In this document: positions 1 to 39,438 of the stretch, piece by piece | Numbering within the stretch: position 1 is the first letter of the stretch | Layout of the letters: the number at the start of each line of letters is the position of its first letter | Assembly (NCBI GenBank): GCA_000992085.1 | Contig: LBTN01000013.1 | Span: 1-39,438, forward strand | Reading direction: 5' to 3' | Length of the DNA stretch: 39,438 nt | Source of the DNA: Candidatus Magasanikbacteria bacterium GW2011_GWA2_37_8 | GTDB lineage: Bacteria; Patescibacteriota; Patescibacteriia; Magasanikbacterales; GWA2-37-8 | Notes under the pieces: generated by a model | Seen by the model: the letters and a program-made list of their open reading frames with translations, nothing else | Told to the model about the DNA's origin: nothing | Databases searched by the model: none | Made by a program: the position numbers and the translations under genes

Positions 1-2
1 TG

Positions 3-1694
3 GTTAAAGATTTAACCGAGCGTCATTTAGAAACCACTTCCGATTATGTACGTAAAGAGATCGAACAATATATGCGTGAAAAAGTTTGTTCGGCTTGTAA
101 TGGTAAGCGTTTAAAACCAGAATCATTATCAGTTAAAATTGGTCATCATAATATTGCCGATGTTGCCAACTTGAGTGGTGAAGAAAGTTTGGCTTTGCTT
201 AAACAAATAAAACAAGATAAAGCAAAAAACAAAATTGTAGAATCCATTACCAGAGAGTTAATGCCACGTTTAGCCAATTTGGCTGAAGTGGGTTTGGGCT
301 ATTTAAGTTTGGATCGCGCCATGAATACTTTATCTGGTGGTGAGGTAACCCGTGTGCGTTTGGCTACTCAATTATCTTCTGGTTTAACGGGTGTAGTTTA
401 TATTTTAGACGAACCATCAGTCGGTTTGCACCCTCGCGATAATCAAAAATTAATTAACACTTTAAAATATTTGCGTGATTTAGGAAACAGTGTAATTGTG
501 GTTGAGCACGATGCGGCTATGATGGAGGCAGCAGACTATTTGGTAGATGTTGGCCCAGGTGCTGGGGTGTATGGGGGCGAAATTGTAGCGGCTGGTACCT
601 TTACAGAAATAAAAAAGAATAAAAATTCCTTAACTGGTAGTTATTTGTCTGGTCAATCACAGGTGTTCGTTTCTGGCAAAAAAAATGAGTTAGAAACAAA
701 AAAAATCGGTAAATCAATATCAATTGTTGGTGCCAGTGCTTTTAACTTAAAAAATGTTAATGTAGAAATTCCGCTTAGTAAATTAGTTTGTGTAAGCGGT
801 GTTTCGGGTTCTGGTAAATCTACTTTAATTATAAATATTTTAGCGCGACATTTATTGCAACATTTTTATCGCGCCAAAGATGAACCAGGTGCACATAAAA
901 CCATTAAGGGAGTTGAAAATATTGATAAAGTTATTTCGATCGACCAACAACCAATTGGTCGTACCCCGCGTTCTAACCCGGCTACCTATACTGGTATCTT
1001 TACATTGATTCGTGATCTTTTTTCGGCATTACCCGAAGCCAAATTACGTGGTTATGATGCTGGCAAATTTAGTTTTAATGTTAAAGGCGGTGGTCGTTGT
1101 GAAGCTTGTGCAGGCGAGGGTTATATTCGTATCCCCATGCAATTTTTAGCCGATGTTTTTGTGGTATGTAACGAATGCAATGGTTCGCGGTATAATCAAG
1201 AAGCATTAGAGGTGCATTATCGCAACAAAAATATTGCTGATGTTTTACACATGACAGTCGAAGAAGCTTTTAAGTTTTTTGTAGATATTCCAGCACTAAG
1301 TGATAAATTAAATTTACTCCGCGAAGTTGGTTTGGGCTATTTAGAACTTGGCCAGCCAGCTACCACATTGTCTGGCGGTGAAGCTCAGCGTATTAAACTA
1401 GCTACCGAATTATCACGAGCCTCTACTGGCAAAACCCTGTATATTTTAGACGAACCAACTACAGGTTTACACTTTGAAGATGTAAAACATTTGCTCGGGG
1501 TATTACGCCGATTAGTAGAAAAGGGGAATACTGTTTTGATTATCGAACACAATATTGATATTATCAAAGCTTCCGACTGGGTAATCGAACTTGGCCCCGA
1601 AGGTGGCAAAGGCGGTGGCAAGTTAACTGCTGCTGGCACACCAGCCCAAATTGCTAAAATAAAAACCAGTTGGACTGGAAAATATTTGAAATAA
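3..1694 (+). CDS. uvrA: Excinuclease ABC subunit A, copy 1 (5'-truncated by window edge)
   Basis: Frame open from base 3; LSGGE signatures, [18 protein letters not shown] Walker [13 protein letters not shown], CxxC zinc fingers. Confidence 0.96.
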   Translation, partial: VKDLTERHLETTSDYVRKEIEQYMREKVCSACNGKRLKPESLSVKIGHHNIADVANLSGEESLALLKQIKQDKAKNKIVESITRELMPRLANLAEVGLGYLSLDRAMNTLSGGEVTRVRLATQLSSGLTGVVYILDEPSVGLHPRDNQKLINTLKYLRDLGNSVIVVEHDAAMMEAADYLVDVGPGAGVYGGEIVAAGTFTEIKKNKNSLTGSYLSGQSQVFVSGKKNELETKKIGKSISIVGASAFNLKNVNVEIPLSKLVCVSGVSGSGKSTLIINILARHLLQHFYRAKDEPGAHKTIKGVENIDKVISIDQQPIGRTPRSNPATYTGIFTLIRDLFSALPEAKLRGYDAGKFSFNVKGGGRCEACAGEGYIRIPMQFLADVFVVCNECNGSRYNQEALEVHYRNKNIADVLHMTVEEAFKFFVDIPALSDKLNLLREVGLGYLELGQPATTLSGGEAQRIKLATELSRASTGKTLYILDEPTTGLHFEDVKHLLGVLRRLVEKGNTVLIIEHNIDIIKASDWVIELGPEGGKGGGKLTAAGTPAQIAKIKTSWTGKYLK

Positions 1695-1722
1695 TATTTT
1701 TTAAAGTAATTATTAGTATATT

Positions 1723-1758
1723 AAAAAACCCTGCACCGTTCTGGTGCAGGGTTGTTTT
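1723..1758. terminator. Bidirectional intrinsic terminator between convergent uvrA and rplS
   Basis: AACCCTGCACC-gttct-GGTGCAGGGTT stem with A/T tracts on both sides. Confidence 0.85.
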
Positions 1759-1759
1759 A

Positions 1760-2113
1760 TTATTTTTTAACTTCTTTCTTGGCTGCCTTTTTAACTTCTT
1801 TTAACTTGCGTTTAAACTTAGTGTTTTTAGTAAAGTTTAGTTTAGCGCGGCGAACACGGAATTCGCGAACCAGTTCTATTTTTGCAATTACTGGTGAATG
1901 GATTGGGTAGATTTTTTCTACACCCACACCTTCAGATACTTTGCGTACAGTAATGGTGGCGCCTGGTTCGTTGCCATGGCGAGCAGCGATAATCAAACCT
2001 TCAAAGATCTGAATACGCTCTTTTTCTTCACCTTTAGTGTTGGTTTCTTTGATTTTTTGATGAACCTTTACAGCCATACCTGGCTTGTAAACTATTTTAG
2101 TTTCTTCGGTCAT
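1760..2113 (-). CDS. rplS: 50S ribosomal protein L19
   Basis: [40 protein letters not shown] motifs. Confidence 0.97.
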
Positions 2114-2142
2114 ATATGAAGTGATTAATTTAAAGTGGGTTA

Positions 2143-2171
2143 ATTTTACCCTAAAACCTGATTTTTGTCAA
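2143..2171 (-). promoter_or_regulatory. sigma70-type promoter of rplS
   Basis: TTGACA-17 nt-TAAAAT on the minus strand. Confidence 0.75.
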
Positions 2172-2176
2172 TGGCT

Positions 2177-2761
2177 TCATTTAAGAGAGGGGTTAGTAAG
2201 GTGTTTTTTAATGATTTCCGCTATTTTTAGGATAGTTTCGTCTATTTCACCTTCACGATTGACTATTCTGTAATCATAGGTTTTGGATTTTGCTATTTCT
2301 TCTAAACCCAGATTTACTCGCTCTTCAATCATTTCGGGGGTCATACCACCCCGGCGGACGGCGCGTTCTCGTAACTGTTCGGTATTTTCGGGTAAGAGGA
2401 AAATGGATAAATGGGGGATACCAAGTTCGTCGAAATGCTTTTTTCCATTAACATCAATATTGGTAAAAACAATTTCGTAATTATTTTGAAGTTCGGTTAA
2501 AAGTTTTTTAGGTGTGCCGTAATAGTTGCCTGCACACTTATTGTATTCAACAAAATAGTCGGTGTTTAATTTTTTTTCAAAATCTTCAGCCGAGATAAAA
2601 AATTGGTCGATACCTTCTTTTTCTCGCGGTCTTTTGGCTCGCGAAGTGATCGTAATAAGTTTAACTGATTTTTTAAATATTTTAAGCAAACCACGAATAA
2701 CCGAGTCTTTGCCACCACCACCAGGAGAAGAAATTATTACAATAAGACCAGAATGTTGCAT
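2177..2761 (-). CDS. gmk: Guanylate kinase
   Basis: P-loop SPGGGGKDS, TITSRAKRPREKEG, NYYGT. Confidence 0.92.
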   Translation of the reverse strand: MQHSGLIVIISSPGGGGKDSVIRGLLKIFKKSVKLITITSRAKRPREKEGIDQFFISAEDFEKKLNTDYFVEYNKCAGNYYGTPKKLLTELQNNYEIVFTNIDVNGKKHFDELGIPHLSIFLLPENTEQLRERAVRRGGMTPEMIEERVNLGLEEIAKSKTYDYRIVNREGEIDETILKIAEIIKKHLTNPSLK

Positions 2762-2762
2762 A

Positions 2763-3752
2763 CTATTTTAGTAATTTTAAAAATTCGCTTAATTCTTTTG
2801 GTAAAGGTGATTCGAATTTTTGGGTTTTGCCATCCAGGTCTACAAAAGCTAATTTGGTACAGTGTAAAAATAGTCGTCCGCAAACCTCGTCCCATTTACT
2901 TTTTCGTTTCTTTTGAAAATACAACGGGTCGCCAACAACCGGATGGTTGTAGGCCAGCATGTGGGCCCGAATTTGATGCATACGACCAGTGTGAATGTTG
3001 ATATTTAATAAAGTAAAATTTACAAAATGTTTGGCGATATTAAATTCGGTTAAAGCCTCTTTGCCTTTTTCGGTATTTACACCATATTTGGTTAGCGGTA
3101 CAGCCACTACACGATCTTGGTTTTGGCCACGAGCTAATCGAAAGTTAATAGTAGACCATTCTCTAGCCACTTTGCCGTGTACTAATACTGAATATTCTTT
3201 GTCGATTGTATGATTTTTAAATTGATTTTTTAGATGGTTGAACATTTTTTGTGTTCGAGCTACCACCAACAACCCCGAAGCGTCTTTATCTAACCGGTGC
3301 ACAATACCTGGACGAATTGGGTCGTCACCAATTTTTTTAATTTCTGGATATTTTTTAGCTAAGTTGGTTGCCACCGATTCTTTTTCTTCGGCTTGGGTAG
3401 GGTGGGTTAAAAGTCCAGTGGGTTTTTCGATTACAATATAATCTGACGTGGTTTTTATTATTTTTAGTGGAGCAGTTTTTTCTTTTTTGATTTTTGTTTT
3501 TTTAATTTCGTTTACCCCACCTTGTTCCTTTCCAGTTGTTATTCGTTTAATTTTTTCAATTTCAATTTTATCTGTGGCTTTTATTCTGTCTCCCGCTTTT
3601 TTTGGTGGCAATCCGTTAACAGTAATTTGTCCAGCGCTAATCATTTTTTGTGCCTGAGAACGACTAATTTTTAATTTTTCCAATAAAAAAACATCAAGCC
3701 GTTGGCTGGGAGTTTTTTCTGTAGTTTTGATTTTTATGGTTTTTGCATTCAT
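2763..3752 (-). CDS. RluA/RluD-family pseudouridine synthase
   Basis: S4 domain (QRLDVFL..SRSQAQKMI), GIVHRLDKDASGL, HTGRMHQIRAH; start set to the ATG at 3752 because the longer ORF runs into the tRNA. Confidence 0.93.
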   Translation of the reverse strand: MNAKTIKIKTTEKTPSQRLDVFLLEKLKISRSQAQKMISAGQITVNGLPPKKAGDRIKATDKIEIEKIKRITTGKEQGGVNEIKKTKIKKEKTAPLKIIKTTSDYIVIEKPTGLLTHPTQAEEKESVATNLAKKYPEIKKIGDDPIRPGIVHRLDKDASGLLVVARTQKMFNHLKNQFKNHTIDKEYSVLVHGKVAREWSTINFRLARGQNQDRVVAVPLTKYGVNTEKGKEALTEFNIAKHFVNFTLLNINIHTGRMHQIRAHMLAYNHPVVGDPLYFQKKRKSKWDEVCGRLFLHCTKLAFVDLDGKTQKFESPLPKELSEFLKLLK

Positions 3753-3754
3753 AG

Positions 3755-3827
3755 TGCGCCTGGATGGAATCGGACCATCGACTTCCACCTTATAAGGGTG
3801 GCACTCTAACCGCTGAGTTACAGGCGC
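3755..3827 (-). tRNA. tRNA-Ile (anticodon UAU)
   Basis: GCGCCTG/CAGGCGC acceptor stem, D arm, CCACC-CT TAT AA-GGTGG anticodon arm, GATGG-TCCGATT-CCATC T arm, discriminator A, no encoded CCA. Confidence 0.92.
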
Positions 3828-3840
3828 AAAATATGCATTG

Positions 3841-3868
3841 ATTATATCAGTTATTAGGAATTTTTCAA
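3841..3868 (-). promoter_or_regulatory. Promoter for tRNA-Ile and downstream minus-strand genes
   Basis: TTGAAA-16 nt-TATAAT on the minus strand. Confidence 0.6.
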
Positions 3869-3954
3869 GCCCAATAGCTGTTACCCCTTGTTTTCTTTCC
3901 CTTGTCAGGCCGAGTTATAAATGATATTATAAAAGCACTGATTTAATTATATTT

Positions 3955-4506
3955 ATGAGTAAAAATGTAGATTTGTTTCTTGAAATCAATAGTTTAGTAG
4001 GCAAAAACCGCTGGTTTGATGCTTTTGGGCGTGCTGGCGCAGAATGGGTAATAATTGCTATGGGCGGTTGGTTTTTGGCTAGTATCTATATTAGTAAATT
4101 AGAGGTTTTATTCCCGATCATTTTTTCTTTATTGCTATGGTTAATTGGTATTGGAATAAGTTTTATAATTGGTTTTTTAGTTAAAGAATTCCGGCCTCAT
4201 ATATACCACCCAGAAAGCCGTGTATTGTTTACCCCGCTTAGCAACTGGAAATCTTTTCCTTCGGATCATTCTTTTAGTGCTTGGTTAGTATTTTTTTTAG
4301 CATTAATTTTTGGTTTACCAGGTGCTTGGGCTTTGTTACTACTAGCTTTGTGGGTTAGTTGGGGGCGGGTTTATGCTGGTTTACATTATCCGTTAGATAT
4401 TGTGGGTGGTGTAGTTTTAGCTGGTTTATTAGCAATATTAGGGTATTATATTTTATTTCACATCAGTGGAATCCCGTACTTCATGTCGGGACAAATAATA
4501 ATTTAA
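3955..4506 (+). CDS. PAP2-family membrane phosphatase (undecaprenyl-PP phosphatase-like)
   Basis: FRP, SFPSDH, RVYAGLHYPLD motifs; several TM segments. Confidence 0.9.
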   Translation: MSKNVDLFLEINSLVGKNRWFDAFGRAGAEWVIIAMGGWFLASIYISKLEVLFPIIFSLLLWLIGIGISFIIGFLVKEFRPHIYHPESRVLFTPLSNWKSFPSDHSFSAWLVFFLALIFGLPGAWALLLLALWVSWGRVYAGLHYPLDIVGGVVLAGLLAILGYYILFHISGIPYFMSGQIII

Positions 4507-4526
4507 AAATAAGTTTTTTAGTTTAC

Positions 4527-5237
4527 ATGAAAGCGATCATTCTTGCCGGTGGATTGGGTACGCGATTACGGCCACTTACCGAAAATACTCCAAAACCACT
4601 TTTGCCAATTAAAGGCAAACCAATTATCGAACATGCATTATTAAATTTTAAAAAACATGGGATTACCGATGTTATTTTGTCTATCGGTTATAGGGCCGAT
4701 TTAATTAAAGAGTATTTTGGCGATGGTAATAAATGGGGGATGCAGATTAGTTATTGTGTAGAAAATGAGCCACTTGGTACTGGTGGTGCTATTCGTGAAG
4801 CTTCGCGTGGTATTAACGAAACCTTTTTGGTAATTAATGGAGATAATTTAGCAGATTTTGATTGGACAGAAATTATTAATACCCACACCACCACTGGCGC
4901 CAAAATCACCTTAGCACTTTTTCCAGTAGAAGATGTAACCCAATATGGTATTGCCGAATTAGAAGATGGCAGGGTTAAACGATTTGTCGAAAAACCCACC
5001 AAAGAATCAGCGCCGTCTAACTTAAATAACGCGGGCGGTTATGTAATGGAGCCAGAAATTTTAGAAATTTTGCCAGAAGGTTTTTGTATGATTGAGCGTG
5101 ATTGTTTTGAAAAACTTTCACCCACTGGTGTAATTTTTTCCCATTGTCACAGTGGCCAATGGTTTCCCACCGATACCCTAGAAAAATATTATCACGCCGA
5201 AAAAAATTTTGATATTTTAGAAAAAGAAGATGAATAA
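4527..5237 (+). CDS. Sugar-phosphate nucleotidyltransferase (NTP_transferase family)
   Basis: MKAIILAGGLGTRLRPLT..PKPLLPI, EPLGTGGA, FVEKP; start at ATG 4527. Confidence 0.92.
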   Translation: MKAIILAGGLGTRLRPLTENTPKPLLPIKGKPIIEHALLNFKKHGITDVILSIGYRADLIKEYFGDGNKWGMQISYCVENEPLGTGGAIREASRGINETFLVINGDNLADFDWTEIINTHTTTGAKITLALFPVEDVTQYGIAELEDGRVKRFVEKPTKESAPSNLNNAGGYVMEPEILEILPEGFCMIERDCFEKLSPTGVIFSHCHSGQWFPTDTLEKYYHAEKNFDILEKEDE

Positions 5238-6069
5238 TAAAAAAATAAATTTAATTTTGATTGGTTTTATTATAGCAACACTAGCTGGTGGTTTTTGGTA
5301 TTATCGACGTACCCATCCGAAATATGTTCCACTGCCACCACGGCCAGAAGTTACTTTAACCATTATACCAGGTTGGAATTTACGACAAGTGGCAGAATAT
5401 TTGGTAAACAAAGGTTTTGCTTCTTCTACCAGTCAAGTTTATCGCTATACTGGTGAACCAGCTAAAGTTTATTCTAAACCATGGAATACAGAAATACCGT
5501 CATTAGCCAATGATTTTGCCAATCGGCCGCCCTTACAAAGTTTTGAAGGGTATTTGGCCCCAGATACTTATCAAGTATACAAAGATGCTGCTTTGCGTGA
5601 AATAATTGTCAAGTTATTATTGCAAAGAAATGACGAAGTTGATTATCAAGAAATTCGAAGAATAGAAAAAGAATCTGGCCATTCTTGGCACGAGATTTTA
5701 ACCATGGCTTCTTTGGTAGAAAAAGAGGCGCGTACACCAGAAGATATGGCGTTAGTAGCAGATATTTTTTGGCGACGGAATAAAATTAAATGGGCGCTCC
5801 AATCATGTGCCACAGTAAATTATATTACTGGCAAAAATGATCCGGCAGTTTCCGGAAAAGATAAGGCAATAGATTCTTTATACAATACCTATAAATATCC
5901 GGGTTTACCACCTGGGCCTATAAGTAATCCTGGGTTGGTGGCTATCACAGCTGTGCTTTATCCAACCCAAAATAATTACTGGTATTTTATGAGTGACACC
6001 GATGGTAAAATGCATTATGCTAAAACACTAGAAGAACACGGTCTAAACCGAGCGCGGTTTTTAAATTAA
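5230..6069 (+). CDS. mltG: Endolytic transglycosylase MltG (YceG)
   Basis: N-terminal TM, EGYLAPDTY, MASLVEKE, YNTYKYPGLPPGPISNPG. Confidence 0.92.
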   Translation: MNNKKINLILIGFIIATLAGGFWYYRRTHPKYVPLPPRPEVTLTIIPGWNLRQVAEYLVNKGFASSTSQVYRYTGEPAKVYSKPWNTEIPSLANDFANRPPLQSFEGYLAPDTYQVYKDAALREIIVKLLLQRNDEVDYQEIRRIEKESGHSWHEILTMASLVEKEARTPEDMALVADIFWRRNKIKWALQSCATVNYITGKNDPAVSGKDKAIDSLYNTYKYPGLPPGPISNPGLVAITAVLYPTQNNYWYFMSDTDGKMHYAKTLEEHGLNRARFLN

Positions 6070-6120
6070 TAAGTATAAATTCATAGCTACTAAAACCTGT
6101 TGGCTGTGAACTATTGAATT

Positions 6121-7218
6121 ATGTTAACTTCGGATTTTAATTACAATCTTCCCAAAGAATTAATTGCTCAAACTCCAGCAGAAAAGCGTGATGAATCGCG
6201 ACTTTTGGTGATTAATCGGGAGACGAAAGAAATTAATCACCGGCAGTTTTTTAATATTATCGAATATTTACGTCCGGGTGATTTGTTGGTTTGGAACAAT
6301 TCTAAAGTGTTTAAAGCACGTTTAAAAGGCGTACTTGTTTTAGATGAAGAAGTATTTGACTTAAAGGGAAAAGATTTAACGGATCGAATTTTAAATGAGC
6401 CAAGTGTTGAAATTTTTTTGGTTAGGCCAATGGAAAATTTTGGAGTATGGAAAGTATTGGCCAAGCCGGGTAAAAAATTACGTTTGGGTATGAAAGTAGT
6501 TTTTGCCGAAGATTTTTTTGCGGAAGTAATTACCAAAGAAGAAGACGGTACGGTATTGGTGCAATTTCAAGATGATGATATTACAGTGCGAACAAAAGCG
6601 AATAAGTATGGTGAAGTGCCAACACCGCCGTATATTAAGGAACAAGGAGCAAGGAATAAGGAACAACTTGTTGAACGGTATCAAACTGTGTATGCAAAAG
6701 AAGAAGGGTCGGTGGCGGCGCCGACAGCGGGGTTTCATTTTACCGAAGAGTTGATAGAAAAATTAAAAAATAAGGGAATAGAATTTGCCGAGGTTACTTT
6801 GCATGTTGGTCTTGGTACATTTTTGCCAGTTAAAGTAGAAAAAGTAGAAGAGCACAAAATGCACGCCGAATGGGTAGAATTAACCGATAAAAATGCGCAA
6901 TTAATAAACGCAGCCAAAGCTGAAGGTAGGCGAGTGGTGGTGGTTGGTACAACGGCAGTGCGAACTTTGGAAGGGATATTTGCCAAACGGGAAAGTTTAG
7001 AAGCGTTTAGTGGTGATATTAATATTTTTATTACCCCTGGTTTTAAATTTAAAGTAGTAGATGCATTAATTACCAACTTTCATTTACCCGAATCTACTTT
7101 AATAATGTTGGTGTCTGCTTTTGTGGGTGACAGAGAATTTACTCTAGATTGTTACAAAAAAGCAGTCGAAGCAAATTATCGTTTTTATAGTTTTGGCGAT
7201 GCAATGTTTGTTTTTTAG
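6121..7218 (+). CDS. queA: S-adenosylmethionine:tRNA ribosyltransferase-isomerase
   Basis: LPKELIAQ, GSVAAPTAGFHF, TLHVGLGTF, TNFHLPESTL, YRFYSFGDAM. Confidence 0.97.
   Translation: MLTSDFNYNLPKELIAQTPAEKRDESRLLVINRETKEINHRQFFNIIEYLRPGDLLVWNNSKVFKARLKGVLVLDEEVFDLKGKDLTDRILNEPSVEIFLVRPMENFGVWKVLAKPGKKLRLGMKVVFAEDFFAEVITKEEDGTVLVQFQDDDITVRTKANKYGEVPTPPYIKEQGARNKEQLVERYQTVYAKEEGSVAAPTAGFHFTEELIEKLKNKGIEFAEVTLHVGLGTFLPVKVEKVEEHKMHAEWVELTDKNAQLINAAKAEGRRVVVVGTTAVRTLEGIFAKRESLEAFSGDINIFITPGFKFKVVDALITNFHLPESTLIMLVSAFVGDREFTLDCYKKAVEANYRFYSFGDAMFVF
6636..6666 (+). repeat. In-frame heptamer tandem repeat (TAAGGAA/CAAGGAG) in queA
   Basis: TAAGGAA CAAGGAG CAAGGAA TAAGGAA CAA, encoding KEQGARNKEQ. 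Confidence 0.8.
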
Positions 7219-7219
7219 A

Positions 7220-7248
7220 TTGACAAAACGCTAAAAATGTGCTATAAT
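7220..7248 (+). promoter_or_regulatory. Consensus sigma70 promoter with extended -10
   Basis: TTGACA-17 nt-TATAAT with TGn before the -10. Confidence 0.85.
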
Positions 7249-7290
7249 GTATAGGTAAATGGCTTAATTTAGCCAAATAATTACAACAAT

Positions 7291-7581
7291 ATGGGAGAAC
7301 ATGCGCAAATTTTAAGTTCACATCGCGATGATGAAAGGTTTAGAATAATAAATGCTCCAAGCAAACCAAAAAAAGAAGGTGTGGTAGAAGCATTATCTTC
7401 CTCAGTTATTAGAAGAAGAGCAAGTGGCCAAGTTGTTGAAAGTACAACACCAGTAGCAAAAGTAGCAAAAGAAGATTATGCGCGAGAGATAAGAGCTAGA
7501 TTAAATGCTCCACTTACACAAGGCGCACAAGTAAGTAGAGAAGAACAAATGAATAGATTAAAAGCCTTGTTTAAAGAATAA
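7291..7581 (+). CDS. Hypothetical protein (96 aa)
   Basis: ORF bracketed by a consensus promoter and a terminator; no recognisable motif. Confidence 0.7.
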   Translation: MGEHAQILSSHRDDERFRIINAPSKPKKEGVVEALSSSVIRRRASGQVVESTTPVAKVAKEDYAREIRARLNAPLTQGAQVSREEQMNRLKALFKE

Positions 7582-7591
7582 TTTTAAAAAC

Positions 7592-7620
7592 AAAAAACCA
7601 ACGTTAGTCGTTGGTTTTTT
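7592..7620. terminator. Bidirectional terminator
   Basis: AAAAAACCAACG-ttagt-CGTTGGTTTTTT. Confidence 0.85.
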
Positions 7621-7630
7621 AATTTATTTC

Positions 7631-8056
7631 TTATCCTTCAATCGTTACACCCATTTGTTTAGCTGTGCCTTCTACCATATTCATAGCACCAATTAGATCT
7701 TTGGCATTAAGGTCGGGCATTTTTTGTTCGGCGATGGCCTTTACTTGAGCTTTGGTAATTTTACCAACTTTTTCTTGTAAAGGTTTGGCTGAACCTTTTT
7801 TAATACCAGCGGCTTTTTTAATCAATTCGGCTACTGGTGCAATTTTCATGATAAAGTCGAAACTGCGATCGGCGTAGACATTGATAATTACTGGTACTAC
7901 TTCGCCTTTTTTATCTTGGGTTTTGTCGTTAAATTCTTTACAAAAACCTTGGATATTTAGACCATGTTGACCAAGAGCTGGACCAACTGGTGGGGCTGGA
8001 TTGGCGGCACCGCCGACAATTTGTAATTTGATTTGGGTAATTAATTTTTTTGCCAT
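7631..8056 (-). CDS. rplK: 50S ribosomal protein L11
   Basis: [35 protein letters not shown]. Confidence 0.98.
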
Positions 8057-8121
8057 ATATTTTTTTAAATTAATTCTTTTAGAAAAGTGAGAAGCGTCAA
8101 ATTATGACCACCTTTCTTTTG

Positions 8122-8560
8122 TTATATCTTTTTTACTTGTAAAGCGTCTAATTCTACTGGTGTTTCGCGACCAAACATGGTAACCAATACTTTAATTTTA
8201 CCACGTTCAGCATCAACATTAGCGATTTTGCCTTCAAAGTTTTTAAATGGTCCGTCAACAATACGTACAACATCATTTACTTCTACATCAATTTTATGTT
8301 GTGGATCGCCATCGGCAGTGCGTTTTAATAACGACTCTACTTCTTTTTGATCAATTGGGGTAGGGGTAGTACCAGAACCAATAAAACCAGTAACATTTGG
8401 GGTATTGCGTACTACATACCAAGAATCATCGGTTACAATCATTTCTACCAAAATGTAACCAGGGAAGATTTTTTCTTCTACAGTTTACGTTTTCTTCATA
8501 GCCGCTATAGGTATGAAGTACATACCAACGACGACCAAGATTTAGGGTTTGTTTGGCCAT
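8122..8560 (-). pseudogene. nusG: Transcription factor NusG with an internal deletion/frameshift at ~8485 (probably assembly artefact)
   Basis: ATG 8560 gives MAKQTLNLGRRWYVLHTYSGYEENV; another frame resumes TVEEKIFPGYILVEM...GPFKNFEG...MFGRETPVEL. Confidence 0.88.
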
Positions 8561-8606
8561 ATTATAATAAACTAGTAAGGCTTTAAAATCTCAAAATATC
8601 TAATAA

Positions 8607-8801
8607 TTAACGAATAATTAAGGCAGTAATGCCCCAATTGAAAATATAATCTAAAATAGCAAAGGTAATCGCGACTCCAACGCTCATGCCAATTACCAAT
8701 AAACTGTAATTGACGGTTTGTTTTTTGGTGGGCCAGCTTACTTTTTTCATTTCAGCATAAGAGCCAATAAAATAATTTTTGATAGAAGTAGCTATATTCA
8801 T
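8607..8801 (-). CDS. secE: Preprotein translocase subunit SecE
   Basis: EMKKVSWPTKK motif plus one TM; upstream of nusG. Confidence 0.93.
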   Translation of the reverse strand: MNIATSIKNYFIGSYAEMKKVSWPTKKQTVNYSLLVIGMSVGVAITFAILDYIFNWGITALIIR

Positions 8802-8849
8802 ATATAATTTAGGTTTTTTAAAACAGCCTGGTGGCTGATTTATGTTGTA

Positions 8850-8878
8850 ATCATACACCAAAGCTGTTAAATTGTCAA
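8850..8878 (-). promoter_or_regulatory. Promoter of secE-nusG-rplK
   Basis: TTGACA-17 nt-TATGAT on the minus strand. Confidence 0.75.
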
Positions 8879-8908
8879 TACCTCGCCAAAAGGCAAGGCA
8901 AGGGGTGA

Positions 8909-11140
<2,232 letters not shown>

Positions 11141-11371
11141 TTAACATTTAAAATATGAAGCAATATTTTTTTTGCTTACACAATCTTTTACAATTAATGG
11201 TTATATTTTATCATAAATCAAAGATAAGGACAAGTCCCGCCAAAGGGTTAGGGAAGTGACAAAGCGGTGATTTTTGATGTTAATTTTAGGAGATTTTTTC
11301 TGTTTTTAAATAGGCGAATTGTTTAAAGTGGATAATTTTGCTATAATATATTTGTCTTAAATTAATATTTT

Positions 11372-12355
11372 ATGGCTTTAAATATATATCATAAGATTAG
11401 CAAACCAGAAGGCGAGCCAATGATTAATCATTTATCTGCCGAAGCGGAAAAGAAATCAGGAAATAATAAAATTAAGCCAGTTAATTTTGTTAATTATGTT
11501 GATCCTTCTGGAGATTTTACTAGTAAAGAATTAAAGTGGGGGATATGGTATGTAAAAAATAAGGTTTTGTTGTATCGAATTGCAGTTGGTACGTTAATTG
11601 GTTTGATTACTATTTTTTGGGGTTTTAGTTTGTGGCAGTGGGGTGATTATTTAATTTTTGGAATTACGGCTGATCAAAAATTATATCAAAATCTTAGTCA
11701 AACTTATGATTATACTTCTATTCACGCTCACTATTCTCCTAAACCTTTTGCTGTCTCTAATCCAGAGTTATTACCAGGCGGGGTAGGAAAAACCGATGTG
11801 TTGGTTTGGATTGAAAATCCTAATCCTCGTCATGTGGTATACTTTGATTATTATTTTATTTCTGGCGAAGAATCTACCCATTTGCGTCGGGGCGTGGTAT
11901 TAGCAGGAGAAAACAAACCCTTTGTTGCTTTTGGGTTATCAGATAGTGTTGCTAGCGGCGCTAGTATTGTTATTGAAAATATTGCTTGGAAGAGAATTTC
12001 TAATCATACTATTTTAGATGTGCCTACGTGGCAATCGGAGCGATTAGATTTTGTTGCCAGCGATTTCGTTTTTACTCGTCCCTTGACCAAAGAAGAGGCT
12101 AGTGCTAATGTGGTACAGTTTAAATTAACAAATAACAACCCATTTGGTTATGTGGCGGCCAAATTTGTAGTAGAATTATTGCAAAATGGAAATTTAGTGG
12201 GGGTTTTACCTCTTGAATTAGACAATTTTAGATCTTTAGAAACTCGCGATATTGATTTGCGTAGTTTTGTACCTAATTTAAGTGTTACAGATCTTAAAAT
12301 TTATCCACTATTGGATATCTATGATCCGACAGTTTTCCTGCCGCCCGAGAAGTAA
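11372..12355 (+). CDS. Hypothetical single-pass membrane protein
   Basis: 327-aa ORF with a TM near residues 66-90 and a beta-rich remainder; TGCTATAAT upstream; 5 nt from rodA. Confidence 0.8.
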   Translation: MALNIYHKISKPEGEPMINHLSAEAEKKSGNNKIKPVNFVNYVDPSGDFTSKELKWGIWYVKNKVLLYRIAVGTLIGLITIFWGFSLWQWGDYLIFGITADQKLYQNLSQTYDYTSIHAHYSPKPFAVSNPELLPGGVGKTDVLVWIENPNPRHVVYFDYYFISGEESTHLRRGVVLAGENKPFVAFGLSDSVASGASIVIENIAWKRISNHTILDVPTWQSERLDFVASDFVFTRPLTKEEASANVVQFKLTNNNPFGYVAAKFVVELLQNGNLVGVLPLELDNFRSLETRDIDLRSFVPNLSVTDLKIYPLLDIYDPTVFLPPEK

Positions 12356-12360
12356 ATTGT

Positions 12361-13455
12361 ATGTTTAATTTTTCTAAGTTTTCGACACGAAGTTTTGATT
12401 GGCTGTTGTTGGTGGTAGTTATACTTTTAATGTCGATTGGTTTGGCAGCTGTTTATAGTATAGATTTATCACGTGGTCTTACTTTAGTATATTTTAAAAA
12501 ACAAGCGATTGCTGGTGGTATCGGTTTGGTACTGCTTTTTTTAGCTAGCACTTTTCAATACAATTTTTATCGTTCTTACGCAAAATTATTCTATTTGGCA
12601 TCAGTAATTTTATTAATTGGGGTGTTGGTTTTTGGTTCTACTATTCGTGGTACTCGCGGTTGGTTTGCTTTTGCAGGTTTCTCGTTTCAACCAGTTGAAG
12701 TAGCCAAGGTAGCCATTATATTAATTTTGGCTTATATAATCTCTAGTTTTGGGCGACGGTTTGAGCGCCCATTGTTTTTTTTCGGTACGGGGATGGTTGC
12801 GTTATTAATGATAGGCTTAATTATGTTGCAGCCAGATCTGGGTTCGGCTATGATTATTGGTCTTATTTGGTTTGCACTAATGTTATTGGTTAAGGCGCGA
12901 CGTGCTTATATTATTGGTTTGATTGTAGTGGTTGCGGTAGTGTCGGTTTTGGGCTGGTTTTTCTTTTTAAAAGATTATCAAAAATCGCGGGTTATGACGT
13001 TTATCGACCCAGCTAGCGACCCGTTAGGCGCTGGTTATAATGTTACCCAGGCAGTTATTGCTATCGGTGCTGGTCAGTGGTTTGGTCGGGGCTTGGGCTT
13101 TGGTTCACAAAGTCAGTTGCGATTTTTACCAGAAGCGCAAACCGACTTTGTGTTTTCGGTAATTGGCGAAGAATTAGGTTTTGCCGGAGCTCTAGTAACT
13201 CTATTTTTATTTGGTATATTATTTTGGCGGTTACTGCGTATTATTCGACAAACCGATGATGACTTTGTTTCTGCCGCAGTAAGTGGTATGCTGGTTTTGT
13301 TTGTTGGGCAATTATTTGTTAATGTTGGCGCAAATTTAGGATTGTTACCAATTACTGGTATTACTTTGCCATTTGTAAGTTACGGTGGATCGTCGCTTAT
13401 GATTAATTTGCTGTTAATTGGAGTAGCGGAGAGTATGGTGGTGAGAAGATATTAG
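12361..13455 (+). CDS. rodA: Rod shape-determining protein RodA (SEDS family)
   Basis: FQPVEVAK, QPDLGS, FLPEAQTDFVFSVIGEELGF, PITGITLPFVSYGGSS. Confidence 0.92.
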   Translation: MFNFSKFSTRSFDWLLLVVVILLMSIGLAAVYSIDLSRGLTLVYFKKQAIAGGIGLVLLFLASTFQYNFYRSYAKLFYLASVILLIGVLVFGSTIRGTRGWFAFAGFSFQPVEVAKVAIILILAYIISSFGRRFERPLFFFGTGMVALLMIGLIMLQPDLGSAMIIGLIWFALMLLVKARRAYIIGLIVVVAVVSVLGWFFFLKDYQKSRVMTFIDPASDPLGAGYNVTQAVIAIGAGQWFGRGLGFGSQSQLRFLPEAQTDFVFSVIGEELGFAGALVTLFLFGILFWRLLRIIRQTDDDFVSAAVSGMLVLFVGQLFVNVGANLGLLPITGITLPFVSYGGSSLMINLLLIGVAESMVVRRY

Positions 13456-14313
13456 ATTTTAATTATGAAATTTAAACTTTATTCTCCTTATAAACCCGCT
13501 GGCTCTCAACCCGAAGCTATAAAACAGCTTGTTTTTGGTTTGGAGAGTGGAATGAATAAACAAACTTTGCTTGGTGTTACTGGCTCGGGAAAAACTTTTA
13601 CTATTGCTAATGTTATCGAAAAAGTGCAAATACCTACTTTGGTAATTGCCCATAACAAAACTTTGGCTGCCCAACTTTGTAACGAGTTTAGAGAATTTTT
13701 TCCGGGTAATGCCGTGGAATATTTTGTTTCTTATTACGATTATTATCAACCTGAGGCATATATGCCGGGTAGCGATACCTAAACCGAATACGAAAAAATA
13801 GTTTTGCATTTAGAGCAAGGGCAAAAATTAAATCGCACCGAAATGTTGGCGCAATTAATCGAAATGCAATTTGAGCGCACTACCAGTGATTTGCGTCGCG
13901 GTCAGTTTCGCCTGCGCGGACAAGTTTTTGAAGTAATGCCAGTGAACGAGGAAATAATTTATCGTTTAGAAATTTCTGAAAGGATTGATTTGATTGAAAT
14001 GGTAGATGCAGTAACCAGAAAAGTAAAACACGAAACGAGTGATATGTGGTTGTTTCCAGCCAAGCATTATGTAGCTGGTCCAGAAATGCGCGAGCGAGCT
14101 TTTAAGACTATTAAGCAAGAACTAAAAGAACAGCTGACTATCTTTGAGAAAAAGGGAAAAGTTTTGGAATACGAAAGATTAAAACGCCGTGTGAATTATG
14201 ATTTAGAAATGATAAAAAATATTGGCTATTGCAATGGTATTGAAAATTATTCACGTCATTTCGATGGACGCAATGCTGGTGAACCACCATTTAGTTTGTT
14301 GGATTATTTTAAT

Positions 14314-14344
14314 AAAGGAGTAAGGAGTAAGGAAAAAGGAGTAA
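14314..14344 (+). repeat. In-frame heptamer repeat in uvrB
   Basis: AAAGGAG TAAGGAG TAAGGAA AAAGGAG TAA, encoding KGVRSKEKGV. Confidence 0.85.
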
Positions 14345-14643
14345 ATAATAATTTTCTTACTGTTATCGATGAGTCGCACGTTACTGTTCCGCAAATTAAT
14401 GGTATGTATGCTGGTGATAAAGCGCGTAAAGATACTTTGGTAGAACATGGGTTTAGACTACCAAGTGCACGTGATAATCGTCCGCTTAATTATGTTGAGT
14501 TTGAAAAACGTGTTAATCAAACTATTTATGTTTCGGCTACACCAAGTGAGTATGAATTAGGGGAGAGCAAACAAGTGGTGGAACAAATTGTACGCCCAAC
14601 TGGGCTAGTTGATCCAGAAATTATCGTTAGGCCGGTTACTGGA

Positions 14644-14675
14644 AAAGGAATAAAGAATAAAGAAAAAGGAATAAG
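14644..14675 (+). repeat. In-frame heptamer repeat in uvrB
   Basis: AAAGGAA TAAAGAA TAAAGAA AAAGGAA TAAG, encoding KGIKNKEKGIS. Confidence 0.8.
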
Positions 14676-15205
14676 CCAATTATCCCAGATTGAAGATTTA
14701 ATAATTCGTATTGATGAGCGTATAAAAAGTAAAGAACGTGTGCTTGTAACTACTCTTACCAAAAAAATGGCAGAAGATTTGAACGATTATTTATTAAAGA
14801 AAAAGTATAAGGTGAAATATTTACATTCTGATATTCAAACTTTGGAACGTATCGAAACCATCACCGCACTTCGCAAAGGTATAATTGATGTGATAGTAGG
14901 TGTAAACTTGTTGCGTGAAGGTTTGGATATGCCAGAGGTGTCACTCGTGGCGATTTTAGATGCCGATAAAGAAGGATTTTTGCGTAGTGCCACTAGTTTG
15001 ATTCAGACTATTGGCCGCGCTGCTAGGAATGTTAATGGCCAAGTAATTTTGTATGCCGATAATATTACCCAATCAATTGAGAAAGCGATTAGCGAAACCA
15101 ATCGTCGTCGCACAATCCAGTTGGCCTACAACAAAGAACATAACATAACACCCAAAACAATTGAAAAAAGTATTAAAGATATTTTAGGAGAATTAGGGGT
15201 TAGTT

Positions 15206-15236
15206 CAAGGAGTAAGGAAAAAGGAGCAAGGAATAA
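15206..15236 (+). repeat. In-frame heptamer repeat in uvrB
   Basis: CAAGGAG TAAGGAA AAAGGAG CAAGGAA TAA, encoding RSKEKGARNK. Confidence 0.85.
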
Positions 15237-15406
15237 ACGGACAACGTCGGATAAAATTTTAGAACTTGATTTACTTGGAGACAAACGACCGCTTGAAGAA
15301 ATTATTAAAGACAAAGAAAGTCAAATGAAAGAAGCGGCGAAGAATTTAGAATTTGAGTTGGCGGCAATATTGCGTGATGAAATTTACAAATTAAATAAAC
15401 AAACTA

Positions 15407-15431
15407 AAAAAACGGCTTAAGGCCGTTTTTT
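15407..15431. terminator. Hairpin spanning the overlapping stop codons of two convergent genes
   Basis: AAAAAACGGCT-taa-GGCCGTTTTTT. Confidence 0.7.
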
Positions 15432-15890
15432 GTTTTGGGTATTATTTTTTTTGTCAAAAAAATATTTTATTACATATTGTCCGGGGTAGATAATTAAAAC
15501 TCCGCCCATAAGAATCAATACACCTGCTGTTGTGAATAAAAATCGATAATCAGCTACGTAAGCGTCTTTTGGATTTGCAGGGTTATAATAAATTGGAAGT
15601 ACGTCGCCAATTTTGTGCTTAATATTTTCTCGATTATAATCATTAGTAAATTTTATTATTTCTCCACTTGGCAAACCAAATTCAATTTGTAAATAATCCA
15701 TTGCGGCTGCTACTTCAGCGCCATAGTTGTATTCAGTTTTAATATCATAAACTGTACCAGTGGTTTTTTGGTAGGTTTCTTTTATCCAGATATTTTTTTT
15801 AGTTATGTTAACCCCCCAAGCAAAGGTGCTAAATCCAAGAAGTATTAAACAAATATTAGCTATTAAAGTAACTTTAGAAGTAGTAGACAT
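15417..15890 (-). CDS. DUF3592-like membrane protein
   Basis: TM - TTGTV - GDVLPIYYNPANPKDA - TM architecture. Confidence 0.75.
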   Translation of the reverse strand: MSTTSKVTLIANICLILLGFSTFAWGVNITKKNIWIKETYQKTTGTVYDIKTEYNYGAEVAAAMDYLQIEFGLPSGEIIKFTNDYNRENIKHKIGDVLPIYYNPANPKDAYVADYRFLFTTAGVLILMGGVLIIYPGQYVIKYFFDKKNNTQNKKRP

Positions 15891-15957
15891 AAGTTATAGA
15901 TATACAGACCAAAGGTTAACAATATTATATATCTAATATTTTAAGCTGTCTAATTTA

Positions 15958-15985
15958 TTGACAAAACATACCATTTTGGTATAAT
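15958..15985 (+). promoter_or_regulatory. Promoter of uvrA copy 2
   Basis: TTGACA-16 nt-TATAAT with TGG before the -10. Confidence 0.75.
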
Positions 15986-16050
15986 TACTTTGTTCTTTAT
16001 ATTTTAAGATATACCTAATTAACCCCGTGATGGGGCTTTTTGGCATTTTT

Positions 16051-18627
16051 ATGCAAAATAAAATAATTATTCATGGAGCGAGAGAGCACAATCTAAAGAA
16101 TATAGATCTAGAGTTACCGCGTAATAAGATGGTTGTGTTTACAGGGCTTTCTGGCTCGGGAAAATCGAGCCTGGCTTTTGATACTATTTTTGCCGAGGGT
16201 CAACGTCGGTATATCGAATCTTTATCTGCGTATGCCAGACAGTTTTTGGGTGGTATGCAAAAACCAGATGTTGATGAAATAACTGGTTTGTCGCCGGCTA
16301 TTTCTATTGATCAAAAGGCACACAGCGCTAACCCGCGTTCTACTGTTGCTACTATCACCGAGATTTATGATTATTTACGTGTTTTGTATGCGCGTATTGG
16401 TGCCCCGCATTGTCCGATTTGTGGAACAAAAATTGAAAAAATGACAGTAGATGAGATGACAGAACGCGTAGTCCGTAAAGTTGAAAGTTATAAAGTTAAT
16501 AAAGTTAGCGAGTTAATTGTGTTGGCACCAGTAGTACGCGGACGTAAAGGAGAATATTATCAGATGCTTTATGATATGTATAACTCTGGATTTTTGGAAG
16601 TGCGGGTAGATGGTAAAATGAAAAGTTTAAAAGAAAGAATTGTTTTAGGAAAAAATACCAAACATACGATTGAGGTGGTGGTGGATAAGTTCATAGCCAA
16701 TAGTTCACAGCCAATAGTTGTAGAAAAAAGATTAGCCGAAGCAGTAGAAACTGCGGTGGGTTTGTCTAAGGGGCTTTGTACAGTAATTTTTCCAGATAGC
16801 GAAGAGCAGATTTTTTCTACGGAATATTCTTGTCCCAAAGACGGTTTTAGTTTTCCCGAAATCGAACCACGATTGTTTAGTTTTAATAGTCCTTATGGCT
16901 ATTGTGATTATTGTACTGGTCTTGGTACCAAAACTTTGTTTTCTGAAGAAGTTTGCCCAAAATGTAATGGTAAAAGATTAAACGAAACTGCTTTGAGTGT
17001 AAAAATTAATAACAAAAATATTTGGGAAGTGGTAAGTATGCATATTGGCGAAGTGCGGGATTTTTTTGCAGAAACAGAAATGTCTTTGCCGGCGCAAGAA
17101 CAAGAAATCGCTGGAGCAGTGCTTAAAGAAATCGCCAATCGTTTGCAATTTATGTATGATGTAGGTTTGCATTATTTAACCTTAAATCGTACAGCAGGCA
17201 CTTTAAGTGGTGGTGAAGCACAGCGTATTAGGTTGGCTTCGCAAGTGGGTACAAAATTGGTAGGTGCCTTGTATGTGCTAGACGAGCCGACAATTGGTTT
17301 ACATCAAAAAGATAATGATCAATTAGTAAAGACCCTGCGTAATTTATGTGACGTGGGTAATACTATTATTGTGGTCGAACATGATGAAGATACAATTTTA
17401 GTCAGTGATTGGATAGTGGATATTGGGCCCGGCGCTGGAAAACATGGCGGAGAAGTAGTGTATAGCGGCCCAACAAAGTCTGTCGTCCTGAGCGGAACCC
17501 GAAGGGCGGAGTCGAAGGATCCCTTAATTGATTGTAAAACATTTGGCGATCCTGCCAAATCACTTACTGGTAAATATTTACGCGGAGAAGTAAAAATTCC
17601 TTTACCAGAAAAACGTCGTAAAGTTGACAGTTCGACTCCAAAATTAAAAATTAAAGGCGCTACAGAACATAATTTAAAAAACATTAATGTGGAAGTTCCG
17701 TTGCGTCGTTTTGTTTGTTTAACTGGTGTGTCTGGTTCTGGCAAAAGTACTTTAATGCGCGATATTATTCAAAAAACAGTATCTAATAAATTTAATCATT
17801 TAAATAAACCAACGGGGCAATTTAAAGAAATTCTTGGTATAGAATATTTGGATCGAATTATTACTATTGACCAAAGTCCAATTGGTCGTACACCGCGTTC
17901 TAATCCAGCCACCTATACCAAAGCTTATGATTTTATTCGCGAATTATTCGCTTCAACTGCAGAAGCGCGTATGCGCGGTTTTAGTACTAGTCGTTTTAGC
18001 TTTAATGTACCAGGGGGAAGATGTGAAAATTGTGAAGGTAGGGGATTTTTGGAAATTGAAATGCATTTTTTACCTAGCGTGCAAATAGTGTGCGATGTGT
18101 GTAAAGGCAAAAGGTTTAATCAAGAAACTTTGCAGATTGATTTTAAAGGAAAGAATATTGCTGATGTTTTGGAAATGACTATTGAAGACGCTGAAGATTT
18201 TTTTCGTGATATCCCGGTGATTTATGATAAACTAAAAATATTAAACGAGGTAGGTTTAGATTATTTAACTTTGGGCCAATCTGCCACCACTTTGTCTGGT
18301 GGTGAAGCGCAGCGTATCAAACTTTCTCGTGAGTTAGCTAAACATGGCACTACCAAAACTTTGTACTTGTTAGATGAGCCAACCACTGGTTTGCACTATG
18401 AAGACGTGCGTAAATTATTAATTGTGCTTGAGCGTTTGGTAAGCCAAGGGAATACAGTATTGGTAATTGAACATAATTTAGATGTAATAAAATGCGCCGA
18501 TTGGATAATTGATTTGGGGCCAGAAGGAGGGGATAAGGGTGGAGAAGTGATAGCAACTGGGACACCAATAGAGGTGGCGCGAAAAAAAGGAAGTTATACT
18601 GGGGAGTATTTGAAAAAAGTTTTATAA
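16051..18627 (+). CDS. uvrA: Excinuclease ABC subunit A, copy 2 (lacks insertion domain)
   Basis: [24 protein letters not shown], two LSGGEAQR signatures, second Walker [10 protein letters not shown]; start at ATG 16051. Confidence 0.97.
17481..17523 (+). repeat. REP-like motif inserted in frame in uvrA
   Basis: TGTCGTCCTGAGCGGA-ACCCGAAGGGC-GGAGTCGAAGGATCCC; GC-rich; homologous to 35626-35653. Confidence 0.75.
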
Positions 18628-18658
18628 TAAAAAATTCCCCTATAGGGGAATTTTTTAT
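18627..18658. terminator. Bidirectional terminator
   Basis: ATAAAAAATTCCCC-tata-GGGGAATTTTTTAT. Confidence 0.85.
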
Positions 18659-18667
18659 TTATTAATT

Positions 18668-18982
18668 TTATTTTTTGATTATCTTAATTCCTCTTATTCC
18701 AAAAAATATTAGAACCAAAATTAATATTTTTAAGATGTAGTGTCCGCTAAGGTCTAGAAAGTTTTTAGTAAGAGGTGTGATTGTATTTACTAACAAGTGA
18801 GCAATAATACCAATTGGTAAGGTAAGAAAAATCCAATTGATTTTTGGTATTTTGATCCTCATTTTTAAAAAGAGTTTTGTGAGGAGTGGAGAGAGTAGCC
18901 AAATACCTAGAAACGATGCGATAAAATCAAATAATGCATATCCGCCTAATCTAAATTGTCGCAAAAATTCTATTGTAGTCAT
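18668..18982 (-). CDS. Hypothetical small membrane protein
   Basis: 104 aa with about three hydrophobic segments. Confidence 0.75.
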   Translation of the reverse strand: MTTIEFLRQFRLGGYALFDFIASFLGIWLLSPLLTKLFLKMRIKIPKINWIFLTLPIGIIAHLLVNTITPLTKNFLDLSGHYILKILILVLIFFGIRGIKIIKK

Positions 18983-19043
18983 TTTGTTTGTAAAATTACT
19001 TAATTTATTATATTATATCAATTAGCGCTTAAAATAGCAAAGT

Positions 19044-20291
19044 ATGGTAGTTGTTAAAAACAATATTCGTAGTTTTCCAGATAAACCAGGTATTTATCTT
19101 TTTTTTGATTCTCAAAAAGAACTTATTTATGTAGGTAAGGCTACAAGTTTGAAGAATCGGGTAAAGTCGTATTTTGTTAGCACTAAGACATCACGTCCGA
19201 TTGAGCAGATGATACATAAGGTGGTAGATATAAAAACTATCCAAACAGACTCGGTTTTGGAAGCGATTATTCTAGAGGCAAATTATATTAAAAAATTTCA
19301 GCCAAAGTATAATGTTGATTTAAAAGATGATAAGAGTTGGAATTATATTGTAATAACCAATGATAAATTTCCAAGAGTAAATACTATTAGACAACACGAA
19401 TTTAAAAATTTGAAATTAGAAATTAAAAATTTTCAATTTACATTTGGTCCTTATCCTGGTTTAAAAACCAAAGAAATGATGAGTCTGCTTCGTAAGTTAT
19501 TTTATATTTCCACTTGTGAATCAGACAAAGGTAAACCTTGTTTTTACCGTCAATTAGGACAGTGTTTGGGTGTGTGTATCGGAGAAATTAGTCCAAGTGA
19601 ATATAAAAAGAAAGTGATTAAGCCGTTAGTACAATTTTTAAGTGGGAAGAAAAAAAGTTTACTAAAAAATTTAGAGCGTGAAATGAAGTTAGCTTCTAAA
19701 AATCACGAGTTTGAAGAAGCGGGAAGACTGCGAGATCAAATTAGGCAATTAAATAGGATACAAGATGTAGCGCTACTAAATAAGAGTTTTGTGGAAAATG
19801 AAAAATTAGGAAATTCAGAAATTAGGAAGCTCAGAAATTTAAGGATTGAAGGGTATGATATTTCTAATTTAGGAACCACTGGCAAAGTGGGGAGTATGGT
19901 GGTATTTGAAAATAATGAGGCGAATAAATCGCAGTATCGTAAATTTAAGATTAAAACTGTAGTAGGCCAAAGCGATGTCGATTGTCTTGGCGAAGTATTG
20001 ATAAGGCGTTTAAAACATACAGACTGGCCGTTGCCCGAGGTATTTTTAATTGATGGCGGTATGCCTCAAGTTAATCGAACAAAAAAAATACTTAACTCTT
20101 TGAATATTAATATACCCGTAGTCGGAATTGCTAAAGGATCGGAACGAAAGAAAAATGATTTTATAATTAGTAATTATCAAAGTAAGGATTTTGTCTATTG
20201 GGTAAATGAAAACAAAAAATTATTAATTCAAGTGCGCGATGAAGCGCATCGATTCGCAATTAAGTATCAACGAACATTGCGTAAAATTTAA
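19044..20291 (+). CDS. uvrC: Excinuclease ABC subunit C (short form, no C-terminal HhH domain)
   Basis: GIY-YIG (PGIYLF..IYVGKA), UVR domain (FEEAGRLRDQ), RNase H-like IEGYDISN, LIDGG, RDEAHRFA. Confidence 0.95.
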   Translation: MVVVKNNIRSFPDKPGIYLFFDSQKELIYVGKATSLKNRVKSYFVSTKTSRPIEQMIHKVVDIKTIQTDSVLEAIILEANYIKKFQPKYNVDLKDDKSWNYIVITNDKFPRVNTIRQHEFKNLKLEIKNFQFTFGPYPGLKTKEMMSLLRKLFYISTCESDKGKPCFYRQLGQCLGVCIGEISPSEYKKKVIKPLVQFLSGKKKSLLKNLEREMKLASKNHEFEEAGRLRDQIRQLNRIQDVALLNKSFVENEKLGNSEIRKLRNLRIEGYDISNLGTTGKVGSMVVFENNEANKSQYRKFKIKTVVGQSDVDCLGEVLIRRLKHTDWPLPEVFLIDGGMPQVNRTKKILNSLNINIPVVGIAKGSERKKNDFIISNYQSKDFVYWVNENKKLLIQVRDEAHRFAIKYQRTLRKI

Positions 20292-20379
20292 TTTTTGTAA
20301 GGTTGTATTACATAAAAATTGTGTAGTAGTATAATTAAATTATTAATTTATTCCGCTTAGGCGGTTTAACTCAAAATGT

Positions 20380-20637
20380 ATGTTATATTATGGTATGGGT
20401 TTTGGCTTCGGTATGATTGTTTTTGCCGTATGGTCAATTTTTTGGAAGGGCTGGGCAATGTGGATTGCTGCTCGCCAAGGGCAAAAAGTGTGGTTCGGGG
20501 CTTTGCTTGTAGTTAACACTCTTGGCATTTTGGAAATTTTGTATATCTTCATTTTTAGCAAGAGCCAAACCAAAGATGCGGTCGCTCCTATTGTTCAAGC
20601 CGAAGTTAGTAAAAAAGAAACTGAAAAAGTAGAATAA
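20380..20637 (+). CDS. DUF5652-family membrane protein
   Basis: WSIFWKGWAMWIAAR..WF..LLVVNTLGILEILYIF. Confidence 0.8.
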   Translation: MLYYGMGFGFGMIVFAVWSIFWKGWAMWIAARQGQKVWFGALLVVNTLGILEILYIFIFSKSQTKDAVAPIVQAEVSKKETEKVE

Positions 20638-20648
20638 AGAAAGGCAGC

Positions 20649-20677
20649 TTGACATTTTTTGCAAAATCAGCTATTAT
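20649..20677 (+). promoter_or_regulatory. Promoter of rplY
   Basis: TTGACA-17 nt-TATTAT. Confidence 0.7.
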
Positions 20678-20734
20678 ATGGCCTATGAAGAAAAGGATAT
20701 TTTCTTTTGTTATTTATAAATAATCTTATAAATT

Positions 20735-21415
20735 ATGTCATTTACATTAAATGCAGTAAAACGTGTAATTAAAGGAGAAAAAACTCGCGAAGGTGGTGCT
20801 TTACCAGCTGTTGTATATGGTGCTGGTGGTGAAGTTATTTCTTTGGATTTAAATTACACTGAATTTGCTAAACTTTTTAAAGAAGCCGGCGAATCTAGTT
20901 TGATCGATTTAAAAATTGATAATCAAGATGCTGGTAAAATGTTGGTTCAAGAAATTCAATTCGAACCAATTTCTGGCCGTATGTCTCACGTTGATTTACG
21001 TCGTATTGATATGAATAAATCAATTGAAGCAAAGGTAGAGTTACGTTTTGTTGGTGAATCTCCAGCAGTTAAGGCAATGGGCGGTACTTTGGTACATAAT
21101 GTTAATGAAGTAGAAGTAAAATGTTTACCAAGTCAATTAGTTGGCCATATCGATGTTGATTTATCAGGTTTGAAAACTTTTGACGACGTTATTAAAGTTA
21201 AAGATTTGGTATTACCAACTGGAATTGTTATAACTAGCCCTCATGCTGATGATTTGATCGCCAAAGCTACAGCCGCCATGAGCGAAGAAGAGATTAAGGC
21301 CTTAGAAGATTCTGCGAAAACTGCTGATATTTCTAAGATTGAAGTAGTTGGTAAGAAGCCTGAAGAAGGTGAAGCTGGCGCCGAAGGCGAAGAAAAGAAA
21401 GAAGAGAAAAAATAA
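20735..21415 (+). CDS. rplY: 50S ribosomal protein L25 (CTC/TL5 long form)
   Basis: LPAVVYG, HVDL, FVGESPAVKAMGG, acidic tail. Confidence 0.95.
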   Translation: MSFTLNAVKRVIKGEKTREGGALPAVVYGAGGEVISLDLNYTEFAKLFKEAGESSLIDLKIDNQDAGKMLVQEIQFEPISGRMSHVDLRRIDMNKSIEAKVELRFVGESPAVKAMGGTLVHNVNEVEVKCLPSQLVGHIDVDLSGLKTFDDVIKVKDLVLPTGIVITSPHADDLIAKATAAMSEEEIKALEDSAKTADISKIEVVGKKPEEGEAGAEGEEKKEEKK

Positions 21416-21438
21416 TCATCTACAAACTTTTAAAAATT

Positions 21439-21472
21439 GGCCTGTATGCTATAATAGCAGCAGGCCTTTTTG
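21439..21472 (+). terminator. Intrinsic terminator after rplY
   Basis: GGCCTG.TGCTA-taa-TAGCA.CAGGCC followed by a T tract. Confidence 0.7.
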
Positions 21473-21530
21473 TTGATCTTATATTCCTATTGTATCTGTG
21501 ATATAATTTAGTTTCTATCTTATATAAATT

Positions 21531-22541
21531 ATGAAAAAAGCAGTGTTTATTGTGGTTGTTGGCATTTTGACTTTATTGTTAGTCTATTTTTTACTTTATT
21601 TTTTTGGTGGTTCTAATAAATTTTCTCAGATTGTTGTTAAAGATTTTGATAGTAGAGCGTCACAGTATCTTAACAAATTAGATGGAACACCTGTTTTATC
21701 CACCACTACACTTGGTATTGTGGCAGTAATGGTTGATAACCATCCAGATGCTCGGCCGCAATCTGGTATTGCTGCGGCCCGAGTGGTTTATGAAGTCCCG
21801 GTTGAAGGCAACTTTACTCGTTTTTTAGCGATCTATAATACTGAGGATATCGTAGAAAAAGTTGGGCCAGTGCGTAGCGCACGGCCATATTATTTAGATT
21901 GGCTTCGTGAATACGGTGATGCATTGTATTTACATTGTGGCGGCTCTCCAGATGCGCTCAGCTTAATTAAAAAAGACAGTATTTTTGCTGCTAATGAGTT
22001 TTATTGGGGAGATTTTTATTGGCGTGATCAAGTTAGAACTGCTCCACATAATTTGTACACCGATAGTGAATTATGGCAAAAATTATGGAGTAATTACGGC
22101 AAAGATCACGGTAACCAAGATTGGCAGGGTTGGAAATTTGGTGAAATATCCGTTACCGGAACGTTGCCTAGTAAAGGTGTGTCAATTACTTATGCTAGTA
22201 ATTTCCAAGTAACTTGGCAATATAATATTGCGGTGGGGCAATATAGTAGATTAATTAATAACCAACCATTAACTGAGCCTGTATTAGCAGATAATGTAGT
22301 GGTGCAGTATGTAAAAATGCGTTCTTTGGATGAATTGGACAGAAAAGAAATCACCACTATTGGTAGTGGTGATATGCGAATTTGGCGTGATGGGGTTTTG
22401 ATTCGCGGTACTTGGAGCAAAGGCGATGTTACTAGTCGAACCAGATTTTTTGATAATACCAATCAGGAAATAAATTTACACTCTGGGGTTACTTGGATAC
22501 AAATTGTACCCGAGAGTGCAAAGGTAGAAATTAACTCTTAA
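21531..22541 (+). CDS. DUF3048-family membrane-anchored protein
   Basis: AVMVDNHPDARPQSGI, VEGNFTRF, GPVRSARPY, HCGGS, APHNLY. Confidence 0.88.
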   Translation: MKKAVFIVVVGILTLLLVYFLLYFFGGSNKFSQIVVKDFDSRASQYLNKLDGTPVLSTTTLGIVAVMVDNHPDARPQSGIAAARVVYEVPVEGNFTRFLAIYNTEDIVEKVGPVRSARPYYLDWLREYGDALYLHCGGSPDALSLIKKDSIFAANEFYWGDFYWRDQVRTAPHNLYTDSELWQKLWSNYGKDHGNQDWQGWKFGEISVTGTLPSKGVSITYASNFQVTWQYNIAVGQYSRLINNQPLTEPVLADNVVVQYVKMRSLDELDRKEITTIGSGDMRIWRDGVLIRGTWSKGDVTSRTRFFDNTNQEINLHSGVTWIQIVPESAKVEINS

Positions 22542-23391
22542 TCATTTCAATTTCCACCAACCTGTCTAATCCAGACAGGTCTTTTTTTATTGTAATTTTT
22601 GCTTGAGGCAGGTACCTGTTGATTAATGATTTTATTGCTTTAATTTGGCTAGGGTCGATTTCGAGACAAATTAACAATGAACAATTAGTAATTAGCAAAA
22701 GAGGTTGTATTTGTAATAAAAGTTTTTCATAGAGAGAAAGCCCGTTGGTATTATCAGCAACCAGTGCTAGTTGTGGTTCTTTTTGAATTGATGGTTCGGA
22801 TATAAATTGATTGTTGGTAAGATAGGGGAGATTGGCGGTGATAATTAAATTATTAAATTGATAAATTGATAAATTGTTAAATGGTGACAGTAGATCGCCG
22901 TGTAAAAAATTTATGTTTACATTATGTATTTTAGCGTTTTTTTTGGCTACTCGTAGCGCTTGGCGAGAGATGTCGATTGCGATTGTTTTGATATTATTAT
23001 TTATATTTTTAATAATCGAAATCGGAATACAGCCAGAGCCTGTGCCAATATCAATTAAAATTAGGTTTGATTTTTCGTAATTTTTTATTTTTTTAATTAC
23101 CGTTTCAACCATAATTTCTGTATCTGGTCTTGGTATTAAAACATGCTTATTTACATAAAAATCCAACCCAAAAAATTCTTTATGTTTTAAAATTGCCGCC
23201 ACTGAATAGCCTTTTTTATATAAATACAGATAGTAGGCGAATTTAATTCTGGATAAAATACTAGGGCGGTATTCGGGGTGGGTCAGCAAAAATACGCGCG
23301 GTTGGTTTATACTGGCGGCTAAAAGCAAATCTAGATCTGTTGCAGCTATTTTGCCAGAGTATTTTTTTTGTATATTACTGAGATTTAACAT
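22531..23391 (-). CDS. prmC: Release factor glutamine methyltransferase (HemK)
   Basis: VLIPRPDTE, DIGTGSGCI, ANLPY (NPPY variant), KDLSGLDR. Confidence 0.93.
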   Translation of the reverse strand: MLNLSNIQKKYSGKIAATDLDLLLAASINQPRVFLLTHPEYRPSILSRIKFAYYLYLYKKGYSVAAILKHKEFFGLDFYVNKHVLIPRPDTEIMVETVIKKIKNYEKSNLILIDIGTGSGCIPISIIKNINNNIKTIAIDISRQALRVAKKNAKIHNVNINFLHGDLLSPFNNLSIYQFNNLIITANLPYLTNNQFISEPSIQKEPQLALVADNTNGLSLYEKLLLQIQPLLLITNCSLLICLEIDPSQIKAIKSLINRYLPQAKITIKKDLSGLDRLVEIEMIKS

Positions 23392-24856
23392 AAAGTATGA
23401 TTTCCTGATATTCTAGTAAATGCGGGTACGACTCTTCTTGGCGTTTCCAGCCACGACTTTCTAGCACCTTGTTAATATTAATACCGAGACTATCTTTGTG
23501 TAACAAAAAAATTTCATCGTTTTGTTCTACTGCTTTTTTATCTAACCAATCATTTATTTCTTTTTCTGGTCTTAAATACATTGCATAGTTGGTAGTAATA
23601 ATAGCATAATCTTCTGGTTGGTTTTCTTGGTCACCTTCGGTATAAGGGATAATTGATATTTTCCCTTGGTAGTATCTGTCGATCAATATTTTGTCAAAAA
23701 AATGTTCATAAATTACAACTTGTTTTTTGGCTGGATTATATTTCCCAGATAAATAATCATTAACCGTTTGCCAATTATTAAGTGGTAAAACTTTATTTAG
23801 TCGTGTTAGCCCAGGCCAAAGTAATAAACATAAAACAATAAGTGTTAATAATATTTTGTGTAAATAAAAATCAAGTAAGTAAACCAATAGTAGTATTGTC
23901 CAAGGAAGAATAATAATAAAAAATTTTATATTCCACAATCCTGTTAATGCAAAAGTTGTCCCAGGTACTAAAATAAAGATGGTTAATAAAATAAAATTTG
24001 TATTGAGCTTATTAGTCTTTTTTTGTTGGTAAAGATTAAAAGTAGTTATTAACAGGAAGGAGAAAATTATACCTATGCCAATATATTGGTTGCTTGGGCC
24101 TTGGAAAATTGATTGTAGGGTACCGACTAAATTTGTCCAATCATTACCTAATCCAAAATACCAAGCAGTACCAAAAAAAGAAGTAGAAATTTTAAATGTA
24201 AGAGATGGAATTATCCAAGCTAGCCAGATTGCAATTGGTATGGATACAATTTTTATCCAATAGATAATTTGACGGCGGAAAAGAATAAAAAGGGCAACTA
24301 GTTGTGCAAATAAAGTAATAATTCCAGTTAAATGGGAAAATAGCATTAAGCTGTTAATTACAACAAACCAAATTATATTCTTTTTTGTTTTTTTATCCAG
24401 AATAAAGATTTTATAAAATAAATCAGTAGATAGGATTATTAGTAAAATTAATAATGCATAGGTACGGGTGGTAGAAGATATAAAAATATGATAAGAATGA
24501 GCAGATAAGAAAAAAGATGCTAAAAACGCAATTTTTTCATTAAAAAGTTGGCAGGATAAACGATAAAAAAATATAATACTAATTACGCCGATAATTAAAC
24601 TTAACGATCTAGCAAAAAATTCTGTGGCAGGGACGATATAAAACCAAAGTTTTAAAAGTAAAAGATGAAGCGGTGGGTTGGTTTCCCAAAGCCAGAATTT
24701 CATACTATCTAGCCATGGTTTTTGGCTATATGTAAAACTGAACATTTCATCTCCCCAAAAATCACCATATTTAAGAATAGCTAACAATCTGAGACTGGTA
24801 GCTATAATTAAAATAAAAGTGAAGATTAGAAAATTTTTGTTATACCAAGGCTTCAT
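23375..24856 (-). CDS. GT-C-type (PMT/ArnT-like) membrane glycosyltransferase
   Basis: FWGDE, TNPPLH, RSLS, RTY motifs; many TM helices; soluble C-terminal domain. Confidence 0.85.
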
Positions 24857-25895
24857 AATCGGCAGTACGTAAGGCTAAAATTATTGGTTCTAGGTCGCCG
24901 TTTAAAATTGTGCTGATATTATTCCAATTCTCGTGGATGCGATGATCAGTAATGCGATCTTGCGGGAAATTGTAAGTACGAATTTTTTCGCTGCGATCAC
25001 CGGTACCAATTTGTGACAAACGTTTTTCGGTCATGGCCTTTTCTTTTTTCTCGCGTTCCATATCAAATAAGCGAGCACGCAGTACTGCCATGGCTTTTTC
25101 ACGATTGGCGGTTTGAGAACGTTCGTCCTGGCACTGTACTACCAAGTTAGTAGGAATGTGTACTATGCGTACAGCCGAATAAGTAGTATTTACACTTTGT
25201 CCGCCATGTCCGCCAGCACAAAAAGTATCGATACGCAAATCTTTTGGTTCGATTTTAATTTCGGTTTCCTCTATTTCTGGCATTACCGCTACAGTAACGG
25301 TTGAAGTATGGATGCGCCCAGCTTTTTCTGTTTCTGGCACTCGTTGTACACGATGTACGCCCATTTCATATTTTAAATCTTTATAAACATTGTGGCCTTT
25401 TACACCAAAAATAACTTCTTTAAAACCGCCAATACCATTTTGGCTTTCGTCGATTACTTCTACTTTCCATTTTTTACTTTCGGCATAATGAAAATACATG
25501 CGAAATAATTCGGCGGCAAATAAAGCAGATTCGTCGCCGCCAGCAGCAGCGCGAATTTCTATAATAACATCTTTTTTATCCATTGGATCTTGAGGTCGGG
25601 TGAGTTCTTCTAATTCTTGGTTTAATTTTGTTATATGATTTTTTAATTCGTCAATTTCAATCATAGTGAGATTGCGCATTTCTTCATCAGTTTCGTGCGC
25701 TATCATGCTTTCGGCTTGTCCTAAATCTTTTTCTGCTTTTTCCATTTGGCCAATTTTTTCTACTGTTAGTTTTAAGTCGTTATATTCTTGGGATGATTCT
25801 TTTAATTTTTTTTGATCACCAATAATAGCTGGATCCTGTAGATCGGCTTCTAGTTTTGTAAATTTAATTTTTAGATCAAGATATTTTTGGAGCAT
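24840..25895 (-). CDS. prfA: Peptide chain release factor 1
   Basis: [10 protein letters not shown] (PxT motif), [22 protein letters not shown]. Confidence 0.97.
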
Positions 25896-25900
25896 AGAAT

Positions 25901-25939
25901 TAAGGAATAAGGAATAAGGAGTAAGGAGTAAGGAGTAAG
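25901..25939 (+). repeat. Heptamer tandem array (TAAGGAR x5.5) in the prfA leader
   Basis: TAAGGAA x2, TAAGGAG x3, TAAG; partial inverted copy at ~25984-26000. Confidence 0.9.
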
Positions 25940-26011
25940 TGATGTGATTTGGTATGGTAATTGTTTTATGTCGGTTTGGCTTTTTATTCCTTATTCTTTT
26001 ATTATAAATAA

Positions 26012-26050
26012 AAAACAGATCTAGTTTATTATAACACTAAGATCTGTTTT
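26012..26050 (-). terminator. Probable terminator after rpmE
   Basis: AAAACAGATCT...AGATCTGTTTT inverted repeat. Confidence 0.65.
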
Positions 26051-26060
26051 AATGAATATG

Positions 26061-26354
26061 CTAAGCTTTGTCGCTAGATTTTTTGGCAGTTTTTTTAGCA
26101 ACCGCAGCAGCCTTCTTTATTTTCTTGCCTTTACGGCCAGCGGCAGCGGCAGCAATTTTCCCGGCTTTTTCTTGGAATTTTTCTACGCGACGAGCAGTGT
26201 CAACGAATTTTTGTTTGCCAGTATAAAAAGGATGGCAAAGATTGCACAACTCTACACGAAATTCTTTTAAAGTACTGCCAGTGGTAAAGGTATTGCCACA
26301 AGCGCAGGTAACTTTACAGTCTTTATGATATTCAGGGTGGATTTTCTTTTTCAT
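26061..26354 (-). CDS. rpmE: 50S ribosomal protein L31 (Zn-binding type, Lys/Ala-rich tail)
   Basis: [26 protein letters not shown]. Confidence 0.96.
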
Positions 26355-26393
26355 ATAATAATCTAAATTAAGTGGGTATATTCTACTATAAAC

Positions 26394-27071
26394 CTACCTT
26401 GATGTCAACCCCCCAATAGTTTTGGCGTCTTTTAGCAAATATTCGCCAATTGCGGTGCGAGTTAATTCTTCGCAATAAGCACCACAATCTAAAGTTAAAC
26501 CAATATCATGGGCTATGGTGCGGATATAGGTTCCAACCGAACATTTTATCTCAATTTTTAAATGTGGCCAATTATAGTTTATTAATTTAATATTGTAAAT
26601 TTCAATTTCATTAGGCTGGCGCTCAATTTCAACTCCTTGTCTGGCCAACGTATAAAGTCTTTGCCCGTTTATCTTTTTAGCAGAAAACATTGGTGGAGTT
26701 TGTAACTGTTTACCAATAAATTTATTCAGTACTTCTTTAATCTCTTCTAATTCTGGCATTTTATTTAATTCATTTTTTTCATAATTTTTAATTATACCAG
26801 TACTATCATCGGTATCAGAAACTTTGCCTAGGTGGATGATAGTATTATAGGTTTTTGGTAAATTTTTGAATTCGTCGATGCGTTTGGTAGCTTCGCGTCC
26901 AACGCCAACTATTAATAATCCGGTTGCAAAAGGGTCAAGAGTGCCAGCATGGCCAACTTTTGTACCTTTGGGGTATTGCCGGCGAATATAAGCAACAACA
27001 TCAAAACTAGTCCAGTCGACTGGTTTGTTGATTAAAAGGAATTTTGGTTCGTTATTTTGATCTAAAATCAT
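26394..27071 (-). CDS. truB: tRNA pseudouridine(55) synthase
   Basis: KVGHAGTLDPFATGLL, QTPPMFSAKK, CSVGTYIRT. Confidence 0.96.
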   Translation of the reverse strand: MILDQNNEPKFLLINKPVDWTSFDVVAYIRRQYPKGTKVGHAGTLDPFATGLLIVGVGREATKRIDEFKNLPKTYNTIIHLGKVSDTDDSTGIIKNYEKNELNKMPELEEIKEVLNKFIGKQLQTPPMFSAKKINGQRLYTLARQGVEIERQPNEIEIYNIKLINYNWPHLKIEIKCSVGTYIRTIAHDIGLTLDCGAYCEELTRTAIGEYLLKDAKTIGGLTSR

Positions 27072-27121
27072 AGCAATCTAACAATATAGCAATTTGTCAA
27101 TTTAATCAAGATATATATATA

Positions 27122-27150
27122 TTGACATTTTGGCGATTTTATGGTAGGCT
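27122..27150 (+). promoter_or_regulatory. Promoter of the GC-rich small ORF
   Basis: TTGACA-17 nt-TAGGCT with TGG before the -10; GGGAGG SD at 27174-27179. Confidence 0.65.
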
Positions 27151-27184
27151 ATTATCAACCAATCATCATGGCTGGGAGGCCATC

Positions 27185-27463
27185 ATGAAAAGCGCGTTGC
27201 GTGGCAATGTGGCGATCAACCTGATCGCCATCATCTTGATCATGGCAACTTTCGCTCTCGTGGTGGTTCCCAAGATCCACCACGAGTACCGCGTAGCGAT
27301 GGCGGACTATGCCATCGACTACGCGGGGTCGCTTGCCCAGCGGGAGTGGGACGCCGCCGACTACAACGATCTGGAGCAGCCGTCCGATGACCCACCCGTT
27401 ACCCAGGTAACGGAGGGAGCGGACGAGCTTCCGCCCCTGCCCGAGTGCACCAGCCCGTTCTAG
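27185..27463 (+). CDS. Small GC-rich membrane-anchored protein, possibly pilin-like
   Basis: SD, then MKSALRG followed by ~22 hydrophobic residues and an acidic Pro-rich tail; about 60% GC by hand count. Confidence 0.7.
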   Translation: MKSALRGNVAINLIAIILIMATFALVVVPKIHHEYRVAMADYAIDYAGSLAQREWDAADYNDLEQPSDDPPVTQVTEGADELPPLPECTSPF

Positions 27464-27524
27464 CAACGGGCAGTCCTTCGTGGATAAAATGCATTTGGGG
27501 GGACAACAACCAAAAGGAGGCTAC

Positions 27525-27592
27525 ACAAACTCCCCACCATCTGCCTTAATTCTTTATTTAAAAGAGTTAGAGCAGAGGGGGAGTTTTGTTTT
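27525..27592 (+). terminator. Long hairpin/terminator downstream of the GC-rich ORF
   Basis: AAACTCCCC..TCTGC.TTAATTCTTT / AAAGAGTTAG.GCAGA..GGGGAGTTT followed by a T-rich tract. Confidence 0.7.
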
Positions 27593-27617
27593 TGTTGTAA
27601 TAATGAATGGGGTAAAT

Positions 27618-27646
27618 TTGACTTGCCCTTAATTTTCCGGTATACT
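27618..27646 (+). promoter_or_regulatory. Promoter of infB
   Basis: TTGACT-17 nt-TATACT, ending 10 nt before the ATG. Confidence 0.7.
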
Positions 27647-27656
27647 GTTATTTACT

Positions 27657-29565
27657 ATGAATGTAAGTGAATTGGCCAGACAACTTCGAGTGCATCCTCA
27701 AAAACTTTTGCAAATATTGCCAGAGTTTGGTTTTGATATTGGTGCAAAATCTATCAAAATCGATGATCGTGTGGCGCAACAAATCCAACGTGAATGGCGT
27801 CGAATAAAATATATTTTAGATGAACGTGAGCGTAAAGAAAAAGAGGAAGAAAAAGAAAAAGAAAAAGAGCAGCGTCGTGAAAGCGGGGTGGCTGTGTCTA
27901 TCCCGTCAGTTTTAACTGTACGCCAATTAGCAGACAAATTGCAAACGCCAATCAATAAGCTAATGCTAGAATTAATGAAAAATGGTATTTTGGCTACTCA
28001 AAACGAAAATATTGATCACGATACCGCTGTCTTGGTTGCAGAAGAGATGGGGTTTTCTATTGCCGAAGAAGAAGTATTGGCTGTTACTGAAGAAAATACA
28101 AGCCAACATGTTCAAAATTTAGAAAAAACTTTAGGAACTGGTGCTACTGTTCCACGTCCACCAGTAATTGTGGTAATGGGCCATGTTGATCATGGTAAAA
28201 CAAAATTACTCGACGCTATTCGTAGCACTAATGTGGTTGCCCAAGAAGCTGGCGGTATTACCCAACATATTGGTGCTTATCAGGTGGTTTGGAATAATCC
28301 AAAAACAAAAGCTCAAACTCCCTTAACTTTTATTGATACTCCTGGCCACGAAGCTTTTACTGTTATGCGTAGTCGTGGTGCAAAAGTTGCTGATATTGCT
28401 ATTTTGGTAGTAGCCGCCGATGATGGTGTAAAACCACAAACAATTGAAGCAATAAATATTATTAAAGCTGCCAAATTGCCAGTTGTGGTAGCAATTAATA
28501 AAATTGATCGTGAAGGCGCTGATCCACAACGTGTGCGAACCGAATTGTCTCAACATAATATTTTAGCCGATGATTGGGGTGGTGATGTGCCAATGGTAGA
28601 AATTTCTGCAAAACAAAATTTAAATATAGATAAATTGTTAGATACTTTGTTATTAGTTGCCGAAATGAACGCCGAAAATATTAAAGCCAATCCCGATCGT
28701 CCTGCCGCTGGTACAGTAATTGAAGCCCATGTAGACAAAGGACAAGGTCCAGTAGCTACTATTTTGGTGCAAACCGGAACTTTGCACAACAACGATCCCT
28801 TGGTAGTTAATGGGGGATGTTTTAGATGTTAGCCAAGCTGGTGATGCGACAGAAATTAATTTAAAAACTAAACGTACTCAACAATCTGGCGCCGAGCAGC
28901 GTCCAGTGGTGGCTACAGACGAAAATGATGAAGAAGCCAAACAAATGTATAACATTGTTTTAAAAACCGACATGCTTGGTTCTTTAGAAGCAATTGTTGC
29001 TTCTTTAGAAAAAATTAGCCATGATGAAGTGGGTGTAAAAGTGGTAGGGAAAGGTTTGGGTAATATTACCGCCGACGACATTTCTTTAGCAGCCGCTACC
29101 GGAGCTACGGTTTTTGGTTTTAATGTTAACACCACTCCAATCGCCACCGAAATGATGCAAAATGGTGGAGTGCAATTTAAGCAGTATCATGTTATTTATG
29201 ATTTGTTAGATTATGTTAAGGGCGAATTAGAAAAAATGCTAAATCCAGAATTAATTGTTACTGAATTAGGTAATTTTAAAGTTATCGCCCTCTTTCGTAC
29301 CGAAAAAAACAGTATGGTGGTAGGCGGTAGAGTAGAAAAAGGAAAAATATTGCGTAATTGTTTAGCCCATGTTAAACGTGGTGGTGAAATTATTGGTAAA
29401 GGTAAAATTACTAAATTACAAATTAGTAAACAAGAAATGAATGAAGTTCCAGAAGGTAGCGAATGCGGCATCCAGTTTGAAGGTAAATTAAAATTAGAAG
29501 TAGGCGATTTATTAGAAGCCTACAAAGAAGAGAAAAAAGAAAAAAAACTTGTATTAAACGTATAA
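27657..29565 (+). pseudogene. infB: Translation initiation factor IF-2 with a deletion/frameshift at ~28812-28816 (probably assembly artefact)
   Basis: [40 protein letters not shown]; C-terminal KTDMLGSLEAI and GSECGI lie in another frame. Confidence 0.92.
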
Positions 29566-29582
29566 ATATTAATTTATTTTTT

Positions 29583-29909
29583 ATGTCTGAAGTAAATTTT
29601 ACTGATGCAAATTTTAAGGAAGAAGTTTTGGACGCTGCGATGCCAGTATTTGTAGATTTTTGGGCACCGTGGTGTGGCCCTTGTCAAATGATGGGTCCAA
29701 TCGTAGAAGAATTAGCTCACGAATTTGAAGGTAAGAATATTAAAATTGGCAAATGTAACGTTGACGAAAACGGTGAGACTGCTAGTCGGTATAATATTAT
29801 GAGTATCCCGTCTTTCATGGTTTTTAAAGGTGGTGAGCCGGTGGATCAGATTACCGGTGGAGTACAAAAAGAAAAATTAGCCGAAATGATTAAAAGGTTT
29901 GTCGATTAA
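29583..29909 (+). CDS. trxA: Thioredoxin
   Basis: DFWAPWCGPC. Confidence 0.97.
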   Translation: MSEVNFTDANFKEEVLDAAMPVFVDFWAPWCGPCQMMGPIVEELAHEFEGKNIKIGKCNVDENGETASRYNIMSIPSFMVFKGGEPVDQITGGVQKEKLAEMIKRFVD

Positions 29910-29921
29910 GTATTTTATTTT

Positions 29922-29950
29922 AAAAAAGACGCTTTCAAGCGTCTTTTTTT
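29922..29950 (+). terminator. Intrinsic terminator
   Basis: AAAAAAGACGCT-ttca-AGCGTCTTTTTTT. Confidence 0.85.
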
Positions 29951-30018
29951 GTGTTTGCACAATTTTTCATAATTTAGTATAATGCCTTTTGTCTTATTAA
30001 TGTTTAATTTATATTTTT

Positions 30019-31242
30019 ATGAATAATGCTTTCGAAAATGCCATGACCCAATTGGATCAGGCCGCGAATATCATGAATCTTAACAAAGATATTTATGCAG
30101 TTTTAAAACAATCAGATCGTGTGCTTATCGTTTCTATCCCAGTTAAAATGGATAGCGGTGAAGTAAAGGTTTTTACTGGTTATCGTTCTCAATATAATAA
30201 CGCTATGGGCCCATACAAGGGTGGTATCCGCTACCATTGGAATGTGAGTATTGATGAAGTAAAAGCTTTATCTTTTTGGATGATGATTAAATGTGCTACG
30301 GTAAATATTCCTATGGGTGGTGGTAAGGGTGGAATAATTGTAAATCCTAAAGAATTATCCATTGGAGAACTAGAAAGATTATCTCGTGGGTATATTCAAA
30401 AAATTTGGCGTGAAATTGGTTCGGATAAAGATGTGCCAGCACCAGATGTGTATACTACCCCACAAATTATGGGCTGGATGCGTGATGAATATGAAAAATT
30501 GGTTGGGCATTCTGACCCAGGTGTAATTACTGGTAAGGCTATTCCTAACGGTGGTTCGGAAGGTCGCGAAACCGCCACTGCCCAAGGTGGTGTATATGTA
30601 GTAAAAGAATTAGCTAAAAAACTTGGTTTAAACCCATCCGAAACAAAAGTGGCAGTGCAAGGTATGGGTAATGTGGGTGGTTTTATGGCTAAAATTTTGC
30701 ATGAAGAAGGATATGATATTGTGGCGATCAGCGATTCTAAGGGTGGAATTTATAGCGAAAATTTAGATTTGAATGCAGTGTTTGCACATAAAGAAGCCAC
30801 TGGTTCTGTACAAAATTTAGAAGGTACAAAAAATGTTACCAACGAAGAATTACTAGAATTACCAGTAGATATTTTGGTGCCAGCTGCCTTAGAAAATCAA
30901 ATTCATAAAGATAACGTTGATAAAATTTTAGCTAAAGCCATTGTAGAAATGGCCAATGGGCCAGTTACCCCCGAAGCTGATGAAATTTTAAAACAAAAAA
31001 ATGTTCCAGTGGTGCCTGATGTTTTGGCTAATGCTGGTGGTGTAACTGTATCTTGTTTTGAATGGGAACAAAACAACAAAAATGAGCATTGGACTGAAGC
31101 AGAAGTTTTTGCCAAGTTAGAACCAATGATGGTGCAAGCTTTTAATGAAGTTTGGGAAACAAAAGAAAAATACAATGTAGCCATGAGAGTAGCCGCTTTT
31201 GTAAAAGCAATTGAACGAGTGGCAGCTAAAATGAAAATTTAA
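30019..31242 (+). CDS. gdhA: Glu/Leu/Phe/Val dehydrogenase (glutamate dehydrogenase)
   Basis: GPYKGGIRY, GGGKGG, DVPAPD, QGMGNVG, PDVLANAGGV. Confidence 0.92.
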   Translation: MNNAFENAMTQLDQAANIMNLNKDIYAVLKQSDRVLIVSIPVKMDSGEVKVFTGYRSQYNNAMGPYKGGIRYHWNVSIDEVKALSFWMMIKCATVNIPMGGGKGGIIVNPKELSIGELERLSRGYIQKIWREIGSDKDVPAPDVYTTPQIMGWMRDEYEKLVGHSDPGVITGKAIPNGGSEGRETATAQGGVYVVKELAKKLGLNPSETKVAVQGMGNVGGFMAKILHEEGYDIVAISDSKGGIYSENLDLNAVFAHKEATGSVQNLEGTKNVTNEELLELPVDILVPAALENQIHKDNVDKILAKAIVEMANGPVTPEADEILKQKNVPVVPDVLANAGGVTVSCFEWEQNNKNEHWTEAEVFAKLEPMMVQAFNEVWETKEKYNVAMRVAAFVKAIERVAAKMKI

Positions 31243-31247
31243 TATTT

Positions 31248-32105
31248 ATGCCAGAATTGCCCGAAGTAGAAACGATTAAACGCGATTTATTTAAACGAAT
31301 CTTGAACCACAAGATTCGTTTGGTTGAAATTCGTGATAAGAAAATAGTAAAGTCCAATAATTTTGTTAAAAAATTAATTGGTAATGAAATAAAGGGTATT
31401 GAGAGGCGAGGCAAGTTGTTGATATTTGTTTTAAAAAATAAAGAATATTTATTAGTTCATTTAAAAATGACCGGTCAACTAATGTTTAAAGCTAAAAATA
31501 AGTCTGGTAATGTTATAGGCGGACACAGTTTAACAAAAATGGAGGATAATTTTAGTGAAAAATTTACACGAGTGGTAATTGATTTTGGAGTGGGGAAGTT
31601 GTTTTTTAATGATATGCGGCGGTTTGGGTATATGAAGATAGTTGGGGAAGAAGAAAAAGAAAAAATTATTACTAAAGATTTTGGTATCGAGCCGTTGACG
31701 CCAGATTTTACTTGGGATAAATTTAACAAATTATTTAACAAGCGCACAACGTCTATTAAAGCTTTTTTGTTAAATCAAAAAATTATTGCTGGATTAGGTA
31801 ATATTTATGCCGATGAAGCTTGTTTTTGTGCAGGAATTAAACCAGACAGGCAAGTAAACAATATAAATTTAGAAGAAATAAAAAAATTATTTAAATGTAT
31901 ACCAAAAATTTTGCAACTGGCAATAAAAAATCGTGGTACTACTTTTAATAGTTTTGTTGATGGCGATGGTCAAAAGGGAAGTCATTTTAATTTTTTAAAA
32001 GTTTACGGCAGACACAAAGAAAAATGTAAACGTTGTTCAGAAAAAATAAAGAAAATTCGTCTAGTTGGCCGAGGAACACATTTTTGTCCGGGGTGCCAGA
32101 AATAA
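31248..32105 (+). CDS. mutM: Formamidopyrimidine-DNA glycosylase
   Basis: MPELPEVET, RRGK, HLKMTG, AGLGNIYADE, C-terminal zinc finger. Confidence 0.97.
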   Translation: MPELPEVETIKRDLFKRILNHKIRLVEIRDKKIVKSNNFVKKLIGNEIKGIERRGKLLIFVLKNKEYLLVHLKMTGQLMFKAKNKSGNVIGGHSLTKMEDNFSEKFTRVVIDFGVGKLFFNDMRRFGYMKIVGEEEKEKIITKDFGIEPLTPDFTWDKFNKLFNKRTTSIKAFLLNQKIIAGLGNIYADEACFCAGIKPDRQVNNINLEEIKKLFKCIPKILQLAIKNRGTTFNSFVDGDGQKGSHFNFLKVYGRHKEKCKRCSEKIKKIRLVGRGTHFCPGCQK

Positions 32106-32211
32106 GGCTGTTTCTTGCTTTTTTATCTATACTTTAGTAAAATTAAGATTACCAATTAAGGTAATTTTTGATATATACTTTTATGATCTATTGAGTCATA
32201 AAAATATATAT

Positions 32212-35067
32212 TCCGGAATATATAAAACCAAAGACAATAGTGATAAACCCAAATATTATGTTTTGGATATGTTTCCGTATCCTTCTGGTGCTGGGTTGCA
32301 CGTTGGTCACCCTAAGGGATATATTGCCACCGATGTTGTAGCCAGAATGAAAATGATGCAAGGGTACAATGTGCTTCACCCTATGGGTTGGGATGCTTTT
32401 GGGCTTCCAGCAGAAAATTATGCTTTAAAAAACAAAGTACATCCTTCGGTAGCTACCGAAGAAAATATAAAAACTTTTAAAAAACAATTAGGTTTACTTG
32501 GTCTTACTTATGATTGGGATCGCGAAGTAAATACCACTGATCCAGAATATTACAAATGGACCCAATGGGCATTTATTCAAATGTTTAAGCGTGGGCTCGC
32601 GTTTGAGTCTTATGAACCAATTAATTGGTGCCCTGAATGTAAAACTGGTTTGGCTAATGAAGATTTGGAAAATGGTTTGTGCGAACGTTGTGGTAGTGTA
32701 GTGGTGCAAAAACCGATGCGTCAGTGGGTGCTTAAAATTACCGACTATGCAGAAAGATTATTGAATGATATTGATAAGTTGGATAAATGGCCAACTTCAA
32801 TTAAAGAAATGCAGAAAAATTGGATTGGAAAGAGTGAAGGGGCGACAGTAAAATTTTCTGTCATTTCGAACGAAGGTGAGAAATCTGCGCTCGAGGTTTT
32901 TACCACTAGGCCAGATACTTTGTTTGGAGCAACATATTGTGTAATTGCGCCAGAACATGAATTGATAATGAATCAAGAATCAAGAATCAAGAATTATGAC
33001 GAAGTAAAAAATTATGTTGAGAATGCAAAAAAGAAAACTACTTTAGAAAGAACTGATTTGCAGAAAGAAAAAACTGGTGTAGAAGTAAAAGGTATAAAAG
33101 CAATTAATCCAGTAAATAACGAAGAGCTGCCAATTTTTGTAGCTGATTATGTTTTGGGCGGATATGGTACAGGCGCGATTATGGCAGTGCCAGCTCACGA
33201 TGAACGTGATTTTGAGTTTGCTAAAAAATATAATTTGCCAATTAAACGAGTGGTGGCACCGCATTTTGTTGATCCTGCTAATCCACCACATTCTGATTTG
33301 CCAACTACTAGGCGTAAAACTATTCATGTTATTATTCGCAATCCAAAAGACGGTAAGGTTTTGCTTTTAAATTGGTTTACAAATCTTACTCCAAGTCGTC
33401 CACATTTGCATACTTTAGTCCTTGGCGGGATAGAGGAAGGAGAAAATTTAGCTGTGGCCGCAATTAGAGAAGCACAAGAAGAAACTGGCTACAAGAATTT
33501 TAAGTTTTTAAAAGAAGTAGATTTAGAAGTTCATACTGAATATTATACTGAACACAAAGGGCAGAATCGCTATGCAGAAATTCATATAGTAGAATTGGAA
33601 TTAGAAGACGAAGAAAGAGAAAAAATTCCAGAGAGTGAATTAAAAAACCATGAGCCAGTTTGGGTAGAAGAAAAAGAAGTGCCAGAGAAGTTAAATGTTA
33701 TTGATGGTCCAATAATTTGGGGTGCTTATAAGAATGGTTACTTCGCCTTTACTGAAGATGGTGTAACTGTCAATTCTGAATTTTTAAATAATTTAAAAAC
33801 TCCAGAGGCGAAAACAAAAATAATTGCCTGGTTGGAAGAGCAAGGCGTGGGTAAAAGAAAAGTACAATACAAATTACGTGATTGGGTATTTTCTCGACAA
33901 CGTTATTGGGGCGAGCCAATCCCACTTGTTAATTGTGGAAAATGTGGTTGGGTATCAGTGCCTGAATTAGAATTACCACTTAAATTACCGGAAGTAAAAA
34001 ATTATGAACCAAGTGGAACAGGGGAGTCGCCACTCGCAAATATTGAAAAATGGGTGAATACCATTTGTCCAGTGTGTGGCGGGCCAGCAAAAAGAGAAAC
34101 TAATACCATGCCACAGTGGGCAGGCTCGTGTTGGTATTACCTCGCATATTGCATGCTTGGAAAGGAAAAAGGAGTAAGGAGTAAGGAAAAATATAAATGG
34201 GATAAAGAAAAAATAAATTATTGGAATCCGGTGGATTTGTATGTTGGCGGTGCCGAACATGCTACGCGTCATCTTATCTACGCTCGTTTTTGGCATAAGT
34301 TTTTGTTTGATATTGGCGTAGTAGCGAACGAAGAACCATTTACACGTTTGCAAAATGTGGGTTTGATTTTGGCTGAAGATGGACGAAAAATGAGTAAACG
34401 TTGGAACAATGTTATCAATCCAAATGATATGGTAGATCAGTTTGGCGCAGATGCAATGAGATTGTATGAAATGTTTATGGGGCCGTTTGATCAGCCGTGC
34501 GCTTGGAGTACAAATGGCGTGGTAGGTACAAGAAGGTTTTTAGAAAAGGTGTGGTGGTTAAGTGAAAAAGTTAATGATTTAGAAGATAACAAAACTAATG
34601 AGAAAACAAAATTAGATACATTACTTCATCAAACTATAAAAAAAGTTACCGAAGATATTGAAGCGATGAGATATAACACCGCAATTTCTCAGTTGATGAT
34701 TTTGGTGAATGAGATGTCAAAAGAAAATCAGCTATTTCTTACTCATTATTCCTTACTCCTTCAATTGCTTGCTCCCTTTGCTCCTCATGTTTCAGAAGAA
34801 TTGTGGTATGAATTAGGGAATAATGAATCCATTTTTGAGTCCGTATGGCCGCAGTGTGATAATGCACTAGCCAAATCAGAAACTTTTACTTTGGCTATTC
34901 AGATTAATGGTAAATTGCGTGAGACTATTGAGGTGTCTGCTGATATATCAGAAGAAGAAGCAAAAGCTCAAGTTTTGGCTTTGCCACAAATTCAAAAGTG
35001 GTTGGAAGATAAAGAACCAAAGAAAATAATTTATGTAAAAGGGAAATTAATTAGTATTGTAGTTTAG
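32212..35067 (+). CDS. leuS: Leucine--tRNA ligase with an inserted Nudix domain; true N-terminus missing
   Basis: MFPYPSGAGLHVGH, GWDAFGLPAEN, FTTRPDTLFG, GTGAIMAVPAHDERD, SRQRYWG, KMSK; homology begins at SGIYK (32212). Confidence 0.95.
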   Translation, partial: SGIYKTKDNSDKPKYYVLDMFPYPSGAGLHVGHPKGYIATDVVARMKMMQGYNVLHPMGWDAFGLPAENYALKNKVHPSVATEENIKTFKKQLGLLGLTYDWDREVNTTDPEYYKWTQWAFIQMFKRGLAFESYEPINWCPECKTGLANEDLENGLCERCGSVVVQKPMRQWVLKITDYAERLLNDIDKLDKWPTSIKEMQKNWIGKSEGATVKFSVISNEGEKSALEVFTTRPDTLFGATYCVIAPEHELIMNQESRIKNYDEVKNYVENAKKKTTLERTDLQKEKTGVEVKGIKAINPVNNEELPIFVADYVLGGYGTGAIMAVPAHDERDFEFAKKYNLPIKRVVAPHFVDPANPPHSDLPTTRRKTIHVIIRNPKDGKVLLLNWFTNLTPSRPHLHTLVLGGIEEGENLAVAAIREAQEETGYKNFKFLKEVDLEVHTEYYTEHKGQNRYAEIHIVELELEDEEREKIPESELKNHEPVWVEEKEVPEKLNVIDGPIIWGAYKNGYFAFTEDGVTVNSEFLNNLKTPEAKTKIIAWLEEQGVGKRKVQYKLRDWVFSRQRYWGEPIPLVNCGKCGWVSVPELELPLKLPEVKNYEPSGTGESPLANIEKWVNTICPVCGGPAKRETNTMPQWAGSCWYYLAYCMLGKEKGVRSKEKYKWDKEKINYWNPVDLYVGGAEHATRHLIYARFWHKFLFDIGVVANEEPFTRLQNVGLILAEDGRKMSKRWNNVINPNDMVDQFGADAMRLYEMFMGPFDQPCAWSTNGVVGTRRFLEKVWWLSEKVNDLEDNKTNEKTKLDTLLHQTIKKVTEDIEAMRYNTAISQLMILVNEMSKENQLFLTHYSLLLQLLAPFAPHVSEELWYELGNNESIFESVWPQCDNALAKSETFTLAIQINGKLRETIEVSADISEEEAKAQVLALPQIQKWLEDKEPKKIIYVKGKLISIVV
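32859..32886 (+). repeat. REP-like motif in frame in leuS
   Basis: TGTCATTTCGAACGAAGGTGAGAAATCT, encoding VISNEGEKS. Confidence 0.6.
32966..33000 (+). repeat. In-frame heptamer repeat (TCAAGAA) in leuS
   Basis: TAATGAA TCAAGAA x3 TTATGAC, encoding MNQESRIKNYD. Confidence 0.85.
34161..34191 (+). repeat. In-frame heptamer repeat in leuS
   Basis: AAAGGAA AAAGGAG TAAGGAG TAAGGAA, encoding KEKGVRSKEK. Confidence 0.85.
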
Positions 35068-35071
35068 GATT

Positions 35072-36595
35072 ATGTTAGGAGGGGCGAAAGAAAAAATAAT
35101 TAATTCAAAAAGCAGAACATTTTTATTGTTCTGTTTTTGTTTTATTTTTGGTGTGGGTATTTTTTCTGGTTTCGAACTTGCTGCGTATTGGTTGTATCGT
35201 TTGTATTTGTTGTTGTTCTTATTAGGATTTTTATTAATTTTATTTTGGCATAAAATTAACTGGCGATTTTTTTTGTTGGGCGGGGTATTTTTTGTGTTAG
35301 GTGGAGCACGCTTTATGTTTTCTGTGCCAGCTGAAGATAATCCGAATTTAATTAAATTTTATAATGGAGAACAAAAGGATTTGGTTGGTTATGTAGCGGA
35401 TGAGCCAGAAATCGGAATAGATGGGGCGAAGTATGTAGTACAAATTTTAGATAACAATATTTCAGGTAAAATTTTAGTGAATTTACCTCTTTATCCACAA
35501 TACCAATATGGTGATGAATTAAAATTAAAATGTAATTTACAATCACCAAAAAATTTTGTTGGTAGTAATTTTCGTTATGACAATTATTTGGCCAGGCAGG
35601 GGGTTTGGTCGGTGTGTGGTTCACCTGTCATCCTGAGCGTTGGCGAAGGATCTTCGCCACAATCGTTTGGAATTGCGCTAAAAAATAAAATGTTGATACT
35701 CAAATCGTATGTAGGCGATAAAATAAACACATTATGGCCAGAACCAGAATCAAGTTTGATGGCCGGGTTGTTATATGGCGCGCGTTCTAGCATGCCAGAT
35801 GAAATAAAGAATAATTTTAATAAAGTTGGTCTAACTCATATTGTGGCAATTTCTGGTTACAATATTAGTATTATCGCTGCAATTTTAATGGTTAGCTTGA
35901 TAAGTTTTGGCTTAAATCGTCGACGTGCTTTTTGGTTTTGTATTAGTGGAATAATTTTATTTGTTTTATTTACTGGTGCCACTGCATCGGTTGTGCGTGC
36001 CGGTATTATGGGTATTATTGTATTGTTGGCTAATCAATTAGGCAGATTATCGCGAGTAGGTAATATATTGGTTGCCACCGCGGTGATTATTTTACTAATT
36101 AACCCCTATGTGTTAATTTGGGACGCCGGTTTTCAATTATCTTTTATAGCCACCATGGGGTTAATTTATTTAAGCCCAATTATTGAAGAAAAGATAAATT
36201 TAAATAAAAAATTAGTTGGATTAAAAAGTTTGTTACTAGAAAGTTTGATTTCCACATTGTCGGCCATTATCGCTACGTTGCCACTTATACTTTACCAATT
36301 TGGCAGGTTATCTGTTGTGGCACCATTAGCGAATATTTTAATTTTATGGATAATTCCCTGGTTAATGTTTTTTGGTTTTATTTCAGTTGTATTAAGCGTA
36401 ATATTTTTTCCATTAGGGTTAGTATTAGCTTGGATTACTGGACTAGGATTAAAATATGTTATAATATTAACCGAGTGGTTAGCTGGTTTCTCTTGGTCAT
36501 CGATTGAGATTAGTTTGCCGATTTGGGGGTTGATAGGGTTGTATGTAATTTTGATATTTGTGATAATAAGAAGTAAAAAGAAAATACATTTATGA
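35072..36595 (+). CDS. comEC: ComEC/Rec2 competence protein (membrane/Competence domain)
   Basis: GLTHIVAISGYNI, ASVVRAGIM, GFQLSF, PLANIL. Confidence 0.93.
   Translation: MLGGAKEKIINSKSRTFLLFCFCFIFGVGIFSGFELAAYWLYRLYLLLFLLGFLLILFWHKINWRFFLLGGVFFVLGGARFMFSVPAEDNPNLIKFYNGEQKDLVGYVADEPEIGIDGAKYVVQILDNNISGKILVNLPLYPQYQYGDELKLKCNLQSPKNFVGSNFRYDNYLARQGVWSVCGSPVILSVGEGSSPQSFGIALKNKMLILKSYVGDKINTLWPEPESSLMAGLLYGARSSMPDEIKNNFNKVGLTHIVAISGYNISIIAAILMVSLISFGLNRRRAFWFCISGIILFVLFTGATASVVRAGIMGIIVLLANQLGRLSRVGNILVATAVIILLINPYVLIWDAGFQLSFIATMGLIYLSPIIEEKINLNKKLVGLKSLLLESLISTLSAIIATLPLILYQFGRLSVVAPLANILILWIIPWLMFFGFISVVLSVIFFPLGLVLAWITGLGLKYVIILTEWLAGFSWSSIEISLPIWGLIGLYVILIFVIIRSKKKIHL
35626..35659 (+). 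repeat. REP-like motif in frame in comEC
   Basis: TGTCATCCTGAGCGTTGGCGAAGGATCT plus hairpin TGGCGAAG-gat-CTTCGCCA. Confidence 0.75.
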
Positions 36596-37197
36596 AAAAA
36601 ATAAAAGTTTTATCTTCTTCGGTTGGTTATGATTTGGCCGCTAAAGATTATGATAAGAAAGAATCATATTTAAATAGTTTTGAAACAGACAAATTGTTGC
36701 CTTTGCTTGGAGATTTGGACGGTAAAAAAGTTTTAGATGTGGGGGCGGGTACAGGTAGGCTAACATTAAAATTAGCCAAAGCAGGGGCAGAAGTGGTTGC
36801 GCTTGATGTGTCAGAGGAAATGCTTAAAAGAATTATGAATTATGAATCAAGAATCAAGGTAGTGATTGGTGATGCAGAAGATTTGCCATTTCCAAATGAG
36901 AGTTTTGATTTTGTTACTGCTGCTTTTTTAGTTGTTCATTTAAAAGATTTGGAACGGTTTTTTGATGAAGTTTACAGGGTATTAAAACCAAATGGTAAAT
37001 TTTTAGTCACTAATATTAATCAAAAAGAACCGCCAGAAGTAAATACAAAAGAGGGGATAATAAAAATAGAGTCATATTATCATCGGCCAGAAAAAGTAGT
37101 AGAGGAGTTGGAAAAATTAGCATTTAATATTGAGAAAGAAGAATTTGTTAAAGAAAATGAGGTGTGGATTAATCAAATTATTTTGGCGAGCAAATAA
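36592..37197 (+). CDS. Class I SAM-dependent methyltransferase
   Basis: VLDVGAGTG, GDAEDLPF..ESFD, RVLKPNG. Confidence 0.92.
   Translation: MKKIKVLSSSVGYDLAAKDYDKKESYLNSFETDKLLPLLGDLDGKKVLDVGAGTGRLTLKLAKAGAEVVALDVSEEMLKRIMNYESRIKVVIGDAEDLPFPNESFDFVTAAFLVVHLKDLERFFDEVYRVLKPNGKFLVTNINQKEPPEVNTKEGIIKIESYYHRPEKVVEELEKLAFNIEKEEFVKENEVWINQIILASK
36826..36859 (+). repeat. In-frame heptamer repeat in the methyltransferase
   Basis: TTATGAA x2 TCAAGAA TCAAGG, encoding RIMNYESRIK. Confidence 0.8.
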
Positions 37198-37199
37198 TC

Positions 37200-37669
37200 A
37201 CTTCTTTACACACCAACCGTTCTTTATATATTACAGGCCAATTGCCTCTTACTTTTTTGAAAAAGTAAGCAAAAACTTCGAGCTGGTGGTTCGTGTCGGA
37301 TAATTTAGGGTTCATTAATGTTTTTGACTCGAACTCCCCCGCATACTGCGGGGTCAAACAACGAGTCAAATCCGCCCGTAGGGCGGATCACATTAATTCA
37401 CCTCTAAATTAAACCTCACTCACCAAGGCTCGGGACAGTTGGTTGGCCAACGTTGGCCAGGCGAGCGTTGAGAATTTAGAATGGTAATTAAGAGATGGAG
37501 TATGAGTGTCCCCGCAGGGGTTTGGCTCGTTGTTTGAGCGAAGCGAGTTCGAGCCAAAAACGAATACGCAATCCTTAATTAGCGTTCTAACATTCTCATT
37601 GTCTCGCGATTTCTTTGAGTCCCTTTCTTATAAAAGAAAGGGACAAGAACGGGTGGTATGTGAAGAAGT
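37200..37669. other. Highly structured, two-fold symmetric non-coding element (MITE/REPIN-like or structured RNA)
   Basis: 25-bp terminal inverted repeat (22/25 match) enclosing two inverted multibranch modules and a central 16-bp palindrome. Confidence 0.8.
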
Positions 37670-37686
37670 ATTAAATAAGAAAGATT

Positions 37687-38547
37687 ATGAAAAAAATAAT
37701 TATAGTCCTATTAATACTACTTGCGTTGGTTTTAGGGCTATTTTTTTATATAAAATTTTATTCTTCAAACAAATTTCAGATTATTTTTTTAAACGTTGGT
37801 CAAGGTGATTCTGCTTTGATTAAATTTCGTAATGGCGAAAAAATGTTAGTTGACTGTGGGCCAGATCGAAAGATTCTATCTAAATTAGGGCAATATCTGC
37901 CTTTTTACGATCGCACAATTGATGTTTTACTTGTAACACACCCGGATTTAGATCATTATGGTGGCTGTGCAGATATTTTAAAACGTTATCAGGTAAAAAA
38001 GATTATTACTAATGGTGAAATCAAAGATTCTGACCCGTTTTTTCAAGTATGGCAAAAAATGGTAATGCAAGAAAATGCAGAAAATTTAGTAGTTTTTTAC
38101 CCTGAAGAAATAATTATTGCCAGTACCACTTTTAAATTTTTATCACCGGATAATAGTTTGGGTTTAGAAGATAAAATAAAAGAGGGTAATAATAACTCTA
38201 TTGTTTTTCAATTACAGGATTTGGCTGTTGGTAAAGTTTTGTTTACCGGAGATATGGAATTACCTTTAGAAAATGCTTTGTTAACAAAATATTGCCCAGA
38301 TTTTACATCTTCTACCTTACCCTGTCCGAGTTTGCAATCCGATTATCTCAAAGTTGGTCATCACGGCAGTGATAGTTCTTCGGGTGATAATTTTTTACAA
38401 GCAGTTAATCCAAAAGTATCAATTATCTCCGTTGGCAAAAATACTTTTGGCCATCCTTCGTTTCGAGTGTTACGACATTTAGAAAGAGCTGGTACAGTAA
38501 TCTGGCGGACAGACGAAAAAAATGATATAATAATTGGAGAAAATTAA
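37687..38547 (+). CDS. ComEC-type metallo-beta-lactamase-fold protein (stand-alone)
   Basis: N-terminal TM, NVGQGDS, THPDLDHYGG, NNNSIV, LFTGD, KVGHHGS, FGHP. Confidence 0.92.
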   Translation: MKKIIIVLLILLALVLGLFFYIKFYSSNKFQIIFLNVGQGDSALIKFRNGEKMLVDCGPDRKILSKLGQYLPFYDRTIDVLLVTHPDLDHYGGCADILKRYQVKKIITNGEIKDSDPFFQVWQKMVMQENAENLVVFYPEEIIIASTTFKFLSPDNSLGLEDKIKEGNNNSIVFQLQDLAVGKVLFTGDMELPLENALLTKYCPDFTSSTLPCPSLQSDYLKVGHHGSDSSSGDNFLQAVNPKVSIISVGKNTFGHPSFRVLRHLERAGTVIWRTDEKNDIIIGEN

Positions 38548-38563
38548 TAAGTAACAATTAACA

Positions 38564-39199
38564 ATGAAGAATAAATTAAAAATTTGGATAATGGCGTGGG
38601 TTGTATTATTAGTTGTTTTTTCTTTACCAAAAATTTGTTTGGCAGCCGAAGTGGATTCGGATAGCGACGGATTAAATGATGAACTAGAATTAAAATTAGG
38701 CACCGATCCGAATAATGCGGATACCGACGGTGATAGTTTTAAAGATGGGACAGAAGTATATAATGGTTTTAATCCATTGGCAGGAGATAAAAATAAAAAA
38801 ATAAAACGGAATGTAGAAGTTAATCTTAATACCCAACAGTTATCATATTTTTTTAATGGTGTAAAAATCGGTGGTATGCCAGTTTCTACTGGATTGCGCG
38901 GTTGGGATACACCAAATGGGGAATTCAAGATAATGAATAAGTTTCCTTCCAAACTTTACAAAGGTGTTAATTATTATTATCCGAACACTAAATGGAACTT
39001 GGAATTTAAGCGTGGTTTTTATTTGCATGGCGCTTATTGGCACAATCAATTCGGTATAAGGCCTATGAGCCATGGTTGTGTAAACATAGCTTATAAAGAT
39101 GTCGAAAAATTATATCGTTTTCTATCGGTAGGGGACGTGGTTAAAATTGTAGGCAAAACCCCCACTAAATTGCCGTTAAAAGTTAGTGTAAATAATTAA
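38564..39199 (+). CDS. L,D-transpeptidase (YkuD family) with DxDxDG repeats
   Basis: Signal peptide; DSDSDGLND..DTDGDSFKD; VSTG..TPNG; LHGAYW; SHGCVN. Confidence 0.9.
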   Translation: MKNKLKIWIMAWVVLLVVFSLPKICLAAEVDSDSDGLNDELELKLGTDPNNADTDGDSFKDGTEVYNGFNPLAGDKNKKIKRNVEVNLNTQQLSYFFNGVKIGGMPVSTGLRGWDTPNGEFKIMNKFPSKLYKGVNYYYPNTKWNLEFKRGFYLHGAYWHNQFGIRPMSHGCVNIAYKDVEKLYRFLSVGDVVKIVGKTPTKLPLKVSVNN

Positions 39200-39200
39200 T

Positions 39201-39326
39201 ATGCTCATTGATCAGATTAAGAAGGACCAAGTAGAGGCCATGAAAGCTGGTCAGTCGTTGCGCCTGTCGGTGCTGCGGATGTTAATCTCGGCGGCCAATT
39301 ACAAGCAAATTGAATTACTACTTTAA
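39201..39326 (+). pseudogene. YqeY/GatB-domain protein N-terminal fragment (likely chimeric contig end)
   Basis: MLIDQIKKDQVEAMKAGQSLRLSVLRMLISAANYKQIE, then a premature stop. Confidence 0.7.
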
Positions 39327-39438
39327 TCCGGGCTGCATGGTCGGCGCTGCGGGATTCTATGGCCCTTATCTATCCGACAAAGTCTATGGTGATGTTCTCC
39401 CGGATGGACATGACTATGACGAATACATAAACGCCGGA

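Follow-up and report, generated by a model that had tools for sequence, protein, structure and literature searches.

Heptamer arrays in housekeeping genes of a Magasanikbacteria genome as probable arms of small IVP-gene cassettes

Short tandem arrays of an AAGGA-type heptamer occur in frame in unrelated housekeeping genes of Candidatus Magasanikbacteria bacterium GW2011_GWA2_37_8, a groundwater bacterium with a small genome. We consider it probable that these arrays are the arms, or the remnants of arms, of small selfish cassettes of the 23S rRNA IVS type. Here we show the architecture of the cassette, its insertion as a unit, the absence of the arrays from relatives, a selection filter in coding DNA and the recurrence of the arrangement across phyla.

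To our knowledge, no function has been assigned to the 23S rRNA IVS protein family. An excess of heptamer tandem repeats in bacteria has been on record for decades, and the parts of PMC4692102 and PMC4679880 that bear on these repeats leave their source and function unexplained. What may be new here is a candidate source for bacterial 7-base tandem repeats, namely the arms of IVP cassettes. If the repeats and the protein family are connected, both problems are opened to direct tests: whether an IVP binds its own heptamer array, and whether cassettes seed arrays. The window also shows that essential enzymes of a very small genome can gain translated loop peptides from such elements; the enzymes concerned include UvrA/B/C, LeuS, an IleS-like synthetase, TrmD, MnmA and Pol I. 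In-gene arrays thereby contribute to variation in protein length and call for caution in annotation and alignment.

Arrays in the window

The window is the whole stretch of DNA that was analysed, 39,438 nucleotides of contig LBTN01000013.1. Its arrays, and one stretch that resembles them, are as follows.

6636..6666 (+), AAGGA-type array of four units in frame in queA, encoding IKEQGARNKEQ
14314..14344 (+), AAGGA-type array of four units in frame in uvrB, encoding NKGVRSKEKGV
14644..14676 (+), degenerate array (AAGGA/AAAGA units) in frame in uvrB, encoding GKGIKNKEKGI
15206..15236 (+), AAGGA-type array of four units in frame in uvrB, encoding SRSKEKGARNK
16688..16719 (+), array of 14-nt period (AGTTCAC/AGCCAAT) inside uvrA
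19398..19439 (+), GAAATTA/AAAAATT-family array inside uvrC
25901..25947 (+), non-coding array of five units (25901-25939) plus the TAAGTGAT flank
32960..33001 (+), GAATCAA array of 3.6 units (another heptamer family) in frame in leuS
34161..34191 (+), AAGGA-type array of four units in frame in leuS, encoding GKEKGVRSKEK
34735..34761 (-), no element: conserved leuS helix HYSLLL resembling two reverse units, from the orthologue alignment
36827..36860 (+), GAATTAT/GAATCAA array inside a methyltransferase gene
38545..38572 (+), AACAATT-family array between an MBL-fold gene and a YkuD gene

A preliminary description of this DNA had listed the arrays in queA, uvrB (three), leuS (34161) and the non-coding array at 25901. 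All of these were found, with the peptides as described (NKGVRSKEKGV, SKEKGARNKR, KEQGARNKEQ and GKEKGVRSKEKY). Its observation is confirmed and lies far beyond chance; its interpretation is partly supported. The reverse array that it placed at 34735-34761 in leuS did not hold up: only two units are perfect, HYSLLL aligns with HYSLF, NFALF or MYSTL with no change in length, and we read the stretch from this alignment as conserved ancestral sequence and not as an insertion. The arrays of other families in uvrA, uvrC, leuS (32960), the methyltransferase gene and the intergenic region at 38545 had been missed.

The queA array sits in a variable linker downstream of the conserved PPY motif, where the AF2 model has pLDDT values below 50 (residues 174-180). 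In G012, the closest relative, the site is occupied by an equally long sequence that is unrelated and non-periodic; in other orders it is about 5 aa shorter. In uvrB the first array is a net gain of 24 nt relative to G012 and is not present in four aligned relatives, and the second is a net gain of 18 nt; at the third the length is unchanged, G012 having a purine-rich, Lys-rich linker there. The leuS array at 34161 sits in a loop whose length varies, and makes it about 7 aa longer than in G131 and G003. The GAATCAA array in the same gene brings no net length change, and its IKN(Y/W) residues are common to relatives. The array at 25901 is antisense to the release-factor gene (24840-25895, minus strand) and lies 6 nt upstream of its start.

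Several arrays of the window share their sequences with IVP cassettes elsewhere. The TAAGTGAT flank at 25901 recurs after the 5' arm both in the IVP cassette of contig C5, in the same genome, and in several short hairpin elements. The GAATCAA heptamer in leuS is related to the arms of a second IVP cassette (contig C28), and the heptamers GAATTAT and GAATCAA of the methyltransferase gene are identical to those in these arms. The AGTTCAC/AGCCAAT pair of uvrA recurs in the relative G184 as the arms of an IVP cassette (locus L080), and in eight relatives close homologues of the C5 IVP lie between AACAATT-type arms.

Census of arrays in the genome

The canonical unit of the AAGGA-type arrays is TAAGGAR, and units within one array vary at the first and last positions. 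Genome-wide there are 52 such arrays of at least three units, with four units in 33, three in 16 and five in three. At least ten heptamer families are present, and four units are likewise found in 57 of the 90 arrays of all families together. A scan of the genome for period-7 repeats, a check proposed in the preliminary description, gave 45 four-unit arrays at this period and no more than eight at any other period from 4 to 12. The 743 long ORFs contain 28 AAGGA-type arrays, about 22-23 sense and 5-6 antisense, compared with none in each of 20 codon shuffles, the control against which the description had asked for their frequency to be set. Two Markov-1 simulated genomes contained no four-unit period-7 array. 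The shuffles and simulations rule out a chance origin. An assembly artefact is ruled out by contigs that were obtained independently in runs X1 and X3, from two samples, and that span the arrays with no differences, although contigs hide rare variants.

The arrays might instead be cis-acting sites, maintained by selection, at which a repeat-recognizing protein such as the IVP pentamer binds RNA or DNA; together they would form a regulatory network over many transcripts. The near-fixed array size suits this view, as do the several arrays directly upstream of start codons (the release-factor gene at 25901, def and ksgA) and the likeness of AAGGAG to a Shine-Dalgarno sequence; such a role was proposed by MacGregor for start-codon-adjacent TAACTGA repeats, in the portion of PMC4679880 that concerns them. 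We regard it as improbable since over half of the arrays lie in loops of unrelated housekeeping ORFs with no common placement, relatives manage without arrays and one genome holds at least ten families. It is compatible with an origin from cassettes, which could spread sites that are later put to use.

Stop-codon avoidance and placement in coding DNA

Outside genes, 73 of 90 units start with T. Inside genes the presence of this first T follows the codon phase: it is always replaced where TAA would be in frame (none of 31 units at codon position 1), but is present in 18 of 27 units at position 2 and 22 of 28 at position 3. This phase-dependent replacement argues both that the arrays are translated and that the signal lies at the nucleic-acid level, as had been proposed from the 7-nt period; the same arrays are also found between genes and antisense to them. 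Coding DNA is depleted in arrays, 28 of 52 lying in the long ORFs that cover 87% of the genome. Orthologue alignments place the in-gene arrays in variable loops between conserved motifs, again in agreement with the earlier account. Solo arms occur in at least 17 genes.

In the cassette reading, an in-gene copy survives only if the net change is a multiple of three, if no TAA falls in frame, if the peptide is hydrophilic (the sense strand supplies one rich in K, E, G, R, S and N) and if the site is a loop tolerant of variable length. Copies that pass are then translated as short loop insertions.

IVP gene cassettes

A full-length form was found on contig C5, and a second IVP gene on contig C28.

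C5, 34218-34243 (+) and 34603-34628 (-), inverted AAGGA arrays flanking a 116-aa ORF
C5, 34251-34598, IVP ORF of 116 aa (PF05635, 111 bits; TIGR02436, 108 bits)
C28, 10431-10745, second IVP ORF (PF05635, 127 bits; TIGR02436, 122 bits)

The C5 ORF matches PDB entry 2gsc (E = 3.8e-14), and the final AAGGAG of the upstream arm lies 9 nt before its ATG. In G012, G131 and G017 the neighbours of the cassette are 3-6 nt apart, whereas in the present genome (G000) an arm-gene-arm unit of about 410 nt lies exactly between the same two genes. This shows that the cassette was inserted as a single arm-gene-arm unit. The suggestion to look for co-occurring four-helix-bundle/IVP genes was thus borne out by a gene between inverted AAGGA arrays, in a unit missing from three relatives. 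Within the window there is no IVP gene, and none of the copies there carries an ORF.

The IVP is distantly related to the Avd of DGRs (NF033474, 31 bits, below the cut-off), and contig C12 carries a DGR-type bAvd gene (65 bits) and an RVT_1 gene. Both observations could favour a DGR-related process in which arrays are written by reverse-transcriptase-dependent templated patch replacement, with the Avd-like IVP as cofactor, and three of the 13 sites compared below are replaced with no net length change, for which such a process would account. We think this very unlikely: there is no reverse transcriptase beside any IVP cassette examined, the DGR-type genes on C12 have no adjoining heptamer flanks or arrays, and most sites are net insertions.

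Gene-less hairpins and the 23S rRNA insertion

The genome contains about ten inverted pairs, in each of which the AAGGA array precedes the TCCTT array. The gene-less forms, in which 10 to 35 nt separate the two arrays, lie between genes or inside ORFs, and several pairs retain the TAAGTGAT/TAAGTAAT junction of the C5 cassette. Three are internal to ORFs (trmD, mnmA and an ATP-grasp/NUDIX gene), with folding energies of -21 to -28 kcal/mol (z of -4.2 to -5.5); the pairs in trmD and mnmA are gains of 69 and 45 nt relative to relatives. The 23S rRNA of this genome has an ORF-less insertion of about 165 nt in the helix-45 loop, with inverted arms of another heptamer family (AATTTTC x4 and GAAATTA x4). 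A gene for RNase III was found.

REP elements are mobilized by RAYT. The present copies resemble MITE and REP elements in being short, non-autonomous inverted-repeat derivatives, dispersed in many copies beside a longer gene-bearing form. They differ in that no target-site duplication is visible at the single clean empty site (the C5 junction), that a search of the 90%-complete genome for a cognate transposase of the Y1/RAYT type gave no match, and that the carried gene encodes a small four-helix bundle for which we know of no catalytic activity. Because that search found no transposase, the spread of the copies is something that we infer.

Generality across IVP loci

Inverted heptamer arrays flank the IVP gene in 28 of 52 loci, compared with two of 40 control windows, when at least 80% lag-7 identity over four units is required within 140 nt of the gene. 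At the same 52 loci the control periods 5, 6, 8, 9 and 10 gave 2, 0, 2, 2 and 0. Each cassette has its own heptamer. Twenty-four of the 52 loci fall under the strict period-7 threshold, many appearing by eye as degenerate arrays; the Gemmatirosa locus has an 8-nt period, and at the Pseudanabaena locus the arrays are direct, not inverted. Plasmids of Cyanobacteria and Bacteroidota are among the heptamer-flanked loci; genera represented in the 12 plasmid loci include Nostoc, Calothrix, Geminocystis, Anabaena, Riemerella and Azospirillum.

Orthologous sites in relatives

At ten of 13 compared sites the nearest relatives are without arrays, with net changes in the present genome of +24, +18, +21, +18, +45, +12, +69, +18, +9 and +12 nt (range +9 to +69 nt). 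The proposed comparison of orthologues for presence and absence thus bore out insertion at these ten; at the other three (queA against G012, the third uvrB site and the leuS GAATCAA array) there is no net length change. The varying size of the changes, together with the three unchanged sites, is a poor fit to a simple fixed-length cut-and-paste element. Some empty sites hold one-unit look-alikes (AATAAGGAATA in trmD of G131 and, at the leuS GAATCAA array, the conserved ATCAAGAAT), which are at most a hint of repeat seeding.

These look-alikes and the three sites of unchanged length would also be expected if the arrays were simple-sequence repeats grown by polymerase slippage from chance single-unit seeds, with a replication machinery that favours period 7. 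A slippage origin with this period was proposed by Mrazek and colleagues in 2007, as cited in parts of PMC4679880 and PMC4692102, and one heptamer unit separates Coxiella strains according to a passage of PMC4990558. We nevertheless find slippage unlikely to a marked degree. It would homogenize units that in fact vary at their ends, and it does not predict a near-fixed size, inverted pairs with spacers, the flanking of one gene family or an arm-gene-arm unit that arrived as one block. Each 7-nt step would be a frameshift in an essential gene, and the contigs of the two samples are identical within the limit given above. The variable unit number and homogeneous units of contingency loci were not observed.

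The distribution is patchy: of 201 genomes from the order, 22 have a perfect four-unit AAGGA array, and in the window's own family most genomes are without one. Among five other genomes with at least seven pattern matches, a close IVP homologue with AAGGA arms was found only in G103 and G133; G134, G184 and G188 are without one, and arrays can therefore persist without a cognate gene.

Interpretation and comparison with known systems

In the reading that we prefer, that of cassette arms, the full form consists of about four heptamers, a PF05635/TIGR02436 gene ('IVP' or 'S23p') and the same heptamers inverted. The C5 cassette is the full form for TAAGGAR, hairpins are the gene-less forms, and single arms are dispersed over the chromosome. 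The IVP, as a relative of the nucleic-acid-binding pentamer Avd, may recognize its own heptamer array, and RNase III may process the paired arms in RNA by analogy with rRNA IVSs.

The 23S rRNA IVS of Leptospira encodes an S23p/IVP protein. The full-length copies described here share with such IVSs an ORF of the same family (23S_rRNA_IVP; PF05635/TIGR02436) and inverted arms that form a stem around it, and the genome has RNase III and a heptamer-armed 23S rRNA insertion of its own. Unlike IVSs, the window copies lie outside rRNA, in frame inside protein genes or between genes and not in 23S helix 25 or 45 (helix 45 holds one ORF-less hairpin of another family), and most copies in the genome are single arms or ORF-less hairpins. 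Because stop codons are avoided, we take the in-gene copies to be translated and not excised. In the part of PMC4990558 on the Coxiella 23S IVS, the S23p ORF is immediately preceded by three GACAGAT repeats and a degenerate one, the first repeat being a cleavage site of RNase III. This passing mention was the only literature link between heptamer arrays and IVP genes that we found; the portions of PMC4679880 and PMC4692102 on heptamer repeats contain none.

The analogies drawn at the outset hold, for in-frame insertion in the case of Rickettsia palindromic elements and for tandem 7-nt arrays in that of the cyanobacterial repeats. The Rickettsia elements are short palindromic repeats in frame in unrelated housekeeping genes that add a peptide at permissive sites, and we know of no transposase for them. 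The trmD and mnmA hairpins are likewise palindromic repeats in frame in protein genes. They differ in phylum, with no sequence relation by description, and here the arms consist of tandem heptamers, the full-length form is protein-coding and many copies are half elements of 26-33 nt.

The heptamer tandem repeats of cyanobacteria are known as STRRs. Related descriptions concern GGGAATC and GGGGA(C/T)T in Xanthomonas and Nostoc (in part of PMC4692102) and TAACTGA, typically in 2-6 copies, in Beggiatoaceae, Cyanobacteria and Bacteroidetes (in part of PMC4679880). These repeats are described as mainly intergenic, whereas more than half of the AAGGA arrays here are within ORFs. It is conceivable, though we hold it only tentatively, that IVPs are sequence-specific heptamer readers, the pentamer recognizing some 4-5 heptamers of its own arms and promoting their copying or retention, and that the bacterial heptamer excess (STRRs, TAACTGA, GGGAATC and the present arrays) is the footprint of one widespread, unrecognized class of mobile cassettes, by which surface loops of essential proteins would be remodelled as well. 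The known repeats resemble the present arrays in being short 7-nt arrays with a patchy distribution across lineages that suggests horizontal spread, and the plasmid four-helix-bundle genes of the four cyanobacterial genera named above are flanked by such arrays.

Heptamer arrays in the window and the genome

The preliminary description listed tandem AAGGA heptamer arrays in queA, uvrB and leuS (sense orientation) and one in non-coding DNA. All of these were found in the window.

Positions of the AAGGA arrays in the window
6636-6666, AAGGA array in queA
14314-14344, AAGGA array in uvrB
14644-14676, degenerate array with AAAGA units in uvrB
15206-15236, AAGGA array in uvrB
25901-25939, non-coding AAGGA array of five units, 6 bases upstream of a release-factor gene on the opposite strand
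34161-34191, AAGGA array in leuS

Comparison of assembled contigs revealed zero differences between the window arrays and those of independent assemblies of two samples. The genome to which the window belongs (as contig C13) was recovered from groundwater metagenomes and comprises 864,631 bases in 44 contigs, with 36.5% G+C and a completeness of about 90%. A genome-wide scan gave 52 NAAGGAN arrays of at least three units (33 of four units, 16 of three and three of five). Four-unit arrays number 45 at period 7; each of the other periods between 4 and 12 gives eight or fewer, and two genomes simulated with a Markov-1 model contain none at period 7. The 743 long ORFs, which cover 87% of the genome, hold 22 sense and six antisense arrays, compared with none in each of 20 codon shuffles; agreement with such shuffled controls had been named beforehand as a possible refutation, which did not materialise. 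The heptamer arrays are real. Coding DNA is depleted in them, as only 28 of the 52 lie within the 87% of the genome that is under long ORFs.

A minus-strand methyltransferase gene also contains a period-8 repeat (window 22845-22882), in which TTAAATTG is repeated 4.8 times at 90% matches.

Unit sequence, codon phase and translation

The unit reads TAAGGA(A/G) outside genes, where 73 of 90 units begin with T. In sense arrays within genes this T is present in 18 of 27 units where the first base falls at codon position 2 and in 22 of 28 where it falls at position 3, compared with none of 31 at position 1 (C in 13, A in 16 and G in two), the phase in which TAA is a stop. The absence of T at codon position 1 also accounts for the (T/A/C) ambiguity of the unit as initially described. 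Removal of the arrays from the mRNA was considered and rejected, since in-frame stops are strictly avoided; judged from sequence, this avoidance shows that ribosomes translate the arrays and that these are not taken out of the message.

Within genes 23 arrays are in the sense and five in the antisense orientation. The sense peptides are rich in K, E, G, R, S and N in all three frames. The antisense peptides are rich in L, S, F, Y, P and T, and these arrays are sited in hairpin pairs (an AAGGA array with an inverted TCCTT array), in a Wzy-type membrane protein and near the end of TsaD. Selection on the peptides, or ancestral sequence, was rejected as an explanation for all of the arrays: the three frames give different peptides, there are intergenic and antisense copies, and the arrays are absent in relatives. 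The proposal that the signal lies at the nucleic acid level was thus right, as indicated by the codon-phase-dependent loss of T and by the intergenic and antisense copies.

Host genes and comparison with relatives

Pfam identification of the array-bearing ORFs bears out that the hosts are genuine housekeeping genes. Outside the window they encode Dus, PPDK, Ddl, Pol I, ArgS, TrmD, an IleS-like class I synthetase (three arrays), MnmA (four arrays), FemAB, GlmS, Map, a radical-SAM protein, transketolase, an ATP-grasp/NUDIX protein, GrpE, Wzy and TsaD.

The uvrB gene in the window has an in-frame TAA at 13780-13782, and 43 conserved residues are missing. We rejected the idea of a pseudogene tolerant of arrays: a contig from sample run X1 carries 129 additional bases exactly between window positions 13781 and 13782, so that the stop reflects a gap in the assembly of a gene that is probably intact. 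The infB gene (IF-2; window 27657-29565) is split into overlapping ORFs (27657-28832 and 28810-29565), through a frameshift or else through an error of assembly.

For the alignments, orthologues were taken from the most closely related genomes of the collection; G012, the closest, belongs to a different genus (its QueA protein is 88% identical). The array sites are loops of variable length among relatives, and the nearest relatives have no arrays there.

Net length at array sites compared with relatives
uvrB, three arrays: +24, +18 and 0 nt
leuS, array at 34161: about +21 nt
leuS, GAATCAA array: 0 nt
mnmA: +18, +45 (hairpin pair) and +12 nt
trmD, hairpin pair: +69 nt
IleS-like gene: +18, +9 and +12 nt
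queA: 0 compared with G012; about +5 amino acids compared with other orders

Net insertions of variable size were thus observed at ten of the 13 compared sites and same-length replacements at three. The supposed reverse array in leuS (34735-34761) did not hold up: it has two perfect units only, its length is unchanged and HYSLLL is conserved in relatives, and on this alignment we regard it as ancestral sequence.

One loop can hold different heptamers in different genomes, as in the TrmD interdomain loop, which contains CAAATCN units in the relative G017 (L152) and the AAGGA hairpin here. In an AF2 model of QueA the array peptide falls in a low-confidence stretch; this lends weak support to its placement in a surface loop, because the adjoining conserved motif is also of low confidence. 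In the queA orthologues of G005 (L027), G010 (L019) and G013 (L020), three or four QueA loop positions carry other in-frame insertions, 10-45 residues long, some with shared motifs such as EESLS, which occurs twice in G005. These may represent other repeat families.

IVP cassettes, hairpins and the 23S rRNA insertion

Some ten AAGGA arrays have an inverted partner at a distance of 10-35 nt, and the order is invariably AAGGA then TCCTT. A further inverted pair on contig C5 (34218-34243 and 34603-34628) is 360 nt apart and surrounds a 116-residue ORF. The encoded protein matches PF05635 (23S_rRNA_IVP; 111 bits), TIGR02436 ('four helix bundle protein'; 108 bits) and PDB entry 2gsc (E = 3.8e-14), and weakly resembles the Avd protein of diversity-generating retroelements (DGRs) at 31 bits, below the cut-off. 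Nine bases separate the ATG from the final AAGGAG of the 5' arm. A second IVP gene, on contig C28, stands between inverted GAATCAT/GAATTAT heptamers, and the same heptamer family makes window arrays at 32960 and 36827. The suggestion that co-occurring four-helix-bundle/IVP genes be sought was therefore fruitful, with both genes having inverted heptamer arms.

In G012, G131 and G017 the genes that neighbour the C5 cassette are 3-6 nt apart. In our genome they are separated precisely by the arm-gene-arm unit of about 410 nt, and the upstream gene has come to terminate in array-encoded residues; by this comparison the C5 unit is a discrete insertion. No target-site duplication was seen at the C5 empty site. 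At the same junction in G006 (L172), upstream of the MQST gene, there is a different four-helix-bundle cassette with other heptamers. The junction is a hot spot for insertion or, alternatively, the site of an old cassette that has since diverged.

The TAAGTGAT/TAAGTAAT junction beside the 5' arm of the C5 cassette is retained in the short hairpins and in the non-coding window array at 25901, which suggests that both derive from the cassette by loss of its ORF. Folding energies of the paired arms are -21 to -28 kcal/mol (z = -4.2 to -5.5), and solo arrays show no folding (z = -0.7 and -1.4). The 23S rRNA (C38:4700-4900; L169 2840-3020) has an ORF-less insertion of about 165 nt with inverted arms (AATTTTC and GAAATTA, four copies each) in the loop of the helix-45 region, the classical IVS site. 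Compared with the classical IVS family, the present system shares the gene and the arms but not the location or the processing.

A bAvd-like gene (PF22296, 65 bits) adjoins a reverse transcriptase ORF (RVT_1, 66 bits) on contig C12 (17900-19200; L003). This module is DGR-like by its domain content, and heptamer flanks were not found at its bAvd gene.

Proposed origin

The best-supported interpretation is that the arrays represent arms of IVS-type four-helix-bundle cassettes, and of cassette derivatives, which selection has filtered into translated loop insertions. Its demonstrated elements are the architecture, the insertion of a whole cassette in one piece, the hairpin and solo-arm derivatives and the selection filter on in-gene copies. 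A Y1/RAYT transposase was not found in the genome, which is about 90% complete. The net length changes vary and three are zero, a pattern that suits spread by a microhomology-type or templated mechanism more readily than a fixed cut-and-paste. At some empty sites there are single-unit look-alikes (AATAAGGAATA in trmD of G131, and a conserved ATCAAGAAT under the leuS GAATCAA array) that hint at seeding, but the resemblance may be chance because these sites lie in A/G-rich codons. Avd, a relative of IVP, is a nucleic acid-binding pentamer, and by analogy the IVP protein would recognise the heptamers of its own arms. RNase III, the gene for which is present, would process paired arms in RNA, as in rRNA IVSs.

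Distribution and generality

Of the 201 genomes sampled from the order, 22 contain a perfect four-unit AAGGA array. Pattern-match counts, in which overlapping matches in long arrays are counted more than once, are high only in our genome (20) and in five genomes of another family (G103, 30; G184, 19; G133, 18; G134, 13; G188, 7); just 11 of 84 other genomes of its own family have any match. Among these five genomes, G103 and G133 have a close C5 gene homologue that bears AAGGA arms and G134, G184 and G188 have none; arrays therefore outlast, or do not need, a cognate gene.

Inverted arrays of three to five heptamers bracket four-helix-bundle genes in five array-rich relatives and, likewise, close homologues of the C5 protein in 15 genomes, with the arm heptamer varying from cassette to cassette. 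Homologues of 53-64% identity have AAGGA-like arms at eight loci and AACAAT-like arms at nine. A tblastn search of plasmids gave 31 records; 12 were retrieved, and all 12, judged by eye, have short tandem repeats beside the gene.

Examples of repeats at plasmid IVP genes
Nostoc edaphicum: GGGAGTA / TCCCTAC
Calothrix: GGGTGTA
Geminocystis: AAGGGAA / TTCCCTT
Anabaena: GGTGACA
Riemerella: AACCTTG
Azospirillum: within an apparent 23S rRNA
Gemmatirosa: 8-nt unit
Pseudanabaena: long direct arrays

By a strict criterion, a period-7 array lies within 140 nt of the IVP gene at 28 of 52 loci compared with two of 40 control windows; other periods were found at 0-2 of the 52. Heptamer type clusters on a tree of 17 IVP proteins (three changes compared with a shuffled mean of 6.6), but the tree is almost unresolved, with two of 14 inner branches supported, and relatedness alone could be the cause.

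According to PMC4990558, the Coxiella IVS has three GACAGAT repeats and a degenerate fourth directly upstream of the S23p ORF, with an RNase III cut at the first repeat and a one-unit difference between strains. Enriched heptamer repeats with their origin left unexplained are described for Xanthomonas and Nostoc (Rehm et al.; PMC4692102) and for Beggiatoaceae, Cyanobacteria and Bacteroidetes (MacGregor; PMC4679880); text searches found 'S23' and 'intervening' in neither paper, nor 'four-helix' in the former or 'four helix' in the latter. A survey of rRNA insertions in CPR bacteria reports IVP ORFs in 16S and 23S insertions (bioRxiv 10.1101/2024.02.27.582315). A literature search outside subscription journals and supplements found no link of dispersed heptamer arrays to IVP genes. 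More widely, bacterial heptamer repeats at large may stem from the IVP gene family, a reading which is testable.

At L110 (G016) and L111 (G190) the IVP cassettes have a conserved leader-like sequence on one side and the start of a class I synthetase-like gene on the other. Four plasmid loci (L156, L158, L160 and L167) have four-helix-bundle genes within operons: between two ribonucleotide reductase subunit genes (on the opposite strand, Nostoc edaphicum), in a cas10/cmr3 gap, in a cas6/cas4 gap and beside cas4. The sites at cas genes fit an earlier survey of cas loci, which reports 18 IVP genes between cas genes (PMC3936711).

Follow-up and report, generated by a model that had tools for sequence, protein, structure and literature searches.

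A gene-less, multi-copy hairpin repeat of Candidatus Magasanikbacteria with an apex sequence common to many phyla: a candidate mobile palindromic element

REP sequences often occur as inverted doublets at gene ends, carry no gene, and form single-stranded hairpins; effects on termination and mRNA stability have been reported for them. The attC sites are imperfect palindromes in which the structure and not the sequence is conserved, and they are active as one folded DNA strand. The short sequence GCGNAGC forms an extraordinarily stable DNA mini-hairpin. The single-strand origin ssoA is described in an excerpt of PMC4598088 as a structured region with a conserved CS-6 (TAGCGT) and an RSB (TTATGCCGAGAAAATTT) about 50 nt upstream. 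In an excerpt of PMC11685472, the ops sites of two capsule operons in Bacteroides fragilis are given as CTGCGAAGCATA and ccgcgtagcgca.

The locus compared here with these systems lies in a window of 39,438 nucleotides, the whole stretch of DNA that was analyzed, from contig LBTN01000013.1 of Candidatus Magasanikbacteria bacterium GW2011_GWA2_37_8. Its 470-base stretch 37200-37669 is a gene-less and strongly folded copy of a repeat (Table 1). An earlier note, made from the letters of the window, had described inverted termini, hairpins, long stems, an inverted core, GC hairpins, and a central palindrome, and all of them were located where it had placed them. It had also reported a compensatory A-T/G-C difference between the two modules, which is real and is read from the sequence as TTTGACTCG/CGAGTCAAA against TTTGGCTCG/CGAGCCAAA. 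The two window arms are unrelated stems joined head to head at the central palindrome, so that their active strands diverge. The left-end spacer overlaps an inward-pointing sigma-70-like match, which is not evidence of function. Open reading frames within the element are only 45-100 aa long and overlap one another, and their frames are broken by indels among the copies, in agreement with the view of the note that no credible ORF is present.

Table 1. Coordinates of the features of the repeat copy in the window
Feature	Position	Strand	Remarks
Left terminal inverted repeat	37200-37224	.	Reverse complement of right-end sequence; 22/25 paired, 25 nt, 88%
Left-end spacer TATATATTACAGGCCAATTGCC	37225-37247	.	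Common to copies with an L-type end (C13, C6:30.6k, C11; alignment)
Left terminal hairpin, T-tract/A-tract arms CTTACTTTTT/AAAAAGTAAG	37248-37269	.	10-nt arms, 100% complementary
L arm, long imperfect stem closing a junction with apex hairpin and GC hairpin	37276-37434	motif strand -	
L-arm long stem pairing	37287-37321 with 37390-37425		In both minimum-energy folds
L-arm inverted conserved core	37320-37373		Inverted-repeat search
L-arm apex motif	37332-37360	-	Reads TGTTTGA-CCCCGCAGTATGCGGGG-GAGTT on the - strand
L-arm junction GC hairpin ATCCGCCC-GTA-GGGCGGAT	37370-37388	.	
Central perfect 16-bp palindrome TGGCCAACGTTGGCCA	37444-37459	.	Dyad axis between the arms; self-match on the other strand
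R arm, long imperfect stem closing a junction with GC hairpin and apex hairpin	37466-37601	motif strand +	
R-arm long stem pairing	37476-37492 with 37574-37590		In both minimum-energy folds
R-arm GC hairpin	37510-37520		Within R-arm junction
R-arm conserved core	37518-37561		Apex hairpin = 37521-37558
19-mer TGTTTGAGCGAAGCGAGTT with GCGAAGC mini-hairpin, cross-phylum signature	37531-37549	+	
T-rich linker GTCTCGCGATTTCTTTGA between R arm and terminal hairpin	37602-37618	+	
Right terminal hairpin GTCCCTTTCTT-ATAA-AAGAAAGGGAC	37619-37644	.	11-nt arms, 100% complementary
Right terminal sequence AAGAACGGGTGGTATGTGAAGAAGT	37645-37669	.	Found at the R end of all full copies

Folding of both strands, as the note had proposed, gave energies far beyond chance. 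A value of -211 kcal/mol was obtained for the + strand, compared with -125.1 +/- 6.1 in 100 shuffles (z -13.98, no shuffle as good), and one of -196.8 kcal/mol for the - strand, compared with -117.7 +/- 6.1 in shuffles (z -13.0). The L arm reaches -75.6 kcal/mol on the - strand and -71.7 on the + strand, and the R arm reaches -53.6 kcal/mol on the + strand and -39.3 on the - strand. In both window arms, the more stable strand is the motif strand.

The element is a multi-copy dispersed repeat and not a single-copy RNA gene. It is present at six loci in the 865-kb genome, with 77-97% identity, and it is the sole dispersed repeat of at least 150 bp there: 18 of the 22 self-match rows belong to it, and the other four represent two local tandem duplications. 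The copies sit between tandem, convergent, and divergent genes, some of them are located after genes, and three of the six lie within about 1.1 kb of a contig end. Seven sites of the terminal 25-mer were found in this genome (up to 5 mismatches), only at element copies. The terminal inverted repeats described in the note are present in the window, but the left repeat is missing from three of the five full copies, where the 25-mer occurs at one end only. Beyond the right end, an outward gene start follows at 18-228 nt in four of five copies. The central palindrome is kept with 1-3 changes in the other full copies. The GC-hairpin stem of the L arm is also kept, with a variable loop, and GCGAAGC or different hairpins are found in the other copies between the same apex flanks. 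Both-sided changes affect 9 of 53 consensus pairs in the L arm (five copies) and 4 of 52 in the R arm (four copies). Copy C6:30.7k carries an insertion of about 117 bp in the apex of its right terminal hairpin.

The basic unit of the family is the arm, an imperfect hairpin of 100-270 nt. The two-fold paired element of the earlier note is the form found in the window, but the family unit is the single arm, and solo arms outnumber pairs. The arm apex is nearly invariant and consists of TGTYTGA, a GCGNAGC or GCGNNAGC mini-hairpin (sometimes a longer hairpin), and GAGTT. The apex loops seen are GCGAAGC, GCGTAGC, GCGCAGC, GCGGAGC, GCGTAAGC, GCGTTAGC, and GCGCAAGC, and they fit the mini-hairpin DNA GCGNAGC/GCGNNAGC named in an excerpt of PMC13037366. 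At least 120 stretches of the genome contigs searched contain an exact copy of the 19-mer, where about 4 are expected by chance according to our own estimate (596 Gb, two strands, 4^19). By record titles, its carriers belong to Bacteroidota, Bacillota, Pseudomonadota, Patescibacteria, Nitrospirota, Acidobacteriota, Elusimicrobiota, and others. In other phyla, T-rich linkers like CTTGATTTTTT come after the arm on the motif strand, and in the general plan of the family a small terminal hairpin with T-tract and A-tract arms stands beyond the linker. Elements with a terminal hairpin of this type were seen in Parabacteroides, Variovorax, Gracilibacteria, Elizabethkingia, and Megamonas.

At least five contiguous flanking pairs enclose the 19-mer in 80 of the 103 instances among the matches listed, against 5.3% of random flanks. 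In 114 sequences among the matches listed, nine of nine stem pairs vary on both sides, doubly changed cells number 359 against 169 +/- 15 in shuffles (none of 500 as high), and shifted registers score lower. Solo arms in a relative of another genus have TTTGGGCC/GGCCCAAA at the place where the window has TTTGGCTCG/CGAGCCAAA. Homologs and covariation, for which the note had proposed a search, are thus both abundant. Its statement that structure rather than sequence is conserved holds for the covarying stems, but the apex sequence is extremely conserved, and therefore the conservation is not one of structure only. The complementarity of the arms can also be maintained by template switching in DNA palindromes, so covariation alone does not prove selection.

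Mismatches in the stems are distributed asymmetrically between the strands. On the motif strand, counted in 99 of the 106 hairpins among the matches listed, G·A mismatches number 427 against 124 C·T, G·T 241 against 143 A·C, and G·G 116 against 52 C·C. This asymmetry suggests that one strand acts in single-stranded form. The orientation of the arms also follows a rule. At 120 loci among the matches listed, 98 arms are solo, 21 pairs are (-,+), one is (+,+), and none is (+,-); 12 of the (-,+) pairs are found in a single Parabacteroides genome. In paired elements, the active strands diverge from the center.

The family is very widespread but patchily distributed. Copy numbers reach 73 in the 2.3-Mb Megamonas genome, 50 in Iodobacter, and 32 in Parabacteroides; the control for these counts was the motif read backwards, which partly matches itself and is not independent. 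In the order of Iodobacter, one of 101 sampled genomes stands above background, and no further high-copy genome was found among 100. A match was found in 14 of 201 genomes of the phylum of the window, the present genome being the highest with seven, and in 27 of 41 Parabacteroides genomes; the patterns used for this mapping are strict, so absence is overstated. The note had proposed a search for empty sites, and filled and empty states were found at matching loci in Parabacteroides, where the element ends are crisp and inverted. The flanks of one copy are contiguous in another species. At two further loci, relatives have only a short hairpin at the position of the 450-bp element. Since relatives already have a palindrome at two of the three "empty" loci, replacement may have taken place instead of insertion. 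None of the contigs from four DNA runs that were compared with the window bridges an empty site; these contigs are fragmented at the repeat.

No target-site duplication was recognized at the window copy, as the note had stated, or at the other copies of the same genome. Only in Parabacteroides did one filled/empty pair show a doubtful 5-bp repeat, between species whose flanks are about 10% diverged. A search of the 865-kb genome for an autonomous IS with the same ends placed the terminal 25-mer nowhere but at the copies. The space between the arms of wide pairs contains ordinary genes or lacks a long ORF, and no transposase was found in it; in genome G061, terminal hairpins flank only units of about 450 bp or ordinary genes. 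In the Magasanikbacteria genome, which is 90% complete, there was no match to Y1/RAYT (PF01797; control positive in 6 of 14 genomes), TnpB (PF07282), or the IS110 DEDD recombinase (PF01548). A Y2 search of this genome also found nothing, and its control found the family in no control genome either. Among the co-occurring genes suggested by the note, Y1/RAYT was not found there, and reverse transcriptases are present with no link to the element found: the genome has four such genes, all below the cut-off of every named family and none near a copy. No recurrent protein family was found beside 120 loci among the matches listed, where the largest cluster consists of spurious ORFs that cross the GC-rich element itself. 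Phage records were without a match to the window element or the Parabacteroides element. In IMG/VR, 60 contigs contain the 19-mer; among 59 instances examined, a flanking stem is present in 5, two conserved stemless contexts account for 50 (42 and 8), and the remaining 4 are in scattered single contexts. The IMG/VR instances gave no lead to an ssDNA phage.

In the RNA catalogues, a search of the window against Rfam 15 returned only the tRNA at 3755-3827 at the gathering threshold. Matches to the element region at E up to 10 were at chance level and far below threshold, and 18 related loci gave 0 matches. No family matched the element, so its novelty is not refuted by the Rfam check that the note had proposed. 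A K-turn consists of a canonical stem, a 3-nt bulge, and then tandem G·A and A·G pairs. By inspection, a tandem GA lies beside the mini-hairpin; on the other side there is a 5-nt/3-nt internal loop, and the bulge lacks an adjoining Watson-Crick pair. Hammerhead and loop-E readings of the apex were ruled out by inspection. FopS sRNAs, as an excerpt of PMC11697453 describes them, are 65-70 nt long, have a single-stranded 5' seed and a terminator, occur in Bacteroidaceae only, and are said to be deposited in Rfam. Identity with them was rejected, since arms of 100-270 nt do not fit this description in size, shape, or range and no Rfam match was obtained. The full-text literature found with the core string treats unrelated subjects only, as judged by titles and the starts of abstracts. 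Literature on MITEs with hairpins in Bacteroides and Parabacteroides held nothing matching, and an excerpt of the MITE survey PMC11602168 does not treat such an element, although its supplements may list one. The element family could not be found described in the searched catalogues and literature.

It is unlikely, although several observations point that way, that the arm serves as a structured RNA or a 3'-end cassette composed of a very stable hairpin and a U-run. Such an RNA would be transcribed divergently from the center or would form the far end of transcripts crossing the element. It would terminate, insulate, or stabilize neighbor transcripts or bind a conserved protein at the apex, and the copies would represent a family of paralogous RNAs that the repeat carries. 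The greater stability of the motif strand in both window arms and the enrichment of G·U-type and G·A-type mismatches on this strand are consistent with an RNA role. In addition, 22 of 99 cases among the matches listed have a T-run downstream of the arm on the motif strand, compared with 7 of 99 that have an A-run upstream; a terminator-like site stands at the end of the Megamonas unit, again on the motif strand, and a symmetric pair would serve transcription from either side. A sigma-70-like match begins in the central palindrome, directed towards the R arm; however, initiation from it would fall within the stem, and the L arm has no mirror-image match of its own. Promoter scans revealed no convincing promoter upstream of the arms, with 4 promoter-like sites in the window against 2.5 +/- 1.6 in shuffles and 1 site in Megamonas against 2.6 +/- 1.9; no terminator-like site was found in the window scan. 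With ORFs called crudely, the ORF upstream of the solo arm has the same direction in 23 of 40 usable cases and the opposite one in 17, which is no clear bias, after 75 single-motif loci had been dropped (33 at the locus edge, 32 inside an ORF call, and 10 far from an ORF). The loop GTTA, which is frequent in Megamonas, does not belong to the GNRA type, and the lack of an Rfam family for the window element and 18 related loci likewise argues against an RNA.

HUH origins usually combine a conserved loop with variable, covarying stems, and this counts for a cis signal of rolling-circle replication, with either a single-strand origin (ssoA-like priming) or an HUH nick-site hairpin on each strand. 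The architecture matches that of ssoA in the excerpt of PMC4598088, and the mini-hairpin is a DNA motif (excerpt of PMC13037366). AGCGA occurs twice in the apex, GCCGAG lies about 45-50 nt upstream at the hairpin foot in proteobacterial arms, and CTTGAT follows the arm in Bacteroidota and Gracilibacteria copies. However, the resemblance amounts to 5-6 letters, RSB, CS-6, and CTTGAT are all missing from the window copy, and Variovorax lacks CTTGAT as well. In the 865-kb genome, no gene for Rep, Y1, or Y2 was found (the Y2 control was negative too), no phage record matched, and the few stem-flanked IMG/VR instances (5 of 59) add to the case against such a signal, which we consider quite improbable. 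It would be more surprising still if the apex were an ops-type pause or recruitment site on the non-template DNA strand, where NusG or a paralog would bind the GCGNAGC hairpin in the transcription bubble and the element would act as a mobile transcription insulator. The apex motif contains the same 7-nt hairpin as the B. fragilis ops, but known ops, according to the excerpt of PMC11685472, stand in operon leaders and not at the tips of 100-bp stems in dispersed repeats. The flanks TGTYTGA and GAGTT are without a counterpart in the two ops sequences of that excerpt, and copies of the element also lie after genes and between convergent genes.

On balance, we lean towards reading the element as a non-coding, non-autonomous, hairpin-based palindromic repeat that is mobile, or at least duplicative, and belongs to an undescribed family spanning many phyla. 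The proposal of the note, either a non-autonomous mobile element of ssDNA or RNA or a structured RNA not yet described, is supported by the multiple dispersed copies, the polymorphism at matching loci in another genus, the abundant homologs and covariation, the strand-specific constraint, and the lack of an Rfam match. The arms of the mobile repeat would act as single-stranded hairpins or as an extruded cruciform, and the apex may serve for recognition by, or nucleation of, an enzyme acting in trans, which would copy or move the element. New copies would tend to land in the apex of existing hairpins, which would produce nested palindromes. As likely side effects on the host, transcription would stop at the arm and its T-run, and the right end would read outward into the next gene. 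A wider claim is possible but rather doubtful, namely that the repeat is a new class of cross-phylum gene-less mobile element spreading by hairpin- or cruciform-directed insertion into hairpin tips or, alternatively, that the arm is a new widespread structured RNA. In a new class of this kind, the invariant parts would be only the 19-nt apex around a DNA mini-hairpin and the small A/T-tract terminal hairpins. Its enzyme would be one not yet tied to transposition, possibly a universal host replication, repair, or transcription factor.

An identical 19-letter sequence in streamlined groundwater Patescibacteria, gut Bacteroidota, Negativicutes, and soil Burkholderiales is unusual. An identical apex on fully diverged stems suggests either a partner that very different cells have in common or a horizontally moving element that has been very successful. 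If mobile, this repeat thrives without a recognizable transposase, even in an 865-kb genome that lacks other dispersed repeats. If the apex binds RNA polymerase/NusG, primase, or a nuclease, it would be a compact and portable handle for that machinery. The elements also break metagenome assemblies, as seen in the three of six copies near contig ends. Whole intergenic regions beside gene starts are filled by elements, and thus the expression of neighbors is probably shaped by them.

Several described systems share some of these properties. In the PATE and TnpB-associated RNA derived from IS200/IS605, TnpA or TnpB is expected in the genome and asymmetric left and right hairpins are on one strand, whereas the arms of the element are on opposite strands. 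In IS110 bridge-RNA systems, a DEDD recombinase adjoins the RNA, whereas the neighbor genes of the window copy encode a methyltransferase and a metallo-beta-lactamase-fold protein. The element resembles attC in being an imperfect palindrome with conserved structure, but attC has its conserved boxes at the hairpin foot and needs an integron integrase and a cassette array, whereas the element has a conserved apex and no array or integrase context. Like ssoA in the excerpt of PMC4598088, it is a long imperfect one-strand hairpin with a short conserved apical sequence, a conserved foot, and variable stems. Unlike ssoA, it is chromosomal, dispersed, and paired in inverted orientation; the CS-6 and RSB given in that excerpt are absent from 37198-37686, and no rep gene lies nearby. 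At the core of the ops and opsX sites (RfaH/UpxY, NusG paralogs), as in the element, is a GCG(N)NAGC hairpin on a single strand of the DNA, but the 19-mer extends beyond the 12-nt ops of the excerpt of PMC11685472, and location and context differ. MITE and foldback elements (Correia/NEMIS, RUP, and Nezha) are likewise short, non-coding, multi-copy, mostly intergenic, and patchy among relatives, with long hairpin folds; they have inverted ends, as do the window copy and the Parabacteroides elements. For the element, in contrast to MITEs, the searches revealed neither a parent IS sharing its ends nor a clear target duplication, its hairpin apex and not its termini is conserved, its apex is identical across phyla on covarying stems, and its mismatches are strand-asymmetric. 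REP, BIME, and REPIN are palindromic extragenic repeats in inverted doublets with no gene inside, like the element. REP and REPIN need a RAYT Y1, and no Y1 gene was found in the Magasanikbacteria genome. REP units are 20-40 nt long and genus-specific, whereas the arms of the element measure 100-270 nt, contain a junction, and carry an apex common to many phyla.

The region 37198-37686, with the element at 37200-37669, takes up all the space between two plus-strand genes (table). The terminal inverted repeat (22/25), the two terminal hairpins, the two long imperfect stems, the two GC hairpins and the perfect central 16-bp palindrome that an earlier note had described were all recovered in place, as was its inverted conserved core, whose copies differ by a compensatory A-T/G-C change. 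Folding of both strands, also proposed there, showed that each is far more stable than shuffled sequence: the plus strand reaches -211 kcal/mol (z -13.98) and the minus strand -196.8 kcal/mol (z -13.0), and 0 of 100 shuffles was as good on either strand. G+C rises to 0.42-0.47 in the element, with flanks at about 0.32. Sigma-70-like matches in the element, including two on the plus strand, are not more numerous than the shuffled expectation. Near the element, the domains of ComEC are divided between two proteins, one of 507 aa with DUF4131 and Competence and one of 286 aa with the metallo-beta-lactamase domain; the methyltransferase gene and the repeat lie between them. The element directly adjoins the start codon of the metallo-beta-lactamase gene.

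Features of the window, of other contigs (C) of its genome and of an extracted Parabacteroides locus (L265)
Feature	Position	Strand	Remark
tRNA gene	3755-3827	-	sole Rfam match in window
DUF4131 + Competence protein	35072-36595
Class-I methyltransferase gene	36592-37197	+	upstream neighbour
Sigma-70-like match	37205-37232	+	in left terminal repeat, inward, 10/12 positions
L arm	37276-37434	-
Sigma-70-like match	37453-37482	+	starts in central palindrome, directed into R arm
R arm	37466-37601	+
19-mer TGTTTGAGCGAAGCGAGTT	37531-37549
Metallo-beta-lactamase-fold protein gene	37687-38547	+	downstream neighbour
Copy	C6:7508-7956		90% identity
Copy	C6:30686-31253		91%; carries insertion
Insertion, ~117 bp	C6:31089-31205
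43-nt part of insertion	C5:63559-63601; C43:679-717
Copy	C5:28131-28562		79%; inverted
Copy	C12:65781-66249		two R-type arms
Copy	C11:58-260		solo L-type arm, at contig start
Reverse-transcriptase gene	C5:70735-71406
Reverse-transcriptase gene	C3:38982-39671
Reverse-transcriptase gene	C12:18499-19002
Reverse-transcriptase gene	C40:3868-4434
YhcG/DUF1016 PD-(D/E)XK nuclease gene	L265:7647-8711

The element is a repeat and not a single gene. The window's own genome (865 kb, 44 contigs, 90% complete) contains additional copies. A self-megablast gave 22 rows of at least 150 bp, of which 18 stem from this family and 4 represent two local tandem duplications. The copies have tandem, convergent and divergent gene neighbours, and in 4 of 5 copies a gene starts 18-228 nt past the right end, directed outward. 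The terminal 25-nt sequence occurs at 7 sites, all at element copies; only the window and C12 copies have it at both ends. Comparison of the copies showed both-sided changes in 9/53 pairs of the L arm and 4/52 of the R arm, and UUUGACUCG/CGAGUCAAA, UUUGUUUCA/UGAAACAAA and UUUGGCUCG/CGAGCCAAA all occur at one set of stem positions. The hairpin enclosed by the conserved flanks TGTTTGA and GAGTT varies from 7 to 17 nt. The C6 insertion, which contains a hairpin and then a T-run, sits exactly in the loop of its host copy's right terminal hairpin; a 43-nt part recurs at two other places.

BLAST against 60 relatives, 36 of them from the same family, detected the core in one genome only, of another genus; there the element consists of solo arms in which the stem is fully compensated. 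A match in a second relative covered the terminal hairpin alone. An exact search of a species-representative genome collection with the 19-mer returned at least 120 stretches, against a chance expectation that we estimate at about 4. By record title, the carriers among the matches listed include Parabacteroides, Bacteroides, Flavobacterium, Elizabethkingia, Lachnospiraceae, Clostridia, Megamonas, Variovorax, Ralstonia, Iodobacter, Saccharibacteria, Gracilibacteria, Magasanikbacteria, Nitrospirales, Acidobacteriota, Elusimicrobiales and others. The 19-mer's flanks share at least 5 contiguous paired positions in 80 of 103 instances among the matches listed, compared with 5.3% for random flanks. 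The flanking stem covaries: an alignment of 114 distinct sequences, in one fixed register that suits only part of them, has both-sided changes at 9/9 positions and 359 doubly changed cells versus 169 +/- 15 after shuffling (0/500 as high), and shifted registers score lower. Folding in wider contexts gave a median hairpin length of 118 nt (range 33 to 267 nt). Predicted (pro)viral IMG/VR contigs (L174-L233) carry the 19-mer without the stem in two conserved contexts (42/59 and 8/59) that are probably coding or unrelated, and these matches gave no lead to an ssDNA phage. Phage records contained no match to the element.

The two strands of the hairpin are not equivalent. The two sides were aligned for 99 of 106 hairpins and read on the TGTTTGA...GAGTT strand (the motif strand), where G·A mismatches number 427, G·T 241 and G·G 116, versus 124, 143 and 52 for the equivalent events on the other strand (C·T, A·C and C·C). 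The motif strand is also the more stable in both window arms, at -53.6 versus -39.3 kcal/mol for the R arm and -75.6 versus -71.7 kcal/mol for the L arm. It is therefore as a single strand that the element is constrained, and the active strands of a pair diverge from the centre. The 120 loci among the matches listed comprise 98 solo arms, 21 (-,+) pairs, 1 (+,+) and no (+,-), with a spacing of 219-453 bp in 15 of the pairs; a single Parabacteroides chromosome holds 12 (-,+) pairs. The window copy, with its two-fold design, thus represents the usual form that pairs take in this family. The stems of paired arms always differ (types A and B in Parabacteroides, L and R in the window), so that no single giant perfect palindrome is formed.

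Downstream of the arm, read on the motif strand, come a T-rich linker and then a small hairpin whose arms are a T-tract and an A-tract, an order common to Parabacteroides, Elizabethkingia, Gracilibacteria, Variovorax, Ralstonia, Megamonas and the window. In several lineages the terminal-hairpin loop is complementary to the first bases of the linker, and this pairing covaries (CTTGATC/GATCAAG in Parabacteroides, TCGCC/GGCGA in Variovorax); it is absent from the window copy. The apex is conserved, and its mini-hairpins include GCGAAGC, GCGTAGC, GCGCAGC, GCGGAGC, GCAAAGC, GCGTAAGC, GCGTTAGC, GCGCAAGC and, in some cases, longer GC stems with a GNA loop. Most of them fit the pattern GCGNAGC/GCGNNAGC, called extraordinarily stable 'mini-hairpin DNA' in the abstract of PMC13037366. 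This pattern and the GTTA apex loop, which is not of the GNRA type, lean towards DNA but are not decisive.

The distribution is patchy. With a relaxed apex pattern or at most 2 mismatches, 73 copies were counted in Megamonas (2.3 Mb), 50 in Iodobacter, 32 in Parabacteroides, 12 in Variovorax, 11 in Nitrospirales and 6 in the Magasanikbacteria genome; the reversed-pattern control is not independent, because the motif read backwards partly matches itself. From the order to which the Iodobacter genome belongs, 100 more genomes were sampled, and none exceeded background, the top count being 10, like the control; one genome in this tally (G136) is unpublished and enters no other result. Matches occurred in 14 of the 201 genomes sampled from the window's phylum, the window's own ranking highest (7) and the rest having 1-4; the element matched in 27 of 41 Parabacteroides genomes.

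Filled and empty sites are seen in Parabacteroides. Its inner unit has crisp ends (GTTAC...GTAAC) and unrelated flanks in 12 copies. At one locus, another species has the element's two flanks directly joined; the inserted block brings with it an outer AT-rich inverted repeat and may be accompanied by a 5-bp duplication, with flanks about 10% diverged between the species. At two other loci, one genome (G061) has a 450-bp unit at exactly the position where relatives show a short hairpin made from that outer repeat, its interior small and variable. Small hairpins are also gained and lost at the centre of Parabacteroides elements. Together with the C6 insertion, these cases make insertion or replacement at hairpin tips a recurring theme, which may reflect targeted insertion or else repair at the fragile centres of palindromes. 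A second palindromic repeat family, of smaller size, lies at gene ends in Parabacteroides relatives (L167, L168, L169, L234, L235, L236), with outer arms AAATGATGATTTATCGG / CCGATAAATCATCATTT and a variable interior; in one species, copies at two loci contain a GC-rich module in opposite orientations. In G061, two half-elements 10.3 kb apart flank a menaquinone biosynthesis gene run that includes a YhcG/DUF1016 nuclease gene.

The Rfam search that the earlier note had called for matched no family to the element. No gene recurs beside it across the 120 loci among the matches listed, and no autonomous version was found. In the window's genome, 90% complete, no Y1/RAYT, TnpB or IS110 gene was found; nor was a Y2 gene, by a search that found the Y2 family in no control genome. 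Its four reverse-transcriptase genes (L170-L173) all lie away from the copies and score under the cut-offs of all named families. Two of the enzymes (375-392 aa) are nearest group II intron reverse transcriptases, with scores far under the cut-off; one (500 aa) is Drt4/Drt3b-like and adjoins a 363-aa protein whose tail is HNH-like; one of the four genes has an in-frame stop. The sequencing runs that contain the window locus included no RNA run, and contigs from the DNA runs did not bridge an empty site of the window copy. A search of the main text of open-access literature, which took in one MITE survey, yielded no description.

The best-supported account, which we favour by a modest degree, is a non-autonomous, hairpin-based mobile repeat, a cross-phylum family with no description found. 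Its distribution and copy behaviour are like those of a selfish element. The covariation could partly come from template switching between palindrome arms, not selection. Selection seems to act too, to judge by the purine-rich asymmetry of the strands. The element would act as a folded single strand, whether as ssDNA on the lagging-strand template, as a cruciform or as RNA. A trans-acting factor may recognise the apex, hairpin tips may be preferred as targets, and neighbouring genes may be affected: an arm with its T-run resembles a terminator for transcripts that exit the element.

That the element works at the RNA level is rather unlikely. An sso-like or HUH-type ssDNA signal, to which RSB and CS-6 sequences quoted in PMC4598088 gave a lead, is more doubtful still, and an ops-like pause and recruitment site, suggested by ops sequences quoted in PMC11685472, is highly improbable. 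The element is best placed among the structured palindromic non-autonomous repeats, with a genuine possibility that it goes beyond them.
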